Positions 1 through 64,000 of a stretch of DNA of 64,000 nt are shown one piece after another (within the stretch, counting starts at the first letter, position 1; each line of letters begins with the position of its first letter). The notes beneath the pieces were generated by a model. The model had not been told where the DNA came from and ran no database searches. It saw only the letters and a list, made by a program, of their open reading frames with translations. The DNA is from a virus. The stretch is taken from IMG/VR virus record IMGVR_UViG_3300033512_000504, one strand, 5' to 3'. The translations under genes and the position numbers were made by a program.

Positions 1-1085
1 TCAACCTTTTGAACTGTTTCTGGAATATTCACTGCATCTTCTTCGTCCAAATCTTCTTCGGCTACATTTTCCTTTTGTGATTTTGAGCCAATTGAATCCC
101 AAACAGGTGCAGTAGGTTTATTCTTGATGGTTTCCAAATGCGCCTTCTGAGATACATCAGGCTCATCAATCCATTTTGCTCTTTCTTCTGGCTTGGAGTA
201 CATTCCCCATGTTCTTTCATTCTGTACATCGCCTAATCCAGCTGTTGCGTTTCGTATTGCCTCTTCGTAAGGCATATAATCAAAAACTTTCAATTCACTT
301 TCGGGATTGCAATTAAAAACATTTACACCTTCTGCTTCCAAGTACGGTTTTAATGCCGGTAAATATTCACTTTTAAGTTTGTCGTATGTACTCATATTAC
401 AATTGACAGCCCCTTTTGCTCTTTGTTCGTCAAAATGGTATGTATATGTTGAACTCATCTTGAAGTCAGCTCCCAACAAATATATATTTCTAAATCCTAA
501 CAAAAAGCAAATTCTTAATACGGGAAGAAATACTGATCTGCCGCCGCCATTTTCTCCGCTATTTCCCCAATTGATTGTATCTTCAAATAAGAATCTATCT
601 GCCATAAATTTCTCATTTCTATGGTAGTAAATAACATTGGGGCATTGTCCAACTAGATAATCCATGTCCTGCCATTTTTCATTGTCAAAGATAACCTTTT
701 CGGCATGAGCATGTGGGACGAACTTGGTTATACATGGATCAAGCCAAATGGATTTCAAAAATCTTCTAGGATCATCTACACAAGTCCAGAAATTTGGTCT
801 GATTGTTCTTGCTCCATTATTCATACCATACGTCATAACGCCGGGTCTTTTAAGTAATGACAAATCGAAATTGCCGCTTGCTAAACTAGGACCATTGCAA
901 ATGATAAATATAGAGCTGCCACGATAATTTCCTATTAGATTCAAATTGGAGCCTTCTCTTGTAAAAAAGAAAGGTACTGGTTGATAAAACTCGCTAGATA
1001 CACTTATTCCCAAATGCCTATCTCTGCCATACCTGAACTGCTTCCAATCATTTACGTCCTTTTTCAAACTGCGGCGTCTTGTCAT
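1..1085 (-). CDS. Maf/DUF115-like (sialyltransferase-like) protein, runs off the window edge
   Basis: Not in the ORF track. Manual translation from ATG 1085 is open to base 1 (MTRRRSLKK...), with motifs IICNGPSL, YGMNN, TCVDD and LGFRNIYLLGADF; SD AAGGAGG upstream. Confidence 0.65.
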   Translation of the reverse strand, partial: MTRRRSLKKDVNDWKQFRYGRDRHLGISVSSEFYQPVPFFFTREGSNLNLIGNYRGSSIFIICNGPSLASGNFDLSLLKRPGVMTYGMNNGARTIRPNFWTCVDDPRRFLKSIWLDPCITKFVPHAHAEKVIFDNEKWQDMDYLVGQCPNVIYYHRNEKFMADRFLFEDTINWGNSGENGGGRSVFLPVLRICFLLGFRNIYLLGADFKMSSTYTYHFDEQRAKGAVNCNMSTYDKLKSEYLPALKPYLEAEGVNVFNCNPESELKVFDYMPYEEAIRNATAGLGDVQNERTWGMYSKPEERAKWIDEPDVSQKAHLETIKNKPTAPVWDSIGSKSQKENVAEEDLDEEDAVNIPETVQKV

Positions 1086-1151
1086 CTTCTCCTCCTTTGT
1101 AGTTTCTTAAATTATTTTTACCAAATAATCGCAACTTTCATATTATACAGT

Positions 1152-1877
1152 TTAGTGCTGCATTCCGATCACAATTTCACGTGAATGATTCAAATGATAT
1201 TGGGCAGGCAATTCCATACCTATTCTACCTCCTAAGACACATCTAAAAGCTCTATCCGCCTTATATGTTCTTAGTCCATCATATTTTTTAATTGGATATT
1301 CTATATTTCGTTCTCTGATTAAACAGACATTGGCTAATTGAAAATAACCTGCCGCTATATCCTTACCACCGACCCTGTAAACCGGCCATGTTTTAACAAT
1401 ATTCTCAATATCCTCAATAACTTTTGGGTATTCATTAGTGTCAGAATTAAAAAAATCAATACAAAATGGTATTTGTAAAGAAATCCTATCTGCCCCTATA
1501 CATTTAGGTTCATCTTTGAATTTTTCGGTCTCAACTTGCTTTGATAACTCTTGAAAAAAATAATTACTATAAACGATATCTGAATCAGCAAAAATAATCC
1601 AATCGGAATCAGTTTCGTTAAGTTGTTTTTTCCTAGCTATAGAACGATTCTTACTATCGTCTGAATCAATAACTGTACTTATTATATTAAGCCCTCTTTC
1701 TTTAAAAAAAGCAATTAACTGTTCTGTCGTCGGATTACCATTATCAGCTATATGTGAAATGTTAATCTTTATTTCAGGAACGTTACCTTGCTGCTGAAGA
1801 ATCGAACTTAACATCCAATCTAATCGCCGCTGATAATTGAAGCAATGAATACATATTTCGAGTTTCAATTTTACCAC
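1152..1877 (-). CDS. GT-A fold glycosyltransferase (GT2-like)
   Basis: DxD-like WIIFADSDIV; N-terminal strand ICIHCFN. Confidence 0.65.
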   Translation of the reverse strand: MVKLKLEICIHCFNYQRRLDWMLSSILQQQGNVPEIKINISHIADNGNPTTEQLIAFFKERGLNIISTVIDSDDSKNRSIARKKQLNETDSDWIIFADSDIVYSNYFFQELSKQVETEKFKDEPKCIGADRISLQIPFCIDFFNSDTNEYPKVIEDIENIVKTWPVYRVGGKDIAAGYFQLANVCLIRERNIEYPIKKYDGLRTYKADRAFRCVLGGRIGMELPAQYHLNHSREIVIGMQH

Positions 1878-1881
1878 CTAA

Positions 1882-2529
1882 TTATATTGTTTTAACAAAC
1901 CACCACGATAATATTCTTCCACCAACGACATTTAATTTAAAGCCGTACTGTTGACAAAAGTTCCTCATTACAGTTTCTACTCTGTATGGCAACTGTTTTC
2001 CGAAATAATCTTTGATTCCAGAATCCGGACCGTCTTTAAAATCATGACCAGAGACTATGCCGCCTATTTTTACCTTATGTATCCATGCATAAATATCATT
2101 GTATATACCTTCCAAACTATGATCTCCATCGATATAAATAAAATCTAATGAACTATCTGGTATTTTATGTGAAGCGTCAACACTCATTGCCTTTATAAAT
2201 TGAGGTTTTGCTCCGAATTCAGCCAAGAGATTCATCGCCGCCTTCATCCTGTTATCTCCGATAGGATCATATTCCTCAGGTACATGTCCAGAGCCAAAGT
2301 CGTCCATCCAACAGTCGATGCAATAAAGCGTATCCAGATTCGTCTTTGATAATAGATGATACGAGAATCCACCTTTATCAACTCCTATCTCTGCTGCTGT
2401 TTTAAGTCCCATTTTTTCAATAAGCATTGGGAAAAACTTATCTCTATGATGATTGGTATGCTTATCTGACAAAATTTCACTAGCGATATTATCAACTGAA
2501 TCTACCATCTCTTGATTTCTGTATTCCAT
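1882..2529 (-). CDS. class I SAM-dependent methyltransferase (Methyltransf_24-like)
   Basis: AEIGVDKG, CIDCW, DFIYIDGDHS, VSGHD motifs. Confidence 0.85.
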   Translation of the reverse strand: MEYRNQEMVDSVDNIASEILSDKHTNHHRDKFFPMLIEKMGLKTAAEIGVDKGGFSYHLLSKTNLDTLYCIDCWMDDFGSGHVPEEYDPIGDNRMKAAMNLLAEFGAKPQFIKAMSVDASHKIPDSSLDFIYIDGDHSLEGIYNDIYAWIHKVKIGGIVSGHDFKDGPDSGIKDYFGKQLPYRVETVMRNFCQQYGFKLNVVGGRILSWWFVKTI

Positions 2530-2546
2530 TTTGAATTCCTTATAGT

Positions 2547-2978
2547 TTAATTCTTTTCAGGCAAATCGTATTCAAAAACAGGCAACCCTTTATCTTTAGC
2601 CATTTTTGTTTCTTTAATTGATTGTTTACCTCCACCAACTCTAACAAGGCAGTCAATATAATCGATAAAATATTCAGATTCATCTCCGAACTTCTCACCA
2701 CGTATTATCTCTTTATCAACATCGTAACAATCATATTTCTTTGCTTCTTGGGCAGACAAACCAACCGTTATCCATTCATTAGCGTCAGCCATTTCGTAAG
2801 CGATCTTTGGAATCCCGCAACTAGTTAAACCTGATACCAATTCATATTGTGAAGATTTAAATTGCTTTTCAACTATATCCAATGCAATAGCCATCAAAGC
2901 CTTTGCTATTGTTTGATCAAATTTCTTGTCGTCCGAATATCCTACCACGCCGATCTTTGTTATGTTTTTTTCACTCAT
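2547..2978 (-). CDS. SLOG/LOG-like Rossmann-fold protein
   Basis: IGVVGYS, LVSG..GIP, LVRVGGGKQS..E pattern. Confidence 0.55.
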   Translation of the reverse strand: MSEKNITKIGVVGYSDDKKFDQTIAKALMAIALDIVEKQFKSSQYELVSGLTSCGIPKIAYEMADANEWITVGLSAQEAKKYDCYDVDKEIIRGEKFGDESEYFIDYIDCLVRVGGGKQSIKETKMAKDKGLPVFEYDLPEKN

Positions 2979-3025
2979 ATTTCCTTTAATTATACAACAG
3001 TTATTCCCATAATATTCCTAACGAT

Positions 3026-3796
3026 TCATAAATCTTCATTGCTGCCGCCCCATCCATCAGGGTTAGCGATATAACTCTTAACACTGTTTAATATGTTTTT
3101 ATTTTTCGATTGATCTTTCAAATCGCCTGCCAAATTTGGTTTTCCGTGCGGCTGGTGGAACAACATTATAGAATTCGTTTCTTCGCCAAGCCATTTTATC
3201 TTTGCCCCACTAATTCCCATGCGGTTTAACAAGTCGCAATCTTCAGAACCCCAACCCAAATACCGTTCATCAAACCCTCGAACTTTATTCCATAATTTAC
3301 GATGAGCGCATTGACAACCACCCGCTGTCGTTCTCTTTTTTATCCTTCCTATTTTACAACTATTTAAGTCAATAAATGGATTTAATTTGCCATTATAAAT
3401 TTGATCCGCCAATGGTTGTTTCCAATACATCGTTCTTGATTCAATAAAATGATTTTCAGAACATTTGCTCAATAATGTTTCTACAAATTCAGTTGCAAAA
3501 AACATATCAACATCTGTTGTCATTATGTAATCAGAAGATGAGTTTTTTATTGCGACATTATTTAGTCTGGATCGTTCAAATTTTTCACCAATTGGAAATC
3601 GAACAATTTTAATTGGGAAATTATTATAGTTTTTCGCAAAATCTTCAAGATCCTGTATATTGTCGCTACCACCATCTGCAATAACTAACTCGAAGTCTTT
3701 ACATGTTTGGTTTTCCAAGGATTTAATAAACCATTTCGTTGAATTCGACAATGGATTAAATCTATTTCTATTGGATGTTGCAATCGATAATTTCAT
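3026..3796 (-). CDS. GT2/GT7C galactosyltransferase-like glycosyltransferase
   Basis: VIADGGS, TTDVD, GFDERYLGWGSED. Confidence 0.85.
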   Translation of the reverse strand: MKLSIATSNRNRFNPLSNSTKWFIKSLENQTCKDFELVIADGGSDNIQDLEDFAKNYNNFPIKIVRFPIGEKFERSRLNNVAIKNSSSDYIMTTDVDMFFATEFVETLLSKCSENHFIESRTMYWKQPLADQIYNGKLNPFIDLNSCKIGRIKKRTTAGGCQCAHRKLWNKVRGFDERYLGWGSEDCDLLNRMGISGAKIKWLGEETNSIMLFHQPHGKPNLAGDLKDQSKNKNILNSVKSYIANPDGWGGSNEDL

Positions 3797-3815
3797 AGAA
3801 AATATTATACAATGT

Positions 3816-4349
3816 TTATTTTATAATAGACCAACTTCTTGCTTTTTTATCAATTACAGTCAGTTCATATCCGTATTTATCGCAAAATTCATTTACTGCT
3901 TTTTCAACGCCGCATTTTTTAAGACTTTTATAATCGTGTCCAGATAATACCCCACCTTTTCTTACTTTTGGAAACCATACTAGTAAATCGGACACAATCG
4001 CCTTATAACTATGGTCAGCGTCAATATAACAAAAATCTATACTTTCATCTTCAAATTTCTTGGAAATCTCTACGCTATCTCCAATTTTGAATATAGCTCT
4101 TCCATTATCAATATATGTTTTCAATTTTAAATGAGCTTCGTCCATACGATCTTTGCCATCAGCAATACCAAATAAATTATCTGGATATGAATCAACACAA
4201 TATAATACATCTAACTTTGAATTAGATAATAGGACATTGGCAAAATAGCCTTTGTCCGTTCCAACCTCAACGCCTATTTTTAATTTCAAATTGTTTATCT
4301 GATTAGTAAAAAATGCTTCTCTTTTCTGATGTGTTTCAATAGCTTTCAT
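3816..4349 (-). CDS. class I SAM-dependent methyltransferase (Methyltransf_24-like)
   Basis: VEVGTDKG, YIDADHSY, LSGHDY; paralog of 1882..2529. Confidence 0.85.
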   Translation of the reverse strand: MKAIETHQKREAFFTNQINNLKLKIGVEVGTDKGYFANVLLSNSKLDVLYCVDSYPDNLFGIADGKDRMDEAHLKLKTYIDNGRAIFKIGDSVEISKKFEDESIDFCYIDADHSYKAIVSDLLVWFPKVRKGGVLSGHDYKSLKKCGVEKAVNEFCDKYGYELTVIDKKARSWSIIK

Positions 4350-4365
4350 TGCTTTATAGTCTCCC

Positions 4366-5151
4366 TTATATTGCTAGTTTTAATCCCTCCGTGCATTTAT
4401 GGAATATTTTAGTCTTAAACAGTCTGTGGTTTTCTCTGTACATTTGATACATATATGTACTAACGTCCGTATTATGATGACAAGACTGAAATAGACCATA
4501 CGTACTAAATCTCATAAATTCCTCTGGTAGTGAATCCTGATAAATATTATATTTTGGTTCAAAAGCATGAGCGAAAGAAACTTGGTCATGTGGCATTTTT
4601 AATGAAAGTACATAATTTATAAAATCAATATCTTGAATAAAATAAACCCCTAGTTGCGGCTGCTTCTGGCTACCTCTAGTACACACTGAATGATCCTTTA
4701 AATGCATTGGATCACCTCGAAGATTTAACGTTTCCCATTCAACTCGAATTGGTTGCTTGCATAAAAACTCGATTTCTTGATCTGATAATTTCTCGCTGAC
4801 ACAACAATCGTTAAAATCCATCCATAAGATAGGCTCTTTTAAATCATTCAATGCGTTTGATACAATTTGAGTTTTAGGATAGAATAAACCGTTATTCTTA
4901 TCTAAATTACTAGCACATATAAAATCAATATTGCTATTTTGTAATTCGGATATTAACTCTTGATGATCCTTGGAATTTATTAAGTCGGAATCTACATACA
5001 AAATAAAATCATCTCCCAATTTACTTTTGTTATGCCGAAATATGTCTAGTTTGGTGTGATATTGCTTAGAAGACTCAACGGCATTTTTATAATACTTTGC
5101 AGTCAGCCCTTTTTTGTTAGGCGGTAAATAAATTGCGGTTATATATTTCAT
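4366..5151 (-). CDS. putative nucleotide-sugar transferase-like protein
   Basis: YVDSD and LWMD motifs; lies inside the GT operon. Confidence 0.35.
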   Translation of the reverse strand: MKYITAIYLPPNKKGLTAKYYKNAVESSKQYHTKLDIFRHNKSKLGDDFILYVDSDLINSKDHQELISELQNSNIDFICASNLDKNNGLFYPKTQIVSNALNDLKEPILWMDFNDCCVSEKLSDQEIEFLCKQPIRVEWETLNLRGDPMHLKDHSVCTRGSQKQPQLGVYFIQDIDFINYVLSLKMPHDQVSFAHAFEPKYNIYQDSLPEEFMRFSTYGLFQSCHHNTDVSTYMYQMYRENHRLFKTKIFHKCTEGLKLAI

Positions 5152-5858
5152 CGTATTTTTTCGGTTTTAAAAATTTTGTTAGTAATAAAAAATGGATTTT
5201 GTTTCATAACCATTCCAACTCTGTCTATATTAACAACGTCAGGTTCATACAATTCCGCATATTTTTCAACTCCTATCCATCCACCATGCTTATTGTCTAA
5301 ATAATGTGCTATCAAAGATTCACTTGTCCAATCATTAGGGATTCCTGATAATTTATTTATAGCCATGACATTATTGATTTCATCTTCGCATCTAAAATAC
5401 AAAAAAGAATCATTTGGAAAGATTTTATTTTCTTTTCCATTGCGACTAGTTAACAGGTTAATGCGACTTTTTATTAATGGAGCCTGAATTGCTTCTTTTT
5501 TACCCAACGCATCCCAAAACCCCATATCAAATGGCTTAACCAATCTACAATTCCAATTTAAACAAACTATTTCATCAAAATGTTTAATAGCAACTTTACA
5601 TATATCTAAACGATTTAAATAACAATGTTTTGGAGACCTTAATGTACTATCTTTTGACACCATAATTACATTAGTTAATTTTTTGGTTTCAGTTAAGAAT
5701 CTGTAATTATCTTCCCCGCAAACATAAACCCAAAACGGAGTTGTATATTTATCATTCAAAACCAAATCAATAGTTTTTAAAATCAATGAACGGTTTGTTG
5801 CAAATCCATCTTGCAGGCTAAAGTCTCCCCATAAAGGACGTATTATTGCTCTTGACAT
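5148..5858 (-). CDS. GT-like paralog A (RxxWGD family)
   Basis: IIRPLWGD, FDEIVCLNWNC, GGWIG; shares motifs with the next two genes. Confidence 0.5.
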   Translation of the reverse strand: MSRAIIRPLWGDFSLQDGFATNRSLILKTIDLVLNDKYTTPFWVYVCGEDNYRFLTETKKLTNVIMVSKDSTLRSPKHCYLNRLDICKVAIKHFDEIVCLNWNCRLVKPFDMGFWDALGKKEAIQAPLIKSRINLLTSRNGKENKIFPNDSFLYFRCEDEINNVMAINKLSGIPNDWTSESLIAHYLDNKHGGWIGVEKYAELYEPDVVNIDRVGMVMKQNPFFITNKIFKTEKIR

Positions 5859-5868
5859 AATGATTGCA

Positions 5869-6633
5869 CTAGATTTCTTTTGCCCATTCAGGTAACTCTT
5901 TTTTAGCTATTTTATCAAGATAATGATTAACTTCGCTATTCTCGTGAAAATGATGAAAGCGAATATCTTTGTAAACATAATCCTTCTGTTCGTACACTAT
6001 ATTCCTGCTCATTGCATAGAAATCTGGTTCAAAATGATTCCAATAATAATCTAATCCTTTCCAACCACCAGAATATTCATCTATAAATCTAGCCGCCGCA
6101 ACTTCTTCGCTTTCTCTCTTTGATTTTTCCCACGCTTTCAATACGCCATTTACCATATCTTTATTTCTAAAATACATATAACAAGCACAAGGTATTTTTC
6201 GATTGTCGTTTCTTCTCCATGTAGCCTTTCGACGATGATAAATCATTAAAGACCCTTGGATTGCCTCTTTCTCATAACATCTTTCCCAAAAATCATCTGG
6301 CAATGGCTTTATTAACATACAATCTAAATCCAGAAAAACAAATTCGTCAAAATCTTCAGTTGCCGCCACATATGCATCTATTTTATGCTTAAAAATTGAT
6401 TCATTCTCTCCCCATACAAAAGGTCGTTTGTCAATCAGCTTGCAATTAAAACCCATATCTTGCATCAATTTGAAATTATTATCGCCAAAAATATAATAAG
6501 TCGGATTTAATTGATATTCGTACTTATTGTGCCTAATTAAACTTATATCATCGTCCATTTTTCCACGGCAATTGAATAATCTTCTTGGATCGCCATAATC
6601 ACCCCATAATGTCCTAATAAATCCTCTTTTCAT
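5869..6633 (-). CDS. GT-like paralog B (RxxWGD family)
   Basis: FIRTLWGD, FDEFVFLDLDC, YSGGWKG..YYWNHFEPDF. Confidence 0.5.
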   Translation of the reverse strand: MKRGFIRTLWGDYGDPRRLFNCRGKMDDDISLIRHNKYEYQLNPTYYIFGDNNFKLMQDMGFNCKLIDKRPFVWGENESIFKHKIDAYVAATEDFDEFVFLDLDCMLIKPLPDDFWERCYEKEAIQGSLMIYHRRKATWRRNDNRKIPCACYMYFRNKDMVNGVLKAWEKSKRESEEVAAARFIDEYSGGWKGLDYYWNHFEPDFYAMSRNIVYEQKDYVYKDIRFHHFHENSEVNHYLDKIAKKELPEWAKEI

Positions 6634-6643
6634 AGAATCTCCT

Positions 6644-7402
6644 TTATTGACCCCAATGCATAAAACAACATGGTTTCAGACTAAGTTTATCGTCAGAATA
6701 TACTGATTTCTTTTTCAAATTGCAAAAATCTGGTTCAAAATTATTCCAATAATGATCCTCTCCTTTCCATCCACCTGAATAATCATCTATCCATTTTGAA
6801 AAGGCTGGCTCATCATCAAACAACAAGGCTTTCTCTCTAAATCTTAATTCATCAAAAGTTACTTTTCTTGTTGCCATTATATTTTCAACAAATAAAGACA
6901 ATTCATTGTAATTTTTGATAAAATCATCAGCAATATTATTCTCTCGTAAATATAAGAATCCTCCGTTGCAAACCTTTCTCCAATCCACATTTCTCCATAA
7001 ACATTTTTTCGTCCTATATTGAAATAGATTCGCTTGAAAAGGAGCTTTGTTATTCAAAACAGTCCAAAAATTATTAGGCAATGGTTTTATCGGTACACAA
7101 TCCCAATCTAGAAAAACAATTTCATCAAAGTCGGACATCGCAGATTTCAATATATCTAATTTATGACGATATAAACGCTCTTTCATATCATACAATACAG
7201 GCTTGTCTGATATCAATTTACATATAAAGCCTTCGTCTACTAATAAATCGTAATTTTCTTTTCCAAATACATAAACTACGAAATCATTAATTGAACAATT
7301 CGGATTACATTTTATTGCATCAATATCTTTTCTTATCTTGCCGTCTCTAATTCCACTTAAATTAATATCGCCCCAAACTCCTCTAACTAGTGATTGAGAC
7401 AT
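6644..7402 (-). CDS. GT-like paralog C (RxxWGD family)
   Basis: LVRGVWGD, FDEIVFLDWDC, YSGGWKG..HYWNNFEPDF. Confidence 0.5.
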   Translation of the reverse strand: MSQSLVRGVWGDINLSGIRDGKIRKDIDAIKCNPNCSINDFVVYVFGKENYDLLVDEGFICKLISDKPVLYDMKERLYRHKLDILKSAMSDFDEIVFLDWDCVPIKPLPNNFWTVLNNKAPFQANLFQYRTKKCLWRNVDWRKVCNGGFLYLRENNIADDFIKNYNELSLFVENIMATRKVTFDELRFREKALLFDDEPAFSKWIDDYSGGWKGEDHYWNNFEPDFCNLKKKSVYSDDKLSLKPCCFMHWGQ

Positions 7403-7403
7403 A

Positions 7404-9116
7404 TTATTTGACCTCTCTGATTACAATATCATTTTCTTCATTACTATCGTTTTCATCAAAATAATCGTTTTCAGCGTCTGATGAAAGTATTTCCTTGGAA
7501 CGATTATTCATATCCTCAACTTCCTGCAAACGCTTTCTAATCTCGTCTACTCCGCTTCTTCCATTACCTTGCGAAAAACCATAATTCTTTTTAAAGTTCA
7601 TATAGCCTACCGTTTCTGGATCAAAACGATTGGCTACATAAAAATAGAAAGTATCTTGAGTCGGAGCTGGTAACTTCCTCTCTCGTAACAGACGTAAACA
7701 GAATTTACTGAATCTAGTTCTGTGAAGTTGAATAAAAGATATTGTACGCTTTGTATTATGATAGAATCGTCTACCTTCAATCCTGCCTTCATTAATCATA
7801 GGACTTGCATTCTTTAATTTTCTTTTCCAGTGACCTTTTGCCCATTCATCTAGCTGTTTAATATGATCTGGACGGCTATAACCCCATTTATGACCACAAA
7901 ATGCATACTTTTTCATTTCGTCAGTTATAAACGGAGTATCATTTGTTGCATAACTATCGGCATCCAACTTAAGCCAATAATCTGTTTTAACATGTTCTGC
8001 GGTTCCAAATACAAAAGCAGATAACATTTCCTCTCTATGGTTATCAGCGTTCTCCATCGACCAAGGAATTATATTTACATTTGGCAACCTCAAAAAGTCC
8101 AATCTCGGATCTTTTTTCGGTATTCCATGAACAAAAACAATAACTGGATATTCATCTATTTTCTTATATTTTCTCCAATTCTCAAAGGTTGCCCTTAAAA
8201 TATCAACATAGTTCTCATCACAGGCAGTAACTATTGTTGTATCCTTGCCATTGAAATCACTAAGATCTTGATTAGTACTTAAATATTGTTTTAAACGTTT
8301 ATCCGAATATTGTAAAAAATAATTGATGTTTGCAATATTCTGGTCAACCATTTCCTTGAAAACCTTTTTCCATATAAGACACAGCGGAAAATCAAGACAA
8401 TGTTTTTGTCCATGAGCATGCAATATCCGTTTATCTTCGGTGTGAGCATCATGTTTTATACTGACATTAAATTTACTAGGAGCAATGTAATATTTCAACC
8501 CCCATTCATCCATAGAAGGATATAATATTTGACATGCAACCTCGTCGGGTATAAATATCCTGTCTAGAGATCCAGTATGAGCTAAGTTTGTCCAAGAATC
8601 TACAAAGTCAGACCATTTTTGAGATTTTCGAAACGACAATATTCCAGTATTTACAGCTGGGAAGTGTTCTAACGATTTTTGTATATGCCGTTCTTCCGCT
8701 ATCCCTCTAAACCTCTCGATTCTTTTTGATATAGTCCGACCATCGCTCCACCAACCACAAAAATGAGGTATACACAAATCGACGTTTTCACTGTCTAAAT
8801 AATCAAACATTTCATCTATACTTCCCATAATCACAGTATCGCTATCGATCCATAATGTTTTGTCATATGGAGGATTTTGGAACAATGAATTTTTCCTAAC
8901 TAAGGTTTTGTATTCATGTTTTGAATCAAGTTTTACAACCGTGCATTTAAAATACTCTAATGCTTCTATCAATTCATCCATGCAAGGACACGGCTCTTCG
9001 ACATAAAAAGTTACAGCCCCTTGATAGTGCTGACGAAGTGTATATAAACAAACCAGAATACGGACGAGCATTTTGTCGCCACGATTAAACATTATAACGC
9101 CTTTTGTTTCTTCCAT
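7404..9116 (-). CDS. two-domain GT-A glycosyltransferase (GT8-like)
   Basis: Two DxD motifs (WIDSD, LKLDAD), NTGILSF. Confidence 0.6.
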   Translation of the reverse strand: MEETKGVIMFNRGDKMLVRILVCLYTLRQHYQGAVTFYVEEPCPCMDELIEALEYFKCTVVKLDSKHEYKTLVRKNSLFQNPPYDKTLWIDSDTVIMGSIDEMFDYLDSENVDLCIPHFCGWWSDGRTISKRIERFRGIAEERHIQKSLEHFPAVNTGILSFRKSQKWSDFVDSWTNLAHTGSLDRIFIPDEVACQILYPSMDEWGLKYYIAPSKFNVSIKHDAHTEDKRILHAHGQKHCLDFPLCLIWKKVFKEMVDQNIANINYFLQYSDKRLKQYLSTNQDLSDFNGKDTTIVTACDENYVDILRATFENWRKYKKIDEYPVIVFVHGIPKKDPRLDFLRLPNVNIIPWSMENADNHREEMLSAFVFGTAEHVKTDYWLKLDADSYATNDTPFITDEMKKYAFCGHKWGYSRPDHIKQLDEWAKGHWKRKLKNASPMINEGRIEGRRFYHNTKRTISFIQLHRTRFSKFCLRLLRERKLPAPTQDTFYFYVANRFDPETVGYMNFKKNYGFSQGNGRSGVDEIRKRLQEVEDMNNRSKEILSSDAENDYFDENDSNEENDIVIREVK

Positions 9117-9177
9117 TATTACCTCGAGTTATTGTTAATACATAATTTCTAGTATTATACAATTTGCAACATAAAAA

Positions 9178-9426
9178 TTAAAGCATATTGCCAAAGCCAG
9201 TTATGCCTTGGTAAACGCCGGGACGATATGGATCAAATCTATAACGATCTCTTATTGTTTTTAATTCTGCTGGCGTCAAATCGGCAAGAGTTTTACCTTC
9301 TGGAATAAAATTATCAAATGACCGATAAAAAATATCCATATCCTTAGGTATTTCAGACGCTAACGAAACAGGTGCTGACCTAGGGTTTTCTACTCTAAAC
9401 TCGTCCATTGGATTATATAAGGGCAT
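9178..9426 (-). CDS. hypothetical protein
   Basis: 82 aa ORF in line with the operon. Confidence 0.5.
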   Translation of the reverse strand: MPLYNPMDEFRVENPRSAPVSLASEIPKDMDIFYRSFDNFIPEGKTLADLTPAELKTIRDRYRFDPYRPGVYQGITGFGNML

Positions 9427-9460
9427 ACCAATTGATTCTGAATTTAATAGCTATATACCT

Positions 9461-10255
9461 TTATGCCCTGAAATAGTTATGAATTTTAAATTCTTTTGGC
9501 GAAACAAGATGATCACATATTGAACGCTTACAATCTTTATTCCCGTATATTGCAGAAAATGAATCTCCCTGATCAACTCTATTAACCACAGACATGTATT
9601 GTGTCCTCAATTCGTCTCCATGCAATATAGAATATTGTTTAGCGTCAACAGGAAGAACAGGATTAATTTCCCTTAAACCCTTTAATTTAAGGCGATGAAA
9701 CAAATCATCATCATCTCCACCATAATGAGAAACAGACTCATCCCATCCATTAACCTCTAAAAAATCAGACTTGTATACTATAATGTTCCCATAATTTATC
9801 TCTGGACTAAGACGCCTAGGCAATGAAGCCATTGATTCTTGCTGACGGGTAACAAAAAAAGATTTGCTTGGCGTTATTTTATTTGACCAATAAGAAATAT
9901 AATCCATGCCAAGAAAAGTATCTACATCGGAAAATGCAAAAATATTGCCTTTGCTTTCGCAGTTTACAGCACAAAAGGCTCCTAGATTTTTAGCACACCG
10001 AGGGTTGAATTTGACATCATCCAACTTGCTAATGCATATGATATTCTTCAGGTATGGAGAAAACATGACATTACGACATTCTATCTCTTCCTTTAATTTT
10101 TCAAGGAAATTATCATTAGAACCAAAATCAACTAATATGATATCATAGCTTGCACCATATTGCGTTACAAGCGACGGAAATGTTTGTATAAAATGCTGAA
10201 CTCTGTTTTTTATTGTAACTATAAGATTAACATGGTTGTTATTTAACATATTCAT
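9461..10255 (-). CDS. GT2/GT7C glycosyltransferase
   Basis: LVDFGSND, FSDVD, GWDESVSHYGGDDDDL; start moved to ATG 10255. Confidence 0.8.
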   Translation of the reverse strand: MNMLNNNHVNLIVTIKNRVQHFIQTFPSLVTQYGASYDIILVDFGSNDNFLEKLKEEIECRNVMFSPYLKNIICISKLDDVKFNPRCAKNLGAFCAVNCESKGNIFAFSDVDTFLGMDYISYWSNKITPSKSFFVTRQQESMASLPRRLSPEINYGNIIVYKSDFLEVNGWDESVSHYGGDDDDLFHRLKLKGLREINPVLPVDAKQYSILHGDELRTQYMSVVNRVDQGDSFSAIYGNKDCKRSICDHLVSPKEFKIHNYFRA

Positions 10256-10940
10256 CACTAAAATTCCTAAGACTAACAAGTTCCTGATAATCCATTGAAC
10301 ACAAATGCGCCCCTTCTGTCTTGGATTGCAAAAGGTGGCTGGTAGTAAAGTGCTTTTCTATATATTTTGCTCCTCTGACAATTGCTTCCTTAGAGGCTTC
10401 TATACCTAGTGAATGATCGCTATAACCTATCATCGGAGATTCAAATGTTTTAGGCATAAGATCTATCGCTCTTTCATAAGAATGTGGGTATTCGCAAACA
10501 CAGTGCATATAAATAACTTTATCAGAATTGAATGGCATTTCTTTCTTATCCCATTTTCCTAATGAACAAAATGTTAATTCATAAGATTCAACCATTTGTT
10601 GACATAACGGAAAATCGCTTTTTAATAAAGAACTTGCTATTTTTCCAATAGACATATCGAGATCTTTAGTCCATTTGTATCTATCTTCATGGAATACCGA
10701 CGCAAACAACGGAATATTTAGTCCATTCGCAAAAGACAACATGTCGAATAACATATTCTTATCGATATTTAAATATTCCCATTTTTCTCTGCTTTCGCCC
10801 GGCATTCGATACGTATCATATAATTGTACTTTGACGGCATCGGCTCCGCCCATTTTACACTGCATAATCATTTGTTCCATTCTGCGTTTTGATCCGCCCC
10901 ATTGCCCACATAACTCAGCTATGATATATATATTTCTCAT
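10239..10940 (-). CDS. neuB: N-acetylneuraminate/nonulosonate synthase, without C-terminal SAF domain
   Basis: YIIAE, GADAVKVQ, KIASS, MHCVCEYP, GYSDHS, IEKHFT. Confidence 0.9.
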   Translation of the reverse strand: MRNIYIIAELCGQWGGSKRRMEQMIMQCKMGGADAVKVQLYDTYRMPGESREKWEYLNIDKNMLFDMLSFANGLNIPLFASVFHEDRYKWTKDLDMSIGKIASSLLKSDFPLCQQMVESYELTFCSLGKWDKKEMPFNSDKVIYMHCVCEYPHSYERAIDLMPKTFESPMIGYSDHSLGIEASKEAIVRGAKYIEKHFTTSHLLQSKTEGAHLCSMDYQELVSLRNFSDEYVK

Positions 10941-12130
10941 TTCAATCCTCCGTTTTGGTAATAAAACAACACAAAATGATTATCGTTTTTAGATACTACA
11001 TCCGTCAGAATTATGTATTTATTATATTTTCTATAATCCTCGAACGATACGCTCCACTCGTTTTCTGCAACAACATCTTTTCTGCTTGGGTCAAAAATTT
11101 CGAATATACAAACCGCTTTACAAATACGAAGTAGTTCTGAGATTAACCGTTCCTTGCTTTGGGATTGAGGTATATGCATTAAAAATCCCATAGTGATACC
11201 TAAATCAAAATGATTATCTTCATATTTTCTTAGTACAGAAATGTTTCTTAAATCTTCAGCATAAAAGTTGTCATTTTTCTTAAATCTTTCTTTATTTTTT
11301 TCTATACTTTCCTTATTAATATCATAACCTGTAACATGGCAACAATATCTAGATTGAGCTTCTGCAAGATTACGAGCTAAATTACAGCCTAGTTCTAAAA
11401 CTTTTGAATTATTATCTAAAACAATGTTATCTCGGATAATTTGACGACCTATATAATCAAACATTATTTCTGTATTTTTAATCTTAACTTCATTGAACAA
11501 ATAATTTTTTTCCAAAGTTTCACCTTTGTTTTTATAAAGCGCTCGTTCCCAATGATTGTTTGACATTATTTGTTTTACCTTTTCATAATCTTCTAACGTA
11601 TTTATATCCATTATATCACATACAACTACCCCACAATGAGTGCTTAAATCTTTTTGCATAACATAATGGCTACGGAACATTCTATAAATAGCATTTTGGA
11701 AAAATTTATTATCAACACTAAACACTTCGTAAAGATTATCGCCTTTAAAGGAGTTTAATAACATATCTAATCCAGCATCTATATGCTCTCCACGAATTTG
11801 AGGAGAATTAGCCTGTAAAGAAATAAAAACATCAACCGGAATATCTGTATGGTCATTAACATACGTCGCCACATTCCGAATAACCTCTTGTTTAAAAACA
11901 TTTGGCTTGCTTAATTCAACGTCTCTTTTATGTGTTTTTGCTACAAATTGTCGAGCTACTTCAAGAACTCTCTCGTCCTCAGAACTAACCCATACTTCAA
12001 TTTCGTATTTAGACTCTTTACACGCATTTATAGACCATGCGACCATAGGTTTCCCATTAATGTCTAATATATTTTTGTCTGGAAGTCTAATTGAATTACC
12101 TTTCGCCGGAATTATCGCTACTATTTTCAT
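10937..12130 (-). CDS. neuA: CMP-nonulosonate synthetase (cytidylyltransferase) fused to a C-terminal SAM methyltransferase
   Basis: IIPAKGNSIRLPDKN and DINTLEDY, then VLELGCNLARN; ATGA overlap places the start at 12130. Confidence 0.85.
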   Translation of the reverse strand: MKIVAIIPAKGNSIRLPDKNILDINGKPMVAWSINACKESKYEIEVWVSSEDERVLEVARQFVAKTHKRDVELSKPNVFKQEVIRNVATYVNDHTDIPVDVFISLQANSPQIRGEHIDAGLDMLLNSFKGDNLYEVFSVDNKFFQNAIYRMFRSHYVMQKDLSTHCGVVVCDIMDINTLEDYEKVKQIMSNNHWERALYKNKGETLEKNYLFNEVKIKNTEIMFDYIGRQIIRDNIVLDNNSKVLELGCNLARNLAEAQSRYCCHVTGYDINKESIEKNKERFKKNDNFYAEDLRNISVLRKYEDNHFDLGITMGFLMHIPQSQSKERLISELLRICKAVCIFEIFDPSRKDVVAENEWSVSFEDYRKYNKYIILTDVVSKNDNHFVLFYYQNGGLK

Positions 12131-12849
12131 GATTTTTCTCTTCCTATTACCTGTATACCATTCCACCACGTAGGATATCTATTACATGGGGTACTTATGT
12201 CATATAACAGCTTAAATTCCGAGTAATTTTTCAAAAACTTTTCATTAGCCCCTCTGACATCTTCTAAATTAGTATCGTCAACCAAAATTACAGCGTTATC
12301 GCTCAAATATGGAATGATCTTAACAAGGGCGTCATACTGTGCGTCAAATGAATGATCCCCATCGTAAAAGTAAAATCCTACTTTCTTGTCAGTGATTGAA
12401 CTCAAACCGTTTAAAAAGTCCCTCCAGTCTTTTTCTACAAATATGACATTTTCGTTTTTTAACCTGTTGAACTCTTTATAAAAAAACGAAGGTATATCTC
12501 CGAAATCCCTGTTAGCTTTATCTTTTTCAAATGTTTTAGTGCTGTATTCCTTATTAAATAATGAAAAGTTATCATTTCCAATACAAACCTTATCGGTATT
12601 AAGAATAAAACCCGCAAAAAAACTATATCCATTCCATGTACCTATATTAACATAACATTCATCTTCTAAAAACGAGACCGCCGTAGATATTAAAAGACCC
12701 ATATGTGTGGTCGCCATTTTACGAACAGTTAAATCGATAGTCGTTAATTTCTTAACCATAGATGTTATTTCTGGACTCTTGTTTAGAACCGCATTTCCCA
12801 TGTCGCCCCATATCTCTGTTATTTTTTTTTGAAAACCGATTATATTCAT
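12127..12849 (-). CDS. class I SAM methyltransferase (Methyltransf_24-like)
   Basis: YVNIGTWNG, YFYDGDHS, ILVDD. Confidence 0.8.
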   Translation of the reverse strand: MNIIGFQKKITEIWGDMGNAVLNKSPEITSMVKKLTTIDLTVRKMATTHMGLLISTAVSFLEDECYVNIGTWNGYSFFAGFILNTDKVCIGNDNFSLFNKEYSTKTFEKDKANRDFGDIPSFFYKEFNRLKNENVIFVEKDWRDFLNGLSSITDKKVGFYFYDGDHSFDAQYDALVKIIPYLSDNAVILVDDTNLEDVRGANEKFLKNYSEFKLLYDISTPCNRYPTWWNGIQVIGREKS

Positions 12850-12850
12850 A

Positions 12851-13471
12851 TTATTTTATACTCCATGTTTTATATTCAGGATCTTTGGTTTTATTATTGG
12901 AATGCATACGGTAACGATAAAATGGAATCCGTAAATGATGAATCCTGTACTTATCTCCCAATCTATATCTTAATTCTTCTTCTTCCCTGTGTCTCATTGT
13001 ATCGTCGTAACCACCCAATGACAAAAACAGATCTCTTCTATACATTATACCACAAGATATTGGATCTGTTTCAGCGTATTTCCTTTCAATAGTATTTTCA
13101 TAATCATCAACTAAAATATAATCACAAGACACACAAAATGCATCATGGTTTGCTACCAAGTATTCCCTCATAAAAAACGACAGACGGTCATTAATAAAGT
13201 CGTCTGCATCTACTCTTACAACAAACTGCCCCTTAGAGGCTTTTATACCTACATTAGCCGATGCTGCCACCCCCATATTCATTTTATTTTTTATAAGAGT
13301 TATATCGTTAATAAAAGGAGATATGTTTCCCATTGAATTATCTGTACTGCAATCGTCTACTACTATAACCTGAGAATTATAGTTGAATTGGTCTAGACAG
13401 CTTCGTAAACAACGAGCTATATATGTACCGTAGTTAAAATTTGTTATTATTATTGAAACATCTGACTTCAT
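12851..13471 (-). CDS. GT2 glycosyltransferase
   Basis: VIVVDDCSTD, VRVDADD. Confidence 0.9.
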   Translation of the reverse strand: MKSDVSIIITNFNYGTYIARCLRSCLDQFNYNSQVIVVDDCSTDNSMGNISPFINDITLIKNKMNMGVAASANVGIKASKGQFVVRVDADDFINDRLSFFMREYLVANHDAFCVSCDYILVDDYENTIERKYAETDPISCGIMYRRDLFLSLGGYDDTMRHREEEELRYRLGDKYRIHHLRIPFYRYRMHSNNKTKDPEYKTWSIK

Positions 13472-14436
13472 TACAATTCCTTGATTACCTCATCCATTAT
13501 TAAAGACGAAACATTCCCTTTTTCAAATAAATGTTTTTTACGAGATACAGCGAACTCTTCTGAAAAATCCGTTGTTGTTAAAAACTCTATAGAAGATTTA
13601 AATTTATCAAACCCGATATCCGACTTCACTCCACAACAATATTTATAATTATACAAAAAATTCATTGGAATTTTACTAAAAGGCTTAATCTGGAAATTTA
13701 AAACAGGGCAATTAAGCATAACCGCCTCTTCTATCGCTGTTGAATCAAAATTAATTAAAACATCAGCTATAGTTAAAAATTCTAAAGACGGATGAGGATA
13801 CCAACTTTCGTCTTCAAAATAATACTCGGGTCGTACATTATTTTCCGCTGGCTCTTTACCTCTAGCCTTTAATATTATCTTGTAGCCTAAATTCTCTAAG
13901 TATCCATATATTTTTAACAAATCAACATTTGGTAAATCCCTGTATCTTGGAAATAAAACCAATGCGATTTTATCACCTGATATGCCGTATTTCTCTTTTA
14001 TTTTAGGTTTGCTATATTCGATATCGTATTTAGGAGATCCCATATGTAGATTTTTATCAGATATAGTCCCATAATAATCTGCAAAAAACCGACTTTGAAA
14101 AATTACCTTGTCTACACGGTCAATATAGTCTCTATAAGAAACCGTAAAATCTGTCATTGCTACCAGAGAAAATATTTTACCGATAATACGATCTTTCCAT
14201 CCGCCCTCTACTGTAAAAAACAAACCGCCATACTTGCTTGATTTATCAGCAAAAACAATTTCTGTTTCATAAATCTTTAAAATAGCAGATAATTCATTTA
14301 TATATTTCAACGGATTAGAATATTTACTATTTTTATCAACAACCATCTGTGTACAAATACCTCTTTTATGAGCTTCAATAATAAGCGGCATAAAATACTT
14401 TAAATAAGTCATCTCTGCTAAGGCAAATTTTATCAT
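13471..14436 (-). CDS. GT-B fold protein (CDP-glycerol glycerophosphotransferase or epimerase-like)
   Basis: GSPKYD, ADVLINFDSTAIEEAVMLNCP. Confidence 0.5.
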   Translation of the reverse strand: MIKFALAEMTYLKYFMPLIIEAHKRGICTQMVVDKNSKYSNPLKYINELSAILKIYETEIVFADKSSKYGGLFFTVEGGWKDRIIGKIFSLVAMTDFTVSYRDYIDRVDKVIFQSRFFADYYGTISDKNLHMGSPKYDIEYSKPKIKEKYGISGDKIALVLFPRYRDLPNVDLLKIYGYLENLGYKIILKARGKEPAENNVRPEYYFEDESWYPHPSLEFLTIADVLINFDSTAIEEAVMLNCPVLNFQIKPFSKIPMNFLYNYKYCCGVKSDIGFDKFKSSIEFLTTTDFSEEFAVSRKKHLFEKGNVSSLIMDEVIKEL

Positions 14437-15044
14437 CGTTTTTTAACTCCAGAAACAAGAATATATAATTGCAAATACGGTTTTATTGTCGTCAAAAAAC
14501 TATATGCGACGTTCTTAAAATACTTATCTATATAAAATGTATCTAATACGGACGGAACTTCATCACAAATAGCATCTTTTAAAGATACATATCCTCGTTT
14601 TTCAATTTCTTTCTGGAACATAACGCATTGTTCGTTTTTTAAAAAATCATCATCCCAAATCGCAGACCATAAATAATTATCTCTACGATAAGCATATTCC
14701 TGTTCTCCACTTATGTTTACCCATCCAACCTTGAACTCAGAAAATCTCCAATGATCCCCTAAACCCCAATCAACATATAACCTTCCATCATCATTTAACG
14801 AAGAATAGCACCTACTTATAAAATCAGAGGGGTCTCTTGAAAAATAAGCACATCGTATACAAATTATAGTATCATACTTTTTCGGTAATTCCCATTTAGA
14901 ATTTATTTCCCAATTACCCAAGCTTAAATCATATGTGTCGCCTTCGAACATGTCATTATTAGCACTACCCAATAAAGCAACATTGCCGTGACACTTGATG
15001 TTTTTCTTATAAAAAGGAACAACTATGGCGTTACTTATTCCCAT
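14433..15044 (-). CDS. methyltransferase-like protein
   Basis: KYDTIICIRCAYF...L..DGRLYVD; start reassigned to 15044. Confidence 0.45.
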   Translation of the reverse strand: MGISNAIVVPFYKKNIKCHGNVALLGSANNDMFEGDTYDLSLGNWEINSKWELPKKYDTIICIRCAYFSRDPSDFISRCYSSLNDDGRLYVDWGLGDHWRFSEFKVGWVNISGEQEYAYRRDNYLWSAIWDDDFLKNEQCVMFQKEIEKRGYVSLKDAICDEVPSVLDTFYIDKYFKNVAYSFLTTIKPYLQLYILVSGVKKR

Positions 15045-15609
15045 TATTAATCCTTTTAACATGTATAACAAATGCGTCATTATCATTGCTACCAGTTAAA
15101 TTGAATCCTTTCTTGTTTAATTGGCTCACGATACGGTCATGTCCACTCTTTATATTATGTATTTTATGCACATGCCATTCACAAAAAATCTTATCAATAT
15201 AACAAATGGAATCGTCATTAATCATCTTATCGAACATACTGTATTCAGCACCTTCTATATTAACCTTAAGTATAATTTCATCCGTTTTATCAAAGTTATC
15301 CAGTACGAATTGCGAAAAATCAACACAATCTATAACCACAAAATCGCTAGAAACATTATTTTTATTAGAACAAATCGAATTCCCCTCATTGCTTCCATGC
15401 TTAATAAACAACCGTTCTTCACCATTTTTGTCACTAGCTGCTTTTTTAATGACAATAACTCTATCATCGTTTTTGAATTTAGTAATCAACTCATTAAAAT
15501 TACATTCAAATGGTTCAAAAGCATAAAACTTTTCACAATCTGAAAAAGCAATCATAGCTTCTTCAATAGTATCTCCATTATATGCACCTAAATCTATAAA
15601 TATTTTCAT
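15031..15609 (-). CDS. FkbM family methyltransferase
   Basis: IDLGAYNG, AFEP, LKVNIEGAE. Confidence 0.85.
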   Translation of the reverse strand: MKIFIDLGAYNGDTIEEAMIAFSDCEKFYAFEPFECNFNELITKFKNDDRVIVIKKAASDKNGEERLFIKHGSNEGNSICSNKNNVSSDFVVIDCVDFSQFVLDNFDKTDEIILKVNIEGAEYSMFDKMINDDSICYIDKIFCEWHVHKIHNIKSGHDRIVSQLNKKGFNLTGSNDNDAFVIHVKRINNGNK

Positions 15610-15616
15610 TATTCCC

Positions 15617-16303
15617 CTACATATCTTTTATAAACGCATATTCTATTTTATTGTTTTCTGCTAAAAACATCTTTAATTTACTAGCCATATTTTTAGATAA
15701 ATAACTCTGATCCCATTCACAAGCATGATATACAATTTGCAAACCATCTTTTAACACAATCGGTTCTGATGGCGGTATGTAATCATAATATACAACGTGA
15801 CCAAACTTCTCATCTTCTCCGCCATATCCAGCCTTGTGACTAAACGATGAAATTAACGCCAAAGTTTTGATTCCTTTATCTTTACATGCCATTATTGACT
15901 GCGGCGACATCCAAAACGCAGAAGGTCTAAAAATTGGACTGAAAAGGTCGTATATTCCAGCCACTTTCGCCATAGCAAACATCTTGTCTAACGTAGAACA
16001 TGCCTCTCTATAGTCAAGGCTTTTAAACTCATCATTGCTTGACTTATTAAAAACACCATGATAATAACCATGCCAACCTAACTCGAATCTATCAGACGGC
16101 AATTTTTTCAAAACAGAACAAAAATCACTATACTGATCAATGGGATACGATTTCTCTTGATATCTTGTATAGCATATTGGAATAAACAACGAAAATTTTA
16201 TATCATGAAACTCATCAATTAATTCATAACATCTGTCTAATACACCTATAGAAGATTTAGGATGAGGAGAAATATCATCAATACTTATGTTTATTTTAGC
16301 CAT
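15617..16303 (-). CDS. polysaccharide deacetylase-like (DUF2334/NodB)
   Basis: ISIDD, GWHGYYH, FRP. Confidence 0.75.
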   Translation of the reverse strand: MAKINISIDDISPHPKSSIGVLDRCYELIDEFHDIKFSLFIPICYTRYQEKSYPIDQYSDFCSVLKKLPSDRFELGWHGYYHGVFNKSSNDEFKSLDYREACSTLDKMFAMAKVAGIYDLFSPIFRPSAFWMSPQSIMACKDKGIKTLALISSFSHKAGYGGEDEKFGHVVYYDYIPPSEPIVLKDGLQIVYHACEWDQSYLSKNMASKLKMFLAENNKIEYAFIKDM

Positions 16304-17201
16304 TATATGTTTTCTCCATAAAATTGTAATATTGAGCACCGATATCATTTATGTTTTGCGTCTTGATTCTTCGGGTATAAACGTCTAAATTATCATAAAC
16401 CATATTGACTTTTTCAATAATATCGTATTTATCTTCAAAAAGTTCTCCAGCGTTACCACTATTTCTAAGAATCTCTGATGATCCGCCGCTATTCAAAACT
16501 ATAGCTGGCAAACCACATGTTAAACCCTCTATTAATGAATTCGAACATGTGTCGTCTTCACTAGCTGTAATAAATATGTCAGATGAATTCAAAACTCTTG
16601 ATAAATTTTCAGAATCTAAAACACCTTCCATCTTAATGTTATTGAATTTAATCGGAGACCTGCCAATAAATGAATAATCAAATTTATCAAAATCTAAATT
16701 GTCATCCAAATATTTATATACACCAAACCCTTTTTTCATATTGTCTGACCAACTAGAAGTAACTAATTTGATTTTCCCACTTCTAGCTTTATCTTTTTTA
16801 GTAAAATACTTTCCATCTGCACAGTTATATATGATCGTACTATTGGGATGAACAAACATTCCGTTGTTTTGGCTTGTTACCTTACTCCATTCAGATTGAA
16901 ATATAACTCCATCAGCGTAGTTTTCAGAAAAATCATAAACCTTTATGTCGTTAAACCTTTCATGCTCTCCTCTATAAACACTAAATACACCATCTATGCG
17001 ATGAACTATTTTGTTAATCTTGGTTTTAACTTTAGAGGCTTCTTCTAAACAATCTTTACTATTAACTAATATGACATCTGCTTTGTTTGGATTATCTTCA
17101 TATAAGCCGTTATCCATAAAATATCTGCGTAATGTCCGAAGGAACTGATTTCCTCCTCCGCCGACATTATCAAATTTCCATAATATGTTAACTTTAATCA
17201 T
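16296..17201 (-). CDS. GT4 glycosyltransferase
   Basis: GGGGNQF, DTCSNSLIEGLTCGLP. Confidence 0.85.
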   Translation of the reverse strand: MIKVNILWKFDNVGGGGNQFLRTLRRYFMDNGLYEDNPNKADVILVNSKDCLEEASKVKTKINKIVHRIDGVFSVYRGEHERFNDIKVYDFSENYADGVIFQSEWSKVTSQNNGMFVHPNSTIIYNCADGKYFTKKDKARSGKIKLVTSSWSDNMKKGFGVYKYLDDNLDFDKFDYSFIGRSPIKFNNIKMEGVLDSENLSRVLNSSDIFITASEDDTCSNSLIEGLTCGLPAIVLNSGGSSEILRNSGNAGELFEDKYDIIEKVNMVYDNLDVYTRRIKTQNINDIGAQYYNFMEKTYNG

Positions 17202-17937
17202 TTAAAATCCTTGTACAAAACTTATCCCAACCGTCAACATCTACTCGTCCAATCTTTTTATATGTTTTATTTGTTTTTGGGATACCTCTGCCTAGATGCA
17301 TAAATATAACTTCGCAGTTATCATTAACACACCTATCTACTTTAAAATCTCTGTAGTTTTCGTTTAGTGACTCTATGATCTCTGGACAATTAAATGTGTT
17401 TTTAAAACAGTAATGCTTTATATCGTTATCTCTACAATATTTGGTTAAACTATCTCCCACGTCTAAAATTTGAGCACTATCTATATAAACAGGATACGGC
17501 GAAACCTTATTTGCCAAATCTATCGTGGTCAAGTATCCAGAAACATGTATAGCTTGTATACGAATAGGATCGCAAACTGTTCCTATTAACTTATAACCTT
17601 CCGCTACCTTTTTAAACAAGTCTTTAAAAAACAGATTGCTACAAACGCAAATATCACAATGGCACAAAAATACCCATTCTGTATTTACTTTTATCAATCC
17701 AATATCTATGGCTTCGGCATTGGCTTCGGAACCAATGGCAGAAGTAGGATTGTTTATCCATGTTATGTTTTTTGCACAACCTAATATCTCATCTTTATAA
17801 GAGATATTATCTGAATTTTCAACAACAATATAATGTATGCTTAAATTTTCAGGTTTGAATTTCTCAAAACTTTTTACACAAATACATGTCAAATCTTCAG
17901 AATGAAAACTAGGAATAATTACAGATAAATTTTTCAT
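17194..17937 (-). CDS. GT2-like glycosyltransferase
   Basis: VIIPSF, VVENSD, CHCD. Confidence 0.75.
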   Translation of the reverse strand: MKNLSVIIPSFHSEDLTCICVKSFEKFKPENLSIHYIVVENSDNISYKDEILGCAKNITWINNPTSAIGSEANAEAIDIGLIKVNTEWVFLCHCDICVCSNLFFKDLFKKVAEGYKLIGTVCDPIRIQAIHVSGYLTTIDLANKVSPYPVYIDSAQILDVGDSLTKYCRDNDIKHYCFKNTFNCPEIIESLNENYRDFKVDRCVNDNCEVIFMHLGRGIPKTNKTYKKIGRVDVDGWDKFCTRILND

Positions 17938-18554
17938 TTGATTTTAACTATAGATAATCCGTACTTATCTCTATAGCATCGTATTTGAACTTTACTATCT
18001 TCAAAACAATCTTCGTCAATCAATATCGGACTAAACAATTCAGCCAAAATATATAATTCCCATGCTCCATACGTTTGTAACATTTTGAAATCATTAGAGC
18101 GTATTCTTAATTCGTCATATAAGTCCCTAGATACATCATGAGTTAAAAAATTAACCTTGTTCTTTACGCATGATAGCATTAACGCCTTTGTCATATGATA
18201 AGGATGGGCGTCTAAAAACACCATATCGGGATTATATTTAGAAATAATCTCGTCTTCATGTCCAGTAATATCAGCAAGATGAAAATTAAAATGTTTTTTA
18301 TCAACACATTCCTTTTTTATAACATCAACAATGTCCCAAGAATGCAATTCAATGTCAAGTCCAAGCCACGTAGATATTTTTAAAAATACCGCCGTAGAGC
18401 ATCCGTACTGAACTCCGAATTCTAAAATCTTTTTGGGACGATATTCTTCCATGTAATTATATATTTGTCTACATTCTTCCTTAGATAGTGTTTTTACCAT
18501 TCCTAATATTTTAGGCAACGTACTTCCGTCAAATAAATCATCAAATTTACTCAT
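17934..18554 (-). CDS. class I SAM methyltransferase
   Basis: ILEFGVQYGCST, VFLDAH. Confidence 0.7.
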   Translation of the reverse strand: MSKFDDLFDGSTLPKILGMVKTLSKEECRQIYNYMEEYRPKKILEFGVQYGCSTAVFLKISTWLGLDIELHSWDIVDVIKKECVDKKHFNFHLADITGHEDEIISKYNPDMVFLDAHPYHMTKALMLSCVKNKVNFLTHDVSRDLYDELRIRSNDFKMLQTYGAWELYILAELFSPILIDEDCFEDSKVQIRCYRDKYGLSIVKIK

Positions 18555-18559
18555 TATAC

Positions 18560-19315
18560 TTAATTCCTTTTTATATGAACCCTTGCACTTCTTCCACTTA
18601 GCCACTTAAAATTACAATCAATCAACGTCATGGTAATGTCTCTTTCATCTTCCGCTTCTTGCAAATCTGGTCCCGAAGCCGTATGCGATTTGTCCACCCA
18701 AGTTTCAACCATCATCGCATTTGAATTACTATGGTTACACAAATTGTTAATAACATCATACGGATTTGGAACATGTTCTAATACATCCATTACGCAAATA
18801 ATGTCAAATTTTCTGTCAAAAACAGGCAGCATGCAATCCTGACTTATTTCATGAAAATTAAAACTCGCATGTGGGGCTTTCTTGTGAAGTCTCCATTTTG
18901 CAAAATTCAAATGCTCTCCGCCTACATCCACCAATGAAAAATTCATACTGTTAATATCAAAATCTCTAGGATTTTCTATTATAAAATTAGTTAATGGAGC
19001 AACACCGCAACCATACTCTACTATAGAACAACCATTAAACAAATAGGGATAAAACTTTTTAGCATAATCATAGTCCTTGCGATAATTACATTGTCTAAAA
19101 ACCTGCCAAGCACCAATATCCTTGTAAAAATCCATCTTCTTTTGTATAGTATCTCTTGGCTTGCAATCCCATAACTCTTCAAATGTCTTCCCACTAACGG
19201 CTTCACATGTCGGGGATGACGGCAAATTAGGTTTTCTTCCAGATCTTCTTGTACCTAACTCTATTGCATCTTCAACTGAAACATTATAATATTCACATAA
19301 ATCTGTATACCACAT
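18560..19315 (-). CDS. class I SAM methyltransferase
   Basis: VEYGCG, FDIICVMDVLEHV. Confidence 0.8.
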   Translation of the reverse strand: MWYTDLCEYYNVSVEDAIELGTRRSGRKPNLPSSPTCEAVSGKTFEELWDCKPRDTIQKKMDFYKDIGAWQVFRQCNYRKDYDYAKKFYPYLFNGCSIVEYGCGVAPLTNFIIENPRDFDINSMNFSLVDVGGEHLNFAKWRLHKKAPHASFNFHEISQDCMLPVFDRKFDIICVMDVLEHVPNPYDVINNLCNHSNSNAMMVETWVDKSHTASGPDLQEAEDERDITMTLIDCNFKWLSGRSARVHIKRN

Positions 19316-19339
19316 TTTTTACTCCGTGTTATATTATAC

Positions 19340-20251
19340 CTAGACTTCCTCAAATAAATCGTCAAATTTACTAATTATTTTATCTGGAAGGTACGATTTT
19401 ATAGATTCATAGTTATACGATATATGTTCTTCATTATTGACAACCTTATTAACAAAATCATCACTACTATAACAAATACATTCTGGATGCAATATTTCAG
19501 GAGCAATACCGGAATTAGTAGATAAAACCTTAACCATTCTATATGACCCCTCCAAAACAGCCTGAGCACCACCTTCGACTCTTGCTGTAACAAAATAATA
19601 ATCTAAACAATCGTACAGAGAGTTAATATCGTCATAATTCTCGTAATAGACATAAGGTATTTTGTTTTGTTGCAATTGCTTGATAACCCATGCCCGCCCA
19701 TATCCACCGAGAACAACTTTTATAGGTATCTTTTTAGACAATTTGACAACAGCATCAACAAATATATCTGGTCCTTTTATCATTTTAGGAGTTTCGCCTA
19801 TTTTCCCGTTACCATCTTTGACAAATGAACCTATTAAAATTTCCCCGTCAATTGAAATCTGTCTCCTTAAAAAATCTATTTTGTTTTGATTTCTATCACC
19901 AATACGGGTAGATAAAACCCAATAAGGCAATCTCCTAACGGGAATATCGATATATTTACTTACGACTTTTTCAGTAATTTTATTTGGAACAATACAGATA
20001 TCAGCTTTTTTAAATTGCTGGAAATTATATTCTCCAAGTTGATCCTCGTTTACATGGTGTATCTGGAGAAACTTGCGACAACCTTTGGGAATGGAATCAA
20101 TAATAGCTGGAAAACTAAAAACATCAATACACCATACAGCGTCTGGATTATTATTTAACTCTACAATTTGATGTCTTGTGTGTTTTTTATAATCATCGGC
20201 TATATTATCTATAACCCAACCAGATCCCGCTCCTTTAACTGCTATTTTCAC
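19340..20251 (-). CDS. GT4 glycosyltransferase
   Basis: KGPD, ARVEGGAQAVLEG. Confidence 0.8.
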   Translation of the reverse strand: MKIAVKGAGSGWVIDNIADDYKKHTRHQIVELNNNPDAVWCIDVFSFPAIIDSIPKGCRKFLQIHHVNEDQLGEYNFQQFKKADICIVPNKITEKVVSKYIDIPVRRLPYWVLSTRIGDRNQNKIDFLRRQISIDGEILIGSFVKDGNGKIGETPKMIKGPDIFVDAVVKLSKKIPIKVVLGGYGRAWVIKQLQQNKIPYVYYENYDDINSLYDCLDYYFVTARVEGGAQAVLEGSYRMVKVLSTNSGIAPEILHPECICYSSDDFVNKVVNNEEHISYNYESIKSYLPDKIISKFDDLFEEV

Positions 20252-21276
20252 AATATACCATTTAGCAATGTTACAAAGTCTTTGGCACGAGCGTCGATAT
20301 GATGGTACTTTTGGAACGTTTCTTGTGCATTATTGCTGATTCTATCTAATTCGTCAGGGTGAGATACATAATGCTTTATCTTGTCCGCAAAATTTTTATC
20401 GTCAACAGCAATATAATTAAATCCATCTTCCATATGTAATTCTTTAGCACCCCAAGGCTTCTCTCCGACATAAGCAATTCCGCAGCCCATCGATTCAAAT
20501 ATTTTATTCATCGCTAAACTGTAACGTCCACCGCAACTAGCCAGCATTTTAGACCTATTAATAGCCTGTGCGTATTGATCTCTTACAAAATCATTATGAC
20601 TAAAATTAACGCCACAATGAGGATAGTTTTTGTACCGTATACCCATTGTTTGATAATTACTTTGTAAATAATTGTGCATTTTAACCCTTAATGGATAAAA
20701 ATGCCACATAGCTCCTACGGTAATTACGTCATGTTCTTTTTCAAGTTTATAATCTTTATAACAATCCTTATCTACACATCTTGGATAACCTACAAATTGT
20801 ATTTTACTCCTTATATTGGTATCAAAGAATGTAAAAAACTGTTTAGGATCAGAATAAGGTGGAGCAAAACAGCAAAAACAATATTCGAAAGAAGAATTGT
20901 TTAAATCTTTACTAAACTGCTCAGGTTTTCTAGCCCAAAAATCACTGAGAGCAAATATTTTCTTAACGCCAACAACATCTTGAAAATTTGTTGGAAAATA
21001 CCGTAACTTTTCAGGTATTTTATAATGACTCATATATACATCGCCGACTCGTTCATTAGGAGTAAAATAACTGTAAATAACATCTGGTTTATCTTCTCCA
21101 TAAAGCTTTTTGATTATATCTGGCAAATTAGTTGTATCGTAGCCTTCCCACCCCGGACCATACGTCTTAGTGTCGCAAGCTCGTTGAATAGCCATCATGT
21201 CGTATATCATATTGCCACTATGCCAACCGTCACGATTAACATTCAGCAGTAAAACTTTTATGTTACTAAAACCCAT
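20248..21276 (-). CDS. CgeB/Glyco_trans_1_2-like glycosyltransferase
   Basis: YAQAINRSK...KIFESMGCG. Confidence 0.75.
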   Translation of the reverse strand: MGFSNIKVLLLNVNRDGWHSGNMIYDMMAIQRACDTKTYGPGWEGYDTTNLPDIIKKLYGEDKPDVIYSYFTPNERVGDVYMSHYKIPEKLRYFPTNFQDVVGVKKIFALSDFWARKPEQFSKDLNNSSFEYCFCCFAPPYSDPKQFFTFFDTNIRSKIQFVGYPRCVDKDCYKDYKLEKEHDVITVGAMWHFYPLRVKMHNYLQSNYQTMGIRYKNYPHCGVNFSHNDFVRDQYAQAINRSKMLASCGGRYSLAMNKIFESMGCGIAYVGEKPWGAKELHMEDGFNYIAVDDKNFADKIKHYVSHPDELDRISNNAQETFQKYHHIDARAKDFVTLLNGIL

Positions 21277-21289
21277 TTTAAAACCTCGA

Positions 21290-22195
21290 TTATTGAATCA
21301 AATCAAACATTGTTTTGTAATCATCAATTCTTTTCTCCCATGTCCAATTAGAACTGATTTCTTTCTTTATATTATACCCAAAGTCCCGTCTAATTTCTCC
21401 ATTTCTAAAGGATAATAATAATGAAGCAAGGTAATCGGCATCACGTTTTATTATGAATCCATTTTCGCCATCTTTAATTATCTCTTCGGCAGCTCCGCTT
21501 TTTGTAGATAATAAAGGTAGTCCCATGGCTCCAGCTTCTAATAATCCATTATTCAAGCCTTCCGTTTCAGACATACAAACATATACATCCAATTCTTTAT
21601 AAAAGTTAGGCATATTTTCTTTTGATCTCTGAGCAACGCCGTACTGTTGTGTAACAAAATCAGCATCCGCCATCTTGCATGCCCTTTCAATTATTGCAAA
21701 ACCTTTATTCGGAGAATTTCTTCCCGCAGTTCCGACCCTTATTCGTCTATTGCTGTAATCTCGAATAACATCTTGACAGAATAGTTTCTCATCAACTCCA
21801 TGTCGTGCCAACAATAACGGTTTGTCATTAACAATATTTTCAAATACTTGAAATTGGTTCTTATTTACAACATGAAAAACGCTACATTTATCTTTTATTG
21901 AAACACAACGTCCCGGAAAACCATTTTCATATAAGCCAACAGCCCCATTTGGATGTTCTCGATATAAAAATTCACACCTTAGTCCCATAATGCATTTTTC
22001 TTTTGGTGGATATCCGTGGTTTAATGGTATGGGGTCCATCACATAAACAACATCATAATCTCTTGAAATTGCTGGAATAGCCATTTTTCTAAACGCTATA
22101 TCAATATGAAACTCTAGCAATCTATTTCGAATTTCAATAGCATGTCGTTCAAATATCCATCCCGGTTCATCTGCAACTACAAGTATTCTTTTCAT
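21290..22195 (-). CDS. GT4 glycosyltransferase
   Basis: NKG, SETEGLNNGLLEAGAMGLP. Confidence 0.85.
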   Translation of the reverse strand: MKRILVVADEPGWIFERHAIEIRNRLLEFHIDIAFRKMAIPAISRDYDVVYVMDPIPLNHGYPPKEKCIMGLRCEFLYREHPNGAVGLYENGFPGRCVSIKDKCSVFHVVNKNQFQVFENIVNDKPLLLARHGVDEKLFCQDVIRDYSNRRIRVGTAGRNSPNKGFAIIERACKMADADFVTQQYGVAQRSKENMPNFYKELDVYVCMSETEGLNNGLLEAGAMGLPLLSTKSGAAEEIIKDGENGFIIKRDADYLASLLLSFRNGEIRRDFGYNIKKEISSNWTWEKRIDDYKTMFDLIQ

Positions 22196-23025
22196 ATTAT
22201 TTTTTTATCCCTTAAAATCGTTGATAATAAATTCAAAGACGATTTAGCATCATCCTCGGTAAAAGATGCATTAAATGATTGCGAAGCAGGATGCCCACCG
22301 TACCAATGGAGAGCTACAGCATTATCAATTCGCTTTTCTATTTCTATGGTATAGTCATGATTATAATACAAGGCTGGAACATAACCTGAATCAAGAGCTG
22401 GATAAAACAACTCGCTACCTGTATTCAACATTTTATCGTCCCATTTTCTTGTTGCCAAAACACTACGTAGCATAAATGGACCTAAGCTATTGTAACTGTT
22501 TGCGGAATAATACTTTGGCAATATTGCATTAATCCATTGTACGATTTGTGAATTGCAATTAGCTCCAATAGCTCCAACAGGCGTATATAAACCACAAGAA
22601 GGGGCATTATACGCTGAATAGATAAAATCATAAGTAAGATCTATGCAATTAAATGACTTCAGAATTATTTGGTCTGTGTCAAGGTAAAATCCGCTATTTT
22701 TCTTTAACCACCACCATCTAAAAAAGTCAGATTGGAAGTTAGCCGCATATTGTTCAAAGCCATTGAATTCTTGAATTGTAATATTTAATGGTTTTAAATC
22801 ATCTAATGTCATTACTTGAGCGAATTCTTTACGTTGAAAATCCTGCTTTTCGCAACTCCAGTTAAATCCATCCTTGGCTGACTTTGAAGATATATACAAT
22901 TCGATTTCTGCATCAGGATGGAAATGCCTTAAACTCTTGAATGTTAAATATCTCAAGTAAGACATCTTTGTATCTGACCAAAACAAACCAAATTTCAAAT
23001 TAATCATAAGACAATCAACCTCCAA
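22192..23025 (-). CDS. GT32-like DxD glycosyltransferase
   Basis: SDFFRWW...GFYLDTD, GP.ML. Confidence 0.75.
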   Translation of the reverse strand: MEVDCLMINLKFGLFWSDTKMSYLRYLTFKSLRHFHPDAEIELYISSKSAKDGFNWSCEKQDFQRKEFAQVMTLDDLKPLNITIQEFNGFEQYAANFQSDFFRWWWLKKNSGFYLDTDQIILKSFNCIDLTYDFIYSAYNAPSCGLYTPVGAIGANCNSQIVQWINAILPKYYSANSYNSLGPFMLRSVLATRKWDDKMLNTGSELFYPALDSGYVPALYYNHDYTIEIEKRIDNAVALHWYGGHPASQSFNASFTEDDAKSSLNLLSTILRDKKII

Positions 23026-23707
23026 TATCTCTTCTGACCGCTTCCCATATTTTTATATTGTTCTTAGCTCCATTACTTGTTAGGTTCCATTTTTGATCAT
23101 GATAAACGTGATACAATAATCTTTTTTCAATATAATTATAACAATTCTTCTTTATGAGTTTTCTATAACATGTGTCCCATTCAGTTTCCCCAATTATCAA
23201 ATTGTCTGGAAATTTATTTCTATTCTCTTTCCACCATTCTCGCTTAAAGAAGAATCCATCAGCTCCAGCATGCGTATCTCCTCCATATATAACACGAAAA
23301 TCATTATTCAAAAAACGATCCGAATTTACATCTACAATATCGTATCTGGAAAAAATAAATGCATCAAAATCAGCTTTCACACAATTGTAAAAATCATCTT
23401 TTAAAAGTATGTCTGAGTTTACATATCCTATTTTGTCACACTCTATTGTCGCCGCTAAATCCATTATTTCATAAATATATGGTAACTCTCTGTCATTACC
23501 AATTTCAGTCATTGCATTTCGACGCAACATATTAAATGTATAAAACCCTAATTGCTCTGGATATCTTGACCCGTTTTCAAATCCAAAACAAACAGGAAAC
23601 ACCCAAGAAGGAGCCTTTTTAAGAACACTTAAAGCAACATCTTGACGAGATTTTTTCGCTTTGTCTTTGAATTCTACATAATTAAAAGCTATAACTACTG
23701 ATTTCAT
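23015..23707 (-). CDS. GT-like hypothetical protein
   Basis: GYVNSDILL, AGADGFFF, GETEWD. Confidence 0.5.
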   Translation of the reverse strand: MKSVVIAFNYVEFKDKAKKSRQDVALSVLKKAPSWVFPVCFGFENGSRYPEQLGFYTFNMLRRNAMTEIGNDRELPYIYEIMDLAATIECDKIGYVNSDILLKDDFYNCVKADFDAFIFSRYDIVDVNSDRFLNNDFRVIYGGDTHAGADGFFFKREWWKENRNKFPDNLIIGETEWDTCYRKLIKKNCYNYIEKRLLYHVYHDQKWNLTSNGAKNNIKIWEAVRRDIGG

Positions 23708-24588
23708 TTGTATATCGGATATTTTTCTTCAAAAAACAATCGCCCTCTTGTCTCCCAACATGACCAACAATTTCGACATGTAAGATCAAACTTTTTAAAT
23801 TTCTCAATTCTTTTCATTTTATTTTCATATAACGCTTCTATACCGTCAATCAACGAGCCTATTGGCCAAATACCAAATGGACAATGACAAACTGTGCCAT
23901 CTTCTAATACTGTAAAAGAAGTATTGCGAGTATTGGAACTTTCACAATATGCCATAAACGTGCTATTCATATATCCAATATAATTATCAAAAGCCCTTCC
24001 CACCGAAGCAATCGACCCTTCTTCGTCATCAGGATCTGGAGTAGTCAAACCAAAATCGTCATTGATTTTATTTTCCTGCAAGAACTCAAAAGCCGCATCG
24101 CCAACTCCTTTCGGATGAAATTTGTCTCGACTAACGCCAACATGCATTTCGGCTTTAGTTTCATTTAAAAATTTTAGAAATCTGGTTTTTGCCTTTTCGT
24201 TATTAATCCACCATCCATTTGTAACAAGCCTTACATGCCTCAACGATAAAACATTAATTAATTTTTCATAATCAGGATGCAATGTAGGCTCACCCCCCAT
24301 TACATTAAACCAATAACATATGCTATCATTATCTTTAAAAACATCTGCTAATGAAACCATCGTCTCTAAAGACATGAAATTTGTCCCCTTTGGAGAGCAC
24401 GAAAAGCAACAATGATCACACTTATTATTGCAAAAATCTGTAATTCTTACAACAATGCTTCTATTCTCTTTGCGTTTATCAAATATATCAGAAAGCTTTC
24501 CGCCTTCGCTACCTTCTCGTTTTGATTCTTTTTCAGAACTTATGCTTTCGATTTCTTCAACAGGTTTGATATTATTGACTTTTTGCAT
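23704..24588 (-). CDS. radical SAM protein
   Basis: CNNKCDHC (CxxxCxxC), GGEPTLH, LVTNG, and C-terminal Cys residues. Confidence 0.9.
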   Translation of the reverse strand: MQKVNNIKPVEEIESISSEKESKREGSEGGKLSDIFDKRKENRSIVVRITDFCNNKCDHCCFSCSPKGTNFMSLETMVSLADVFKDNDSICYWFNVMGGEPTLHPDYEKLINVLSLRHVRLVTNGWWINNEKAKTRFLKFLNETKAEMHVGVSRDKFHPKGVGDAAFEFLQENKINDDFGLTTPDPDDEEGSIASVGRAFDNYIGYMNSTFMAYCESSNTRNTSFTVLEDGTVCHCPFGIWPIGSLIDGIEALYENKMKRIEKFKKFDLTCRNCWSCWETRGRLFFEEKYPIYK

Positions 24589-24599
24589 AATTAAAAATC

Positions 24600-25175
24600 T
24601 TACATGAATTTATACGCCAAGCCCTCTCTAATTAGTTTTATAACGTCTATAGCGTCATCAATCGCATTATGGGCGACCTCTTCTGGCAATCCAGCCCTCT
24701 TTTTACAATCCTCTAAAGATGGAAGTTTTTCGTCACCATTTTCAATAAACAACATGGCAGGATCAATAATACGATGACGTATCTTTACATGTTTATTCAA
24801 ATCGGTATAACGGTTTAGAAACTGGAGATCAAATGCAGCGAAATTTTTCCCCGCAACGTTAATTGTAACTTTGTCATTTTGCATCTCGTAATTATTATTA
24901 ATTAAAAACTTTTTGAAAGAATATCCCAATTTCAAAGGAGAGATATAAGTGTAACCCTCTTCTCTGGCGGCAATTCTGTCAAAAATCTTACTATGCATAG
25001 CCATAGCAAAAGGTTCTCCCTTGTATATTGTCTGAACGAAATAACAATGAAATCTGGGTAAACTCTTAAGAGCCTGTTTGTTTTTAAGATCGTCTAAAAC
25101 TGCTCCGAATTCCAATATTTCGCAATTGTCTATATCAAGTCCTGTTGTTTCCAAATCGATAGAAATGTAACGCAT
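24600..25175 (-). CDS. DEDDh (DnaQ-like) 3'-5' exonuclease
   Basis: SIDLETTG, AGKNFAAFD, AHNAIDDA. Confidence 0.85.
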   Translation of the reverse strand: MRYISIDLETTGLDIDNCEILEFGAVLDDLKNKQALKSLPRFHCYFVQTIYKGEPFAMAMHSKIFDRIAAREEGYTYISPLKLGYSFKKFLINNNYEMQNDKVTINVAGKNFAAFDLQFLNRYTDLNKHVKIRHRIIDPAMLFIENGDEKLPSLEDCKKRAGLPEEVAHNAIDDAIDVIKLIREGLAYKFM

Positions 25176-25510
25176 TATTGTGCTCCTTCCATTTTATTTG
25201 TTAACCAATGCCTCCAACTTATCCACCCATTACCTCTATATGTTTTATACGGATTTGACGGTATATAACTTGGACTCTTCCCGCTACGGCAATAATCAAA
25301 CCATTCTCTCTGCCTTGAAATATTTAACCCAAGAACAAATTGATGTGCTTTTTCGAATTCCAAAAAACAATTTCTAATATCAAATGTGGAGTCTACTATA
25401 TCCCCGAATTTATCGAATATTGTTTTTTTTCGTCTTAAATGCAATTGATCTTCATCATAATTATACATAAAATCTCGCAAACGCCTCGAATCATTAGGAC
25501 ATAAAGAAAT
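25175..25510 (-). pseudogene. 5'-truncated remnant: LAGLIDADG-like C-terminus plus integrase-repeat-like unit
   Basis: The frame reads ..SLCPNDSRRLRDFMY..LHLRRKK then FEKAHQFV..REWFDYCRSG..P..IPSNP..Y..GW.SW.HWL. It abuts the tnpB start directly. Confidence 0.45.
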
Positions 25511-26668
25511 ATGAAACTTATAAATACAGCAAAACTTATTATAGATTGTTCTCCTAATGAGTTCCAATCTACGATTAAGCATTATACAGATGCCTATAAT
25601 TTTGTTTGTAATATAGGTTTTAAATCTGCTAAAGATATTTGTACCAATGGAGTAACTCTTCACCACAAGGTTTACGAAGAATGTAGAAAATCTCTTCCTG
25701 CTCAACTTGCTATCTCTGCTAGGATGAAAGCAACTGAATCTCTTAAATCTGTTCAAGAAATAATCAAGAAAGGAAAGAAAGCAACTTGTCCACAATCTAA
25801 ATCCACTGCAATTAGGTATGACAAAAATTCCTACACTATTTGGTTGAATAAAAAGATTGTTTCCATTTCCACTTGTGAAGGTAGAAAAAAATTCAATCTT
25901 ATTATCCCTGAATACTTTGAAAAACACCTGACTTGGAAATATACTTCTGCTGATTTGTTTGTTAGAGATGAAAAAGTATTTATTCACGTTGTTTTTGAAA
26001 AAGAAGTTTCTGATGTTGAATCTAATAATACTTTTGTAGGTATTGATAGAGGCATTAATCAGCTTGCAGTAACTTCTCAAAACAAATTTTATGATGGAAG
26101 AAAAATAAAAACAATTTCTCAAAGATATGGGAAAACCAGAAGCGAACTTCAATCGAAGGGGCATAGCGGCAAAAGGCACCTTAAGAAAATTAAATCTAAG
26201 GAACAACGGTTTCGTCGTGATGTTAACCATACAATCACTAAGAAGATTGTAAATTCGATTGATTCTGGAAGCACAATCGTTCTTGAAAACCTTAAGGGGA
26301 TTCGGAACGCAAAAGCAAGAAAAGAGCAAAGAAAAGAATTGAACAAATGGAATTTCTTCCAATTTGAACAGTTCTTGACTTACAAAGCAATGGCAAAAGG
26401 AATTAGGATTGAACATGTTTCTGCTAAATACACATCTCAAAAATGCAGTAGATGTGGAGAAATCAGAAAGTCCAATAGGAAATTCCAAAGCTTGTATGTT
26501 TGTAATGTTTGTCATAATTCTCTTAACGCTGATTTAAATGCTTCCCGAAATATAGTTCAAAATTACTTGGATAGTATAACTTACCCAAGTCGTGGTTCAG
26601 TCAATAACCATTATGCTCCTAGTACTCTTTTAGAGGTGGTTGAGCAAGCCCCTACGCCTTTAGGCTAG
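25511..26668 (+). CDS. tnpB: TnpB RNA-guided endonuclease (IS200/IS605 family), copy 1
   Basis: RuvC GIDRG, VLENL, NADLNAS; Zn finger CSRC/CNVC. Confidence 0.9.
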   Translation: MKLINTAKLIIDCSPNEFQSTIKHYTDAYNFVCNIGFKSAKDICTNGVTLHHKVYEECRKSLPAQLAISARMKATESLKSVQEIIKKGKKATCPQSKSTAIRYDKNSYTIWLNKKIVSISTCEGRKKFNLIIPEYFEKHLTWKYTSADLFVRDEKVFIHVVFEKEVSDVESNNTFVGIDRGINQLAVTSQNKFYDGRKIKTISQRYGKTRSELQSKGHSGKRHLKKIKSKEQRFRRDVNHTITKKIVNSIDSGSTIVLENLKGIRNAKARKEQRKELNKWNFFQFEQFLTYKAMAKGIRIEHVSAKYTSQKCSRCGEIRKSNRKFQSLYVCNVCHNSLNADLNASRNIVQNYLDSITYPSRGSVNNHYAPSTLLEVVEQAPTPLG

Positions 26669-26679
26669 GGGTAGTTGAC
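26645..26679 (+). mobile_element. IS200/IS605 right-end hairpin of tnpB copy 1
   Basis: CAAGCCCCTACGCCTTTAGGCTAGGGGTAGTTGAC; 26 nt identical to 55784-55809. Confidence 0.8.
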
Positions 26680-26742
26680 TAAGTCAACGAAAGAAGATTT
26701 AAGGTGTTCGTCACAGAAACCTGAAGAAAACAGAAATAGTAA

Positions 26743-27939
26743 TATTTTGTAAGTTTTTCGTATCAGGCACTAACTCTATCAAATACAAGAATAGATTATT
26801 GCACGTTTTTAACTCGTGATAATGCTATTGCGTATGTTGGTACTATGGTATATCCAATAACATATACAACATCCGTAATGAAAAGTGTTACTCAAATAAT
26901 ACCTACAAGTGGAACTATAAGGTTGGATAATTGCCTTATTACTTCAAATACAAGTAATACTTTTTTGTATACTAGTGCTGGTAACAATTTTGAGATTACA
27001 AACTGCTATATTTTAGGCGTTGGATATGCGATAAGATTCTCTTCATCTGCTAATTATGCATTATTGACTGGAACGGTTGCTAAATATTGCTCATCTCTTT
27101 ATTATTTTGAGGCTTCCTATGGTAACAAGACTGATGGAGGAACTGCTTCTTATTGTGCTTATGGTGTTTATATGTCAGGGCAGGTTAGAGGAACGTGGGT
27201 AAAGAATCTTACAACCAATAATAGCACTCAATATGGTGTTCTAATGTCTGACACAACAATTCATCAAATATTTGTTGAAAAATGGAATTCTACTAATGAT
27301 AGATATGGATTTGCTGTTCTTCAACAATACGTCCATACATATCGGCTTACTAATTGTAATTTTACTACTCCAACAAACTACGCAGCTTATATTGCCAGCA
27401 ATTATGATACTTTATATATGTTTAATTGCACAATAGATGGTGCAAGTTCTGCTAAATTTATTTATAACCCTCAAACATCTTATGGTCTTATTCCTCAATA
27501 TGTTTTAGATGGATGTTCAGGTTCAACTCATTTTCCAGATGGTCAATATTGGTCTTATTGGAATGTAGTAAAGAGTAATGCAGAATATAGAACTCAACCA
27601 CCTTCTTTACAATGGACTAATAATACAACAATTACAAGAAGTCAATATCCAACTAAATTGTGGTCTACTTATGCTGAATCCGGAAAGGCATATACAATTA
27701 CATATTATCTTAAAGCTGGAACAGGATGGTCTGGAACAATAGAACCGATAATTATGCTTGGTGGAACAGTAATTAAATCTGAGACAGTTATAACATCATT
27801 GACAACAGATTGGGTTCAATATACAGCATCAGTATCAGCAGAACAGGTAACATATGATGGCGATTTGGATATCGGATTTATCTGTTTATGTAATACTGTT
27901 AATTTTTGGTTTGATGATTTTACAGTGGTTGAAAGTTAA
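26743..27939 (+). CDS. beta-helix (pectin-lyase-like) plus C-terminal CBM-like protein, probably 5'-truncated
   Basis: N/T/Y/G-rich beta-helix-like repeats and C-terminal W.QY...FWFDDF. The frame is open from 26743 with no start codon or SD before ATG 26845. Confidence 0.55.
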   Translation, partial: YFVSFSYQALTLSNTRIDYCTFLTRDNAIAYVGTMVYPITYTTSVMKSVTQIIPTSGTIRLDNCLITSNTSNTFLYTSAGNNFEITNCYILGVGYAIRFSSSANYALLTGTVAKYCSSLYYFEASYGNKTDGGTASYCAYGVYMSGQVRGTWVKNLTTNNSTQYGVLMSDTTIHQIFVEKWNSTNDRYGFAVLQQYVHTYRLTNCNFTTPTNYAAYIASNYDTLYMFNCTIDGASSAKFIYNPQTSYGLIPQYVLDGCSGSTHFPDGQYWSYWNVVKSNAEYRTQPPSLQWTNNTTITRSQYPTKLWSTYAESGKAYTITYYLKAGTGWSGTIEPIIMLGGTVIKSETVITSLTTDWVQYTASVSAEQVTYDGDLDIGFICLCNTVNFWFDDFTVVES

Positions 27940-27947
27940 GGAGTAAT

Positions 27948-28097
27948 ATGATAAGAACAAATTATGGTTATGTTGAGCATAGGAATACAAATAAAAAGTG
28001 GAGAGTAACATTGGATAAGTTAAGATATTTTAAACCAAAGGCAACAATGGTATATCCAGTATTACGTTCGCCAACATTAAGAGTATATATAAGTTAA
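27948..28097 (+). CDS. small hypothetical protein (49 aa)
   Basis: Below the track cutoff; SD AGGAG, flanked by coupled genes. Confidence 0.55.
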
Positions 28098-28108
28098 GGA
28101 GAATAATT

Positions 28109-28675
28109 ATGAGTTTTACGGCAATACCGTTAGAGAATGAAGTGGTTCTGCCAGCTATACCAGAGAAGGTTTTTAGTGCAAAGTGGTTAAGTCATATACG
28201 AATAAACAGTGATGTAGAGACAAGGAGTAAGATTGTTATACATTCTATACCGTATAATGGTTCTGAAACATTACCAGAGCCGATAGAAATAACTGTCATT
28301 GAAGATATTTTTTCTGATATGCAAGATGAGCGTCAGCCTGTTGAACTAAGACAATTAAAAGCTCAAGTTATGGAAGGAATATTTCAGTTATATAACGCAG
28401 AGACGCAATATAGAAAAGAACTTATAAGACTTGAAGCTGAAAGAATTGAGAATGAAAGATTAGCTCAAATAGAAGCTCAAAGAATAGCTGATGAATTAGA
28501 GGCTCAAAGAATAGCTGATGAAGAAGCTAGAATAGAAGCTGAAAGAATATTGGCAGCAGAACTTGCAATCATTGAAGCCCAAAGAGTTGAAATTGAAAGA
28601 ATTAGAATGGAAGAAGAAAGATTGGCTCATGAATTAGCAAATCCTGTAAACCCTGTTAATCCAATAGAAGGATAA
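28109..28675 (+). CDS. hypothetical protein with EAQRIA coiled-coil repeats
   Basis: SD AGGAG; repeated EAQRIADE. Confidence 0.65.
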
Positions 28676-28790
28676 TATGCCAATAGAATCTTTGAATTTA
28701 AAATATATATCTTGATTTTTAATATTTAACTGATATAATGATTTTGAAAATTAAAGAGGATTTAATTTAAAAATTTGGTATAATATAATT

Positions 28791-28877
28791 ATGAAAACGT
28801 ATTTAGACAACCTTAGTTCGCTATCAAGTAGCAGTTATTGCTCCTTGATCCGCAGGGGTTTGTCTTGCGATTTCTAG
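28791..28877 (+). CDS. putative attenuator leader peptide, Ser/Cys-rich (MKTYLDNLSSLSSSSYCSLIRRGLSCDF)
   Basis: 8 Ser and 2 Cys codons in 28; precedes a terminator and tRNA-Cys/Ser genes. Confidence 0.65.
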   Translation: MKTYLDNLSSLSSSSYCSLIRRGLSCDF

Positions 28878-28898
28878 ATTGAAATTGCAAATTGATTT

Positions 28899-28932
28899 AA
28901 AAACCCCGTTCGGAAACGAAACGGGGTTTTTT
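28899..28932 (+). terminator. intrinsic terminator (attenuator 1)
   Basis: AAAAACCCCGTTCG-GAAA-CGAAACGGGGTTTTTT. Confidence 0.85.
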
Positions 28933-28975
28933 GTTTTTAGGGAGAAATTGATTATCAGAGAATAAAAATTAGATA

Positions 28976-29050
28976 GCACCGATGGTTGAGTGGTTAGACG
29001 GCAGACTGCAAATCTGTCCTACGGGGGTTCAATTCCCTCTCGGTGCTCCA
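28976..29050 (+). tRNA. tRNA-Cys(GCA)
   Basis: GCACCGA/TCGGTGC acceptor, U73, CCA; anticodon arm GCAGA-CTGCAAA-TCTGT. Confidence 0.95.
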
Positions 29051-29068
29051 TATTTAAGGAGATTGATT

Positions 29069-29257
29069 ATGATAGTTTTAGAAAAAAAGATTGACAAAGT
29101 TTGGGATTATGATTACTATATCGCTCAAGCTACTAAAACCCATATCAATGTAACGGGCAAAACAAAATTGCAAGCATTAAATAATTTGAAACAAGCGATT
29201 AGAAAAAGAATAAAAAGAGGAGATATATACTCTCTTGTTGAATACTTATTGAAATAA
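29069..29257 (+). CDS. small HicB-like protein
   Basis: SD AGGAG; Y.A....TGKT..QAL.NL..AI pattern. Confidence 0.45.
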   Translation: MIVLEKKIDKVWDYDYYIAQATKTHINVTGKTKLQALNNLKQAIRKRIKRGDIYSLVEYLLK

Positions 29258-29305
29258 CAGGAGGGTGTAACGGCCCCGTAGGTTCGAATCCTACTCGCTC
29301 CGCCA
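29219..29305 (+). pseudogene. decayed tRNA-Ser(TGA)
   Basis: Intact 3' half (variable arm, GGTTCGAATCC, CTCCGCCA); mismatched acceptor and anticodon stems; overlapped by the upstream ORF. Confidence 0.55.
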
Positions 29306-29327
29306 TTTTTATTTGTATAATTATTAA

Positions 29328-30202
29328 ATGACAAATATAAACCTAAAGAGTCCATTTAGATATCCCGGCGGAAAGCTAAAATTGCGAAATCAATTGTATC
29401 TTCGATAAAAGAAGAAATTGGTTTCGATTCTATTTTTTCAAAAAGCAGCATGAATACATTTGTTGATGTTTTTGTCGGTGGCGGTTCAGTTGCGGTAGCG
29501 GTAGCCAACGAATACCCTTTAGTAAAATTTGTTTTAAATGATTTAGATGATTGGATTTTTTCTTTTTGGAACAGTATGACCGATAAACAGGAATGTAATC
29601 GACTTTTGTCATATATTGATCAGTACAAAAACCCCATAATAGACGATTTCAATGCGTTACGTAAATCTTCAGAAAGAAAAGGATTAACTTGTGGATATAA
29701 AGGATTCATAGGTTTATTTTTTAACAGGACGACATTTTCAGGTATTTTTAAATCAGGAGCGATTGGGGGAGCGGATCAATCTGGAACATATAAAATTGAT
29801 TGTCGTTATAATTCTGCAAAATTAAAGGATTATATTGTTGCAATAAATAATAATTTTTCAAATAGAACAGTAAATGTTACCAATAAAGATTTCAGAGAGA
29901 TTATAACAGCCTACAAAGATCAAGAAGACGCTTTGCTGTATCTTGATCCGCCATATATGAGACAAGGCAATACATTATACAACCAGTTTATGATTGAAAA
30001 AGATTATGACGATATGGCAAACATGTTGAAAGAGTGTAAATGTAAATGGGTATTGAGTCATGATGATTATAAACCGTTTGTTAAGTTGTTTGATGGATGG
30101 ACAAATATAAAATCAATAGAAGGTGTTGCGTATACGATTAATTCAATTGAGGGGAAGAAAAAAACCGAATTGATAGTTACGCCAATTAAGCAGATTAAAT
30201 AA
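29328..30202 (+). pseudogene. dam: Dam-family DNA adenine methyltransferase with a 1-nt frameshift after RYPGGK
   Basis: ATG 29328 gives KSPFRYPGGK, then a frame change near 29376 leads into the ORF with FVGGGSV and YLDPPY. Confidence 0.8.
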
Positions 30203-30203
30203 A

Positions 30204-30292
30204 GGAAGTGTGTCCGAGTTGGTCTATGGAACTGGTCTAGAAAACCAGCAGGTGTCACAGCCTCGTGAGTTCGAATCTCACCGCTTCCGCCA
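30204..30292 (+). tRNA. tRNA-Ser(AGA)
   Basis: GGAAGTG/CGCTTCC, G73, CCA, long variable arm; CTGGT-CT AGA AA-ACCAG. Confidence 0.85.
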
Positions 30293-30307
30293 TTTTAAAG
30301 GAGTATC

Positions 30308-30622
30308 ATGAAGAACAAAAAGGACGAAAAGGATGATTTTTATGATGATTTTGACGACGAGCCAATAAAGTATATAGATCCGATGATACAAATGGACGAA
30401 GAAATGCTACGGGAAATGACCCGAGTATTTACTAAAGAAGATTGTCCAAACATGACTCAATTGGAAATAGATGCAGTTAATGTTTTTGAAAACAGAGTAG
30501 ATATAAACAATTTTCCTAAAGATTATCAGCAAAAAATTAAAAACTTTTATCGTTTTTCCCCTATCGACATGAAAAGTTTAAGTGCAAGTGCCTCTGGAGC
30601 GAGTAGAAGTTTCTGGAAATAA
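30308..30622 (+). CDS. hypothetical protein
   Basis: SD GGAG; acidic N-terminus. Confidence 0.6.
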   Translation: MKNKKDEKDDFYDDFDDEPIKYIDPMIQMDEEMLREMTRVFTKEDCPNMTQLEIDAVNVFENRVDINNFPKDYQQKIKNFYRFSPIDMKSLSASASGASRSFWK

Positions 30623-30623
30623 T

Positions 30624-30905
30624 ATGCCGAGTATGCAAGAACATTTTGAAGATTGCTACAAAGAATTAGGCGATGGGTGGATGTGCGTTCATCATTGGTT
30701 AGATGAGTTTTCAAAGATATATTTCCCTCAAAAAATACATCGTGTTCATCGACATCATCTAGAAGGGGTGGAGGAGGTACGAAAAATGTGGGGGAATCAA
30801 GCTGCTAAGGCTGCTGAAATACATATTTTAAAAGACGAAGGTATAATTTTAAGTGAGATTCAAATTAGAAAGCGTTATGGTGTAATTGAAAAGGAAGTTT
30901 GCTAG
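30624..30905 (+). CDS. hypothetical His-rich phage protein
   Basis: VHHWLDEF, HR.HRHHLEG, AEIHI. Confidence 0.6.
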   Translation: MPSMQEHFEDCYKELGDGWMCVHHWLDEFSKIYFPQKIHRVHRHHLEGVEEVRKMWGNQAAKAAEIHILKDEGIILSEIQIRKRYGVIEKEVC

Positions 30906-30982
30906 AGCGGTAATAGGTCGGTCTCGAAAACCGTAGCCACGGCGTAAGTCGTGCGAAGGTTCAATCCCTTCAACTTCCGCCA
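30893..30982 (+). tRNA. tRNA-Ser(CGA)
   Basis: GGAAGTT/AACTTCC, G73, CCA, long variable arm, CT CGA AA loop. Confidence 0.9.
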
Positions 30983-30987
30983 AATCA

Positions 30988-31314
30988 TTATAAACTTTTT
31001 AATATGCTTTTATCTAAAACATAAATTGAATTTGGCTCGTTAATTCCTTCGTTTACCCATAGAGCTTTGAATCCATTTTCTTTTGCTTCTTGAATTCCTT
31101 CATCTAAACTTTCCTCATTGGTTGCGAGCGGAAGTATTTCTTTGGAATATATTTGTGATGAATCAACTAAAAATGGTTTTACTTCTTTTTCTAGTCCACT
31201 TTGGGTAAATTGTCTAGCCCATTCTTTATCTGTTGTATAGAACGGACTATTTTTATTATAGACGTTTTGACCTTGATATATTTGAATTGTATTGGCTATT
31301 CTATATATTCTCAT
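30988..31314 (-). CDS. small ART-fold-like protein
   Basis: IYQG, FYTTDKEWARQF, and a C-terminal IYVL strand; N-terminal MRIYRIA. Confidence 0.4.
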   Translation of the reverse strand: MRIYRIANTIQIYQGQNVYNKNSPFYTTDKEWARQFTQSGLEKEVKPFLVDSSQIYSKEILPLATNEESLDEGIQEAKENGFKALWVNEGINEPNSIYVLDKSILKSL

Positions 31315-31394
31315 TTGAATTTTCTTATAGTCATTTTTTATTGTATTATAAATCGCTTTTACTCATTGTTAATATTAAATTATTCAAGTTTATC

Positions 31395-31422
31395 TTGACA
31401 AATACCTTGTTTCTAATATACT
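31395..31422 (+). promoter_or_regulatory. sigma70-like promoter
   Basis: TTGACA-N16-TATACT upstream of 31462. Confidence 0.65.
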
Positions 31423-31461
31423 GGAATTAAATACTGAAAATATTCAATATACGGAGTTATC

Positions 31462-32483
31462 ATGAATTTGTTAAACAGAGATGATTTCCGTGAATCTGTA
31501 TTTAAAAGAGATAATTTTAAATGCGTTATTTGCGGAGAAGAAGGTAAAGACGCCCATCATATCTTGGAACGAAGATTATGGGATGACGGAGGATACTATC
31601 TATCCAACGGCGTAACTCTATGCTCCGATCATCATATATTGGCTGAAAAAACCATTTTAAGCTGCGAAGATCTAAGAATAGCATGTAAAATTGATACCCC
31701 ATGCATCCCACCATATTTTGATAAAGGTAAAAAATATGACAAATGGGGCAATGAAATCTTGACAAGCGGTTTAAGAGTCAAGGGGGAACTATTTTTCGAC
31801 GAATCTGTACAAAAAGTATTAGCAGATGTATCAGATCAATTTACAGATTACGTTAAGTTTCCTAAAATCAAGCATTTACCTTTTTCTCCCGGTATAAACA
31901 GAGATGACCGTGTTATGTCTGAAAATGATTTAAACACCTATTCCAATAATATGCAGGTTGTTATAACAGAAAAGCTAGACGGAGAGAATACGTCTACTTA
32001 CACTGACAATATTCATGCCCTCGTTCAATTGATGGCAAAAATCATTGGTCGAGGGCATGGGTCAAGAATTTACACGCAGGTATAAAATTTGATATTCCCG
32101 ATGGTTGGCGGATATGTGGCGAGAATTTATATGCCAAACATTCAATCAAATATACAAAACTGCCATCATTTTTTATTGTTTTTACGATATATAATGAAGT
32201 AAATGAGTGCTTGAGTTGGTCGGAAACAAAAGAGTATTGCAATCTGTTGGGGCTTAATTATGTTCCAGTTTTATACGAGGGGCTGTATAATAATATTGAT
32301 TGGGACAAATTGTATAGCGTATCTAGGTTCGGAGGGGAGCAAGAAGGATATGTTATGCGTTTAAGTTCAAAATTCAATTTTACGCATCATGGCAATAGTA
32401 TCGTAAAATGGGTCAGAAAAGGTCATGTAACGACAAATCATAATTGGATGTATAGTAGTTACGAAAAGAACGAGATGGAATAA
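31462..32483 (+). pseudogene. HNH domain fused to an Rnl2-like RNA ligase, frameshifted near 32020
   Basis: CVIC..HHI..LC..HH, then TEKLDGEN. The ligase continues (RSIDG, ICGENLYAKHSI, QEGYV, KWVR) in another frame after GCC-CT-CGT. Confidence 0.75.
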
Positions 32484-32505
32484 TTTAATAATTTCTGGAC
32501 GGAAT

Positions 32506-32742
32506 ATGTTCGATTTAAATGAAAAAGAGAAAAATAAGTTAATTGAATGGATAAAAATTCATGACGAAGAATGCCCATTTAGTCATATTAACAGTTACAA
32601 AAATGTTTATAAACTGGTTGCAATAGGAGGTAGAATCTCTTATATTTTCACGCCAACGGGAGTAGGGACAACAATAGAAGCAAAATGCAGTTGTAATAAA
32701 GGTAATTATTCAATTGATTTAACTGATTATGACTCTTGGTAA
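32506..32742 (+). CDS. hypothetical protein
   Basis: ORF with SD; FTPTGVGT..C.C motif. Confidence 0.6.
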   Translation: MFDLNEKEKNKLIEWIKIHDEECPFSHINSYKNVYKLVAIGGRISYIFTPTGVGTTIEAKCSCNKGNYSIDLTDYDSW

Positions 32743-32747
32743 TCTAA

Positions 32748-32951
32748 ATGGATCAATACACAAAGAAATCTATCGTTAATGCATGTTTAGATGAAATTGA
32801 CATATCTAGGGACAAATTAAAGTCCATTAAAGATGATAGCGAACAACGAATATTGTTTCAAGGGTGGATTAGAAAACGAAAACAAACATTGAAAGAATTA
32901 GGATATAAGACAACAAGGAGAACCAAAAATGATAATAAATCAAAAAGCTAG
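32748..32951 (+). CDS. hypothetical protein
   Basis: Coupled ORF. Confidence 0.5.
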   Translation: MDQYTKKSIVNACLDEIDISRDKLKSIKDDSEQRILFQGWIRKRKQTLKELGYKTTRRTKNDNKSKS

Positions 32952-33348
32952 TTTTCCAAGGTCTGAAAAAGACTTGAAAAAACATTATGCAGTATATTAC
33001 AAAAACAAACTATCGCTATATCTCAGTCCACATTTGGCTATCAAAAACGATTTAGGTATTAAAGATTTGAAAAAGATCAGACGTATTCATATTAAAAGAT
33101 TACGACTGTTCGACGAGATTGAATCAGAAAGCGACGTTACAAAACTACATGAACTCGCAAATGATTTGGAGAAAATCGAGTATGAATTGCAAAAAGCATG
33201 GAAATTAAATCTAGATTCAAATTTTCATTCATGGTGGTTTCGTGCTCCAAAATGCACATGCCCAAAATTAGACAATAAAGAACGAATTGGAACAGGATTG
33301 TTTATTATTGATCGAAAGTGTTTGCTGCACGGAGAGTTATCTGTATAA
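32929..33348 (+). CDS. hypothetical protein
   Basis: HSWW..P.CTCPKLDN..C.LHG motif. Confidence 0.6.
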   Translation: MIINQKASFPRSEKDLKKHYAVYYKNKLSLYLSPHLAIKNDLGIKDLKKIRRIHIKRLRLFDEIESESDVTKLHELANDLEKIEYELQKAWKLNLDSNFHSWWFRAPKCTCPKLDNKERIGTGLFIIDRKCLLHGELSV

Positions 33349-33356
33349 TTGGTAAC

Positions 33357-33707
33357 ATGCATGTAAATCATTATGAATTATCAAGTAGTCAAATGTCAAA
33401 TGGGGACAGTGAGTACAATTTGTCAGTTGATTTTTGCTTTTATGATCATGACGAATTAGACGAATTTTTAAAACTATTATCAAGTTGGAATAGCGGAAAG
33501 TCGGTTAACAAGCATTTTGTTGTTTCAACACCTTTATCAAATGAAGATTTATTGTATAAAAATGTTACATTTGAAAAGATGAATGCAAATATGAATGCAC
33601 CAAATAAATCTTTATTTTCTGATGATTCTGAAAATATAAAAATCGAAAATAATTTGATTCATGCTTCAAATGTCGATAACAGCAGACTTTGTTTGGAGAT
33701 AGAATAA
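33357..33707 (+). CDS. hypothetical protein
   Basis: Coupled ORF; start reassigned. Confidence 0.5.
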   Translation: MHVNHYELSSSQMSNGDSEYNLSVDFCFYDHDELDEFLKLLSSWNSGKSVNKHFVVSTPLSNEDLLYKNVTFEKMNANMNAPNKSLFSDDSENIKIENNLIHASNVDNSRLCLEIE

Positions 33708-34102
33708 TGGACGAATTTTATATGCCAGAGAATCAATTAAATGATAGTTTTGATGAATTTTATATACCTGAAGAGCAGATTGTAACAAGTGATATTGCTT
33801 TTATTAAATTCTTTCATGATAAAAAACTAATCGCAAAATCACTTGTCAAAGAATTTTCTATTGCCGAATTAGATAAGATTAAAAACCTTGATGAGTTTTT
33901 AAAGATTGAAATAGCGTATGCAATTGGTTGTTTATTTGGGTCAGGGCGGTATATGGGAATGAATAGCGGAGATTCTACTTGGCTATATGATTTCAATGAA
34001 AAAGATTGTAATTACGGTGGAGTAGCTATCGTCAGGGAAAACAAAGTAGTTGATTTTTATCAGATATGGCAGAAATTAAACCAGAATGGAGAATTATTGT
34101 GA
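33707..34102 (+). CDS. hypothetical protein
   Basis: TAATG coupling to the previous gene. Confidence 0.55.
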   Translation: MDEFYMPENQLNDSFDEFYIPEEQIVTSDIAFIKFFHDKKLIAKSLVKEFSIAELDKIKNLDEFLKIEIAYAIGCLFGSGRYMGMNSGDSTWLYDFNEKDCNYGGVAIVRENKVVDFYQIWQKLNQNGELL

Positions 34103-34566
34103 AACAAAAAATAGATCAATTAATGGACGATCCGATATGTCAGAAATGGATAACATACAATGCCTCAGAAGAAAAAAATCAACCTTTCCAATGGTTTAAG
34201 GAAAAACAAAAATTTTGGGAAGAAAACCGTAATCATTTAATTTCTAATGGATTTGAATATTCATCGGGTATCGGCTCTGCAATAGACCAAGTAGAATTGA
34301 TGAAAAAGGATAATATCGAAGGGAGTCTGTTGATATTTAAAGTAGGTAGTAATGAATATCCTGCTGATCCAGATGATATACAAATGGCTTACAAAATGGT
34401 TTCTGATACTTTATCGGATGTCAAAGGGGTAAGAGTTATGGTTACACATCACGCTTTTGATGTAACCCAAATATCATTGCCTCAATTAAGAGCTTTGCAA
34501 AGTTCGGTTCTTTCGTCTACCGTTGTTGAGGATGATGTTAATTCGATTATGGCGTTACAATTATAA
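34099..34566 (+). CDS. hypothetical protein
   Basis: GTGA overlap, SD GGAG. Confidence 0.55.
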   Translation: MKQKIDQLMDDPICQKWITYNASEEKNQPFQWFKEKQKFWEENRNHLISNGFEYSSGIGSAIDQVELMKKDNIEGSLLIFKVGSNEYPADPDDIQMAYKMVSDTLSDVKGVRVMVTHHAFDVTQISLPQLRALQSSVLSSTVVEDDVNSIMALQL

Positions 34567-34575
34567 GGATAAATT

Positions 34576-34971
34576 ATGAAATATATTGCTGCTATTGATT
34601 ATGATGGTACTCTTTTTACACTTTCGTGGCCAAAATTGGGAGAGCCTAGAAAAGAAGTAATCAAAAAAGTAAAGGAATTTGAAAAAGCTGGAGCAGACAT
34701 CGTGCTTTGGACTTGTCGAGAAGGTAAAAGTTTACAAGAGGCGTTGAGTCGTTGTTCTCAAGAAGGTCTTCAATTTGTTTCAGTTAATGAGAGTAGTCCG
34801 TCCGCCAAAGAGTACCAAGATTCTCAATTAGAGGCTAACGGAGATATTTTTGGATTAAGAAAAGTATATGCAGATATATATGTTGATGATAAATCCCCCG
34901 GCAGCATAGAGTATTTTCTTAAGCTTGATGCAAAGAAAGAAGTCGAAAAAAGGTCTAAAGAGAAAGATTAA
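34576..34971 (+). CDS. HAD-superfamily phosphatase-like protein
   Basis: IDYDGTL, WTCR, YVDDK. Confidence 0.8.
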   Translation: MKYIAAIDYDGTLFTLSWPKLGEPRKEVIKKVKEFEKAGADIVLWTCREGKSLQEALSRCSQEGLQFVSVNESSPSAKEYQDSQLEANGDIFGLRKVYADIYVDDKSPGSIEYFLKLDAKKEVEKRSKEKD

Positions 34972-35003
34972 ACTTGCATTCTTGATATTTCAACTTATAA
35001 TAA

Positions 35004-35375
35004 TTGAAAAAAGAAAGTTTAATTATGACATATTCAGGCGAACAGTATTTGAAAATGACAAGCGATTTGCTCCCATATACAACTAAATGGGGTTTTACTA
35101 TAGGCGGATTATCTGTACAATGCCCAACATGCCAAAACGAAACAGACAATACAAAATATAAGTTTAATGAATTTAGTAACGCATTAGACGTTATAGCTGT
35201 AGGGATTTGTGATAATTGCAAAGTCATTGTTACTAGTAAACCAATGAGAGTATATAGAGATGATCGAATTAGTTGGCAAGAAGAAGATGGACAATGGATT
35301 ACTAATTATATGAAATATAGCGGAATCTGTGGTTGGTTTAAAAACATCATTAACTTTTTCAAGGTGTCAAAATGA
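35004..35375 (+). CDS. hypothetical Zn-ribbon protein
   Basis: CPTC and CDNC pairs. Confidence 0.55.
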   Translation: MKKESLIMTYSGEQYLKMTSDLLPYTTKWGFTIGGLSVQCPTCQNETDNTKYKFNEFSNALDVIAVGICDNCKVIVTSKPMRVYRDDRISWQEEDGQWITNYMKYSGICGWFKNIINFFKVSK

Positions 35376-35884
35376 AATCAAAATGTCAAAATAAACCTGT
35401 CGTTGGAGATTTTGTTCGCATTAATAATCCATTAATGTTTATACGTTGTGGTTATCCTTAGACAATAAGCGAAGTCAGGGAGGATATTAGAAAGAACAAT
35501 ATGGCTGAAATTGAAGACTTTATTAACAAAATTACTGGGAGCAACAATATAGGGATTTTTAGCCATTCAAAAATACGTTTACGGTCTATAAACGAAATAT
35601 TGTCGGCAGTTGCTTATGAAAGAATGAGGGTTAATGGCTTTGGTGGAACAAAAAGATCCATCTATACAGAATTAGTTGATACATTAAACGGGAAAGTGGC
35701 ACAAGTATTTGCAACAAAAATGTGTGTAACGGGAGATTATATCCATGGTGGCGGAGGATCTGGATATGATGACGATTATGAACCAGCTTACTTAATGAAT
35801 CAAAAACATCATCGGATTCTTATTTTAGATTATATTTATGAAAAGGAAGGTTTTTTCAGCCATATGATTATCGGAATCATATGA
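35372..35884 (+). pseudogene. hypothetical gene interrupted by in-frame TAG at 35459
   Basis: ATGA-coupled start at 35372 is in frame with ORF 35501: RCGYP*TISEV. Confidence 0.6.
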
Positions 35885-35896
35885 TAGAAGATTGTC

Positions 35897-36136
35897 ATGT
35901 TACAAAGGTTGACAATGAAAGTTAAAAAAATAATTCAGAAGTTACAAAAGCTAGACCCCGAATTAGATGTGTTCATTGATGCTGGTAATGGGGCAAACAT
36001 GGTAAATCAAATATTAGAAGGTTATTACATTGATAATGAATTTGATGCTCCAGAAGTACTCTGCATTAAGGCAAGCGGTCTTAGGGATGATGACTGTACC
36101 ATTGATGACGTTAAAAAAGTCGTATGTATTTGTTGA
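35897..36136 (+). CDS. hypothetical protein
   Basis: MKVKKIIQKLQKLDPELDV-type small phage protein. Confidence 0.55.
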   Translation: MLQRLTMKVKKIIQKLQKLDPELDVFIDAGNGANMVNQILEGYYIDNEFDAPEVLCIKASGLRDDDCTIDDVKKVVCIC

Positions 36137-36148
36137 GTTTAGAATAAA

Positions 36149-36673
36149 ATGATTAAACACGCATTATTATATCGAAACGCATTGCCAAATTTGTTTTCAA
36201 ATGCAAGTTTAAATTTAGAAAACAAATTCTATACAGAGAATTTCTGGACATATGAAGGTAATATAGGGAACGATGATTGGAGTTGTCATCAATTTGTTAG
36301 CGTTGATACTTGCGACAATATAGTAGGTTATTTTTCAACAACCATAGATAGAAGTTGTTATTTTGCTCATTCATTTGCGGCAATTAGATTTACAAAAGAT
36401 TCAAAATATAATATAATGTTTGCAAAAGATTTCAAAAAAATATTTGTGCTTTTATTTGACCATTACAAATACAATAAGCTTGACTTTTCAATTTGCATAG
36501 GATCTCCATATGAAAGTATGTATGATCGGTTTATTGAGAAATATGGGGGAAGAATAGTTGGCATAAAATTCAAAAATTACAAACTGATTGATGGTACAAT
36601 TTGTGATCAGAAATTTTACGAGTTAGAAAGAGAATCGTTTATTAAAAAATTAAAGAGAGGTAAAAATGAGTGA
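36149..36673 (+). CDS. GNAT-like acetyltransferase
   Basis: IVGY strand; KYGGRIVG..K...L.DG...D..FYE pattern. Confidence 0.45.
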   Translation: MIKHALLYRNALPNLFSNASLNLENKFYTENFWTYEGNIGNDDWSCHQFVSVDTCDNIVGYFSTTIDRSCYFAHSFAAIRFTKDSKYNIMFAKDFKKIFVLLFDHYKYNKLDFSICIGSPYESMYDRFIEKYGGRIVGIKFKNYKLIDGTICDQKFYELERESFIKKLKRGKNE

Positions 36674-37223
36674 ATTAATCGAAGTTAAAATTGAAAAAAT
36701 GTATCCAGATGTTGAGTTGCCAGCATATAAACACAATGACGATTCTGGAATGGACATAAAAGCTTACTTTAGCGATGAATGGGTCAAGAAAAGCCAGTAT
36801 ATAGAAGTTGACACATCGAATAACGAGAAATGGAATAACAAGAAGGAACTCGAAACCCTTGATTGTGATGCTTATCGATCTTATACTCTGCCCGGTGGAG
36901 TAAGAACTATAATCCCAACTGGCATAAAAGTGGCAATACCAAACGGATATGAAATACAGGTTCGACCACGTAGCGGAATGGCGTTCAAGCAAGGAATAAC
37001 TGTTTTAAATACGCCCGGCACAATAGACGCTGGATATCGAGGAGAAATAGGAATTATACTTTTTAACACAGGAAAGTATGACGATTTTGTAACCATTAAT
37101 CATGGCGATAGAATTGCTCAATTGGTATTGCAAAAAGTACCAAAGATTACATGGGATGAAGTTAATTCTGTGGATGAAACAATAAGAGGCGAAGGTGGTT
37201 TTGGATCAACAGGCAAATCATAA
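36666..37223 (+). CDS. dut: dUTP diphosphatase
   Basis: DSGMD, RPRSG, PGTIDAGYRGE, DRIAQ, RGEGGFGSTG. Confidence 0.95.
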   Translation: MSELIEVKIEKMYPDVELPAYKHNDDSGMDIKAYFSDEWVKKSQYIEVDTSNNEKWNNKKELETLDCDAYRSYTLPGGVRTIIPTGIKVAIPNGYEIQVRPRSGMAFKQGITVLNTPGTIDAGYRGEIGIILFNTGKYDDFVTINHGDRIAQLVLQKVPKITWDEVNSVDETIRGEGGFGSTGKS

Positions 37224-37238
37224 TAAAGGAAGCAAATC

Positions 37239-37634
37239 ATGGAAGGATATATAAATGTTGAAGTTGAGAGAGCCAAAAAGTTAGCAAATGATGTGTTAAT
37301 TGGAGTTAAAGAAAAAAGAGAAAAGTTGTTTCAAGCCGCCATTAAAAAAGAAATAGCAAAAAGAACAAAGAAAAATAAATCCAAATGGACAAGATTCTTC
37401 CGTTGTGAAATTTTATCATGTTTAGAAGAAGATATAATTAAATATTTACGAGAACAAGAAGAAATAATGAAAGAGTGGATATTTGCCGACCCAATTCGTT
37501 ATTTATGAGAGAATAGCGGTTCCGAATCACTAGCTAAAAAAATATTGAAATTATGTAAAGTTCCTCCTGCTGATGGTATACTTACATTAAAATCAGAAGA
37601 TGCTCTTACCCTTATATCATGGGAGCGAGATTAA
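37239..37634 (+). pseudogene. hypothetical gene interrupted by in-frame TGA at 37506
   Basis: The frame continues 41 codons past the TGA to a TAA that overlaps the next ATG (TAATG). Confidence 0.6.
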
Positions 37635-38242
37635 TGGATAAACAACCTACAATGATTATTTTATGCGGATTGCCTCGTGTAGGAAAAAGTTCATGGATAA
37701 AGAAAAATAAAGGTAACGCCTGTATCGTTAGTCCAGATGATATAAGGCAAGAAATGTTTGGACATCAATTTCACGCTCCAGCCAATCAATTTGTATTTGG
37801 AATTGCTGAAGGAATGGCGACTCTCTTATTAAAACAAGGTCATGATGTTATAATTGACGCAACTAATATCAATACATCATCCAGAGCTATTTGGGGAAAT
37901 CTCGCTAAAAAATGCAAAGCAAAATCAAAATTGGTATGGGTATATGCCTCCAAGAATCCAGTTATAAACTTTAATGCATGCTTAGAACATAACCATTTAT
38001 CTTCAGAGTCAACGAAACTGCCAATTGAGGCACTTACTAAAATGGCTTTGTATTTCTATCCACCAGATTCAATACTAGAAGCTGGGTCATTTGATCAAAT
38101 CATAGGGTATCATAGCGTTCACAAAAGGAAACTGCCTCCATCGCAAAGAATTAATATATTCAAAGACGATGATATTATAAGCGTAGCAGATAAATGGAGA
38201 AAGATATGGCGTGTTGCGGAAAACAAAGAGCAAGGTTTTTAA
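37634..38242 (+). CDS. P-loop polynucleotide-kinase-like protein (AAA_33)
   Basis: CGLPRVGKS, VSPDDIR, IIDATN. Confidence 0.8.
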   Translation: MDKQPTMIILCGLPRVGKSSWIKKNKGNACIVSPDDIRQEMFGHQFHAPANQFVFGIAEGMATLLLKQGHDVIIDATNINTSSRAIWGNLAKKCKAKSKLVWVYASKNPVINFNACLEHNHLSSESTKLPIEALTKMALYFYPPDSILEAGSFDQIIGYHSVHKRKLPPSQRINIFKDDDIISVADKWRKIWRVAENKEQGF

Positions 38243-38427
38243 GCAAAGTTCAACAAAAAGCTGAATTGGATAAAGCTAATGATGGAAACGCATCTGATGC
38301 AAAACGAAAAATCATGGCAGGCATTCAGGAAAAAATTCTTCAACGTTCTGAAAAAATAGCGCAACGCAAAATCAGAATTGAAGCTAGAGCGGCTAGAATC
38401 AAAAAGAGAAACGAACAAGCTAAATAA
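38206..38427 (+). CDS. small basic hypothetical protein
   Basis: MACCGK start, K/R-rich. Confidence 0.55.
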   Translation: MACCGKQRARFLSKVQQKAELDKANDGNASDAKRKIMAGIQEKILQRSEKIAQRKIRIEARAARIKKRNEQAK

Positions 38428-38478
38428 TTGTAAAAATTATTTCACCTAATTGTATAATATCTCAAAAGGAGGTATTGT

Positions 38479-38934
38479 ATGCCAGCTGGTTGTGAATTTA
38501 TATGCAAAAACAAATCTTGCGAATGTCATGGGCAAGGTTTTAATATTACTGGTGCATGGCCAATGGGTCGTATTGAATTGGTATTGAATGCCCCAAACGT
38601 CAAAAAAGATGAAAATTTCAGGAATGGGCTAATCCAGCTTAAAAACGATGGACGCAAATACGCCTGCATTACCTACCCAAATGTAAGTAGAATCCCAATT
38701 GTCGCCTATAGATTAAATATGTGGAGCAAAAAAGCTAATTGCATATACCAACATGACGTTATTTTGAATGACAATGAATCTTTGGATGACGCAATTAAAC
38801 GTTCTGATATTCCAACAATATGTCCAACAACACAATGTAACCTTTTAACATTTGAAGAGGTTTTAGAGCACGGTATTTTTTGCAAAAAATGCGGGATACC
38901 ATTACAACAAGATAGATGGTTTACAAAGGAGTAA
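38479..38934 (+). CDS. Cys-rich hypothetical protein
   Basis: SD GGAGG; several CxxC motifs. Confidence 0.65.
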   Translation: MPAGCEFICKNKSCECHGQGFNITGAWPMGRIELVLNAPNVKKDENFRNGLIQLKNDGRKYACITYPNVSRIPIVAYRLNMWSKKANCIYQHDVILNDNESLDDAIKRSDIPTICPTTQCNLLTFEEVLEHGIFCKKCGIPLQQDRWFTKE

Positions 38935-38937
38935 TCA

Positions 38938-39660
38938 ATGATAAATAAAAACAGCTTCAATCCAGATAGTTTTCTAGATAATTATTCTAAATTACCAATT
39001 TCGGAAATTTTAGAACGTAGTCAGAATATCGATGTTAATTTATGTGCAAAAGAAATTCTAATATGGATAGCCAATAATGTTGAACAATTTATAGATAATC
39101 AACGTCGCATGTTCAAATTGGATCTTATTATCGATGCACAGGAAACAATGTCGGAAAGTAAAAAGTTGCAAGATTTATATCGATCAATACCAAATGACCC
39201 ATCTTCTAGTGGCGATATCGATTTAACAAATGACAATTATAATGAAATTCTAGATTCTTTGCCTACAGAAGATAAGGATTTAATAGAACAAATCCAGAAT
39301 TGTCGTTCAAAATTGGATGAAGTTACTGAAAATGTTTGTCAAGCAATGAAAAGCAAAACAGATTTATTGGATTCTTTATTTAAAAGAATGGGATGGTATT
39401 ACGAATTGCAAGGAATTAATGAGGGCGTACTTTTGTTGGATGAACTTGACGGCGAAGTAGACATAATTAAGTTTGAATATGAATCTTTTCCAGTTGCCGT
39501 TAAAGTTAATGCTCCAAATGTCGAGTCTTTTAACGAAGATGGGTCGGTAACAAAAACTGGTGGCGAGACAGTATGCGAATATGTTATACCAGAAGGATTT
39601 ACGGTATGGATTGAGATCGCTTTTAAATCCAGAAATAGAGAAATGACAAATCCTTTTTAA
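38938..39660 (+). CDS. hypothetical protein
   Basis: SD GGAG; 240 aa. Confidence 0.65.
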   Translation: MINKNSFNPDSFLDNYSKLPISEILERSQNIDVNLCAKEILIWIANNVEQFIDNQRRMFKLDLIIDAQETMSESKKLQDLYRSIPNDPSSSGDIDLTNDNYNEILDSLPTEDKDLIEQIQNCRSKLDEVTENVCQAMKSKTDLLDSLFKRMGWYYELQGINEGVLLLDELDGEVDIIKFEYESFPVAVKVNAPNVESFNEDGSVTKTGGETVCEYVIPEGFTVWIEIAFKSRNREMTNPF

Positions 39661-39743
39661 AAAAACTTCTTGCAATTAGAGGAGAAATGTATTATATTAA
39701 GAACAATGATTAAGTAATAAATGATTTTGGAGAATGATTTTAA

Positions 39744-39836
39744 ATGAATACTGTTATAGATATGAGAGATATGCGCTGGGATAGGATGAGCCTTCGGGTT
39801 CCTGCCTACGATCCCGCTTTATCTGCGTATAGATAA
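39744..39836 (+). CDS. putative attenuator leader peptide, Met-rich (MNTVIDMRDMRWDRMSLRVPAYDPALSAYR)
   Basis: 3 internal ATG codons plus one ATA; precedes a terminator and two CAT tRNAs. Confidence 0.6.
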   Translation: MNTVIDMRDMRWDRMSLRVPAYDPALSAYR

Positions 39837-39859
39837 CGGATCTTAGAAAAGGATTTAGG

Positions 39860-39890
39860 AACCCAAGGCTTAACTGTCTTGGGTTTTTTT
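39860..39890 (+). terminator. intrinsic terminator (attenuator 2)
   Basis: AACCCAAGGC-TTAACT-GTCTTGGGTT followed by a T run. Confidence 0.85.
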
Positions 39891-39935
39891 GTGTCGAAAT
39901 TTGATCTTTTAAAAATGAATATAGTTTAATATGAT

Positions 39936-40012
39936 TGCGGGAGGCTAGGACGTGGTGTTCTGGCGAGCCTCATAAGCTTGCAACTTGGGTTCGAGTCCCA
40001 ATCCCGCTACCA
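39936..40012 (+). tRNA. tRNA-Met(CAT), initiator-like 1:72 mismatch
   Basis: TGCGGGA/TCCCGCT, A73, CCA; CT CAT AA loop. Confidence 0.8.
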
Positions 40013-40029
40013 ATTTTAAAAAAGTATAT

Positions 40030-40106
40030 AGCGGTGTAGCTCAGTTGGTTAGAGCAGATCCTTCATACGGATAAGGTCGGGGGTTCGAATCCCTCCGCCG
40101 CTACCA
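40030..40106 (+). tRNA. tRNA(CAT): elongator Met or Ile2
   Basis: AGCGGTG/CGCCGCT, TT CAT AC loop, CCA. Confidence 0.9.
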
Positions 40107-40161
40107 ATATATTGAATATAAAATTTAATCCTGTATAATGTATATAAAAAAGGAGTAAATT

Positions 40162-40450
40162 ATGGCGTTATTAATCAATCTGTTTGCAGGTCCGGGAACT
40201 GGTAAATCCACAACTATGGCGGGTGTTTTTTCAGAATTAAAATTGAGAGGAGTTAATTGCGAAATGGCTCCAGAGTTCGCCAAAGAGAAAGTATGGGAGA
40301 AGTCAGTGAATATATTGGAGAACCAAATCTATGTTTTTGGTAAACAATATAATACAATTCACCGTTTGTTGGGACAAGTAGATATTATAATTACTGATTC
40401 GCCTTTATTGTTATCTTCTATATATGGAACAAATGAAACCAAGCTTTTTC
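40162..40450 (+). pseudogene. P-loop kinase/ATPase (AAA_28/NadR-like) truncated by tnpB element
   Basis: AGPGTGKST, ITDSP; the frame runs into the IS right end at 40451 and no C-terminal half is seen on the other side. Confidence 0.65.
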
Positions 40451-41820
40451 ATCAACTACCCAATGACTAAAGATCATTGGGTTTGCGAGACCTTATCTCA
40501 CTATTAGCACGTTGATGGTGCTTGCCTATTAGGTTCAATCTACCGTCAATAGGTATATTAAACGAAACAGGGAGTTCTACGCCTTTTACTTTCTTTCTCA
40601 TGGCGTAACGATTTGCAATGTTTATTGATGCATTCCAGTCAGCATCAAAAACTTTGCTATCGCTTGTGTAATACCTACATCCCTGTCTTTTTCCTTTTTT
40701 AATACCTCTATAGTCATTCTTTGAGGTATAGGCAGGGTCAACCGTTACCACTATTTTCCCCTGTAGTGGTGCCTTGTAGGTTAATATTCTTCTTAAATCA
40801 AAATATGGAACTTGAGCTTGTTTGTTATTGAATTTCTTTCCTCTGTGGTGTTGTTTTATTCCACTCAAATCTTCCATTACTATTACATTGCATTTTGTTT
40901 CTAGGATTTTGTTCGAAATAAGATGTGATTCGTTTTTATTCTTATTGAACTCTTTTTTCTTAAGTGTTTTTAGTTTTTTCTGTGCTGAACGAGAAAAAGA
41001 AGTCTTACTCTTTGATTTAAATATTCTCTTTTTATATCTAAGTTTTCGTTTCTCTTTAAGAAATTGTTTATCTGTTATTGCTATGCCTTCCGATGTAGTA
41101 GCTAATCTTTTTATCCCCAAGTCTATTCCAATACAACCGTTTTCAATTAGTGTTGGTGTATTGACTTCAAAGGAAACTGAAAGCCATATATCATTATTCC
41201 TTACAAAAAGAAGTGGATCACAAACAGAATATTTTAAAAACATATCTTTGAATTTATCATATGGAGAATACGAGCAAACTATTCTTTTTCCTGTAGTTGT
41301 TAGTTTTATTTGATTATTAGGAAGAAAAGTGTATATTCTTTTGTCCAGTCTAATTGAAAGGTTTTCTTGTTTTGCTGCTTCAGTAATATTTTGGTGATTT
41401 GATTGAATAGTTTTATATGTGGAGTAAACCGAATCTTTTGCTCTGATGATTACTTGAGATGGACAATTTGGAAATAGGTTTCTGCATTGATGGTAGTTTT
41501 TGTCATGGATTAGTTTCTTATCAACGGTTTTAGATTCAAAAACATATTCTGCCATATAATTCCAAACTTTTTGATGTTCCAAAAGCATATCGACAAGAGA
41601 GGTTTTATCTTCTTGCTTTTGGAATTGGAGTTTAATATTATATGTTAAAACGTTCATATTTATGTATTTCTATATTTATTTATCATTTTCCTTTATTTTT
41701 GTTGCTTTTTGTTAAAATATAGCTATAATATAGAAAATAAGAAAGGAGATGGGCGGATTTAGACTGGTTGAAAATGGTTTCGCTTACCCACGACACTGAA
41801 GATGTCGGGGTTTCCGCTCA
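40451..41820 (-). mobile_element. non-autonomous IS200/IS605 (tnpB-only) element
   Basis: Left end TGAGCGGAAACCCC..GGGTAAGCGAA (41820 downward) resembles the 54059 left end; right end CCCAATGA..TCATTGGGTAGTTGAT. Confidence 0.75.
40467..41657 (-). CDS. tnpB: TnpB, copy 2 (Zn-finger cysteines largely absent)
   Basis: GIDLG, VMEDL, DADWNAS; no CxxC pairs before RuvC-III. Confidence 0.9.
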   Translation of the reverse strand: MNVLTYNIKLQFQKQEDKTSLVDMLLEHQKVWNYMAEYVFESKTVDKKLIHDKNYHQCRNLFPNCPSQVIIRAKDSVYSTYKTIQSNHQNITEAAKQENLSIRLDKRIYTFLPNNQIKLTTTGKRIVCSYSPYDKFKDMFLKYSVCDPLLFVRNNDIWLSVSFEVNTPTLIENGCIGIDLGIKRLATTSEGIAITDKQFLKEKRKLRYKKRIFKSKSKTSFSRSAQKKLKTLKKKEFNKNKNESHLISNKILETKCNVIVMEDLSGIKQHHRGKKFNNKQAQVPYFDLRRILTYKAPLQGKIVVTVDPAYTSKNDYRGIKKGKRQGCRYYTSDSKVFDADWNASINIANRYAMRKKVKGVELPVSFNIPIDGRLNLIGKHHQRANSEIRSRKPNDL

Positions 41821-41855
41821 CTAACAAATGAAACAGTTAAGGCGGCGATTAAATT

Positions 41856-42332
41856 ATGCAAAACCAAATAACAGTTGAACGTACCGATTATATCTCCTCC
41901 ATCGACGGAAAAACGTATTATGGCTCAGAAATAACTTTCCCGATTGAAATTCGAGAAGGTTCTGCTTTTATCCGCTTTAAAAATGAGTTGTCTCCGTTAT
42001 CGTTACGATGTTATCATATTGGAAGTGAAGATTATGGTTATAAATGTGCAACATTTGATTATGATTTTGGAATGACTCACACTGTTCCATTAGAACAAGA
42101 ACATAATTGCATATTGACAGATTCAGATGGTAGAACAGATGAGGAAAAAATTGCATTTGACGTTATTTTTGATTTGTTTCATGCTTTTTTTCATCCAAAA
42201 ATGGACACGAATTATACAGATTGCCATTGGGCGTTATATGGCAATTTAAAGGATAGAGTTGAAATTGGAAGATACGACGAAACTGAGGAAACTGACGAAA
42301 CTGAGAAAAATAATGAATTACATCCAGAATGA
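41856..42332 (+). CDS. hypothetical protein
   Basis: 158 aa ORF. Confidence 0.5.
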   Translation: MQNQITVERTDYISSIDGKTYYGSEITFPIEIREGSAFIRFKNELSPLSLRCYHIGSEDYGYKCATFDYDFGMTHTVPLEQEHNCILTDSDGRTDEEKIAFDVIFDLFHAFFHPKMDTNYTDCHWALYGNLKDRVEIGRYDETEETDETEKNNELHPE

Positions 42333-43113
42333 TCAACAAAAAAGAATTAAAGCGTTGAATGCGTTGGATTTTATGCGTTCTCATCCTGCATTCAGTCCAG
42401 AATTACTAGGAGATTCATTGTTTGATGGAACTTGGTTTCATATGACTAAATGTTGCAAACGAGGTAAAAGTGATAGTTCAAGGAAATTTATGACAGTATA
42501 TCGTGGGCAAAAAGGGTGGAAAAGATTCAAAAAGAAATTCGATAGAGAGTATAAAGATAGCGATGAAAAATTAGAATTTCAAAATATTACAGTTTCATAT
42601 AAAGAATTTTATGGAGAGCCTTGGAAATTTGACCACGTTGAATATTGGTACGAGACAACTTTCTTTGTATATGATGGAAATCCTTATGACCAAGATGCAT
42701 GCAGGGATTATAAATATTGGAGTCGTCATAGCGAAAACCACGGAGGAGCCTACACTTTTGAAGATGCGTTAATAAAACAAGCAAGAGAGATGAAACAATT
42801 ATATGGGTCGTTTTGCCATGATGATTTTATTACAAAAGCGGAAATAAATAATCAAAACAAAAACCATATGTTTAAACATGATATTTTGGACACCAGTAAC
42901 AGACACACTTTATGCGAAAGGAATCCAAAATATTTGAACGTTACAAATGGAATGACAAATTTAAGATGGCTTAAATGGTTTATTACTACAGATTATTGCA
43001 AAAAAGATTATGATTTTTCCATGGACGGGTTTAAAACAAAAATAAATAATTTAGAGAAATTCGAAACTAAATCACGCAAAAAATTGGTTAAAAAGTACAC
43101 AGAAGGGGAATAA
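42313..43113 (+). CDS. hypothetical protein
   Basis: Long ORF; start reassigned to 42313. Confidence 0.6.
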   Translation: MNYIQNDQQKRIKALNALDFMRSHPAFSPELLGDSLFDGTWFHMTKCCKRGKSDSSRKFMTVYRGQKGWKRFKKKFDREYKDSDEKLEFQNITVSYKEFYGEPWKFDHVEYWYETTFFVYDGNPYDQDACRDYKYWSRHSENHGGAYTFEDALIKQAREMKQLYGSFCHDDFITKAEINNQNKNHMFKHDILDTSNRHTLCERNPKYLNVTNGMTNLRWLKWFITTDYCKKDYDFSMDGFKTKINNLEKFETKSRKKLVKKYTEGE

Positions 43114-43115
43114 AT

Positions 43116-43907
43116 ATGATATTAAAGCATTATGAATTAAACGAACACGAACAAGCGTTAGCAAATATGACTGTTCAAGAATTTGATAAATATATGACAG
43201 ACAATTATGCACAGCTTTTCAAGAACCGATTTCGGACTCCTGAAGATCAATATATTATGCCTATGCATTTTGGATTTGAAATCGGACCGGGTTGGCGTCA
43301 TGTATTGGATTCTTTATGTTCTAAATTAAAATTCATTCAAGATCATTTCAATGTGACGTGCGTATTCGACCAAATCAAAGAAAAAATGGGAGGGGCACGA
43401 TTTTACAGCCATGTTGAAATCAATCAATCTTCAAATTTAACAGAAAAAGAATATGCTATTATCGACGATATAATTTCAACGCTTGTTTCAAATAGCGAAG
43501 AGTATTGCGACTATATTTGTGAAGTTATCGGGAATAATATTGATCCTTGGGAGAAGATAAAGTTAGGTGGATGGTATTATGGATGTGGACTAGAAGGATT
43601 CAAGGTTCAATGGGAAGATTCTCCAGATAGAATTATAGCTGCTGAAAAAGCTTACGAACGGTCATCAAAGTTGCATGATATCGAATCTCGCATGGGAATT
43701 TTAAATGACGAGGAATTAGACGCAATAGAAGAAAGAATAGCAGAAAAAGAAGAAGAAATAAGAAACAAAACACTAGCCGTTTGTGATCGCATAGAGGCTA
43801 AGTTTAAATTAAATCAAGCAAAAAATGTAGACAAAAACAAAGAAAAAGTTGATGGTCAAGTTTGGTCGAATTTTAGTCCAACATTTGACGATATCGAAGA
43901 ATATTAA
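43116..43907 (+). CDS. conserved-looking phage hypothetical protein
   Basis: GFE.GPGW, QIKEK.GG.RFY, C.V.G motifs. Confidence 0.6.
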   Translation: MILKHYELNEHEQALANMTVQEFDKYMTDNYAQLFKNRFRTPEDQYIMPMHFGFEIGPGWRHVLDSLCSKLKFIQDHFNVTCVFDQIKEKMGGARFYSHVEINQSSNLTEKEYAIIDDIISTLVSNSEEYCDYICEVIGNNIDPWEKIKLGGWYYGCGLEGFKVQWEDSPDRIIAAEKAYERSSKLHDIESRMGILNDEELDAIEERIAEKEEEIRNKTLAVCDRIEAKFKLNQAKNVDKNKEKVDGQVWSNFSPTFDDIEEY

Positions 43908-43917
43908 ATAATAAAGT

Positions 43918-43992
43918 GTCCCTATAGTGTAATGGACAGCACAAAAGCCTTCTAAGCTTTTAGTCTAGGTTCGAATCCTAGTAGGGACGCCA
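43918..43992 (+). tRNA. tRNA-Arg(TCT)
   Basis: GTCCCTA/TAGGGAC, CT TCT AA loop, GCCA. Confidence 0.95.
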
Positions 43993-44064
43993 ATTAAAGG
44001 ATATTTATGGAGTTTATTGCAATTTGTTTTCACAGCTTGTTCACTTAATATTTAACGGAGAGAT

Positions 44065-44340
44065 ATGATAGATTGTCCAATATGTTTAGGAAATGGCGAA
44101 TTAAAAATATTCAGTAAAACTACTCCAACTATCAAATGCCATTTCTGTGAAGGTTTAAAACAAATAGAAGAGATACACCTAGAGTGGATAGAACAAGGTA
44201 AAATGTTGAAAAACAATAGGATTTCTAGCCAATTAACATTGAAGGAAGCTGCGACCTTGTTAGAAGTAGATGTGCTATGTTTGTCGGATATGGAAAATGG
44301 CAAAGTCAAACCTAATATGGATTTAATCAACTATATTTAG
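44065..44340 (+). CDS. DnaJ-type Zn finger plus XRE helix-turn-helix protein
   Basis: CPICLGNG, CHFCEG; LTLKEAA...LSDMENG. Confidence 0.7.
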   Translation: MIDCPICLGNGELKIFSKTTPTIKCHFCEGLKQIEEIHLEWIEQGKMLKNNRISSQLTLKEAATLLEVDVLCLSDMENGKVKPNMDLINYI

Positions 44341-44900
44341 GCAAGAACGTTTTTGTTGTAAATTATGTAATGTGTATCATTGTTGTTTGGATCTGCTGCG
44401 TTGGGAATAACTACAGAAATACCATCAATACCATTATCTACCATTAACCGAACAAATTCATTTGGATTTTGGTGAGAAAATACATCTGCCCATATAAGCA
44501 TTAATTGTTCAATAGCGTTATTGTCATCCAATATGTTTTGAATCAACATGCGTCTTCCAATGTTGTAATTCTCATGCCAATTTGAAACTGCTATCTCTAT
44601 TCGCTCTCTGTCCATGCCTTGTAATATTTTATCGATTTGTCTGTAATTAAGTTTAGGCGATGATTCTGTCAATATGTTAGCGTTTTGTAATGTTTTTCTA
44701 GTTATATTACTACCATAAAATCCAGCATTTTCTTCAGATACGGTAAAATATATTCCCGGACCATGTGCTTTTGATGAAGATAATTCTTTCCCGAGCGTGT
44801 TTACAGCATAGTCGTGATCAAAATCGTTTATATCAATAGGATTCTCGTCGCCCCTGAATAACGACATTTGATCTTCTTTTGCTTTTTTATACCAGTTCAT
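44337..44900 (-). CDS. ART-fold-like protein with MNWYKKA N-terminus
   Basis: LFRG, HGPGIYFT, A.FYG, DGI...HYIIYN. Confidence 0.5.
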   Translation of the reverse strand: MNWYKKAKEDQMSLFRGDENPIDINDFDHDYAVNTLGKELSSSKAHGPGIYFTVSEENAGFYGSNITRKTLQNANILTESSPKLNYRQIDKILQGMDRERIEIAVSNWHENYNIGRRMLIQNILDDNNAIEQLMLIWADVFSHQNPNEFVRLMVDNGIDGISVVIPNAADPNNNDTHYIIYNKNVLA

Positions 44901-45050
44901 TATTAATATTTCAAAAAACTGCCGATTATGTCCTTTTTATGGATTTTTGAAGATTATACTTGATTTTGAAAAATTATTATGTATAATGGAGTTATAAATT
45001 AAAGGAATTTAGAAAACGATTTTGAATAAGTAGAGATAGGAGTTCACAAT

Positions 45051-45125
45051 ATGTCATTTATGCAACAACAGAATAATCAAAATAACCAAAAGCCTGAGGG
45101 CTTCTTGGAACGGATTATTCTGTAA
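45051..45125 (+). CDS. putative attenuator leader peptide, Gln/Asn-rich (MSFMQQQNNQNNQKPEGFLERIIL)
   Basis: SD GGAG at an 8-nt spacing; nine consecutive Q/N codons; precedes Asn/Gln/Asn tRNAs. Confidence 0.8.
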   Translation: MSFMQQQNNQNNQKPEGFLERIIL

Positions 45126-45147
45126 AAAGCATAATCAAAGTCCACTG

Positions 45148-45179
45148 AAGACCCTCGGAAATTTCTGAGGGTCTTTTTT
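45148..45179 (+). terminator. intrinsic terminator (attenuator 3)
   Basis: AAGACCCTCGGAA-AT-TTCTGAGGGTCTT followed by a T run. Confidence 0.85.
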
Positions 45180-45204
45180 ATTGATCTTTTAACAATTTAA
45201 ATAT

Positions 45205-45280
45205 TCCGGTGTAGCTCAGTTGGTAGAGTAGGTGACTGTTAATCACCCCGTCGCTGGTTCGAGTCCAGCCACCGGAGCCA
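45205..45280 (+). tRNA. tRNA-Asn(GTT)
   Basis: TCCGGTG/CACCGGA, G73, CCA. Confidence 0.95.
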
Positions 45281-45286
45281 TTTTAT

Positions 45287-45362
45287 TGACTCGTAGTACA
45301 ATTGGCAGTACACCAGATTTTGATTCTGGGTGTTGGTGGTTCGAGTCCACCCGAGTCAACCA
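45287..45362 (+). tRNA. tRNA-Gln(TTG)
   Basis: TGACTCG/CGAGTCA, TT TTG AT loop, CCA. Confidence 0.95.
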
Positions 45363-45379
45363 TTTTAAAATTTGAATAT

Positions 45380-45455
45380 TCCTGATTAGCTCAATTGGTG
45401 GAGCAAGATGCTGTTAACATCGAGGTTCGGGGTCCGAGTCCCTGATCAGGAGCCA
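45380..45455 (+). tRNA. tRNA-Asn(GTT), second copy
   Basis: TCCTGAT/ATCAGGA, CT GTT AA loop; T-loop has TCC instead of TTC. Confidence 0.9.
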
Positions 45456-45460
45456 TTTTG

Positions 45461-45499
45461 TGGCAGTAGCAAAATGTTTTGCTACTGCCATATTTTTTT
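45461..45499 (+). terminator. hairpin terminator after the Asn/Gln cluster
   Basis: TGGCAGTAGCAAAA..TTTTGCTACTGCCA followed by a T run. Confidence 0.75.
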
Positions 45500-45568
45500 A
45501 AAGGAATCGCTTTTGTTGTTAACGAATAATTACGTGTACTCGTTAACATCTAGGTAAAGGAGATATAA

Positions 45569-46276
45569 ATGAACATGAATAGGAAAACAAGTCCAATATG
45601 GATTAGTTGCACAAAAGAAGAGTTTTCTGAATTAATTAAGAAAAGCAAAACTTTTACAGAGGCATTGGCGTTTTTTGGATTAGGGAATAAGGGTAATAAT
45701 TATAGAACATTAAGAGAAAGAATGGATTATGAGAATGTTCAATATGCGCATTTATATGAAAACATTTACAGAAAAAAAGAATTTGGTAAAAAAACACCCA
45801 TTCAAAATATTCTTGTAGAAGGGTCTAAATATTCAAGACCTGATTTAAAGAGAAGACTTTTGGAGGAAAATTTACTAGAGAACAGGTGCTCAGTATGTGG
45901 GTTAATGCCAGAGTGGGAAGGAATGTCTTTAGTTATGATATTAGATCATATTAATGGTATTTCTAATGATAATAGGTTATCTAATTTAAGATTTATATGT
46001 CCTAATTGCAATAGTCAGACAAAGACATTTTCTGGTCGCAACGTAAAAAGACCAATAGATCCGAATAAAATTTGCAAATGCGGGAATAAAAAATGGGTAT
46101 TAGCTAAATTGTGTAAGGAGTGTTCGGGCATTGAGCTTCGTAAATGTGAGCATCCAACAAAAGAGCAATTAGCCGAAGATATATGTACATTATCTTGGGT
46201 AGCAATCGGAAAGAAATATGGCGTATCCGACTCTGCCTGCAAGAAATGGGCAAGGAAATACGGATTAATTGTATAA
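45569..46276 (+). CDS. HNH endonuclease with C-terminal helix-turn-helix
   Basis: CSVC, LDHING..DNR.SNLRFICPNC. Confidence 0.9.
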   Translation: MNMNRKTSPIWISCTKEEFSELIKKSKTFTEALAFFGLGNKGNNYRTLRERMDYENVQYAHLYENIYRKKEFGKKTPIQNILVEGSKYSRPDLKRRLLEENLLENRCSVCGLMPEWEGMSLVMILDHINGISNDNRLSNLRFICPNCNSQTKTFSGRNVKRPIDPNKICKCGNKKWVLAKLCKECSGIELRKCEHPTKEQLAEDICTLSWVAIGKKYGVSDSACKKWARKYGLIV

Positions 46277-46282
46277 TAACCC

Positions 46283-46666
46283 ATGAACATTGATATCGAT
46301 AAAGGGATTTGGTTAGTGGTTGTTGATACTGGAAGTGCATCAATACAATCAATAAAGCCAGATTTTATTGAAACGAAGGCGGCATTACATCACGTTAAAG
46401 AAGCAATGACCAAAGCTATGTTAAAAGCTGCTGAATTACGACCAAAATCCGTTCAAATGTCCAAGAAAGAGATAGAGGCGTGGGCGGTATATGAGAAGAC
46501 GATGGGCGATGAAATGCCAAATCAATTTCAGTATGCGTCAATACATGATGTTGTTGAGGCTGGCACAAAAGTAATTGAAGAACACATAAAAAAAGAAAAT
46601 AAAAAATTCAAAAAACTTTTACTTGCCGATAGAAATTCAATTTTAGATTTAGAAATTGAAAATTAA
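46283..46666 (+). CDS. hypothetical protein
   Basis: 127 aa ORF. Confidence 0.6.
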   Translation: MNIDIDKGIWLVVVDTGSASIQSIKPDFIETKAALHHVKEAMTKAMLKAAELRPKSVQMSKKEIEAWAVYEKTMGDEMPNQFQYASIHDVVEAGTKVIEEHIKKENKKFKKLLLADRNSILDLEIEN

Positions 46667-46669
46667 ATT

Positions 46670-48178
46670 TTAAACGACCACATCAGTACCTACAATAGCT
46701 GTACCGACTTTTGCCACTGTAACACCAGAAGAACTAGAGCTTGAAGAACTATAATCCTCGGAACTACTACTGGAACTAGAGCTATATTCTTCTGAACTAG
46801 AACTAGAGCTACTTGAGTCTATTGAAGAAGAACTAGAACTACTTGAATCCACTGAAGAAGAACTACTTGAGCTTGAATCTATAGAGCTAGAACTGGAAGA
46901 GCTATAACCAAACGAAGAACTGCTACTAGAGCTTGATGATTCGTTTTCAACTTGTGTCCATCCCGTATTTTGTTCAAGTCTCCATGTTGATCCATTAGAC
47001 CGCAAATGAATATAGTCTCCGCTTACCCATATATCGCCAGTGGTAGGATTAGATGGGGTAGATTGTCCATAAAGTTTTATGTTACCTGCAAAAACATTAT
47101 CGGCATTAATATAATCTAGAGTAGTTCCGCTTTCTACTGTCGAATTCATTATTCGATTATTTGTGCCGCCATAAGCCATAGCAACGAACAATCTTAATTC
47201 AGGAGACCAGCAAACAGCAGCCCATTGATTTTCATCTACTGCAACATACGACCAATCAGTTCCGTTAATAGAAGTCATTACCTCGTCTGCTGACCCAACA
47301 GCAACGAACAATCTTAATTCAGGAGACCAGCAAACAGAATACCATGTATTTGCGGTTACTGAAACATATGACCAATCAGTTCCGTTAGGAGAAGTCATTA
47401 CTTGATTTGCACCAGAATAAGCGACAGAAACGAACAAGCTTAATTCAGGAGACCAGCAAACGGCATTCCATGGATCTGCGGTTACTGAAACATATGACCA
47501 ATCAGTTCCGTTAGGAGAAGTCATTATTCTATTTGTACCAGAATCAGCAACAGCAACAAACAATCTTAATTCAGGAGACCAGCAAATTGATCTCCATGAA
47601 TTTGCTGTTACTAAAACATACGACCAATCAGTTCCGTTAGGAGAAGTCATTACTCTATTTGTACCAGAATCAGCAACAGCAACAAACAATCTTAATTCAG
47701 GAGACCAGCAAACAGAATACCATGTATTTGCGGTTACTGAAACATATGACCAATCAATTCCGTTAGGAGAAGTCATCACTCTATTTGTCCCGCCATAAGC
47801 AACAGCAACAAACAGTTTTAATTCAGGAGACCAGCAAATTGATGTCCAATTACTTGCGGCTACTGAAACATATGACCAATCAGTTCCATTAGGAGAAGTC
47901 ATTACTTGATTTGCACCACCACGAGCGACAGCAACAAATAATCTTAATTCAGGAGACCAGCAAATTGATGTCCATGGATTTAGGTGTACTGAGACAGAAT
48001 TCCAAGTTTTTCCGCCATCCAATCGCACAGCTCCATCAGACGCTATATGAGGGAGACTTCTGCCTTTTACATCTTGAACGGTATTTGTAATTGTTCGTGA
48101 CTCTATAGACACATCTCCAGTTACGGTAAGGTCGCTATGTATTTTTCTTTCTGTCCAGTCTATTACAATAGTTGCCAT
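46670..48178 (-). CDS. virion-type beta-propeller repeat protein with poly-Ser C-terminal tract
   Basis: Seven repeats of about 42 aa (W..VCWSPELRLFVAV...VMTSPNGTDW); about 70 aa of mostly Ser at the C-terminus. Confidence 0.7.
   Translation of the reverse strand: MATIVIDWTERKIHSDLTVTGDVSIESRTITNTVQDVKGRSLPHIASDGAVRLDGGKTWNSVSVHLNPWTSICWSPELRLFVAVARGGANQVMTSPNGTDWSYVSVAASNWTSICWSPELKLFVAVAYGGTNRVMTSPNGIDWSYVSVTANTWYSVCWSPELRLFVAVADSGTNRVMTSPNGTDWSYVLVTANSWRSICWSPELRLFVAVADSGTNRIMTSPNGTDWSYVSVTADPWNAVCWSPELSLFVSVAYSGANQVMTSPNGTDWSYVSVTANTWYSVCWSPELRLFVAVGSADEVMTSINGTDWSYVAVDENQWAAVCWSPELRLFVAMAYGGTNNRIMNSTVESGTTLDYINADNVFAGNIKLYGQSTPSNPTTGDIWVSGDYIHLRSNGSTWRLEQNTGWTQVENESSSSSSSSSFGYSSSSSSSIDSSSSSSSSVDSSSSSSSSIDSSSSSSSSEEYSSSSSSSSEDYSSSSSSSSGVTVAKVGTAIVGTDVVV
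47170..47990 (-). repeat. 7 coding tandem repeats, period 126 nt (one 120 nt)
   Basis: TTAATTCAGGAGACCAGCAAA recurs near 47194, 47314, 47440, 47566, 47692, 47818 and 47944. Confidence 0.9.
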
Positions 48179-48196
48179 TTAATGTTTTCTCCTAAA

Positions 48197-49570
48197 TTAT
48201 TCATCTGCCGCCTGAGTAATATCAACTTTAGCTACCCATATTATAGTTTTGCCAGCCTCTCCAGTAGCAGTTATCAATAAAGACTTGCCTACATTATCGG
48301 CTGTTACATCTACATCCCATGCTAACGTATCTTTGGCTATAATTTCCTTGATGATGCTACCAACGTCTGCAACTGTTCCTGCATTATTATCTATGCATCC
48401 GGTAAATTTAAAAAATGCTGATTCTCCAGCGGCGTCTTGTCTTCGTGCTACTACCGAAATTGTGTATCCCCATGTTGTGTCTGACGGTATAACTATTAAT
48501 GCTCCTCCTACGCCGCCAAGAGTAAGTTCGGTTGGTGTCGCTGTAGTTGTGGTAGTTTTAGCAACCAAGTCTATAGATCTAGCGTTGTCGTTTCCGCCAA
48601 GAATTATAGCGTAACTGAGATTATTGTCTTTTGCGAGACGCCCTGAGATATTACAATAATTGCCAGTATTGTTGTAATTATAATCTCCTGAAATGGTGCA
48701 ATGAGTACCTGAATTGTTGCAATTACTTTGTCCTGAAATTATACCATAGCTGCCTGAATTTTTGCAATTATTGTTTCCTGTAATACTGCTATAACTACCA
48801 GTATTGCCATAATTATTATATCCTGATATGCTGCAATGTGAACCATAGTTACAGGCTTTTGTTATATATTGGATATCGCTAATCGAATCTGCCACAATAT
48901 CAACAACTCCACCACCAATAGATGTTTTTACAGTGAAATTATCATTATCGAAATAAGTCACATAATATTGTTGAGTATTTGCAGTTAATCCCGAAGTTCC
49001 CACAGCAGTAAATCTAATAGGATCATTTGTTATAAATCCATGTCCAACACTTGTAATATAGCTATTGGAATTTGTAGCGGTTGCATTTGCTACTACCTTT
49101 GTAACCCCATTGTAAATTTCTCCTGAAATGTTGCAGAAATTACCGAAATTACCTATATTTCTATATCCCGAAATGGTGCTAAAATTGCCTGAGTTTAAAG
49201 TGTTGGTATTTCCTGTAATTAAAGAATATTTACACGAATTGGTATGGTTTCCTCTTCCACCAACGACACTGTGATTGCCGTCTGCTGTTATTCCATTATT
49301 TTGTCCACCCAAAATCACAGAATAAGGAGCGGCTGCGACATAAGCTGAATTAGTTTTTGCGGTTTGTAAATCTACTGAGTTATCGCCACGAGTATCTCCA
49401 ACTGTAGCTCCTTCATTATGTGCTCTAATATTTAATTTAGGAGTTATTGTGCCATCGTCTTCTTGTACAACGCCCAATGTTGAGTCAATAAAATCTTCAA
49501 AATCCAATTGTGTCGGTTTGTCGCCGGTTTGGAATTTAGATTTTAAAACTGTTTTATCTATTATGGACAT
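48197..49570 (-). CDS. tail-fibre-like protein with G/N-rich beta repeats
   Basis: N-terminal LKSKFQTGDKPTQ..F.DFIDS; repeated I.G..N..N.G.Y units. Confidence 0.65.
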   Translation of the reverse strand: MSIIDKTVLKSKFQTGDKPTQLDFEDFIDSTLGVVQEDDGTITPKLNIRAHNEGATVGDTRGDNSVDLQTAKTNSAYVAAAPYSVILGGQNNGITADGNHSVVGGRGNHTNSCKYSLITGNTNTLNSGNFSTISGYRNIGNFGNFCNISGEIYNGVTKVVANATATNSNSYITSVGHGFITNDPIRFTAVGTSGLTANTQQYYVTYFDNDNFTVKTSIGGGVVDIVADSISDIQYITKACNYGSHCSISGYNNYGNTGSYSSITGNNNCKNSGSYGIISGQSNCNNSGTHCTISGDYNYNNTGNYCNISGRLAKDNNLSYAIILGGNDNARSIDLVAKTTTTTATPTELTLGGVGGALIVIPSDTTWGYTISVVARRQDAAGESAFFKFTGCIDNNAGTVADVGSIIKEIIAKDTLAWDVDVTADNVGKSLLITATGEAGKTIIWVAKVDITQAADE

Positions 49571-49800
49571 ATTTTCATCCTTTCTATTTATCGTTCTTCA
49601 TATCTTTTCGTGGTCAACTATTTTGACGTATATCCTTTTTTGATTTGTTATTTAATTCATATGGAACACGTCTTTATCCTTTTTAATTTAAAGGGACTTT
49701 ATCTATTTTGATAGAATAGATTTGAAAACTGTAAAATAACCTTCTTGATGATTTTATTTAAAACAATATATGAAATAACGTTGATTTCTGGAAAAAACAA

Positions 49801-52800
49801 ATGCATATAATCAAAATATCACAAAATGTAAATTCTGTTGACCTAAATGGCAGTTCATTAATTGTTTATCACAGAACAAAAGATCAAGAAATCGCAGGAA
49901 ACATATGCGATGTTGGCTTTATAGCGGGTGGTGGAGCTGCATATGGAACAGGCATTTATACAACATATACATTACAGTCGTCATTACAAAATCATAATTT
50001 GAAAGCTTATGGCGGAGAAATTCTAAAGGCAAAAGTAAATGTTAATGGATTTTTAATATTTGATTATGATATTGCACAACAAGTATACGGGTCTAATTAT
50101 AAGCTTATCGACCAAATAAAAAATGTAATAGGCGTTGATAAACTGATAAATTCATCATTAAATTCTGAAAAACAACTTGATGTCATAAAGCAAATAAGTA
50201 ATGATTTACATAATACAAAGATAACATCTGATTTCGCATCTACCCTTGCTCACAGATTTAAATTTGATAAATCAGGTCTTAATGGAGTTATTTTTACTGG
50301 AAAACATGACGGGAATGTTTGTCTTGCCTATAAAGAGATATTAGTTGTGCCAGTTGAACATGCATGGATTGACGGGAAAACATACAAAAATCCAATTTGG
50401 AAATCATGCGGCGAACGAAGTACTGAAGAATTGCAGAAATTACAATTGGATGAGGATAAAGCCGACCAATTCAGGAATTCAAGGCGAAAATTATTAATCG
50501 ATTTAAGACGGTTTTCAGAGAGTGGGCAAATCGACCTTAAAGCAGAGGATTATCCAAACGTTCCTGTAAAGATATTTGAAGCTGCATTGACTAATTTCCT
50601 GTACGAAGATGAAAACAGGATACAAAGATTAAGTCCGACATTAAGAAGTCAAATAAAAGATGTTATTGATATTGAATTCATGGTTAGAAAACTGAAAAGT
50701 TCGCCTACTGTCCATTGGAAAGAGTTTCAAAATCTTGATCCTGCAATTAAATCCAAAATACCATATGAATTGGTAGTTAGAATATGGGAAGATTTCATAT
50801 TGGCTAATCCGGGCTACTGGAGTCAAATACCTGATGATATTCGCTCATCAATTCCAAAGAATAAAGAGGCTGAATATTGGAAAAAACTTGTTAATAAAAA
50901 CCCTCAAAACTGGAAGCATGTTCATCCAGAAATCATTGAGTATATGAAGGATCAGATGAATCTAGAACCTTCTCAAAAAATAGCAGATTCAATATCTTCC
51001 GCACCAGATTCAAATCAAGAAGTAACGCATGAAACAGAAGAAATTGACGTTCCTGTGTCCGCTTTGGGCTGGATTCAGGAAGAAATTAGTAAGTTGAATA
51101 AAAGAGCTGGTAGACTTGGACTTCCGCCAATAACCCATGAAGTTATATCAGAAGATCTTAAAAACAGAACTCAAAAAATCAAAATTATTGGCAATGTTCC
51201 ATATATGAAAGGATGGAAACTGATATCAAGAGTATCTAGAATGGAAGATGAAAGTGGATCGCAATTTAATGTTGTCGAAACGTTAAGTGATGAACCGGCT
51301 CCAGAATCCATGAATCTTGAAGATACAGAGATGCGTTGTGATGATTGCGGACATACTCGTAAAAGAAAAGAGTGCTATATAGTTAAAAACGAAAGTGCAA
51401 CACAACCGCATGGAGTAAAACAACGTGTTTATAATATCGGCGAGTATTTGATGATAGGAAGTACCTGCTTAAGAGATTTCATTGGAGATACTGGTGGTAA
51501 AACAACTCCAGATAGTATAGCAAAATATGCCCAACAATTCCATCAAATGCTGAACCTTTTCAAAGAAGGAAGTCAATATCAGAACAAAACAGACGACGAT
51601 ATACGAAAAGAATTCAAAAATAAAGGAGCACCTATTGTATTCTTCTTGACAAAAGTAATGCAATTAGAAGATCAATTTGGATTTGTCAGCAGAGGACAGG
51701 CATATAATCAAGGTGTTGAGGCAACTGCAAATTTAGCTTGGCAAATGTGTATCGACCTTAAAACGGATCAGAAATATTCAACGGGAATCAATGCTGGACA
51801 TCTTGCTACCATATATAGTGCATTGGCGTGGATACAAACGATACCAGACCCTTCTGAGAGTGGTAATAAAAAAGAAGAGTTTTTATATAATTTGAAAAAA
51901 AGTTGCGAAATGGGAACAGTATTTGGCAAAAAGAGAGAAGGGAATATAGGGGTCGTATCATGGTTGCCAACTGCCTATAAACGTAGTCTTGAGGAAAAAA
52001 TAGATTATAAGAAGGTTACAGGCGAGGACGGAGAGGAAATATTTTTTGAAGGAACTATTTCAAGTCGTCGTCCAGTTTTATCTCAAATTTCGCAACAAGT
52101 CATGCAAGGCAAAAATATGATGCAAGATTATATTATTGCTGAAAACGCAGACGGTAGAATGGTAGCTTGGATGGAGGAAAAGACTATATTGGCAAATGTT
52201 AATCAGCCAGTATATATAAAAGGAAAGGTAATAAGCAACCTATATATTAACGGAACTACGGCGTCGGTTTTATCTGGTGTTGAAGAAATATCGGATAAAG
52301 CATTTGAAGCTGCCAGTCCGCATGTTGAAAAAAGATTAAAAGAATTATCTGCAAAAGAAAATGAAACAGAAGATTCAGAAGATAACAGCGATATAGCTTT
52401 GAATAGTCCCAAGGGAAATTATCAACACGGAGCAAAGATTACTGAAAAATATAAAATACGTTTTTCTAAACCTGCCAACAGAGGACAAACATTATACTTT
52501 CTTGATGACAATTATGGGAAAACGGTTTCTACATTTACCGATATGAATCTAGGGGCAAAAGATGATGTTGTAATATTATCGGGAACAGTGGAAATAAATG
52601 GCAAATATATCAATCTTATCGACATAGATTTACATCGTGATTCAGTATCGGGAGCATCAAGCAAGGTTAACGCTCCAGCCATGATTCCATATCAGGACGG
52701 TCAAGATGTAGAAGGCGATTTTACAATAGTTAGCTCTAAACCGGATGATTATGGCTCCACACTTTATACATTAACAGATAGTGCTGGTCGTAAGGTGTCT

Positions 52801-53883
52801 GCGTTTATCAAGGGTAATATTGGTAGTATCGGTGAAACTGTTCATTTGATAGCTAAAATTAAATTAAGCGGGGCGTATACAAATTTACAAAGGGTTAAAA
52901 TTGTCCCAAAACAGGCTGTGTCACCATCAACCCCTAATCAGACTGCAAATTCACCAGTAAATAAACCTTCTGTAACTCTTCCTATGCAACCATCAGGTAC
53001 GCAATCAACAAACCCACCTCAAAATACCAACAATATTGCTCAAAACGCAAACAATCAGCGAAACTGGTATAAAATGTGTAAAGTTGCTGGCATGTTTGAC
53101 CGAATTAATCCTTTTAACAAAAAAAATGAAACAGAACAGTCAGATTCAGTTGACGATCAAAAAGTCACTGATCCAAATGACATTACAGATTTATCGCAAC
53201 AATTGCCAGAACCCGCAAAATATAGAGACCCACAGGATGTTGACCTAAATAAGGCATATGACATGTTTGCCGATAGTTACCAGAAAGCAACAGGTAAGGC
53301 ATGGGAAAAAAGTAAATTTCTAGATCGAGCAAATGGCTGGAGATTTTACGGTGACGATGCTGGTTATATAGCAGTTAGACCACAGCGATCAGGATTGTAT
53401 AAATTAGTTGGTATTGCTGGAGATGATACCAATCCAACTGCGAAGGGACGATCTTTAATAAAAGCCTTTAAGGATTTGATGTCCGAAAATAAACCAACTT
53501 GGGGAATGGTTGCCAATGATTTAAAAGGAATGGCTGAACGTATGGGGTTAAAAAGCCCTGCTCCTTTCTTTACTAAACAATTAGTTAAATATATTCCTAA
53601 AGAGATGTTTGGCGGAGCTGAGTTAAAAGGCGTATTACCTGATGGCGGAATCCAGCTTGAATATTCTGATATTGGATCGGCTACGAAATATTTTATTGCC
53701 AATGATGCTTATTTCCAATGGTTGAAACAATCTATCGACTCGAATTCAAATATACCTAGTCCTGCAAAATTCATGCTTAAAAAGGTTCTTGATAAAATCG
53801 CAGGAAGCCGAGCGTTTATAAAAACAGCCGTGGTTTCTTCGTTTGAACAGATCGAAAACACGATTGATTTATCTGAAATATAA
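49801..53883 (+). CDS. 1360 aa multidomain protein: N-terminal ART-like domain, Zn-binding region, OB-fold-like repeats
   Basis: VYHRT..YGTGIYTT..YGG; CDDC..RKR..IGSTCL.DF; internal NWYKMCKVA. Confidence 0.55.
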   Translation: MHIIKISQNVNSVDLNGSSLIVYHRTKDQEIAGNICDVGFIAGGGAAYGTGIYTTYTLQSSLQNHNLKAYGGEILKAKVNVNGFLIFDYDIAQQVYGSNYKLIDQIKNVIGVDKLINSSLNSEKQLDVIKQISNDLHNTKITSDFASTLAHRFKFDKSGLNGVIFTGKHDGNVCLAYKEILVVPVEHAWIDGKTYKNPIWKSCGERSTEELQKLQLDEDKADQFRNSRRKLLIDLRRFSESGQIDLKAEDYPNVPVKIFEAALTNFLYEDENRIQRLSPTLRSQIKDVIDIEFMVRKLKSSPTVHWKEFQNLDPAIKSKIPYELVVRIWEDFILANPGYWSQIPDDIRSSIPKNKEAEYWKKLVNKNPQNWKHVHPEIIEYMKDQMNLEPSQKIADSISSAPDSNQEVTHETEEIDVPVSALGWIQEEISKLNKRAGRLGLPPITHEVISEDLKNRTQKIKIIGNVPYMKGWKLISRVSRMEDESGSQFNVVETLSDEPAPESMNLEDTEMRCDDCGHTRKRKECYIVKNESATQPHGVKQRVYNIGEYLMIGSTCLRDFIGDTGGKTTPDSIAKYAQQFHQMLNLFKEGSQYQNKTDDDIRKEFKNKGAPIVFFLTKVMQLEDQFGFVSRGQAYNQGVEATANLAWQMCIDLKTDQKYSTGINAGHLATIYSALAWIQTIPDPSESGNKKEEFLYNLKKSCEMGTVFGKKREGNIGVVSWLPTAYKRSLEEKIDYKKVTGEDGEEIFFEGTISSRRPVLSQISQQVMQGKNMMQDYIIAENADGRMVAWMEEKTILANVNQPVYIKGKVISNLYINGTTASVLSGVEEISDKAFEAASPHVEKRLKELSAKENETEDSEDNSDIALNSPKGNYQHGAKITEKYKIRFSKPANRGQTLYFLDDNYGKTVSTFTDMNLGAKDDVVILSGTVEINGKYINLIDIDLHRDSVSGASSKVNAPAMIPYQDGQDVEGDFTIVSSKPDDYGSTLYTLTDSAGRKVSAFIKGNIGSIGETVHLIAKIKLSGAYTNLQRVKIVPKQAVSPSTPNQTANSPVNKPSVTLPMQPSGTQSTNPPQNTNNIAQNANNQRNWYKMCKVAGMFDRINPFNKKNETEQSDSVDDQKVTDPNDITDLSQQLPEPAKYRDPQDVDLNKAYDMFADSYQKATGKAWEKSKFLDRANGWRFYGDDAGYIAVRPQRSGLYKLVGIAGDDTNPTAKGRSLIKAFKDLMSENKPTWGMVANDLKGMAERMGLKSPAPFFTKQLVKYIPKEMFGGAELKGVLPDGGIQLEYSDIGSATKYFIANDAYFQWLKQSIDSNSNIPSPAKFMLKKVLDKIAGSRAFIKTAVVSSFEQIENTIDLSEI

Positions 53884-54147
53884 TTTGTTGTATTTCGATT
53901 AATGTTCTCGTATAATATCCTTGAAATTAAACTATAAAGGATATATATAAATGTAGAAATGGTCGCAAAACAGAAAACACAGAAAATATGGCTTAAAATA
54001 CTATTGGCTACAACTTCAGCCGTTGTATTTACTTTTATTTTTAACTCAATTTATCTAGTGAGCGTAAAACCCCTACTGCGTAGCAGGTCGATAAAAGCAA
54101 CAAGCTTTTATTGAAGCCTTCAGGCTAGCGGGACGTAAGCGAACGAC

Positions 54148-54557
54148 TTAACCTTGTTCAGCTATATAATTCCTAATTGTTTCCGCATTAGCTTCTCCAA
54201 TACTGCATACAAAGTATCCATCACTCCAAAAAGTATTCTCTTTCCAATAATGATTACTTAATAGAACCTCATGTTTCTTCCATATTCTATTTGTCGTTAT
54301 AGTTTTAATTTTGTGAATTATTTGAAACGGAGAAATATTGGGTTTTGCAGATACTAACAAGTGGATATGATTAACGTCAGTTTCCATAATTTCTATCTCA
54401 TATTTCTCTTCTTTTGAAATATCTTCTATAATTTGCTTGATATCTCATTGGCAACTGAATCTATCAAAATGTTATGACGATACTTTGTACACATAACAAA
54501 ATGATACCTTAATAAGTATTTGCTGTGACTATTTTTGTTATAAGAAACTTTTTTCAT
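54148..54557 (-). pseudogene. tnpA: IS200-type Y1 transposase, frameshifted near 54440
   Basis: MKKVSY..HSKYLL.YHFV.CTKYR, then after a 1-nt shift DVNHIHLL (HUH) and FWSDGYF. Confidence 0.85.
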
Positions 54558-54609
54558 TATTTTAAAGGATTATTTTATGCTTTTGTTGTGTAATACAAGA
54601 GTTAGCATA

Positions 54610-55806
54610 AATATATTATACAAAAACGTTATGAAAAAGAACTACAAATTCAGATTATATCCTACGAAAAAGCAAGAAAGAGAACTACTTGCAACACTTG
54701 AGGAATGTCGTTTTGTATACAATAAAATACTTGATACTAGAATTAAAACTTATGAATCTGAAAAGAAAACGCTTAACAAATACGATACAAATAATCTAAT
54801 CAAAGAATGGAAAACAGAAAGAGAACCACTTCAAAACATACATTCCCAAGTAGTTCAAAACGTATCAGAGCGAGTAGATTTAGCATTTAAAGCGTTTTTC
54901 CGTCGATGCAAGGAGAAAGGAGAAAAAGCAGGATTCCCAAGATTTAAACAATTTGGTAGATATGACTCATTCTGTTTTCCTCAATCAGGATTTTCTTTAA
55001 CTCAAAACGAAAAACGGTTAAAGCTTTCAAAAATCGGTTGCATTAAAATTGTATCTCATAGAACTCTTCCAGAACAAGTAAAGAGATTAACAATACAAAG
55101 AACAAAAAGTGGCAAATGGCATGCTATATTTTCATGCGTTTTAGCTGATGTAAAGAGAACAAACAATAACCCTGCTGTAGGAATTGATTTAGGATTAAAA
55201 GAGTTTGCAGTTCTTTCTAATGGTGATAAAATAAAAAGAGAACGTTTCTTTAAAGAGGGTGAAAAGAAATTAGCAAAGGAACAACGCAAATTTTCAAAAT
55301 TAGATAAGAAAACTCCAGAACGGAACAAACAAAGAATGATTGTTGGTAAAGTGCATGAGAAGATTCAAAATCAACGTTCTGATTTCACACATAAGTTATC
55401 AAAAGCACTTGTTCAAAAATACGGAATTATTTGTTTGGAGAAATTAAATATCAAATCCATGCAAGAACAAGATAAGATTTCAGTAAATGGCAAAGAAATA
55501 AAGGCAACAAGAACACATAAAAGTATACAGGATGTTGCTTGGAATCAATTCGTACAACAATTAGAGTATAAAGCGGAAGAAGCTGGTACTAGGATTGTGT
55601 TCGTAAATCCCAAGAATACTACTAAGATGTGTTCAAGTTGTGGTAAATTAACTAGTAAGGAACTATCAGATAGAATCCATGAATGCAGTTTGTGTGGATT
55701 AGTAATGGATAGGGATTTAAATGCTAGTAAAAATATTTTGAGAATCGGAATGGATTCTCTTAGGGATAGAGATATTCCTATAGAAGCCCCTACGCCTTTA
55801 GGCTAG
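54610..55806 (+). CDS. tnpB: TnpB, copy 3
   Basis: YKFRLYP, GIDLG, CLEKL, CSSC/CSLC, DRDLNAS. Confidence 0.95.
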   Translation, partial: NILYKNVMKKNYKFRLYPTKKQERELLATLEECRFVYNKILDTRIKTYESEKKTLNKYDTNNLIKEWKTEREPLQNIHSQVVQNVSERVDLAFKAFFRRCKEKGEKAGFPRFKQFGRYDSFCFPQSGFSLTQNEKRLKLSKIGCIKIVSHRTLPEQVKRLTIQRTKSGKWHAIFSCVLADVKRTNNNPAVGIDLGLKEFAVLSNGDKIKRERFFKEGEKKLAKEQRKFSKLDKKTPERNKQRMIVGKVHEKIQNQRSDFTHKLSKALVQKYGIICLEKLNIKSMQEQDKISVNGKEIKATRTHKSIQDVAWNQFVQQLEYKAEEAGTRIVFVNPKNTTKMCSSCGKLTSKELSDRIHECSLCGLVMDRDLNASKNILRIGMDSLRDRDIPIEAPTPLG

Positions 55807-55963
55807 GGGAGCATTCACTTGATATTGTTTATGCCATTGTAACAGTAGCAATGATGTTTTCAGTAATGTCTACGGTTTGTGTTAAAAGCAAAGAAGCGAT
55901 GTCAAAATTGATACTTAAAACTGAATTTGAAGCATTTGAACGGAACAACGCATTGGGAGAAAA

Positions 55964-56485
55964 ATGAGTCGAAAATATCTTAATGATCGGTGGTGTGTAC
56001 GATGCGGAAAAACATGTCCAAACCCATATTTAATTAAAAATTTAAAACAATCTGGCATTGAATCTTGCGATAAATGTAAATCTATTGTCTTAGATATTGG
56101 TTGCGGTAATGGAAGAAATTCAAAATACATGCAATCTTTAGGTTTCGAAAATATTATATCTTTGGATATGGCTGGCGATTTTGGAATAAAGTGTATACTA
56201 GGTGTTGATAAGATGCCGATAGCAGATGACAGCATAAATATAATTCTTTGTAATTATCTTTTGATGTTCTTGTCAGACAGGGAACGAATAAACGTAATTA
56301 AAGAAATCAAAAGGATATCTTCAAGCGGATGCATTATATTGGTTGAATTATATCCAGCCAAAGATTCTTATGCAAAAACAAAAGAAGAAATGATGGAAAT
56401 GCTAGATGACATTTTTCATTCTCTTGGGTGGGATAAAATAAAATACGCTCGTGCTGGTTGTAAGTTCATCGCCAAGAAACAATAA
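55964..56485 (+). CDS. class I SAM methyltransferase with N-terminal CxxC motifs
   Basis: CVRC, CDKC; VLDIGCGNGRN. Confidence 0.8.
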   Translation: MSRKYLNDRWCVRCGKTCPNPYLIKNLKQSGIESCDKCKSIVLDIGCGNGRNSKYMQSLGFENIISLDMAGDFGIKCILGVDKMPIADDSINIILCNYLLMFLSDRERINVIKEIKRISSSGCIILVELYPAKDSYAKTKEEMMEMLDDIFHSLGWDKIKYARAGCKFIAKKQ

Positions 56486-56488
56486 GTC

Positions 56489-57277
56489 TTATATCAAGTT
56501 TTTAATAAAATCTGGTATAAATTGTGGCTGCATTGTCTCAACAAAATGAGTAACCCATTTTTTGCTGAAATCATCTAAGTCTTGGCATGTTTTAACAACT
56601 ATTTCGCTATGGTTATTATTCCCCCTATACCCTGTTGATTGAATGTCGTTTAAATATTTTTCAAGCTTAGTATTGTCGTCGCAATCTGATTTGCAAAAAC
56701 TCATTCCAAATTCTGTCATTTGCCGGTTTAATATTTCTTTAATTTCTTCAACTCTTTCATATGGGATCACGTTTCTATATTTTAAAAGGGTTACAATATG
56801 TTTCTCGGCGTGATTGTATTTTTCAAAGTTTATTCTTCTTGGGGCATTGCATTTTATTTCTAATTCCTTTTTGAAATTATCTGCATCCTGTTCATATATT
56901 TCATGACAGGATCGACATAATGGGACAATATAAATGGCGTTATGGGCTTTCAAATTATCTGGAAAATATTTTCGATACTCATATGGGATTATATGATGAC
57001 GGGTTAATTGCTCTAAATTTTCATCGCCGCAAACAACGCATTTATTGTTTCTAATTAATTTTAAATAAGATTCTTTAGATCCTTTACCCTTTGGCGTAAA
57101 ATTTAATTTTATTGCCAATGGGTTATCGTTTATAACAGTTGCCAAGTTTCTGTTTAAATACCAATGGATTCGTTTTTCCATGCATCTAAACATAAGATCC
57201 CCATCGGGCGAATAGACCTCGCAATTGCCATATATAAGTTGTTTTCTTTTGTTGTTCATGAGTCCATTATAAAACAT
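56489..57277 (-). CDS. HNH-family protein
   Basis: CVVCG, HHIIP, LCRSCH. Confidence 0.75.
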   Translation of the reverse strand: MFYNGLMNNKRKQLIYGNCEVYSPDGDLMFRCMEKRIHWYLNRNLATVINDNPLAIKLNFTPKGKGSKESYLKLIRNNKCVVCGDENLEQLTRHHIIPYEYRKYFPDNLKAHNAIYIVPLCRSCHEIYEQDADNFKKELEIKCNAPRRINFEKYNHAEKHIVTLLKYRNVIPYERVEEIKEILNRQMTEFGMSFCKSDCDDNTKLEKYLNDIQSTGYRGNNNHSEIVVKTCQDLDDFSKKWVTHFVETMQPQFIPDFIKNLI

Positions 57278-57330
57278 TTTTTAAAGAAAACATCAAAAAA
57301 ACTGTGGACCACTAAAAATTGTTGTATAAT

Positions 57331-57660
57331 GGATTCGTAAATTGGATGAATAGCATTGATAAATGAAAGCAGGATTACGAAACCCGATGATAAGGGCGGA
57401 TTACTCAAAGCTCGTAAAAAGGCATCAGTTGAATTCTTAATAGAATACGTTTCTGCGAGAGCCTGCGGCGTTAGAAACTGATGAAAGAGGTTATGTCTAT
57501 ACAGTTCAGAACTCAAGGGCAGACCAACCAAAAAGATCTCCCAATGCTCCCTCTCCGATTTGATATATAGTTGAAATAGTTCGATTGCTAGGTGACCAAA
57601 TGTGTCCCGAACCGACAGTCAAGGATATAGCTGTCTTGCGATGGAGAGAGTTGGGTATTT
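57331..57660 (+). ncRNA. putative structured non-coding RNA
   Basis: GC-enriched intergenic stretch after TATAAT (57325) with several hairpins; family not recognised. Confidence 0.4.
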
Positions 57661-57744
57661 CAATGTTTAAATAAATGATGGAAAACTTTATTGTGTTTCC
57701 TAATAGGGAGAGGTGTCTTCCAATTAAAATCTAAGGGCAGTTTT

Positions 57745-58263
57745 ATGAGAATTAAAAATGAAATATTTTGTAAAGATACTAAAGAGACAGTTAATATTAA
57801 AGATTATTACAAAACACAACATTGGTTTAATTTACAACTTGAATATATGAAATCTGATTTATCTAAACGTTGTTGTAAATGTAAATTAAATAATATTCCA
57901 GCTATTTTTATACATCGGACCAAAAAACAAATTGGTAATGAAAAACTAACTGATATATCGCCACTTTGCAGTCAATGTTCAAATTCGAATATAAAACCAA
58001 GTAAAAAGAAAACAGAACGACAGTCTTTATCACGATTTGGTTTTAATCCTGATTATTTAACGGCTGATGAGAAAAATTGGTACTTGTCAATTAAATCATA
58101 TTTAAGGGGTCATATCATTTCAAAACATTTTTCAAATCGAGCTGCTCAATATAAACCAAGTCAACAATGGATCAATAATCAAGTCAATAAAGCATGTAAA
58201 TGGATTAAGAAATGCGAAAAATCGATAAGATATGACTTGGAAAATACTGAAAATTTTGTATAA
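57745..58263 (+). CDS. degenerate HNH-like protein
   Basis: Y..T.HW, CCKC, IHRT...GNE...DI..LCSQC; only partly matches the HH/H motif. Confidence 0.5.
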   Translation: MRIKNEIFCKDTKETVNIKDYYKTQHWFNLQLEYMKSDLSKRCCKCKLNNIPAIFIHRTKKQIGNEKLTDISPLCSQCSNSNIKPSKKKTERQSLSRFGFNPDYLTADEKNWYLSIKSYLRGHIISKHFSNRAAQYKPSQQWINNQVNKACKWIKKCEKSIRYDLENTENFV

Positions 58264-58270
58264 TGAAATC

Positions 58271-58609
58271 ATGAATGTAGAAAAACCTAAAAATATTACT
58301 GAATTTTCTGGACAAGAATTTAAAGAAACTCCTAGAAACACAATTGATCTTAAGAAATTTCAGCAAGACTTGAATCAAGAAGTTGAACCAGCTAAAATTG
58401 AAACTTCGACGATAACTTGGAAAGAAATCAAGGCGTTGAAAAAATCACGTTATTTTGCTGTAAAAGATCAATTTGATAAATCTTTTGTACTCAAACATAA
58501 GATTAGCGGGATCATTGCCGAGATACAGGCACTTACTCCAGTTCAAGCTTGTAAATTCATTGGATGGAAAGTAAATCAAGTCAAAGTCATTGAAGTAATT
58601 AATAAATAA
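58271..58609 (+). CDS. hypothetical protein
   Basis: TAATG-coupled to the next gene. Confidence 0.55.
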   Translation: MNVEKPKNITEFSGQEFKETPRNTIDLKKFQQDLNQEVEPAKIETSTITWKEIKALKKSRYFAVKDQFDKSFVLKHKISGIIAEIQALTPVQACKFIGWKVNQVKVIEVINK

Positions 58610-58848
58610 TGAAATCAATAGAATCTAAACAACCATCGTTCATAAGTCTTATTATTAGAATAATATCTATGATTATTGAATTTTTTAATAAAAGAAAACA
58701 AGTTGATACTTTAATTGAAAAACAAAAATTGATTGAAATTAATGAAAAACTTAAAGATGGGTATAACAAGATAGATGATAAAAAACCAAAAGAGAAAGAA
58801 GAAGAAAATGTCGAAATTCTTAGTGATCGCCTTAATAATCGTTTTTAA
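58609..58848 (+). CDS. possible inner-membrane spanin-like protein
   Basis: Hydrophobic N-terminal segment plus coiled coil; overlaps a lipoprotein gene. Confidence 0.35.
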   Translation: MKSIESKQPSFISLIIRIISMIIEFFNKRKQVDTLIEKQKLIEINEKLKDGYNKIDDKKPKEKEEENVEILSDRLNNRF

Positions 58849-59095
58849 TTTTATGATATCTGGATGTGCTACAAGTAAACAGAATTATAATACAGTTTGG
58901 GAATTTCCACCAAAACCAATTAAAAGGGAAGTTAATTCTGTTACAGTTAAAAAGGGAATACCATTTACTCCAGAAAGTGACGGAATATATTTAGATATTA
59001 AAAGTTTAGAAAATCTCTTGTTTAATATAGATGAATTAGATATCTATATTGAAAAGCAGAAATTTCTAATTGAAACAATAAGAAAATACAAATAG
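58808..59095 (+). CDS. lipoprotein (possible outer-membrane spanin)
   Basis: Signal peptide with lipobox ISGC, followed by PPKP. Confidence 0.5.
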   Translation: MSKFLVIALIIVFNFMISGCATSKQNYNTVWEFPPKPIKREVNSVTVKKGIPFTPESDGIYLDIKSLENLLFNIDELDIYIEKQKFLIETIRKYK

Positions 59096-59113
59096 GAGAA
59101 ATAAAAAGTAAGT

Positions 59114-59632
59114 ATGCAACCATTCATAATAGATCGTAGAACTGAATTTAAGTACATAAGACTAATTGATGAGGATCAGAATTTTCATGATAAAGTGTTT
59201 GTTGGAGACGCAAGAATTAAAGCTGAAGAAAAAGGCTTAAGTCTAGTATGCTTCAATTTACCAGATAAAAATAACTTAGCCTTATGTAAAATAATCGACT
59301 ATGGTAAATGGAAATATCAGCAGGAAAAAAGTCAAAAGAAAGAACAATTAGTTCACAAAACTGTTGTTAAAGAAATGCGATTTTCACCTGTTATTGGATA
59401 TAATGACGTAGAGCATAAATTAAATCAAGTTATTGAATTCCTTAAAGATGGCGACGAAGTAGTGTTATCAATGAAATTTAAAGGGATACATAAAAGATTA
59501 ACTGCTATAGGTGGCGAACGTATGAATGAAATTGTTCAAATGTGTAAAGAACATGGAGAAGAGGTAGGTCGTAAAAGTGCTGGAAATCAAATCTTGGTTA
59601 GATTGAGACCAGTAAAAACAACAAAAAAATAA
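59114..59632 (+). CDS. infC: translation initiation factor IF-3
   Basis: IRLID, A...GL.LV, CKIIDYGKWKY, VKEMRF, FLKDGD.V. Confidence 0.9.
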   Translation: MQPFIIDRRTEFKYIRLIDEDQNFHDKVFVGDARIKAEEKGLSLVCFNLPDKNNLALCKIIDYGKWKYQQEKSQKKEQLVHKTVVKEMRFSPVIGYNDVEHKLNQVIEFLKDGDEVVLSMKFKGIHKRLTAIGGERMNEIVQMCKEHGEEVGRKSAGNQILVRLRPVKTTKK

Positions 59633-59642
59633 GGAGATTGGT

Positions 59643-60158
59643 ATGAAAAAGATTATCACAGTATTGACAGCTTTAGTTATCGTTTTAGGTTTTTCTGGAT
59701 GTACTCTTAATGAAGGGCAAGTTAAAACAATTGCTCAATCAAGCGGTACGGCAGCAGCAGTTGTTTGGATTGCCAGCGAAAGTCCAGATAGAATTACAAT
59801 GAGCCTTGTCGTTGATTTATTGAATACAATTGAAACTAATTTGGTTGCAATTTCAGCAGATAAAACTTATACAGAAGTACTTTATCCAATTGTTGTTCAG
59901 TTTGCAAAATCAAGTTCTGTTCCAGATCAATATGAACCACTGATAATGGCTGGAGGTTTAGCTACTTTGCAATCAATTGACGTTTTCTTTGTCATGTATC
60001 CAACTTGGAAAGACAAGGCAGAAACAACAAAAGGAATTGTAAATAGTTTTATTTTAGGAGCAAAAACAGGATTTTCACTTGCTGATAATGATGAAAGACT
60101 TGTAAATGCCAGAAAGATATCGGCAGCAAGAGTCAAAGCTAAAGCGTTTCAACAATAA
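59643..60158 (+). CDS. lipoprotein
   Basis: Signal peptide with FSGC lipobox. Confidence 0.65.
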   Translation: MKKIITVLTALVIVLGFSGCTLNEGQVKTIAQSSGTAAAVVWIASESPDRITMSLVVDLLNTIETNLVAISADKTYTEVLYPIVVQFAKSSSVPDQYEPLIMAGGLATLQSIDVFFVMYPTWKDKAETTKGIVNSFILGAKTGFSLADNDERLVNARKISAARVKAKAFQQ

Positions 60159-60164
60159 TTAATG

Positions 60165-60210
60165 AAGTGTTGTAATGAAAAGTAACCAAGTTTATTACAA
60201 CACTTTTCTT
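60165..60210 (+). terminator. long inverted repeat, possible terminator
   Basis: AAGTGTTGTAAT...ATTACAACACTT followed by T-rich sequence. Confidence 0.5.
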
Positions 60211-60220
60211 TTATAAAATT

Positions 60221-60478
60221 ATGAAAAATATAAAATATATCGTTGTAATCGCCGCATTATCATTACTCGCTGGATGTAGTTTTCAAACAAAATTCAAACA
60301 CGTTCAATCTAACGTTGCTGGATTAGACAGGAAAGTAACACTATACAGTAATGATGGCTCTGTTATTACTAATTATAATGGACGACTTAAGGTAGAAAAC
60401 CATGGTGGGTCTTGTTCATTCATAGTTAATGGAAAAGTCATCATCATTTCTGGAACCTATATTATTGAAGAGATTTAA
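60221..60478 (+). CDS. small lipoprotein
   Basis: LAGC lipobox. Confidence 0.65.
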   Translation: MKNIKYIVVIAALSLLAGCSFQTKFKHVQSNVAGLDRKVTLYSNDGSVITNYNGRLKVENHGGSCSFIVNGKVIIISGTYIIEEI

Positions 60479-60498
60479 CTAGATTGTAAAGGAGAATT

Positions 60499-61305
60499 AT
60501 GGCAAATTTCGTAGAACCAAAAGTGTATAAAATTGCAGAAACAAAATTAAATGACGATAACGTATTGGCATGGCTTGAAGATTTAGGAGGAGAAGAGTGC
60601 TTAGTACACGTTGAAGGTGATGATAAAGAGAAACTTATTGAATTCGCTGGCAGACGTTGTTATAAATCTTATAAAGAGGGTCTTAATCCGAACGTTACAA
60701 GAGTAAGAAAAAATAGTGAAGAATATCATGAAAATGTATTAAAGTCTCGTCATGGCTCTATTCTTGAACATGCATCGGTCACATTTGCTTTTGAAAACGT
60801 AAGTAGGGTTGTAACACATGAATTGGTAAGACATAGGGCGGGTGCTGCATATTCACAAGAAAGTCTCCGTTATGTTCGATTAACAGATATAAATATGTTT
60901 TTCCCGTCTATATTTAAGCAATTTGGTGAAGAGAAAAGATTAGAAGCGGAACGAATTGCTTTACGAACTATGCGTTATGCTGAAGATACTCAAAAAGAGT
61001 TAATGCAAATTTTCAAAGAGGATATGGAGTCTGATTTTGACACAAAGAAGAAATTAACATCTGCATTCCGTAGATATGCTCCTATTGGTTTGGCAACAGG
61101 TATTATTTGCACGTTTAACTTTAGAACGTTACGTCATATCATGGAAATGAGAACTTCCAAACATGCAGAAGAGGAAATTCGTTTAGTTATTGATCAGATG
61201 GCAGAATTTTGTGTTAAAGATTATCCAATGATATTTGGAGATTATATGGCTACCGATACAGAAGATGGGTTGGTCGAATATACTACTGAATACACAAAAG
61301 TTTAA
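60499..61305 (+). CDS. thyX: FAD-dependent thymidylate synthase
   Basis: HGSILEH, SRVVTHELVRHR..YSQES.RY, RTSKHAEEEIR. Confidence 0.95.
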   Translation: MANFVEPKVYKIAETKLNDDNVLAWLEDLGGEECLVHVEGDDKEKLIEFAGRRCYKSYKEGLNPNVTRVRKNSEEYHENVLKSRHGSILEHASVTFAFENVSRVVTHELVRHRAGAAYSQESLRYVRLTDINMFFPSIFKQFGEEKRLEAERIALRTMRYAEDTQKELMQIFKEDMESDFDTKKKLTSAFRRYAPIGLATGIICTFNFRTLRHIMEMRTSKHAEEEIRLVIDQMAEFCVKDYPMIFGDYMATDTEDGLVEYTTEYTKV

Positions 61306-61306
61306 T

Positions 61307-61552
61307 ATGATAATTCAAAAATATAAAGTCAAACTAGACGCTCCAACAGATAGTAATAGTAAATTTGTTGGAGCACCAGTATTTAAAGAAAATGGTAGTG
61401 ACGTTATTATAGGGTTTGTATCTGCATTTGATGGAACTGAAGCCACTATTACATTATTTGAGCCGATAGATCTTCCTATTGAAAACAAGAATATAACCGT
61501 ATCATCTAGAGTGTTGTCTGACGAAGATATGTTTAAAGATTTTGAATCATAA
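61307..61552 (+). CDS. hypothetical protein
   Basis: Coupled to the thyX stop. Confidence 0.5.
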   Translation: MIIQKYKVKLDAPTDSNSKFVGAPVFKENGSDVIIGFVSAFDGTEATITLFEPIDLPIENKNITVSSRVLSDEDMFKDFES

Positions 61553-61653
61553 AATGCTAAAGAATTATTTCTACGAGATTTAATAAAAAAGGGAAAATCT
61601 GAACGAGAATATAAAACGGAGTATCAGGGATTTTTATATAAAGGAGAATCAAA

Positions 61654-61917
61654 ATGACAATTGATCAAAAAATACAAAATATAACTGAAAACTATCCAGA
61701 CGCTAAATTAATGGACGGTTATGATGATTGCATAATTGGAATATGTAACCGATTCGGTATGGAGTCGATAGTACTGTATGATCAAGAAAAAGTTATTGAA
61801 AAATTAATGCAAGATGGTATGACTTGTGAAGAAGCTTTGGAATTTTTTGAGTATAATCAGCTAGGGTCGTAGGTAGGTGAAGGAACTCCAGCATTTGCCG
61901 ACCTTATGGAATATTGA
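61654..61917 (+). pseudogene. phage hypothetical gene with in-frame TAG at 61870
   Basis: DGYDDCIIG..EEALEFFEYNQLGS*VGEGTPAF; the frame ends 1 nt before the next ATG. Confidence 0.7.
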
Positions 61918-61918
61918 C

Positions 61919-62278
61919 ATGAACTTAATTACAAATAAACACGAATATATTGAACACTTTGGATGCCACATGTGTAAGCATTGTTTTAGAAAAATACCGC
62001 AAGAGGCAGAGAGTCTTATTGAATCAGATAGTGGTATAGACGCTTCTGATTTTTACGACAATGATAGTAGATATTTTGAATATTATTGCACATTTGAAGC
62101 AGAACCTAGACCAAAATGTGACGGTTATTATATAACTATAGACGAAAATTGCGATTATTAATGTTTTGAAGAACTACTGACATTCAAAGATATCAGTGGA
62201 CACCATGCTTGGGAAAAATGGGCAAACAAAAATAGAGTTAATCCTTGGGGCGTCTGTAAGAAATTTGAAGAAGATTAA
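61919..62278 (+). pseudogene. Cys-rich hypothetical gene with in-frame TAA at 62159
   Basis: ..DENCDY*CFEELL..NRVNPWGVCKKFEED* abuts the convergent gene end at 62275. Confidence 0.6.
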
Positions 62279-62898
62279 CTTCCGTAATATTCATCGTATA
62301 ATTTGAAATATTTTTCAGGCATTGGAAAAGTAAATTTTTTTGGTAAATTACTATATATTGATGAAGTTTCGTATGGTGGTTTTTTGGTTTTGTTAGAATA
62401 CCATTTTCTTTTTATCATTGCGTAGTTATAAAAATATACATACGAATTTGCTTTTTGTGTATATGTCTCACGGCAAATTGGCAAGTTGAATTTCTTAAAT
62501 ATTTTTATTGCTCTTTTTTCGCAATCTAACTCTAATAGTTGAATTGTTTTTACAGCGTTTTGTACGGCTTCGTCGTCCATTTCTTTTTTATGTGACAACC
62601 ATAGGAAAAATTTTTCTACTTGATCTTCTCCATTTAAGTACATTTTTGTCCAAACATCGCATTGTTCTTCCCACTGAGTAAAATGAGCATATTCATGTAC
62701 TAATATCGGTATCCATTCTGTTTCTGGTTTGTTAATAGCACATCTTAATATTTTGTTGTCTCCATCAAAATAGCCTGAACATCTTATTTTATCGCTGTTT
62801 AAGACTACATATTTTGATTTAGATAAGTCAAGTTTTACTTTGTTATCATGTAAAGTTTCTTTAATGTACAATATAAACTTTGTTGTTTGTTTATCCAA
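62275..62898 (-). CDS. putative Zn metallopeptidase (HExxH)
   Basis: LVHEYAH, ELDCE. Confidence 0.65.
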   Translation of the reverse strand: MDKQTTKFILYIKETLHDNKVKLDLSKSKYVVLNSDKIRCSGYFDGDNKILRCAINKPETEWIPILVHEYAHFTQWEEQCDVWTKMYLNGEDQVEKFFLWLSHKKEMDDEAVQNAVKTIQLLELDCEKRAIKIFKKFNLPICRETYTQKANSYVYFYNYAMIKRKWYSNKTKKPPYETSSIYSNLPKKFTFPMPEKYFKLYDEYYGS

Positions 62899-63052
62899 GA
62901 TGTATTTACATTCAATATTATGCCGTTTTTATTCTGTTTTAATATTTTTTAAAAAAATATTTGCTTTTTAAAAAAATCTGGTATAATATACATGTTGAAA
63001 ATAAATAAAGGATTTATCAATTAAAAATAAGAACGAGTTTTAAAGGTACAAA

Positions 63053-63136
63053 ATGAACATAAATACTATCCATATTCCAGAACATATTGAGGAACCCATT
63101 GCCCTCAGGCACGGGTATGGAATTGGTTTGTTCTAA
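63053..63136 (+). CDS. putative attenuator leader peptide, Ile/His/Pro/Glu-rich (MNINTIHIPEHIEEPIALRHGYGIGLF)
   Basis: SD AAGG; codons 6-16 are only I/H/P/E; precedes His/Ile/Pro/Glu tRNAs. Confidence 0.8.
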   Translation: MNINTIHIPEHIEEPIALRHGYGIGLF

Positions 63137-63152
63137 TTCTGTATAAGGTTTT

Positions 63153-63191
63153 AAACCCCTTGCCTGACGAAAGTTAAGCAAGGGGTTTTTT
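63153..63191 (+). terminator. intrinsic terminator (attenuator 4)
   Basis: AAACCCCTTGCCTGAC-GAAA-GTTAAGCAAGGGGTTTTTT. Confidence 0.9.
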
Positions 63192-63206
63192 ATTGCTCTT
63201 TTTAGG

Positions 63207-63235
63207 TTGACAAATAGAAAATAAAATGTTAGGAT
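63207..63235 (+). promoter_or_regulatory. sigma70-like promoter upstream of tRNA-His
   Basis: TTGACA-N17-TAGGAT. Confidence 0.5.
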
Positions 63236-63250
63236 GTTTGAAAATTTAAT

Positions 63251-63328
63251 GGCGGATGTAGCTCAATTGGTTAGAGCGTCAGATTGTGAATCTGAATGTT
63301 GCGGGTTCGAACCCCGTCATCCACCCCA
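63251..63328 (+). tRNA. tRNA-His(GTG)
   Basis: G-1/C73 pair, TT GTG AA loop, CCA. Confidence 0.9.
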
Positions 63329-63342
63329 ATTTTAGGATAAAA

Positions 63343-63522
63343 ATGAAAGAGTTATGGATGGAAGGAGTTAGAGAGATAACTGTTGATACAATGAATCTAA
63401 TTGAAAATAGATTGAAAGAATTCGGAATTGTCTTAACAGATTCAGAAGAAGATGATATACATAATAAGATATGGAATGTTTTAGAGAATAGAAGCAATGG
63501 CGAATATAAAAATCATATGTAA
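63343..63522 (+). CDS. hypothetical protein between tRNA genes
   Basis: SD AGGA; 59 aa. Confidence 0.55.
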   Translation: MKELWMEGVREITVDTMNLIENRLKEFGIVLTDSEEDDIHNKIWNVLENRSNGEYKNHM

Positions 63523-63559
63523 CAATATGGTTAGATCTTTGAAAATATAGTAATTTAAT

Positions 63560-63637
63560 AGGTGGGTAGCTCAGTTGGTTAGCAGCGTCTGTCTGATACA
63601 CAGAAGGTCGGGGGTTCGACTCCCTCTCCACCTACCA
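63560..63637 (+). tRNA. tRNA-Ile(GAT)
   Basis: AGGTGGG/TCCACCT, CT GAT AC loop, CCA. Confidence 0.95.
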
Positions 63638-63646
63638 ATTTTTAAA

Positions 63647-63745
63647 CAGCGAGTGGAAGAGTCTGGCTATCTTCGTACGGCTTGGAACCGGATATGTGTA
63701 CTAAGCGTGTATGCATCGGGGGTTCGAATCCCTCCTCGCTGACCA
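63647..63745 (+). tRNA. tRNA-Pro(TGG) with long variable arm (99 nt)
   Basis: CAGCGAG/CTCGCTG (C1-G72, A73), CT TGG AA loop, extra arm of about 24 nt, CCA. Confidence 0.75.
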
Positions 63746-63753
63746 ATTTTAAT

Positions 63754-63839
63754 GCCCCTATGGAGTAAACGGCTAACTCGTCAGACTTTCAATCTGGAGA
63801 CATCTAATGCTAGTGCGGGTTCGAATCCCGCTAGGGGTA
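63754..63839 (+). tRNA. tRNA-Glu(TTC) with extended variable region, no encoded CCA
   Basis: GCCCCTA/TAGGGGT, CT TTC AA loop, GGTTCGAATCC. Confidence 0.75.
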
Positions 63840-63943
63840 CATATTTAACTGTCTAAATAGTTTTGTGAAATTAGTTTTTAATAAAAAAAATAAAGGATTT
63901 GTATTCGATTCTCCAGAAATATCTATATAAGGAGAATTTAATA

Positions 63944-64000
63944 ATGAAAAGATTATGTGATCAAGCCAGAAAAATAAACGCCATAAAACGGTATGAAGAA
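63944..64000 (+). CDS. start of a CDS running off the window
   Basis: SD AGGAG; MKRLCDQARKINAIKRYEE. Confidence 0.55.
   Translation, partial: MKRLCDQARKINAIKRYEE

Follow-up and report, generated by a model that had tools for sequence, protein, structure and literature searches.

A block of phage tRNA genes in the 64,000-nt stretch of DNA analysed here (the window) is very probably controlled by a ribosome-mediated transcription attenuator, as judged from sequence comparison and modelling. Orthologous cassettes indicate that the inputs of the switch would be Ser, Leu, Tyr and Cys and that it would serve a Cys-Tyr-Leu-Ser block; in the window cassette the switch is intact, and only tRNA-Cys(GCA), tRNA-Ser(AGA) and tRNA-Ser(CGA) are retained. 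An earlier note on this DNA had proposed a Ser/Cys attenuator. The attenuator itself is borne out by its anatomy, its orthologues and family statistics, whereas the two-input assignment has to give way to the four amino acids seen in the orthologues. The features are compiled in Table 1.

Table 1. Features of the tRNA cassette and positions of the other leader-terminator-tRNA cassettes (window coordinates).
Feature	Position	Strand	Remarks
Promoter candidate P1, TTGATT-16-TATAAT with TG extension	28712-28739	+	kept in L341
Promoter candidate P2, TGn-TATAAT	28776-28784	+	ends 6 nt 5' of leader ATG
Leader ORF, 28 codons	28791-28877	+	control region, codons 4-19 (28800-28847)
Predicted anti-antiterminator, 5' segment	28803-28814	+	would pair with GGGG antiterminator strand if untranslated
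1:2 hairpin (TCAAGTAGC with GCTCCTTGA)	28824-28848	+	over codons 12-20
Antiterminator strand (TCCG and GGGGTTTGTC)	28849-28864	+	pairs with 28897-28914
Inner hairpin across stop codon, closing antiterminator	28865-28890	+	arms 28865-28874/28881-28890
Intrinsic terminator	28901-28938	+	hairpin 28904-28926, -16.9 kcal/mol with A-U extension; T run 28927-28938
tRNA-Cys(GCA)	28976-29050	+	starts 50 nt past terminator hairpin
62-aa ORF	29069-29257	+	3' end crosses junction where relative has tRNA-Tyr
tRNA-Ser 3' half, remnant	~29258-29305	+	orthologous to Ser(UGA) of L341
TATAAT, possible internal promoter	29316-29321	+	6 nt 5' of dam start codon; no -35 match
D12-class N6-adenine methyltransferase gene (dam-type)	29328-30202	+	frame broken near 29373; not in relatives' cassettes
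tRNA-Ser(AGA), A34 anticodon	30204-30292	+	well formed; absent from relatives' blocks examined
104-aa ORF and DUF6915 ORF	30308-30905	+	syntenic with L341
tRNA-Ser(CGA)	30893-30982	+	last gene, then convergent ORF
Met cassette (two CAT tRNAs)	39744-40106		leader-terminator-tRNA
Gln/Asn cassette	45051-45455		leader-terminator-tRNA
His/Ile/Pro/Glu cassette	63053-63840		leader-terminator-tRNA

The window has a GC content of 33%, dense small ORFs and scattered tRNAs, and looks like part of a large genome, presumably that of a phage. PHROG matches comprised thymidylate synthase, dUTPase, IF-3, HNH and polynucleotide kinase, and no capsid or terminase was found among the window ORFs tested. Public sequencing runs containing the stretch were microbial mat metagenomes. 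Each of the four tRNA clusters in the window is preceded by a terminator and by a short ORF that matches the cluster. A tRNA-Arg(TCT) at 43918-43992 lacks both a leader and a terminator of its own; several Arg codons occur in the Met leader, which lies 4 kb upstream of it. Further observations in the window were an IF-3 gene (59114-59632, Pfam IF3_N and IF3_C), an HNH and RNA-ligase-like gene (31462-32483) apparently interrupted near 32020 by a frame change, and approximately 25 kb of co-oriented ORFs (1-24588, - strand). Proteins with long repeated Ser runs are encoded at 46670-48178 (- strand) and in the relative L352 (79-1827), and may place a heavy demand on Ser tRNA in these genomes.

The leader ORF contains eight Ser codons, among which all six types are represented and four are AGY, as the earlier note had described; this spread is mild on its own (p ~0.04). 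Within codons 4-19, 14 of 16 residues are Ser, Leu, Tyr or Cys (binomial p ~3e-8 against the window amino-acid frequencies, the set of four having been picked after the relatives were seen), and no other 16-codon stretch on the + strand of the window is as rich in them. Such enrichment of control codons in a short ORF upstream of tRNA genes is what an attenuator calls for. The leader region had a fold z-score of -6.7. The absence of a clear Shine-Dalgarno (SD) sequence and the closeness of the ATG to a TATAAT, both pointed out before, were found again: no SD adjoins the ATG at 28791 (35 of 74 window ORFs do have one), and the TATAAT is that of P2. In L341, P2 has kept the TATAAT and its 6-nt spacing and lacks the TG. 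Of 72 family leaders, 12 have a TATAAT 5-8 nt 5' of the ATG, versus 3 of 81 controls (Fisher p 0.012), and a leaderless start via P2 is plausible; P1 would give a 5' UTR of ~45 nt.

The intrinsic terminator lies between the leader and the first gene, and its distance from the stop codon is 21-28 nt in the window cassette and all orthologues. The GGGGTTT (28855-28861) and AAACCCC (28901-28907) whose pairing had been proposed are both present, as is the second hairpin over the stop codon; the sequence of the latter is not kept in distant orthologues. Across six sequences the 1:2 hairpin was paired in 100% of cells, with seven of eight pairs invariant. Distant relatives show the classical four-segment order TCAAG/CTTGA/TCAAG/CTTGA; in the window cassette and L341, segments 3 and 4 are shortened and TCCG:CGGA is used instead. 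The antiterminator pairing is conserved, with 95% paired versus 26-61% for slid positions. Its covariation consists of one compensated pair among mostly invariant pairs and is not significant (201 of 500 shuffles as high). Sequestration of the terminator arm was also reached by 33 of 500 shuffled leaders, and the predicted antiterminator, taken alone, is not significant against shuffles.

For a modelled ribosome that masks 13 nt counted from its A site, sequestration of the terminator 5' arm (P ~1.0) lasted through codon 18, and from codon 19 onward the arm was free (≤0.1); with a footprint of 10 or 16 nt the switch point moved by one codon. Directly past the YCS codons, the modelled antiterminator probability dropped from ~1.0 to ≤0.1 in five sequences out of six; in the sixth, L349, it dropped to ~0.5. 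The modelled structures of these six sequences thus include an exclusive antiterminator that overlaps the 3' part of the leader and switches just past the control codons. At equilibrium the terminator was always the winning state, so that the switch must be kinetic and co-transcriptional. Across five orthologues of differing sequence, the 5' segment (28803-28814) and the GGGG strand are predicted to form a duplex of -10.4 to -15.2 kcal/mol (computed without a shuffle control), and such pairing would favour termination of an untranslated leader.

The following course of events is proposed. Transcription by a host-type RNA polymerase would begin upstream of 28791, at a sigma70-like promoter, and a ribosome would translate the leader, whose start is taken to be leaderless or to have a weak SD. 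If the ribosome lingers on any codon for Ser, Leu, Tyr or Cys within the first 18, the model predicts that 28849-28864 pairs with the terminator 5' arm before the terminator 3' arm is synthesized, and the polymerase would read into the tRNA genes. A ribosome that has moved past codon 19 would instead cover the antiterminator strand, and the predicted terminator would form and stop transcription near 28932. The added tRNAs would quicken decoding of the same codons and thereby close a negative feedback loop.

The closest relative, L341, was reached by way of the 104-aa ORF. A search for relatives in viral contigs through the upstream ORF or IF-3 gave none that were usable; homologues of the upstream ORF sit in other contexts from which tRNAs are absent. 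Matches to a leader DNA pattern in viral contigs and GTDB genomes were attributed to chance. Five orthologous cassettes were compared (L341/L475, L342/L343, L352, L354/L348 and L349). Their leaders retain an SLSSS(S)YCSL core while the flanks diverge, and the genes upstream of them are unrelated. tRNA-Cys is the first gene past the terminator in every orthologue that reaches that far, and at the default threshold the blocks contain Cys, Tyr, Leu and Ser tRNAs only. The L341 leader differs from that of the window in one residue and the terminator is identical, with the DNA nearby 70-89% identical. The L341 block comprises Cys, Tyr, four Leu (GAG, UAG, UAA, CAA), Ser(GCU), Ser(UGA), the two ORFs shared with the window cassette, Ser(CGA) and Ser(GGA); Ser(GGA) scores weaker, and dam is absent. 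The control codons match the downstream gene products in the orthologues, where 14/16 (L341), 12/15, 12/16 and 13/15 are read by the cassette's own tRNAs; the window cassette is depleted (4/16). An ORF family encoding 52-aa basic/acidic products lies inside the Cys-Tyr-Leu-Ser block of four relatives (L341, 1832-1990; L342, L352, L354) and near tRNAs in other contigs, and is absent from the window. TATAAT hexamers were seen 0-8 nt 5' of internal tRNAs (L341, 1992-2017; L352, 9303-9412; L354, 1692; L342, 4533), as either internal promoters or AU-rich processing spacers.

The window-L341 alignment runs to the start of tRNA-Tyr and picks up again at the 3' end of Ser(UGA). The intervening ~1 kb, with the Tyr gene, the four Leu genes, Ser(GCU) and one small ORF, is absent from the whole window, and the gap is filled by the frameshifted dam and Ser(AGA). 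The earlier note had counted three Ser tRNA genes. Two of these, AGA and CGA, are intact; the third is a 3' half that matches the 3' end of L341 tRNA-Ser(UGA) in 29 of 30 nt and received no call from ARAGORN or Rfam. Since half a tRNA remains and Tyr is found in all five relatives, loss from the window cassette would be a simpler reading than gain in the relatives. The same note had remarked that no tRNA of the window reads AGY codons, which is explained by the Ser(GCU) present in the L341, L343, L352 and L354 blocks. An assembly error behind the broken Ser tRNA was judged unlikely: a second record (L149) is identical over 28600-31100 and thus shares the tRNA remnant and the frame break in dam, and a Logan contig (X1 record 3) spans the junction with zero differences, although both may come from one sample. 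The frame break of dam falls at GGA AAG, and the gene would be either a pseudogene or one decoded through -1 slippage. The A34 anticodon of Ser(AGA) was considered as a marker of the system and rejected because 25 viral loci with a similar tRNA-Ser(AGA) have no matched leader.

tRNA-Cys is almost certainly under control of the predicted attenuator; Ser(AGA) and Ser(CGA) probably are as well, less surely than tRNA-Cys. The distance of the Ser tRNAs from the leader and the intervening dam had been named as caveats. They are weakened by the L354 block, which is spread over 6 kb of protein genes, and by the lack of any predicted terminator in 28930-31500, and stand in part because the TATAAT before dam could be an internal promoter. 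Accordingly, one alternative is that in the window the attenuator gates tRNA-Cys and the 62-aa ORF only. An internal promoter at 29316, or at 30842 where a TATAAT lies ahead of Ser(CGA), would then drive dam and the two intact Ser tRNA genes, and the link to Ser would be purely historical. The absence of dam and Ser(AGA) from the relatives' cassettes fits this, as does a TTGATT-16-TATAAT immediately 5' of Ser(UGA) in L341. However, the site at 29316 has no match to a -35 element, TATAAT is common on the + strand of the window (73 hexamers), no predicted terminator separates the units, and the hexamers in L352 and L354, 0-4 nt from the tRNA, are too near for a full-tRNA start and may be AU-rich spacers. 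We consider such a split unlikely but worth keeping in mind, and prefer control of the whole cassette by the attenuator.

The quantity sensed would most likely be usable tRNA per isoacceptor and not amino-acid starvation as such, because the control region of the L341 leader has at least one cognate codon for each of its ten tRNAs. As the output is tRNA, the likeliest trigger would be a loss of usable tRNA of the kind that host tRNA-cleaving defences cause. Alternatively, the attenuator could sense starvation (charging) or a general slowdown of translation, like thr/ilv or whiB7 leaders. By established attenuation logic a stalled ribosome cannot distinguish starvation from tRNA loss; the whiB7 uORF responds to starvation as well as to tRNA or synthetase knockdown (PMC10274678), and antibiotics that target the ribosome switch on the tRNA array of Anabaena (PMC8421152). 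But starvation would not be cured by more tRNA, the L341 leader varies synonymous codons among its isoacceptors, and every cluster has its own matched leader, which together make starvation sensing rather doubtful.

It is improbable that the switch is vestigial, regulating nothing useful after most of the block was lost and persisting because the loss was recent. The low codon coverage, the broken Ser(UGA) and the frameshifted dam point in that direction; against it, leader and terminator are nearly identical to those of L341 amid much more divergent DNA, tRNA-Cys is intact, and the missing tRNAs for Tyr, Leu and Ser(GCU) may be encoded beyond the 64-kb window (the contig measures 129,663 bp).

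At the family level, 41 of 122 matches to the bare antiterminator-terminator pattern in viral contigs were located ≤400 nt upstream of a same-strand tRNA. Searches with terminator-tRNA patterns gave further cassettes with matched leaders, and a fixed rule yielded 72 distinct leaders. For the permutation set, 21 leader clusters with small arrays from viral and metagenome loci were used, which may still be related to one another. In this set 70% of control residues matched downstream tRNAs (34% when shuffled) and the leader contained 91% of the amino acids of the array (52% when shuffled); neither score was reached by any of 20,000 shuffles. All 20 amino acids occurred in 9 of 11 leaders before arrays of ≥15 amino acids (0.1 expected; some leaders are related). 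In an unbiased subset of the family 14 of 34 passed the antiterminator test, compared with ~6 expected. That an ordinary terminator of the upstream gene and an accidental Ser-rich frame coincide here is hardly credible: short ORFs do arise often, and the antiterminator by itself lacks significance, but the leader composition, the unrelated upstream genes of the orthologues, four matched cassettes within one window and the permutation result all speak against chance.

The leaders with all 20 amino acids (L033, L043, L051, L054, L061, L064, L066, L080 and L106) have 34-58 codons and precede near-complete arrays that mostly start with tRNA-Gln or tRNA-Glu. A Ser/Leu-only leader in L489 (401-524) is followed by three Ser and five Leu tRNAs. 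In L059, L082, L096 and L065 a leader of the 20-amino-acid type and a terminator are present, and the first called tRNA is >1 kb off or absent; something other than tRNA may be gated first in these. Cultured phage records contained no leader matches, and the attenuator was absent from the stretches of LPCS28, fHe-Yen9-04, Mwe-JY26 and Mx1 inspected, two of which possibly lack the array start.

Why phages carry tRNA genes, and when these are expressed, is a long-standing question. It becomes testable with a codon-matched attenuator, which names the tRNAs that are limiting from the phage's point of view. What an array contains can also be predicted from its leader: the present one pointed to Leu, Tyr and Ser(GCU), which are absent here and were found in relatives. 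The locus adds the correction to four inputs (Ser/Leu/Tyr/Cys) and a natural variant without most of the block. We rate as an even bet the broader idea that large phages audit the tRNA pool isoacceptor by isoacceptor. The block would then be transcribed only when one isoacceptor fails, as an inducible answer to tRNA-destroying defences; the leader would carry a codon per tRNA, and all 20 amino acids if the array is complete. The present genome would be a natural deletion variant whose sensor has outlived most of its block. A codon-matched attenuator would carry classical attenuation over from enzymes and synthetases to tRNA genes, with feedback directly on the decoding molecule.

Multivalent leader-peptide attenuators are familiar from enterobacterial amino-acid operons (thrL, the ilvGMEDA leader and ivbL; also trpL, hisL, and pheM before pheST). 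Like those of the thrL/ilv type, the present cassette combines a short leader ORF containing control codons with predicted alternative pairings (1:2, 2:3 and 3:4) and an intrinsic terminator 21-28 nt past the stop codon, and several amino acids would be sensed together. Unlike them, it would gate tRNA genes in a phage-like genome and not biosynthetic enzymes or a synthetase, its synonymous codons are spread to match isoacceptors, and it shares no sequence homology with them. In agreement, tRNA genes and no amino-acid biosynthesis or synthetase gene follow the terminator, and none of the Rfam thr, ilv, trp and his leader families reached its gathering score (Thr_leader, 19.8 bits versus a cut-off of 55). 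For T-box control of tRNA genes in clostridia our literature search gave no confirmation; the T-box riboswitch model had no match here at gathering or E ≤ 5.

A search of the literature outside subscription papers found no description of leader-peptide attenuation of tRNA genes. In mycobacteria, stalling in the whiB7 uORF is thought to cause antitermination, with activation by tRNA or synthetase knockdown, and uORF composition determines what is sensed, as is proposed here; in contrast to our leaders, that uORF is Ala-enriched, controls a chromosomal transcription factor and shows no match between codons and co-transcribed tRNAs (PMC10274678). Polycysteine leaderless sORF attenuators, also mycobacterial, set a precedent for a leaderless short ORF as codon-specific sensor; they rely on Cys runs and regulate how translation of the following gene starts (10.1101/834739), in contrast to the present cassette with a terminator as its output and untranslated RNAs as its targets. 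The Anabaena trn operon and L-arrays are likewise tRNA arrays switched on by impaired translation; regulation is ascribed to promoter direct repeats and a hypothesised repressor, and attenuation or a leader is not mentioned (PMC8421152). Phage tRNAs counter the tRNA-cleaving defences retron-Eco7 (PMC11555353) and, reportedly, PARIS (PMC11464382). For retron-Eco7 the tRNA supply is credited to a strong promoter, with no mention of an attenuator or leader (PMC11555353). By analogy with these two defences, resupply of host-destroyed tRNAs is the likely purpose of the present switch (PMC11555353, PMC11464382). What would be new is the target, tRNA genes, and the working mode would be one shared with the thr/ilv-type attenuators and the whiB7 uORF.

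Follow-up and report, generated by a model that had tools for sequence, protein, structure and literature searches.

The reason that phages encode tRNAs has been argued over for decades, and proposals include supplementing codons, offsetting the decay of host tRNAs and evading defences that cleave tRNA. To our knowledge, the regulation of phage tRNAs has received far less attention than their purpose. A 64,000-nt stretch of the huge uncultured phage IMGVR_UViG_3300033512_000504 (the window; coordinates count from its first letter, and all features given lie on the + strand) raises the question of whether such genes are expressed on demand. Four loci in the window were claimed in the original prediction to share one architecture, and sequence reading together with a terminator scan bore this out: at each, a promoter-like site is followed by an open reading frame (ORF) of 24-30 codons, an intrinsic terminator with a hairpin and a T run, and then tRNA genes. 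The promoter-like sites lie 45-75 nt 5' of the leader ORFs, ribosome-binding-like GGAG or AAAGG lies 6-16 nt 5' of the ATG in units 2-4, and the hairpins begin 23, 22, 21 and 16 nt after the stop codons of units 1, 2, 3 and 4, the short spacing that had been predicted. The + strand of the 64 kb has only six hairpin/T-run sites of at least -15 kcal/mol strength, four being the unit terminators. We propose that each unit is probably a ribosome-mediated (leader-peptide) transcription attenuator with a tRNA operon as its cargo.

The correspondence between leader codons and tRNAs in unit 3 is as originally described: a 24-aa leader ORF (45051..45125; GGAG 9-12 nt upstream) contains the run QQQNNQNNQ and precedes tRNA-Asn(GTT), tRNA-Gln(TTG) and another tRNA-Asn(GTT) (45205..45455). 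Its promoter-like site (TTGATT-16-TATAAT) lies at 44960..44987, its predicted antiterminator segment (codons 15-19) at 45093..45105, and its terminator at 45147..45182 (hairpin 45147-45176, -20.3 kcal/mol). A boxA-like motif, TTGATCTTTTAA, follows at 45181..45192, and a further terminator with a 15-bp stem closes the unit (45459..45499, -22.7 kcal/mol).

Unit 4 likewise has the run IHIPEHIEEPI and the four tRNAs claimed for it. Its 27-aa leader ORF (63053..63136; AAAGG 6-10 nt upstream) is preceded by the extended -10 TGGTATAAT at 62979..62987, and a near-identical promoter lies 5' of the homologous leader in the related genome G002. The predicted antiterminator segment (codons 18-22) spans 63104..63116, the terminator 63153..63194 (hairpin 63153-63188, -21.9 kcal/mol) and a boxA-like motif, TTGCTCTTTTTA, 63193..63204. 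The cargo (63252..63840) comprises tRNA-His(GTG), a 59-codon ORF, tRNA-Ile(GAT), tRNA-Pro(TGG) and tRNA-Glu(TTC). Between terminator 4 and tRNA-His, a promoter-like site (TTGACA-17-TAGGAT with TG, 63207..63235) is possibly a constitutive bypass of the terminator; no matching site is present at the homologous sites of relatives. The lone tRNA-Arg (43918-43992) begins 11 nt after the ORF at 43116-43907, and neither a leader nor a terminator was found before it, as predicted.

Unit 2 had been read as a Met leader, with three Met codons and an ATA before two tRNAs with CAT anticodons. These codons and tRNAs are present: the 30-aa leader ORF (39744..39836; control region I-D-M-R-D-M-R-W-D-R-M) has three internal Met codons and ATA as codon 5, and the tRNAs occupy 39936-40012 and 40030-40106 (cargo 39936..40106). 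The Met-only reading proved too narrow, since the leader, which also has four Asp, five Arg and one Trp codons, belongs to a family with an R-D-W-D-R-M core that precedes Trp/Met/Asp/Arg clusters in relatives. Its Asp, Arg and Trp codons have no corresponding tRNA in the cluster downstream in the window, only in relatives, and 3 of 29 codons are matched (P = 0.03). A promoter-like site (TTGCAA-17-TATATT) lies at 39670..39698, the predicted antiterminator segment (codons 16-20) at 39789..39802, the terminator at 39859..39893 (hairpin 39859-39886, -16.3 kcal/mol) and a second copy of TTGATCTTTTAA at 39901..39912. A weaker promoter-like site, TTGATC-18-TTTAAT, lies between the terminator and the Met tRNAs.

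In unit 1, the 28-aa leader ORF (28791..28877; run L-S-S-L-S-S-S-S-Y-C-S-L) has the eight Ser and two Cys codons originally counted, and five Leu codons. Its promoter-like site (TTGATT-16-TATAAT with TG) lies at 28712..28739. A second extended -10, again TGGTATAAT, at 28776-28784 would place the start at the ATG, so that the leader 1 mRNA may be leaderless; no Shine-Dalgarno (SD) sequence near this ATG was seen in the upstream sequence. The predicted antiterminator segment AGGGGTTTG (28854..28862, codons 22-24) is predicted to pair with AAACCCCG in the 5' arm of the terminator or, in the full-length fold, with codons 6-8; the terminator spans 28901..28937 (hairpin 28901-28929, -16.8 kcal/mol). 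The cargo (28976..30982) consists of tRNA-Cys (28976-29050), tRNA-Ser(AGA) (30204-30292) and tRNA-Ser(CGA) (30893-30982) with interspersed ORFs, among them a D12-class Dam methylase. Three Ser genes had been predicted alongside Cys; two are intact, and the third is a 3' remnant (about 29260-29310) that keeps the T arm, acceptor 3' strand and CCA and lacks the 5' half. Four of the eight Ser codons (AGT/AGC) are unreadable by the Ser tRNAs remaining in the window, and tRNAs matching the Leu codons occur only in relatives.

The match between leader codons and tRNAs at the four window loci is not due to chance. Matched amino acids are enriched relative to the window's own proteins (binomial P = 1.3e-4, 0.031, 1.9e-4 and 6.2e-5 for leaders 1-4), the true pairing of leaders with clusters is the single best permutation (1/24), and matched residues make up 43% of the ORF frame compared to 16% and 9% of the other two. 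Four related huge-phage genomes were compared: a 508-kb contig, G002, G003 and LR756501.1, a published 735-kb phage. Leaders with terminators 5' of tRNAs, a search for which in related phages had been proposed with the original prediction, were found in them, and the true pairing was again the single best permutation in each (1/24 in the 508-kb contig, 1/120 in G002, 1/5040 in G003 and 1/120 in LR756501.1). With the window phage, 25 units were found in five genomes. Homologous leaders in the 508-kb relative, located by synteny alone, retain their control runs, and in orthologous leaders the terminator stems and antiterminator segments covary while the control runs stay. Leader composition follows tRNA content; for example, a T/K run precedes Thr and Lys tRNAs, a V/A/I leader precedes Val, Ala and Ile tRNAs, and an S/K/H/F/W leader precedes Ser, Lys, His, Phe and Trp tRNAs. 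An unbiased scan of other tRNA clusters yielded new leaders for other amino-acid sets. The attenuation reading of the original prediction is thus supported by frame specificity, unique pairing in five genomes, covariation and new leaders in relatives. Leaders are absent before single tRNAs and some clusters, such as Gly in G003, and none were found in the inspected regions of Bacillus phage G and Agrobacterium phage Atu_ph07.

These results also bear on a simpler reading, in which each terminator simply insulates or ends an operon, transcription of the tRNAs starts at promoters further downstream, and the short ORFs arose by chance or are the remains of genes. The promoter-like sites after terminators 4 and 2 would fit it, as would the many promoter-like matches in the AT-rich window DNA, which number about as many as shuffling predicts. 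We find this reading scarcely credible, because every leader has its own candidate promoter with no upstream gene to terminate, and because the permutation, frame and shuffle tests argue against chance. Furthermore, relatives retain the leader where there is no room for a separate promoter, as the first tRNA begins 6-50 nt after the terminator in most G003 units.

In the attenuation model, a sigma-70-type promoter would start a short mRNA and a ribosome would translate its 24-30-codon leader. Prompt decoding of the control codons (about 4-17) would let the ribosome cover the next segment (about codons 14-24) and reach the stop codon, which a small predicted hairpin spans 16-23 nt before the terminator. 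With that segment covered, the 3' arm of the terminator would be the only partner left for the 5' arm, and RNA polymerase would halt at the T run. A scarce aminoacyl-tRNA would make a control codon slow and stall the ribosome upstream, leaving the following segment free to pair with the emerging 5' arm; this antiterminator would block the terminator and allow the polymerase to continue into the tRNA genes. The tRNAs produced decode the control codons, so each unit would be a self-closing feedback loop for one tRNA set, and the phage probably makes each set only when the matching codons are read slowly. We infer three steps: translation of the leaders, a change of fold when the ribosome stalls, and control of read-through by translation.

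RNA folding addresses the switch itself. Complementarity between a leader segment and the 5' arm of its own terminator, part of the original prediction, exceeds that of shuffled leaders in units 2-4 and is borderline in unit 1: the best duplexes of units 1-4 (-11.4, -17.0, -18.2 and -17.9 kcal/mol, unit 1 being the weakest) are reached by fractions of 0.053, 0, 0 and 0.003 of 300 shuffled leaders. Among all units tested, this fraction is <=0.05 in 18 of 20 and 0.053-0.060 in the other two. The four window leader RNAs are more structured than shuffles (z from -3.5 to -7.4), and the terminator and antiterminator pairings are predicted to be mutually exclusive. Folding with the ribosome footprint masked was a check proposed with the original prediction, and the co-transcriptional folds are in line with the model. 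When RNA up to the terminator loop was folded co-transcriptionally in eight units from the window and the 508-kb relative, a ribosome with its A site on the control codons left 7-14 nt of the terminator 5' arm paired with the leader in all eight. Moving the ribosome to the segment that follows the control codons mostly reduces this pairing to 0-4 nt, but 6-9 nt persist in units 1 and 4 of the window (W1, W4) and in unit R3. When the complete terminator is included and the RNA is folded to equilibrium, nearly all masked states are predicted to form the terminator, unit 2 excepted; we therefore assume that the switch is kinetic, as in trp. The predictions for an untranslated leader disagree: truncated folds give the antiterminator in seven of the eight units (three of the four in the window), whereas in full-length folds the antiterminator segment is sequestered and the terminator forms in all four window units. 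Clear 1:2 pairing, which would make an anti-antiterminator, is confined to some of the units.

The structure of the leaders, together with the lack of an SD near the ATG of leader 1, could instead suggest that the leader RNA binds tRNA directly, as a T-box or other riboswitch, and that the ORFs are incidental. T-box riboswitches of Firmicutes are similar in that a terminator/antiterminator switch responds to the state of one particular tRNA and governs translation-related genes; they differ in that the RNA itself, with no ribosome, binds uncharged tRNA by means of a specifier codon and the T-box sequence, whereas the phage units have predicted translated ORFs. We consider direct binding very improbable. 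At gathering thresholds, cmscan identified only tRNAs in the window and at three loci of relatives, with no match to T-box or any other Rfam leader family. With lengths of 60-130 nt, the leaders are smaller than T-boxes, and most have an ATG with an SD-like motif (AAGGA or GGAG, 8-13 nt upstream in most leaders of the window and relatives). The match is also frame specific, and the runs cover up to seven different amino acids, too many for one specifier codon.

If the units are attenuators, the signal could be amino-acid starvation, that is, uncharged tRNA, and not the size of the tRNA pool, making them a stringent-type sensor that drives tRNA genes. As trp and his attenuation illustrate, leader-peptide attenuators respond to aminoacyl-tRNA and cannot alone tell whether the amino acid or the tRNA is lacking, and our sequence results do not separate the two inputs. 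We nevertheless regard starvation as an unlikely input, because extra tRNA would not relieve an amino-acid shortage and the loop would not be closed. Synonymous codon choice points to tRNA species instead: of 110 informative codons, 91 can be decoded by a downstream anticodon, compared to 78.8 expected (z = 3), and ATA is used before tRNA-Ile(TAT) and ATT/ATC before tRNA-Ile(GAT). The shortage sensed may stem from decay or cleavage of host tRNAs, from phage codon demand that is out of step with what the host supplies, or from starvation.

The closest counterparts are the enterobacterial attenuators (trpL, hisL, leuL, thrL, pheL and the multivalent ilvL/ivbL), which share a short ORF, a regulatory codon run and an intrinsic terminator. 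As in trpL-type systems, the alternative pairing uses the terminator 5' arm and ribosome position would be the read-out; as in ilv and thr leaders, one leader would sense several amino acids, with up to seven listed in a phage leader. In contrast, the phage units are viral, number four in the window and up to seven in one relative, with distinct codon sets, and carry tRNA genes in place of enzyme genes, so that the product would act directly on the sensor. The leader-peptide attenuators that we know of all drive amino-acid biosynthesis, transport or synthetase operons. The phage cargo of tRNA genes, a few small ORFs and the Dam methylase falls outside these classes, and we therefore class the units as a variant of the leader-peptide attenuator, not an ordinary member. 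The E. coli pheM leader attenuator, which controls pheST (phenylalanyl-tRNA synthetase), also governs a translation component through decoding of its own codons; it is cellular, serves a single amino acid and controls a synthetase protein, whereas the phage units would control the tRNAs themselves.

The 12-nt motif TTG[A/C]TCTTTT[A/T]A occurs exactly three times in the 64 kb, each copy 5-15 nt 3' of an attenuator terminator (units 2, 3 and 4); unit 1 and many relatives lack it. It resembles E. coli rrn boxA, which likewise precedes a long untranslated transcript subject to Nus antitermination; the likeness is in sequence and position, and a NusB/S10 site is putative. In three of the four units, the motif may protect the untranslated transcript.

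Our literature search found no prior description of leader-peptide attenuation for tRNA genes, and none was known to the author of the original prediction. Phage-borne tRNAs can replace host tRNAs lost or cleaved in infection (PMC10264068), and the words attenuation, leader and terminator are absent from the text of that paper and of a 2026 survey (PMC13015707). Phage tRNA arrays that act as codon supplements or counter-defence share the phage-borne tRNAs with the window; here, each set has a predicted sensor. If this is correct, phages monitor how fast individual codons are decoded and respond as needed, classic attenuation extends to RNAs that act back on the sensor controlling them, and the leaders offer a direct and testable indicator of the tRNAs that run short in infection. 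More tentatively, in a proposal that we find conceivable more than probable, huge phages carry a bank of independent, self-closing tRNA homeostats, each switched on within seconds of a decoding delay, that detect and repair host tRNA depletion per isoacceptor, including cleavage by anticodon nucleases. The leaders would then record the host tRNAs at risk. The module would evolve through duplication and re-coding, and would be common in published genomes, the 735-kb record holder among them, yet overlooked. At about 200 nt, the units are small and self-contained, with ordinary sigma-70-type promoters, and could therefore be moved into reporter strains, where they could act as in-cell sensors of individual tRNA pools.

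The Gln/Asn-leader pattern also occurs in metagenomes, where 23 matches consist of 13 in short ORFs and 10 others. The latter, in long frames or lacking a start, have neither the terminator nor Gln/Asn tRNAs. All 13 short-ORF matches have a terminator 15-20 nt after the stop codon, and 10 of them have Gln/Asn tRNAs within the contig sequence covered; the metagenome contigs add nine further distinct Gln/Asn leader loci.

The window carries 13 tRNA genes, all on the plus strand and called concordantly by ARAGORN and Infernal, in five groups: Cys, Ser(AGA) and Ser(CGA); two CAT tRNAs; a lone Arg(TCT); Asn-Gln-Asn; and His, Ile, Pro and Glu. Upstream of four of the five groups lies a common module of 200-250 nt, in which a sigma-70-type promoter-like site and an untranslated, A-rich segment lead into an ORF that starts with ATG. 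A small hairpin bridges the stop codon of this ORF, and a GC-rich hairpin followed by a T run comes last. The leader ORFs of units 1 to 4 (28791-28877, 39744-39836, 45051-45125 and 63053-63136, plus strand) have 28, 30, 24 and 27 codons, and their stops lie 23, 22, 21 and 16 nt from terminator hairpins of -16.8, -16.3, -20.3 and -21.9 kcal/mol. Hairpin/T-run sites of -15 kcal/mol or stronger are rare on this strand (six in 64 kb), and four of the six are the module terminators. The single architecture that had been described at four loci was thus borne out, as was the lack of a leader module at the lone tRNA-Arg, which abuts a protein gene. The three Ser genes originally assigned to unit 1 are two intact genes and a 3′ tRNA remnant near 29260-29310. 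One of the intact genes (30204-30292) has an A34 anticodon (AGA), unusual in bacteria and phages; its A34 may function as inosine, or the gene may represent a nuclease-escape variant. The second CAT tRNA of unit 2 may be a lysidine-type tRNA-Ile. The GC skew of the window flips sign near 26 kb, which fits divergent transcription from there.

Leaders were scored by the residues that have a cognate tRNA downstream, taking the amino-acid composition of the window's long ORFs as background. Matched residues were enriched in leaders 1 to 4 (P = 1.3e-4, 0.031, 1.9e-4 and 6.2e-5), and the true pairing of leaders with clusters was the single best of 24, with 36 matched residues compared to a permutation mean of 13.2. 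Across 20 units from the window and its relatives, 43% of residues were matched in the ORF frame, compared to 16% and 9% in the other frames. These permutation and frame tests support the proposal that the control codons name the downstream tRNAs, although leader 1 also contains Leu codons, and leader 2 Asp, Arg and Trp codons, that lack a cognate tRNA downstream in the window.

A relative accounts for these exceptions. Megablast and blastn searches of GenBank phages with two window loci matched only tRNA genes. A 508,676-bp contig (NCBI JBINOA010003471.1) was found through a 73%-identical copy, at the equivalent place, of the mobile gene directly after the Asn-Gln-Asn operon (45569-46276; some of its roughly 1000 metagenome homologues have HNH-type Pfam domains), and its regions were reached by five protein look-ups along its length. 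Counterparts of all four window leaders, located by synteny alone, are present there, and the codon-to-tRNA match expected of homologous loci is found at all four: LSSLSLSSCL (L010:8685-8765) precedes Cys, five Leu and five Ser tRNAs; RRDWDRM (L008:8904-8984) precedes Trp, Met, Met and Asp, with Arg further on; QQNNQNNQ (L002:8905-8964) precedes Gln, Asn, Gln and Asn; and IHIPEHIIEPE (L013:17810-17890) precedes His, Ile, Glu and Pro, plus Arg. In the relative, cognate tRNAs exist both for Leu, which leader 1 encodes five times, and for the Asp, Arg and Trp of leader 2; on this basis, window units 1 and 2 appear to be reduced forms. These two units contain or adjoin inserted ORFs and a TnpB gene on the opposite strand. 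The remnant in unit 1, an orphan 3′ half (T arm, 3′ strand of the acceptor, G73 and CCA) with no 5′ half nearby, comes after a small ORF (29069-29257) that is kept at the equivalent place in the relative (L010:9052-9204), where an intact tRNA-Leu is next. The window has two TnpB/IS605-OrfB genes with Pfam OrfB_IS605 and Cas12f1-like TNB domains, one just downstream of the reduced Met unit (40467-41657, minus strand) and one at 54577-55806 (plus strand). The best genome matches of the latter are in Chloroflexales MAGs, but at 44-46% identity they are too weak to name a host.

Leaders for other sets of tRNAs were found in further genomes. Back-translated leader motifs retrieved two IMG/VR records, IMGVR_UViG_3300020048_003770 (G002; 161 kb) and IMGVR_UViG_3300018080_008436 (G003; 476 kb, 60 tRNAs). 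All tRNA clusters of G003 were then scanned, together with the initial 80 kb of G002, where every tRNA match of that record falls. The scan took any ATG ORF of 10-45 codons, whatever its content, if a strong hairpin/T-run lay within 50 nt downstream of its end and was itself no more than 800 nt upstream of a tRNA. This unbiased scan yielded 10 leaders for amino-acid sets outside the two search motifs, in addition to a Gln/Asn leader in each genome and a His/Ile/Glu leader in G002. In G003, all on the minus strand, these included TTKTTKTTKTTKK (L061:2439-2516) before three Thr and three Lys tRNAs; IAIAVVAVAVVA (L062:2287-2373) before Val, Ala, Ala, Val and Ile(TAT); F-R-F-F (L063:1328-1372) before two Phe; EPEREEPP (L064:2155-2232) before three Glu and three Pro; VVRDMHIIRRDW-H-R (L065:3190-3270) before four Arg, Trp, two Ile, Val, two Asp, Met and His; and SLSLSLCSSYLSL (L066:5639-5716) before two Cys, two Tyr, and Leu and Ser tRNAs. 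In G002, FSFFSF precedes Phe, GIGIAGACGGAA precedes Ala and Gly, and KTKTVEKATVFKKTV precedes Lys, Val, Thr, Thr and Lys. The published 735-kb phage genome LR756501.1, reached through a distant protein match, has five more units: M/I/Q/E before Met, Gln, Ile and Glu; YNDYCIND before Tyr, Asn, Asp, Cys and Ile; a Leu-rich leader before five Leu; SKHSKHFSSSSKWF before Ser, Lys, His, Phe and Trp; and T/P/A/V/R/G before Arg, Thr, Val, Ala, Gly and Pro. Thus, the upstream ORF and terminator sought before tRNAs of related phages occur in the 508-kb contig, G002, G003 and LR756501.1. In each of three genomes the true pairing scored above every other permutation: out of 5040 for G003, and out of 120 each for G002 and LR756501.1.

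A metagenome scan with the Gln/Asn-leader pattern gave 23 matches, 13 of them in short ORFs. All 13 have a terminator 15-20 nt past the stop, and Gln/Asn tRNAs were seen with 10 of the 13 in the available flanking DNA; the 10 remaining matches, in long or start-less frames, have neither. Most matches in the pattern scans were chance occurrences inside long genes, and were used as internal negatives. Synonymous-only variation in the Q/N run (alignment A1) was not counted as evidence, as it is partly imposed by the search pattern. About half of 25 leaders start with Met-Asn, and they have in common an A-rich 5′ UTR and AAGGA 8-13 nt before the ATG. The modules look like paralogues spread through duplication and re-coding.

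The codons chosen within the leaders follow the downstream anticodons. In a test of 3-, 4- and 6-codon families under strict wobble, 91 of 110 matched-residue codons were readable by a downstream anticodon, compared to 78.8 expected from synonymous usage (z = 3.0). Ile is the clearest case: both Ile codons before tRNA-Ile(TAT) are ATA, and 17 of 19 before tRNA-Ile(GAT) are ATT or ATC, while ATA makes up 43% of Ile codons in these genomes. This pattern favors the view that the leaders list tRNA species rather than amino acids.

RNA folding is consistent with a switch between terminator and antiterminator. Window leaders 1 to 4 fold far better than shuffled sequences (z = -5.2, -3.9, -7.4 and -3.5), and the best duplex between leader and terminator 5′ arm always lies directly past the control run (codons 14-24). 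This duplex beats shuffled leaders at the 0.05 level in 18 of 20 units, the others being at 0.053 (window unit 1) and 0.060; the complementarity originally noted in each leader exceeds that of shuffles in three window units and is borderline in unit 1. The terminator stems of the window and the 508-kb relative differ in sequence, with accompanying changes in the leader segment that pairs with each stem's 5′ arm: in unit 4, GGCACGGG opposite CCCCTTGCC in the window becomes GGAAGGGG opposite CCCCCTTCC in the relative. In truncated, co-transcriptional folds, each RNA ended at the terminator loop, as it would while the 3′ arm is still to be transcribed, and a 29-nt ribosome footprint was masked. 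A footprint on the control codons left 7-14 nt of the 5′ arm paired with the leader in each of the eight units examined. Moving it to the next segment mostly reduced this pairing to 0-4 nt, but 6-9 nt persisted in W1 and W4 (window units 1 and 4) and R3 (a unit of the relative). Masked equilibrium folding of the complete RNA was uninformative, as unit 2 was the only one in which the terminator was not favored; the choice between folds would then have to be kinetic, by analogy with the trp attenuator. For the ribosome-free state, truncated and full-length folds give differing predictions. In 19 of 20 units the stop codon and the hairpin are 14-25 nt apart, a distance that would put a terminating ribosome immediately short of the terminator and over the stop-spanning hairpin, which would itself form the apex of the antiterminator stem. 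Comparative and structural computation strongly supports attenuation as the predicted function, and we consider it probable that the units are classical ribosome-mediated attenuators. When RNA reads were sought for the window DNA, the only good run matches were two microbial-mat DNA runs.

An alternative form of tRNA-responsive leader, the T-box riboswitch, was ruled out because an Rfam search of the window and three relative loci gave no match and the leader ORFs are frame-specific. The mechanism proposed, ribosome-mediated attenuation, is that of trpL, hisL and ilvL; the difference is that the cargo here is tRNA genes, in a virus, in several parallel units. As read from sequence and folds, tRNA genes would be regulated through the decoding of their own codons. 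The nearest case by logic is the pheM leader of pheST, which likewise controls a translation component. A full-text literature search, with subscription-only papers outside its scope, found no description of leader-peptide attenuation of tRNA genes, and the words attenuation, leader and terminator are absent from PMC10264068, PMC13015707 and PMC7162821, the last of which published the 735-kb genome. Leader-peptide attenuation is known; tRNA genes as its predicted cargo appear to be new.

Leaders are not universal among phage tRNA genes. They are absent from the Gly cluster of G003 and from single tRNAs that have their own promoter or abut a gene, and no such units were found in 12-kb regions around the tRNAs of Bacillus phage G and Agrobacterium phage Atu_ph07. 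IMG/VR scans with neighbor proteins gave one distant relative (G001, locus L001; 461 kb), and three other scans were blank. The 29-tRNA array of G001 has one strong upstream terminator, but was not counted since the adjacent ORFs, by eye and unscored, have no obvious codon run for eight downstream tRNAs.

Additional elements accompany some units. The window has exactly three copies of the motif TTG[A/C]TCTTTT[A/T]A, which lie 5-15 nt past terminators 2, 3 and 4. We take it to resemble rrn boxA, and by analogy it could shield the long untranslated transcript from Rho; a general reading as a -35 box was rejected, as the spacing is right at unit 2 only. A promoter-like TTGACA-17-TAGGAT between terminator 4 and tRNA-His could supply a basal level; the homologous sites of relatives have no similar promoter, and often no room for one.

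G003 has an amber-reading tRNA with a CTA anticodon (L067) that has its own promoter and no leader, and LR756501.1 has two such tRNAs in tandem (L115). In these phages TAG may at some stage be a sense codon. In the Trp/Met/Asp unit of the 508-kb relative, the terminator is separated from the first tRNAs by about 230 nt of strongly self-complementary RNA (L008:9060-9290) with no Rfam family match, after which comes a weak tRNA-like gene (33.5 bits). Both the window phage and this relative have an ORF of about 110 aa inside a tRNA operon, though not in the same cluster (window 30582-30905; L002:9179-9529), which suggests a tRNA-related function; the L002 product has a weak Pfam DUF6915 match, and the window ORF is similar by eye. 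Near the relative's tRNA units at L010 and L013 are genes for IF3, DnaJ, a ClpB-like AAA protein and a tRNA-methyltransferase/NAD-synthase-like protein, pointing to a clustering of translation-related genes there.

Follow-up and report, generated by a model that had tools for sequence, protein, structure and literature searches.

Why phages carry tRNA genes, and how such genes are regulated, is debated. The window, the whole 64,000-nucleotide (64-kb) stretch of viral DNA analyzed here, raises this question in a specific form: what is the role of a short open reading frame (ORF) rich in glutamine and asparagine codons, followed by an intrinsic terminator, between a promoter and three tRNA genes for the same two amino acids? 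The arrangement is very probably a trp-type ribosome-mediated attenuator, predicted from sequence, in front of an operon of three phage tRNA genes (Asn, Gln, Asn), whose transcription it would gate. The phage would then probably make these tRNAs only when ribosomes read Gln and Asn codons slowly.

Organization of the leader-tRNA unit

The unit is self-contained and, with its promoter and last terminator included, ~530 nt long. It consists of the following parts.

44960..44987, + strand: promoter, with -35 TTGATT, 16-nt spacer and -10 TATAAT; inferred transcription start at ~44994
45038..45042, + strand: Shine-Dalgarno AGGAG, 8 nt 5' of the ATG at 45051, read from the sequence
45051..45125, + strand: leader ORF MSFMQQQNNQNNQKPEGFLERIIL, 24 codons plus TAA
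45063..45089, + strand: control-codon run, nine consecutive Gln/Asn codons (codons 5 to 13)
45068..45078, + strand: region 1, ACAGAAUAAUC, 5' strand of the protector helix within the Gln/Asn codons; partner 45113-45123
45086..45108, + strand: inner hairpin CCAA/AAGCC ... GGCUU/UUGG, predicted to sequester the antiterminator strand without a stall
45094..45104, + strand: region 2, the antiterminator strand CUGAGGGCUUC; partner 45147-45158
45113..45123, + strand: region 2', GAUUAUUCUGU, 3' strand of the protector; in the antiterminator fold, the first six bases switch to pairing with 45131-45136
45147..45179, + strand: intrinsic terminator (regions 3 and 4), 13-bp stem 45147-45159/45164-45176, 4-nt loop, T run to 45179
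45182..45194, + strand: boxA-like motif TGATCTTTTAACA, between terminator and first tRNA
45205..45280, + strand: tRNA-Asn (GTT), CCA encoded, 66.1 bits
45287..45362, + strand: tRNA-Gln (TTG), CCA encoded, 65.2 bits
45380..45455, + strand: tRNA-Asn (GTT), second copy, 53 bits, 72% identical to the first copy
45459..45492, + strand: operon-end terminator, 15-bp stem then T7, -23.5 kcal/mol

An earlier, sequence-only reading of this DNA had described a Shine-Dalgarno sequence 8 nt before the ATG at 45051, nine consecutive Gln/Asn codons (four CAA, one CAG, three AAT and one AAC) and a position ahead of tRNA-Asn, tRNA-Gln and tRNA-Asn, and all three were found in place, at 45038-45042, at 45063-45089 and, for the tRNAs, at the positions listed above. 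The protector helix, two inner helices, the promoter at 44960-44987 and the terminator at 45459-45492 had not been part of that description.

The promoter matches the sigma-70-type consensus at 10 of 12 positions, and the same scan found no other promoter-like site on the + strand between it and the tRNAs. An extended -10 at TATAAT was ruled out, the TG lying one base too near. The distance from the T run to the first base of the tRNA is 25 nt; given this gap and the lack of a + strand promoter-like site 3' of the leader, the tRNAs would be transcribable only via the terminator. All three tRNAs reached the Rfam gathering score, at which level nothing else was detected. Not every tRNA of this phage is gated in this way, as the tRNA-Arg gene at 43918 has its own promoter.

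Control codons of the leader ORF

Codons 5 to 13 read CAA CAA CAG AAT AAT CAA AAT AAC CAA, and CAA and AAT are the preferred synonymous codons of the phage. A run of at least nine Gln/Asn codons occurs in a single one of the 937 small ORFs in the window (15 to 45 amino acids, six frames), namely the leader ORF at 45051-45125, in which 9 of 23 codons specify Gln or Asn versus a background of 0.098 (binomial P = 1.8e-4). As in an attenuator, an ORF with a ribosome-binding site lies directly 3' of the promoter (45051-45125), and its cluster of control codons corresponds to what the operon serves, the Gln/Asn run preceding genes for Asn, Gln and Asn tRNAs.

Alternative folds of the leader RNA

Pairing of the leader segment 45094-45104 with 45147-45158 had been proposed from inspection, and ViennaRNA returned the same antiterminator, in which CTGAGGGCTTC (45094-45104) and GAAG-A-CCCTCGG (45147-45158) form 7 + 4 bp around one bulged A. 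The duplex has a free energy of -18.2 kcal/mol, matched by 1 of 1,000 dinucleotide shuffles, and the whole antiterminator domain, with two inner helices added, reaches -28.7 kcal/mol. The protector domain (45063-45126; -21.9 kcal/mol) has the codons CAG AAU AAU C as the 5' strand of its helix, and the terminator stem (45147-45159/45164-45176) contributes -20.4 kcal/mol. The terminator had been placed at 45148-45179; its presence and the end of its T run at 45179 hold, but the stem starts one base earlier, at 45147.

Folding of the whole leader gave a z score of -6.0. In the predicted folds, the protector, antiterminator and terminator share strands and make up the full trp-type set of alternatives: a terminator before the structural genes, an antiterminator that excludes it and a protector that contains the control codons. 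In the full-length RNA with a stalled ribosome, the terminator state is still favored (-37.2 versus -28.7 kcal/mol for the antiterminator), and the model therefore needs kinetic control, as in classical attenuators.

Ribosome position and the predicted switch

The effect of a ribosome was simulated by moving the A site along the leader with a footprint of +13 nt. With no ribosome, the protector and terminator formed. With the A site anywhere from the ATG to the Gln/Asn run, 10 to 11 of 13 nt of the terminator 5' arm paired with 45094-45104, a number that fell at the final two Gln/Asn codons, and with the A site at 45090-45114 this pairing was absent. Only stalls up to or within the run freed the antiterminator in the simulation, and the state switched at the end of the run. 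The antiterminator strand was fully free only with a stall at about the first six or seven Gln/Asn codons and was partly masked by a stall at the last two or three. The suggestion that stalling in the run would leave this segment free to block the terminator is thus supported, as a prediction, by the sequence-level requirements, by folding and by the footprint simulation. A ribosome at the stop codon, with a footprint of ~45108-45136, leaves 45094-45104 uncovered, and the folding program still draws the antiterminator helix of this strand across such a ribosome; termination in the unstalled case consequently rests on a steric and timing argument.

We infer translation of the leader ORF, kinetic coupling of ribosome and polymerase and the physiological signal, from which the following sequence of events is proposed. 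Transcription would begin from the 44960-44987 promoter, and ribosomes would translate the leader ORF while it emerges. When Gln and Asn codons are decoded fast, the ribosome would cross 45094-45104 and reach the stop codon at 45123, where it would block the inner antiterminator helices, allowing the terminator to form and to end transcription upstream of the tRNAs. With charged tRNA-Gln or tRNA-Asn in short supply, the ribosome would stall in the Gln/Asn run; as this run provides the 5' strand of the protector, no protector could form, and 45094-45104 would pair with the terminator 5' arm before the 3' arm is transcribed, giving readthrough and synthesis of the three tRNAs. In the absence of leader translation, the terminator would form together with the protector (45068-45078 with 45113-45123).

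Because the products, tRNA-Asn and tRNA-Gln, would relieve the signal, the circuit would monitor, by negative feedback, the capacity to decode the favored codons CAA and AAT. The signal could arise when host shut-off or anticodon nucleases deplete tRNAs, when the host tRNA pool is mismatched or when charging is poor. RNA polymerase outruns the ribosomes in some bacteria, as is reported of Bacillus subtilis; in such a host, a pause site would be required for coupling, and none was identified. With its length of ~530 nt and complete 1:2, 2:3 and 3:4 anatomy, the unit is a convenient construct for a first experimental test.

Sister units and leader-to-tRNA matching

Three further leaders with terminators precede tRNA genes in the window.

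28791..28877, + strand: leader MKTYLDNLSSLSSSSYCSLIRRGLSCDF and terminator, before tRNA-Cys, with two tRNA-Ser genes farther downstream
39744..39836, + strand: leader MNTVIDMRDMRWDRMSLRVPAYDPALSAYR and terminator, before two tRNAs with CAT anticodons; the weakest codon match of the four units
63053..63136, + strand: leader MNINTIHIPEHIEEPIALRHGYGIGLF and terminator, before tRNA-His, tRNA-Ile, tRNA-Pro and tRNA-Glu; a homologue is present in L103

Across the four units of the window, the true pairing of leaders with tRNAs gives 36 cognate residues versus at most 9 in any derangement and is the best of 24 permutations. The same holds for six units of a 229-kb Bacteroidota-type phage (G003), with 72 cognate residues versus at most 29 and the best score of 720 permutations. 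Homologous units occur in G004 and in L103, the homologue in the latter relative being of the His type. The antiterminator test on the G003 and G004 units, in which the arms were parsed automatically and crudely, gave a nonsignificant result for the Ser/Arg/Trp unit and borderline results for two more. In permissive Rfam scans, the three sister leaders had only weak matches, mostly driven by the terminators. An unrelated phage (G005), found through a pattern for the 3' half of tRNA-Asn, served as a negative control for leader-gated tRNAs; it has five tRNAs with their own promoters and without leaders.

These groupings bear on what such a switch would read. A stalled ribosome is blind to the reason why a charged tRNA is missing, and the same device could in principle report amino acid supply, i.e., starvation for Asn and Gln (amide nitrogen) or failure of GatCAB transamidation, and tune phage tRNA output to host nutrition instead of replacing missing tRNAs. 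Asn and Gln share amide-donor chemistry and, in many bacteria, an indirect charging route, and their placement in one operon behind one leader fits this explanation. Nevertheless, it is improbable, as extra tRNA gives no relief of an amino acid shortage and the other leaders group chemically unrelated amino acids just as their tRNA genes do (His/Ile/Pro/Glu in the window; Ser/Arg/Trp and Lys/Ile/Met among the leader and tRNA groupings of G003). Since these chemically unrelated groupings mirror the tRNA genes, the rule appears to be that a leader senses what its unit supplies rather than metabolism. If the rule that a leader spells out the tRNAs behind it is correct, functional tRNA transcription units could be read from phage genomes; it would also predict the codons that a phage expects to be limiting in its host and would bear on tRNA-targeting antiphage defense.

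Conservation in a relative

A closer relative (L099), in which a neighboring protein is 83% identical, retains both hexamer regions of the promoter, an identical Shine-Dalgarno sequence, the Gln/Asn run, the reading frame and all three helices; its leader homologue reads MYIMQQNNQNNQKPEGFLERIVL. The one indel within the ORF is of 3 nt, and the three outside it are of 1 nt each. Of 82 helix positions, 4 differ, versus 21 of the 104 unpaired ones (Fisher P = 0.002). Pairing is retained in three of the four helix changes, among them 45157 G>A, which converts a G-U to an A-U pair in the terminator and antiterminator alike. No two-sided compensatory pair changes were found between the window and L099, a comparison with a single diverged homologue. 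The downstream tRNAs are again for Gln and Asn, in a different order and only 61 to 66% identical. Conservation of ORF and helices, as expected of an attenuator, is therefore found in this one diverged homologue.

Elsewhere, the locus is 100% identical in L001 and L002 (JGI metagenomes), giving no covariation signal, and its DNA was found in two microbial-mat metagenome runs from two studies, in the contigs of which the leader is without variants; no RNA run was listed for the locus. Extra depth and one G>C difference over the first tRNA derive from the tRNAs of other organisms. When 50,697 GenBank phage records were searched by BLAST with the locus as query, the tRNAs alone gave matches (70 to 80% identity), and exact or degenerate patterns for the leader, terminator and tRNA junctions had no matches in viral, metagenome or genome contig collections. 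The 44 loci around homologues of the neighboring 187-amino-acid gene were mostly without tRNAs, synteny with L091 was tested and absent, and L101, L102, L104 and L105 yielded nothing further.

The pattern of conservation is hard to reconcile with an absence of regulation, i.e., an incidental mini-ORF or free micropeptide upstream of a leaky or ordinary terminator with constitutive partial readthrough. Small ORFs are abundant in AT-rich DNA, as the 937 in the window illustrate, and intrinsic terminators are rarely 100% efficient, but the Gln/Asn run is unique among those ORFs and the antiterminator complementarity was equaled by just 1 in 1,000 shuffles. Furthermore, ten independent units in two unrelated phage lineages each match their own tRNA set alone, and in L099 the frame, run and helices persist despite changes in the loops, spacers and tRNA genes. 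We therefore regard an unregulated leader as very unlikely and attenuation as the better account of the locus.

A boxA-like motif after the terminator

The motif TGMTCTTTTWA occurs three times in the 64-kb window, each time (3/3) just 3' of a leader terminator. It is kept in L099, and GTTCTTTAAAA is found at the equivalent place in G003 and G004. At this locus, TGATCTTTTAACA (45182-45194) resembles the Escherichia coli boxA, TGCTCTTTAACAA. In boxA/Nus antitermination, such a consensus is bound by NusB/NusE; the likeness seen here is confined to the motif and to its position at the start of an untranslated stable-RNA operon. The motif differs in coming after a predicted attenuator, for which rrn operons have no described counterpart.

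A phage-specific promoter in or just after the terminator, perhaps including the conserved TGATCTTTT, with the leader and terminator as a separate tiny transcription unit, is the least likely source of the tRNAs: large phages often use promoter types of their own that are invisible to a sigma-70 scan, and a conserved motif does lie between each terminator and the first tRNA, but just 25 nt separate the T run from the tRNA, the -10-like TAAATAT (45198-45204) would initiate inside the tRNA, the motif resembles the rrn boxA, an element that works at the RNA level rather than as a promoter, and codon-to-tRNA matching and the antiterminator would be left unexplained.

A broader role may be considered, which we put forward tentatively and regard as less likely than not. 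In large phages of unrelated hosts, tRNA genes may be on-demand replacement modules behind codon-matched leaders that sense a collapse in the decoding of precisely their own codons (through host anticodon nucleases, phage-induced host shut-off or a host tRNA pool at odds with phage codon use). The leader may then open transcription, and the boxA-like site just downstream may make the polymerase processive through rrn-like antitermination. Such modules would form an inducible counter-defense and homeostasis circuit, beyond a supplement to codon usage.

Comparison with known systems

No Rfam leader family was matched by the leader at its gathering threshold. Its best subthreshold matches on the + strand, which indicate resemblance only, were to His_leader (25.4 bits), Thr_leader (20.7 bits) and Phe_leader (19.6 bits) versus thresholds of 49, 55 and 55. 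There was no T-box match at the gathering level, nor at E values up to 10 on 44900-45210.

The predicted unit is most similar in anatomy to the enterobacterial attenuators trpL, hisL, pheL, leuL, thrL and ilvL, with which it shares a promoter-proximal short ORF containing a run of control codons and a strand-sharing protector (1:2), antiterminator (2:3) and terminator (3:4), with the control codons in strand 1. Like thrL (Thr and Ile) and ilvL (Ile, Leu and Val), one leader would sense more than one amino acid, here Gln and Asn. It differs in being phage borne and in controlling tRNA genes rather than biosynthetic enzymes, such that the output would act directly on the sensed quantity. In addition, the ORF extends 20 nt beyond the antiterminator strand, and a ribosome at the stop codon would block the inner helices while leaving strand 2 uncovered.

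Through the pheM leader of E. coli pheST, encoding phenylalanyl-tRNA synthetase, a gene of the translation apparatus is attenuated according to how well a single tRNA species is charged. Leader-peptide attenuation of the translation apparatus is thus common to both, whereas pheM controls a synthetase rather than a tRNA, responds to a single amino acid and lies on a host chromosome. The T-box riboswitches of Firmicutes are likewise cis-acting terminator/antiterminator switches that report the charging of a specific tRNA. Unlike the unit described here, they recognize uncharged tRNA by direct binding, do not depend on an ORF or a ribosome, and regulate genes for synthetases, biosynthesis and transport.

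In Gram-positive bacteria, too, downstream genes are reported to be attenuated by short ORFs rich in a single amino acid, namely by a leucine-rich attenuator peptide in the ilv-leu operon of Staphylococcus aureus (PMC5794164) and by polycysteine leaderless short ORFs in mycobacteria (bioRxiv 10.1101/834739). In these two examples, the regulated genes belong to amino acid metabolism and are not tRNA genes.

Full-text literature searches, in which subscription journals were mostly outside the coverage, returned no description of leader-peptide attenuation of tRNA genes. To our knowledge, all described leader-peptide attenuators regulate enzymes of amino acid biosynthesis or an aminoacyl-tRNA synthetase, and the three tRNAs regulated here would fall outside that scope. 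tRNA operons are generally described as being under growth rate and stringent control rather than codon-specific feedback. If the prediction is correct, an attenuator before tRNA genes would sense decoding capacity directly and, through its output, make good the very deficit sensed, and one of the oldest regulatory paradigms would gain a new class of genes. It is the choice of tRNA genes as targets that would set this unit apart from the leader-peptide attenuators described to date.

Organization of the Asn/Gln unit

The leader, its RNA pairings, the match between codons and tRNAs, and the relatives support, by sequence and modeling, the interpretation of this region as an attenuator that was put forward in the sequence-only reading. 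The likeliest mechanism, which we regard as quite probable, is ribosome-mediated attenuation that would switch on synthesis of tRNA-Asn and tRNA-Gln upon slow decoding of Gln or Asn codons. The Shine-Dalgarno sequence, the nine Gln/Asn codons, the terminator, and the tRNA order described in that reading were all recovered; the promoter and the second terminator had gone without mention.

44960-44987, + strand: sigma-70-type promoter, TTGATT-16-TATAAT (10 of 12 matches)
45038-45042: Shine-Dalgarno sequence AGGAG, 8 nt before the ATG at 45051
From ATG 45051, + strand: leader ORF of 24 codons, MSFMQQQNNQNNQKPEGFLERIIL; codons 5 to 13 are CAA CAA CAG AAT AAT CAA AAT AAC CAA
45147-45179: terminator, a hairpin of 13 bp followed by a T run
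After the terminator: tRNA-Asn(GTT), tRNA-Gln(TTG), and tRNA-Asn(GTT), each gene encoding its CCA end
45459-45492, + strand: another strong terminator, immediately behind the third tRNA

The leader stop codon lies 21 nt from the terminator hairpin, and the first tRNA comes only 25 nt after the T run. A promoter scan, also beyond the earlier reading, found no + strand promoter-like site between leader and tRNAs besides 44960-44987; given this and the 25-nt gap, the tRNAs are transcribable only through terminator readthrough. The leader favors CAA and AAT, the phage's own preferred synonyms (CAA versus CAG, 22.8 versus 6.9 per thousand; AAT versus AAC, 50.5 versus 17.4 per thousand).

Among 937 ORFs of 15 to 45 codons in six frames of the window, a Gln/Asn run of at least nine occurs only in this leader, and runs of at least eight from any two amino acids occur in four, two of which are tRNA leaders. 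Gln and Asn account for 9 of 23 leader codons, compared with a background frequency of 0.098 in long ORFs of the window (binomial P = 1.8e-4).

RNA structures and ribosome position

The leader RNA folds far more stably than its shuffles (z = -6.0), and ViennaRNA predicted three structures with common strands, here named protector, antiterminator, and terminator. In the protector, ACAGAAUAAUC (45068-45078, codons CAG AAU AAU C) pairs with GAUUAUUCUGU (45113-45123), and a small hairpin inside it (45086-45108) holds the antiterminator strand (domain, -21.9 kcal/mol). The antiterminator pairing proposed from sequence alone, CUGAGGG/CUUC (45094-45104) with GAAG-A-CCCUCGG (45147-45158), was also found by ViennaRNA; when the upstream segment was shuffled with dinucleotides preserved, 1 of 1000 trials reached its duplex energy of -18.2 kcal/mol. 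It is extended by UGGA:UCCA (45106-09 with 45141-44) and GAUUAU:AUAAUC (45113-18 with 45131-36), giving -28.7 kcal/mol for the whole domain. The terminator pairs 45147-45159 with 45164-45176 (-20.4 kcal/mol).

A ribosome was simulated by barring pairing over a footprint that reaches 15 nt upstream and 13 nt downstream of the A-site codon's first base; the folded transcript ended at the terminator loop, with the 3' arm still to be made. For A-site positions from the ATG up to and including the sixth Gln/Asn codon, 11 of the 13 nt in the 5' arm of the terminator were paired with 45094-45104; this fell to 10, 7, and 4 nt at the last three codons of the run, and the pairing was absent with the A site from 45090 to 45114. 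The ribosome-free fold contains protector and terminator, and the modeled logic is that of the trp leader, including super-attenuation of an untranslated leader.

A ribosome at the stop codon leaves 45094-45104 uncovered, blocks the two inner helices, and would have to sit inside the antiterminator loop; the argument for termination without a stall is therefore steric and kinetic and does not come from folding. For the full-length RNA, the state with the terminator is more stable even with a stalled ribosome; the decision must therefore be kinetic, as it is in classical attenuators. The stall itself might arise from tRNA loss through host defense or shut-off, from a mismatch with the host tRNA pool, or from poor charging.

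Sister units in the window

The window has three more units in which a promoter, a short ORF, and a terminator precede tRNAs.

Leaders of the sister units, tRNAs behind them, and enrichment of cognate residues
MKTYLDNLSSLSSSSYCSLIRRGLSCDF: tRNA-Cys, with two tRNA-Ser genes farther downstream; P = 1.2e-4
MNTVIDMRDMRWDRMSLRVPAYDPALSAYR: two CAT-anticodon tRNAs; P = 0.02
MNINTIHIPEHIEEPIALRHGYGIGLF: tRNA-His, Ile, Pro, and Glu; P = 9e-5

Taken over the four window units, the leader-tRNA pairing gives 36 cognate residues as found versus 9 in the best mismatched assignment. Each has, within the ORF and just 3' of the control codons, a strand complementary to the terminator 5' arm; the sister duplex energies were equalled in 12, 1, and 4 of 1000 shuffles for the MKTYLDNLSSLSSSSYCSLIRRGLSCDF, MNTVIDMRDMRWDRMSLRVPAYDPALSAYR, and MNINTIHIPEHIEEPIALRHGYGIGLF units, respectively, and in the footprint simulation these units behave like the Asn/Gln unit. 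A clear protector helix is found in the Asn/Gln unit only. At 28779-28793, the ATG of the Ser/Cys leader follows TATAAT by approximately 6 nt and has no Shine-Dalgarno sequence; unlike in the Asn/Gln unit, translation here may start on a leaderless mRNA.

Homologues of the window units

Two metagenome loci (L001 and L002) carry identical, and hence uninformative, copies of the Asn/Gln unit. A more informative relative, L099, was reached via a 263-aa gene adjoining a tRNA-Arg (83% identical there). It is syntenic, in the order promoter, AGGAG, leader MYIMQQNNQNNQKPEGFLERIVL, helices, TGATCTTTTT, tRNA-Gln(TTG), tRNA-Asn(GTT), and final terminator, with the same protector, antiterminator, and terminator. 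Its tRNA genes are only 61 to 66% identical to those of the window, and neither their number nor their order is the same; in the leader region identity is 90%, and the leader still encodes Q and N. The transcribed leader (44995-45180) has 25 differences, of which 4 fall among 82 helix positions and 21 among 104 nonhelix positions (Fisher P = 0.002, from one diverged homologue). Three of the four helix changes are G-U/A-U exchanges that keep pairing, 45157 G>A giving a better pair in terminator and antiterminator alike, and the fourth is a bulge; three of four terminator loop positions changed. The only indel within the ORF is the loss of exactly one CAA codon, with three single-base indels outside it. 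Because codons 2 and 3 carry nonsynonymous changes, conservation does not extend to the peptide itself; it covers reading frame, control run, and RNA strands. The L099 tRNA-Asn (4028-4116) is 89 nt long, versus 76 nt for both window copies, with an insertion after the anticodon arm, perhaps an intron or an additional arm.

A second relative, L103, carries a homologue of the MNINTIHIPEHIEEPIALRHGYGIGLF unit: MSTRIHIPEPIEPVNREGYGTPMY and a terminator precede tRNA-His, Ile, Glu, Glu, Pro, and Glu.

Units in distant relatives

A profile of the neighboring 187-aa protein family led to the IMG/VR contigs G003 and G004. G003 (IMGVR_UViG_3300029288_000066; 229 kb; 56 tRNA matches) is distant kin, with 28% identity in the 187-aa protein, and its promoters (TAnnTTTG) appear Bacteroidota-like. 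Its units were located objectively by a terminator plus the motif GTTCTTTAAAA, and the ORFs just upstream were then read.

G003 leader runs with the tRNAs behind them
..SWSSRRRSSSR..: Ser, Arg, Trp
GGYPSAIDADYGCGTG: Asp, Gly, Ala, Tyr, Met, Pro
IHINTKTNKHNNT: Asn, His, Thr
IIKKSISIKIKK: Lys, Ile, Met
LCLCLLL: Leu, Cys
QRFFQVVFFVQQ: Gln, Phe, Arg, Val

The pairing scored 72 as found, the best of 720 permutations, versus at most 29 in any derangement. G004 holds homologues of two G003 leaders. In an unrelated phage (G005), tRNAs stand behind plain promoters, so the leaders are no general by-product of tRNA flanks.

The G003 tRNAs (loci L083-L087) are grouped by amino acid (among others Lys x4, Thr x3, Trp x3, and several Leu), an arrangement that looks like one leader governing each group as a single regulatory unit. 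A CTA-anticodon tRNA (amber suppressor; labeled Pyl by ARAGORN) occurs in G003 (reverse complement of L087, 1823-1897) and in the related phage contig G001 (reverse complement of L090, 2302-2377), which hints at TAG reassignment in their lineage; no sign of it was seen in the window.

A boxA-like motif behind the terminators

The motif TGMTCTTTTWA, which we liken to rrn boxA, has exactly three sites in the 64-kb window (39902-39912, 45182-45192, and 63194-63204; ~0.8 expected by chance), each only a few bases past a leader terminator and ahead of tRNAs. L099 keeps it (3907-3916), and GTTCTTTAAAA occupies the same position in the G003 and G004 units (reverse-complemented copies of L083-L089). 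This placement between leader terminators and tRNAs suggests that transcripts extending past the gate would be subject to Nus-factor antitermination of the rrn type.

Genomic setting

The window (G+C, 33%; 13 tRNA genes) is found in microbial-mat metagenomes. It has TnpB-like and HNH genes as well as proteins that match phage families only, and it is treated as part of a large phage genome; a neighboring protein is on record on a 129,663-base contig. The gene upstream of the Asn/Gln unit (44337-44900) is divergent. Mobile elements cluster around the tRNA modules, with two TnpB/IS605 OrfB-like genes among the units (40467-41657, - strand; 54577-55806, + strand) and an HNH endonuclease gene (45569-46276) directly 3' of the Asn/Gln operon; TnpB also adjoins conserved neighboring genes in relatives (L008 and L104). 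Opposite a 502-aa ORF (46670-48178, - strand), small ORFs recur every 126 nt (47407, 47533, 47659, and 47785); the 502-aa ORF has weak WD40-like Pfam hits and thus probably encodes a protein of 42-residue repeats.

A tRNA-Arg(TCT) without a leader (43885-43992) has its own promoter-like site, TTGACG-16-AATAAT, ending 5 nt before the tRNA, so not all tRNAs of this phage are gated. ARAGORN also called a tRNA-Ser with an AGA anticodon (30204-30292), absent from the Rfam gathering-level tRNA hits; A at position 34 of this anticodon is unusual for bacteria and phages.

Comparison with known attenuators

No T-box match to the Asn/Gln unit was found in gathering-level or permissive Rfam scans. The permissive scan of its strand gave His_leader as best match (25.4 bits, E = 0.03), followed by Thr_leader and Phe_leader, all far under their gathering scores; the unit would therefore work alike but is no member of those families. 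A full-text literature search, with most subscription journals outside its reach, returned no description of leader-peptide control of tRNA genes. The unit is compact and complete enough for a first test construct.

The closest known kind is the classical leader-peptide attenuator, with the multivalent thrL and ilvL nearest in form and pheM of pheST nearest in logic. To our knowledge, every described attenuator of this kind controls genes of amino acid metabolism or synthetases; the defining difference of the Asn/Gln unit is that its product is tRNA itself, which would close a direct feedback loop on decoding capacity.

Follow-up and report, generated by a model that had tools for sequence, protein, structure and literature searches.

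Segment 62960-63193 of the DNA analyzed here, a window of 64,000 nucleotides from a large uncultured phage, is likely a transcription attenuator of the leader-peptide, ribosome-mediated type, controlling read-through from an upstream promoter-like site, P1, into a downstream cluster of tRNA genes for His, Ile, Pro and Glu. The phage would probably raise its output of these four tRNAs whenever their supply to ribosomes falls short. Four lines of evidence bear on this proposal: the anatomy of the sequence, the statistical excess of its elements, their recurrence at other loci with matching codon sets, and their conservation and co-variation in relatives. The elements that a leader-peptide attenuator requires (a short ORF, control codons, an antiterminator, a terminator and co-oriented genes) are all present at the sequence level, and from them we infer that the leader is translated, that ribosomes stall on it and that read-through is regulated. 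The initial annotation had proposed that a single sensor integrates four tRNA pools, and this view is supported by the anatomy of the locus, by its recurrence and by its co-variation in relatives.

The leader ORF, predicted to be translated, comprises 27 codons and a stop codon (63053-63136, + strand) and is preceded by a Shine-Dalgarno-like AAAGG (63042-63046, + strand) that ends 6 nt before its ATG. Codons 6-16 (63068-63100, + strand) spell IHIPEHIEEPI, with four Ile, two His, two Pro and three Glu, so that 11 of 11 consecutive codons fall within the set of amino acids of the four downstream tRNAs. This restriction to four amino acids had been described beforehand and proved exact in both coordinates and sequence. 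The run is the sole instance of at least 8 residues drawn from {I,H,P,E} in the six frames of the window, where 0.0008 runs of at least 11 residues are expected, and its probability given the amino-acid usage of the phage itself is approximately 5e-6 (scan statistic, simulated). Beyond amino-acid identity, codon-level tests of the match between run codons and downstream anticodons revealed weak trends only. None of the four Ile codons in the run is ATA, a codon that tRNA-Ile(GAU) does not read, versus 45% of Ile codons phage-wide; similarly, two of the four Thr codons in a leader of a relative (G001, see below) are ACG, versus a usage of 17%. An antisense ORF at 63017-63181 was considered and dismissed, its length not being kept in G001.

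Downstream of the leader lies an intrinsic terminator (63154-63193, + strand), made up of a GAAA-looped hairpin of 14 bp (63154-63187; -21 to -22.4 kcal/mol, z = -6) and a tract of six T at 63186-63191, followed by TT. The putative antiterminator segment, or region 2 (63104-63116, + strand), pairs with positions 63156-63168 in the 5' arm of this terminator. At its core, TCAGGCACGGG at 63105-63115 pairs with CCCTTGCCTGA at 63157-63167 with one C/U mismatch, a complementarity already pointed out in the initial annotation and recovered by RNAduplex, which chose the same pairing. No partner of the terminator 5' arm scored better than 63104-63116: the pairing has an energy of -17.9 kcal/mol, whereas shuffled sequences average -11.4 kcal/mol (sd 2.4), and 1.4% of the 500 dinucleotide shuffles equal it. 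Folded as a whole (63103-63169), the antiterminator reaches -25.3 kcal/mol (z = -3.4), and codons 22-28 and the leader's stop codon lie within the segment that its helix closes. The antiterminator segment starts 1-5 codons past the control-codon run; at the loci tested it always occupies codons 15-24, directly past the run, and its complementarity to the terminator beats at least 98.6% of shuffles at seven of ten loci.

Folding with an in silico ribosome mask indicated that the antiterminator can pair as long as the A site is at codons 2-14 but no longer does so when it is at codons 16-25; the seven further units modelled behaved similarly. Thermodynamic modelling also has the antiterminator of the His-type locus form without any ribosome, and the 1:2 protector hairpin (63069-63121) is weak (-14.6 kcal/mol, z = -1.2). 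At equilibrium, the full-length leader RNA always folds into the terminator, which implies that the switch must be kinetic and that equilibrium folding alone is an inadequate model of it.

The promoter-like site proposed to drive the leader transcript, P1 (62960-62987, + strand), combines a weak -35 element with the extended -10 element TGGTATAAT (62979-62987). Neither TGGTATAAT nor the upstream TTGCTTTTT varies among the four related sequences (alignment A2). The gene cluster beyond the terminator lies on the same + strand and begins with tRNA-His(GUG) at 63251-63328 (63252-63328 according to ARAGORN), which has an encoded G-1 and CCA and scores 68.6 bits. It is followed by a 59-aa ORF (63343-63522), 76-92% identical in the relatives G001, L035 and L036, and by three tRNA genes identified with ARAGORN: tRNA-Ile(GAU) at 63560-63637, tRNA-Pro(UGG) at 63647-63745 and tRNA-Glu(UUC) at 63754-63840. 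The tRNA-Pro gene is 99 nt long, carries an 8-bp variable-arm hairpin, C1:G72 and A73, and is missed by the Rfam tRNA model; the same 99-nt form is present in L035. The tRNA-Glu gene (87 nt, 59.7 bits) has a long variable loop.

According to the proposed mechanism, P1 transcripts would begin near 62995 and a ribosome would read the 27-codon leader. Were charged tRNA-His, Ile, Pro or Glu scarce, the ribosome would stall within codons 6-14, leaving 63104-63116 free to pair with 63156-63168 once polymerase has transcribed these positions; folding of the antiterminator (approximately -25 kcal/mol) would consume the terminator 5' arm, and RNA polymerase would continue into the tRNA genes. With all four tRNAs plentiful, the ribosome would proceed over codons 15-28, covering the antiterminator segment or occupying the loop that the antiterminator helix must close; the antiterminator being blocked, the terminator (approximately -22 kcal/mol plus the T tract) would form and transcription would end at about 63190. 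Because a stall at codons for a single one of the four amino acids would suffice, the leader would operate as a four-input OR gate, and because its products are the very tRNAs that relieve the stall, the locus would constitute a negative-feedback sensor of tRNA supply. Coupling of transcription and translation in the host is assumed.

Three other units with the same organization, all on the + strand, were identified in the window. The Asn/Gln unit (44960-45492) comprises a promoter (44960-44987), a leader (45051-45125) with the run QQQNNQNNQ, an antiterminator (45093-45105), a terminator (45147-45176), genes for tRNA-Asn, Gln and Asn (45205-45455) and an end terminator (45459-45492). Its run has a probability of approximately 5e-6, its antiterminator complementarity is equalled by 0.2% of shuffles, its antiterminator reaches -28.7 kcal/mol, and its 1:2 hairpin is strong (-21.9 kcal/mol, z = -5.2). 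In the Met-rich unit (39744-40106), a leader (39744-39836) with the run MRDMRWDRM (P = 0.009 for Met alone) and an antiterminator at 39789-39804, whose pairing (-21.8 kcal/mol) is matched by none of 500 shuffles, precede a terminator (39859-39886) and two tRNA genes with CAT anticodons (39936-40106). The Ser/Cys unit (28791-29050) presents a leader (28791-28877) with the run SSLSSSSYCS, for which P = 0.06 with Cys alone and 1e-5 with Cys and Ser, an antiterminator (28854-28862) with a complementarity equalled by 1.4% of shuffles, a terminator (28899-28931) and tRNA-Cys (28976-29050). Genes for tRNA-Ser are located further downstream of this unit, at 30204 and 30893.

A 161-kb relative, G001, harbors four such units, each with a leader run matching its downstream tRNAs: NQQNNQQNQN before Asn-Gln-Asn, FSFFSF before Phe, KTKTVEKATVFKKTV before Lys-Val-Thr-Thr and, at the His-type locus, IHIPEHIEIPEPI before His-Ile-Glu-Pro. 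G001 further carries a Met/Asp/Trp/Arg cluster, for which the DMRDMRWDRM leader of the window predicts a leader of its own. Between them, the window and G001 have eight units, whose matching codon sets are of six kinds. When all leaders were scored against all tRNA sets, the top score of each leader corresponded to its own set, a perfect assignment that has a permutation probability of 1/720 among six sets. Comparing leaders in relatives with different tRNA sets had been put forward in the initial annotation as a check, and in the window and G001 leader composition does follow the tRNA set of each unit. An unbiased terminator scan led to the same loci: among strong terminators, four of the six on the + strand of the window and four of approximately 11 in G001 precede a tRNA cluster by 8-185 nt, and each of these sits behind a codon-matched leader. 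Neither chance nor an unrelated small gene can account for such recurrence, with tRNA-matched codon sets at three further loci of the window and four of the relative, and we regard it as the decisive evidence for reading these sequences as attenuators.

Comparison of the His-type locus across four relatives points in the same direction. In G001, L035 and L036 the amino acids of leader codons 1-12 are identical, with synonymous changes only, and in the relatives AGGTA is kept at a similar distance upstream of the homologous leader ATG. The end of the run is variable (EEPI, EIPEPI or ILPEP), and 14 of its 15 positions remain within {H,I,P,E}. The terminator and antiterminator sequences of the relatives' His-type leaders differ by lineage and co-vary, remaining complementary to each other; this complementarity falls short of significance in L035 (28% of shuffles), and the values for L036 and for the Phe unit of G001 are borderline. 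An exact-pattern scan for the leader in the viral_contigs collection returned as its only match the relative already identified, and relatives of two neighboring proteins were not found in that collection. A search of the phage collection yielded DNA matches at the tRNA level only. A search of sequencing runs found no RNA run containing this stretch; the four best DNA runs gave only contig pieces of the same phage and of a relative, with no informative variant inside the control-codon run. The phage lineage has a GC content of 33%, and its source metagenomes are of microbial-mat, soda-lake and sediment origin. Searches with PHROGs and Pfam found no hallmark annotation pointing to a phage family or host; an Oscillochloris/Chloroflexales host, considered on the basis of a TnpB copy, was set aside because the best genome matches (MAGs) share 45% identity, which is too weak.

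The most serious competing explanation is that the tRNA cluster is driven by a second promoter-like site, P2, and that P1, the short ORF and the terminator form a separate small unit or a decayed relic without present effect. P2 (TTGACA-N17-TGtTAGGAT, 63207-63235, + strand) lies downstream of the terminator, as the initial annotation had cautioned, and that caveat stands; a TG precedes its -10 element. It is one of only 22 + strand sites in the window scoring at least 10/12 and one of two among them with a TG extension, its predicted start is correctly placed some 8-10 nt before tRNA-His, and its chance occurrence is about 0.02, so that attenuator-independent expression is likely at this locus. 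P2 probably adds some tRNA expression that bypasses the attenuator, and the His/Ile/Pro/Glu cluster may even be expressed largely in this manner. A promoter past the terminator is likewise found in L035 and L036, where an HNH gene with its own promoter lies between the terminator and tRNA-His. P2, however, is not conserved in G001, in which no + strand promoter-like site was found between the terminator and tRNA-His, and the terminator-to-tRNA gap of the sister units, only 8-50 nt, leaves no room for a good promoter. Moreover, four diverged sequences show conservation or co-variation of the leader, its run, its promoter and the antiterminator/terminator complementarity, and neither a relic nor an unrelated gene would be expected to keep its composition within the set of downstream tRNAs. 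We therefore consider it unlikely that the leader region is without effect.

Temporal control by antitermination is common in phages, and the terminator might instead be a timing device overcome by protein or Nus-type antitermination, with leader translation irrelevant and the ORF incidental. What favors this reading is a TGMTCTTT motif resembling the rrn boxA, present at this locus as TGCTCTTTTTA directly past the T tract (63194-63204, + strand). All three matches to the extended motif TGMTCTTTWNA in the window fall 6-16 nt past attenuator T tracts, at three of the four attenuator terminators, but the motif was defined after the sites had been seen and its count is not above chance (3 versus 1.9 expected). 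Being located downstream of the terminator, it could act only on polymerases that are already past it. Nus-type antitermination also leaves unexplained both the match of each leader to its own tRNA set and the presence, at most loci, of a post-run segment complementary to the terminator arm, and we judge it very improbable. A third reading is chance, by which an AT-rich genome would have yielded an Ile/Glu-rich short ORF beside a terminator; in its favor, Ile (8.2%) and Glu (6.7%) are common residues in this phage and the observation was picked by an earlier reader after being seen. Set against the 0.0008 runs expected in the window, the eight units found with their six matching codon sets and the permutation probability of 1/720, its probability is negligible, and it is effectively refuted by the run statistics, the cross matrix and the terminator scan.

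Leader-peptide attenuation is a textbook mechanism, and the putative attenuator resembles that of the enterobacterial his operon (hisL), as well as trpL, leuL and pheL, in its translated leader, its control-codon run, its intrinsic terminator, its mutually exclusive antiterminator and terminator hairpins and the logic by which a stall leads to read-through. It differs in that hisL-type attenuators precede biosynthesis genes, whereas here tRNA genes and a 59-aa ORF follow, and in that the locus is phage-borne, mixes four amino acids in one run and has a weak 1:2 protector hairpin. No sequence or structure homology to these attenuators was seen: the Rfam amino-acid leader families, including His_leader, gave no match at E <= 1 in 62800-64000 or at the gathering score in the window. 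As in thrL (Thr and Ile) and in ilvL and ivbL (Ile, Leu, Val), several amino-acid shortages would be combined in one OR-gate leader; those leaders, however, reflect the end products of a pathway, whereas the phage leaders follow the downstream tRNA genes and change in composition from unit to unit (N/Q; F; K/T/V; H/I/P/E). The pheM leader of the pheST operon, which encodes the phenylalanyl-tRNA synthetase of Escherichia coli, provides a case of leader-peptide attenuation of a translation component for the same amino acid, but it controls a synthetase protein through a single input and not tRNA genes themselves. T-box riboswitches, like the system proposed here, sense tRNA charging and switch between terminator and antiterminator ahead of translation-related genes. 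They do so without translation, a specifier codon and the conserved T-box sequence serving to bind uncharged tRNA directly, whereas the sensor proposed here is a translating ribosome; the T-box model (RF00230) had no match in 62800-64000 or in the window.

To our knowledge, the leader-peptide attenuators described to date always control genes for amino-acid biosynthesis, transport or aminoacyl-tRNA synthetases, and a full-text literature search, with thin coverage of subscription journals, found no description of leader-peptide attenuation of tRNA genes. In this virus, the same logic appears to act directly on tRNA genes, by means of leaders customized to each tRNA set. It seems reasonably likely that these units make up a modular homeostat of tRNA supply, in which each tRNA operon carries its own ribosome-read checklist and is transcribed only when exactly those codons are decoded slowly. 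Slow decoding could arise from an AT-rich phage outrunning the tRNA pool of its host, or from depletion of tRNAs by host anticodon nucleases.

If correct, this model would mean that large phages regulate their tRNA genes on demand instead of expressing them constitutively, and that each leader directly lists the codons that the phage "expects" to find limiting in its host. It would also suggest a built-in response to the depletion of host tRNAs, including that caused by tRNA-cleaving defenses, and would provide compact natural multi-input sensors of decoding capacity. The matching of leader codons to downstream anticodons would, in addition, offer a route to predicting operon structure and tRNA identity in the genomes of uncultured phages.

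The His/Ile/Pro/Glu locus lies on the plus strand of a phage-like contig (33% GC, 13 tRNA genes) and comprises an extended -10 promoter-like site, P1 (TGGTATAAT, 62979-62987), a Shine-Dalgarno-like AAAGG (63042-63046), a 27-codon leader ORF (63053-63136), a terminator hairpin of 14 bp with a GAAA loop followed by six T (63154-63187), a second promoter-like site, P2 (TTGACA-N17-TGtTAGGAT, 63207-63235), and, in order, tRNA-His(GUG), a 59-aa ORF, tRNA-Ile(GAU), tRNA-Pro(UGG) and tRNA-Glu(UUC). Because the nearest gene upstream of P1 is on the opposite strand, promoter, short ORF and terminator constitute a separate unit. The coordinates and strings of the initial annotation were verified, and codons 6-16 read IHIPEHIEEPI, composed solely of His, Ile, Pro and Glu. 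This is the only run of at least eight residues restricted to these amino acids in the six frames of the 64 kb; runs of at least 11 are expected 0.0008 times in the window, and a scan statistic against phage amino-acid usage yields P of about 5e-6. The identities of the four tRNAs were upheld on checking. The tRNA-Pro (63647-63745), with 99 nt and an 8-bp extra (variable) arm, falls below the Rfam tRNA threshold, but despite its odd size it presents a UGG anticodon, C1:G72 and A73. Enlarged variable regions are seen in class I tRNAs here, including the 87-nt tRNA-Glu(UUC) (63754-63840); the 99-nt tRNA-Pro with its extra arm is kept in L035 (5039-5137), a metagenome contig with a related leader, and tRNA-His of the relative G001 (19082-19172) measures 91 nt with an enlarged variable region.

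A partner search for the terminator 5' arm, covering the whole interval from start codon to terminator, objectively returned the antiterminator pairing proposed initially, 63104-63116 with 63156-63168 (-17.9 kcal/mol), which 1.4% of dinucleotide shuffles equalled. Three structures are predicted: a weak hairpin between run and antiterminator segment (63069-63121, -14.6 kcal/mol, z = -1.2), the antiterminator fold (63103-63169, -25.3 kcal/mol, z = -3.4), whose helix closes a loop holding codons 22-28 and the stop codon, and the terminator hairpin (-22.4 kcal/mol, z = -6.0). When the ribosome footprint was masked codon by codon in folding, the antiterminator pairing was available with the A site at codons 2-14 and lost at 16-25, and seven other modelled units behaved in the same way. 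The Asn/Gln unit of the window is the cleanest example of the full three-structure scheme (1:2, -21.9; 2:3, -28.7; 3:4, about -20 kcal/mol). In the proposed mechanism, a ribosome stalled in the run because charged tRNA for any of the four amino acids is short would let the antiterminator form first and the polymerase read through, while an unimpeded ribosome would cover the antiterminator segment or fill the loop as the terminator is transcribed. Shortage at any kind of control codon would suffice, making the leader a four-input OR gate. Given that the full-length RNA at equilibrium always prefers the terminator, and that the antiterminator at this locus also forms without a ribosome in the folding model, such a switch would have to be kinetic.

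The decisive evidence is the recurrence of this design with other codon sets. A survey of short ORFs in front of each tRNA cluster revealed three sister leaders in the window, with runs QQQNNQNNQ (45051-45125) ahead of tRNA-Asn, Gln and Asn, which begin 30 nt past the terminator in a unit closed by a second terminator, MRDMRWDRM (39744-39836) ahead of two CAT-anticodon tRNAs, and SSLSSSSYCS (28791-28877) ahead of tRNA-Cys, with Ser tRNAs further downstream. G001, a 161-kb IMG/VR contig whose ThyX is 73% identical to that of the window, carries four leader units, with runs NQQNNQQNQN (Asn-Gln-Asn tRNAs), IHIPEHIEIPEPI (His-Ile-Glu-Pro), FSFFSF (Phe) and KTKTVEKATVFKKTV (Lys(UUU)-Val(UAC)-Thr(UGU)-Thr(CGU)). 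When all leaders were scored against all tRNA sets, the top score of each leader was with its own set (permutation probability of a perfect assignment over six sets, 1/720). An unbiased plus-strand scan for strong hairpins with a T tract showed that four of six terminators in the window, and four of about 11 in G001, precede a tRNA cluster by 8-185 nt. All such terminators follow a codon-matched leader, and no comparable leader was found at the remaining strong plus-strand terminators of the two sequences. Of 10 loci, 7 have a complementarity between leader segment and terminator 5' arm that is better than in at least 98.6% of shuffled sequences, and the antiterminator segment always occupies codons 15-24, directly past the run.

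The leader of the Met unit (39744-40106) presents a run, DMRDMRWDRM, of Asp, Met, Arg and Trp only, with just two CAT tRNAs behind it. G001 starts with a cluster of CAT, Asp, one unassigned, Trp and Arg(CCU) tRNAs (1-461) whose own leader is lost at the contig start, and so the Met-unit leader may be the trace of an ancestral cluster or of one with more tRNAs. A tRNA-Arg(UCU) gene (43885-43992) has no leader, and a promoter-like TTGACG-N16-AATAAT ends 6 nt before it; not every tRNA of the phage is therefore attenuator-gated. The tRNA-Ser at 30204-30292 has an A34 anticodon (AGA), unusual among bacteria and phages.

Comparison of four versions of the His-type leader (the window, G001, L035 and a second metagenome contig, L036) revealed that TGGTATAAT and codons 1-12 are kept, with synonymous changes only. 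The end of the run varies (EEPI, EIPEPI, ILPEP), with 14 of 15 variable residues still in {H,I,P,E}, and beyond that point the peptide sequences diverge freely. In each of the four versions, tRNAs for His, Ile, Pro and Glu lie behind the leader. Terminators of the window and G001 differ from those of L035 and L036, and the upstream pairing partner changes in step; G001 retains the complementarity (-19.4 kcal/mol, equalled by 0 of 500 shuffles), and it is weaker in L036 (5% of shuffles) and L035 (28%). Since the run retains its composition and the partner changes with the terminator, these alignments argue that selection acts on run composition and RNA pairing, not on peptide sequence. In L035 (2796-3497) and L036 (about 2615-3310), an ORF for an HNH-type endonuclease, preceded by a TGTATAAT promoter of its own, is inserted between leader terminator and tRNA-His, and a second HNH-type ORF interrupts the L035 tRNA cluster (4421-5026). 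A short sequence containing CATACTCCCACGACTAAAGCTCGTGGGGTTCT is found behind the conserved 59-aa ORF of L036 (4166-4230), recurs at the G001 contig end (161215-161250) and is a loose end in DNA sequencing run X2. It could mark the boundary of a mobile element or of a recombination event.

The promoter-like P2, raised initially as a caveat, is indeed present downstream of the terminator. It is among only 22 sites scoring at least 10/12 on the plus strand of the window and one of two with TG, and as the chance of such a site within the 60-nt gap between terminator and tRNA is about 0.02, P2 is probably a real promoter giving attenuator-independent expression. G001 lacks it: TTTAAA stands in place of TTGACA, and no promoter-like site was found on the plus strand between terminator and tRNA-His, and in the sister units the 8-50 nt from terminator to first tRNA leave no space for a good promoter. 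A motif resembling rrn boxA, TGMTCTTTWNA, occurs three times on the plus strand of the window (39902-39912, 45182-45192, 63194-63204), always 6-16 nt past an attenuator T tract; the placement is striking, the count not above chance.

The phage also encodes two IS605-type TnpB (Cas12f-like) proteins (54577-55806, 40467-41657). The best genome matches of the former (42-46% identity) are MAGs of Oscillochloris/Chloroflexales, which hints weakly at the host and agrees with the microbial-mat origin of the DNA.

Together, the comparative and statistical support for an attenuator is strong at the sequence level, with a probable bypass promoter at the His/Ile/Pro/Glu locus alone. An Rfam search found no homology to leader families or the T-box, and searches of a full-text library with few subscription journals turned up no account of tRNA genes controlled by leader-peptide attenuation. 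Like hisL and trpL, the locus would be an attenuator of the leader-peptide type; like thrL and ilvL, it is multivalent, with several amino acids in one leader; and like pheM-pheST, it would act on the translation apparatus. Unlike described leader-peptide attenuators, the genes regulated by this putative variant would be tRNAs. Recurrence, statistics and conservation support the proposal that the leader is one sensor integrating four tRNA pools; with those four tRNAs as its own output, it would operate as a negative-feedback supply sensor.
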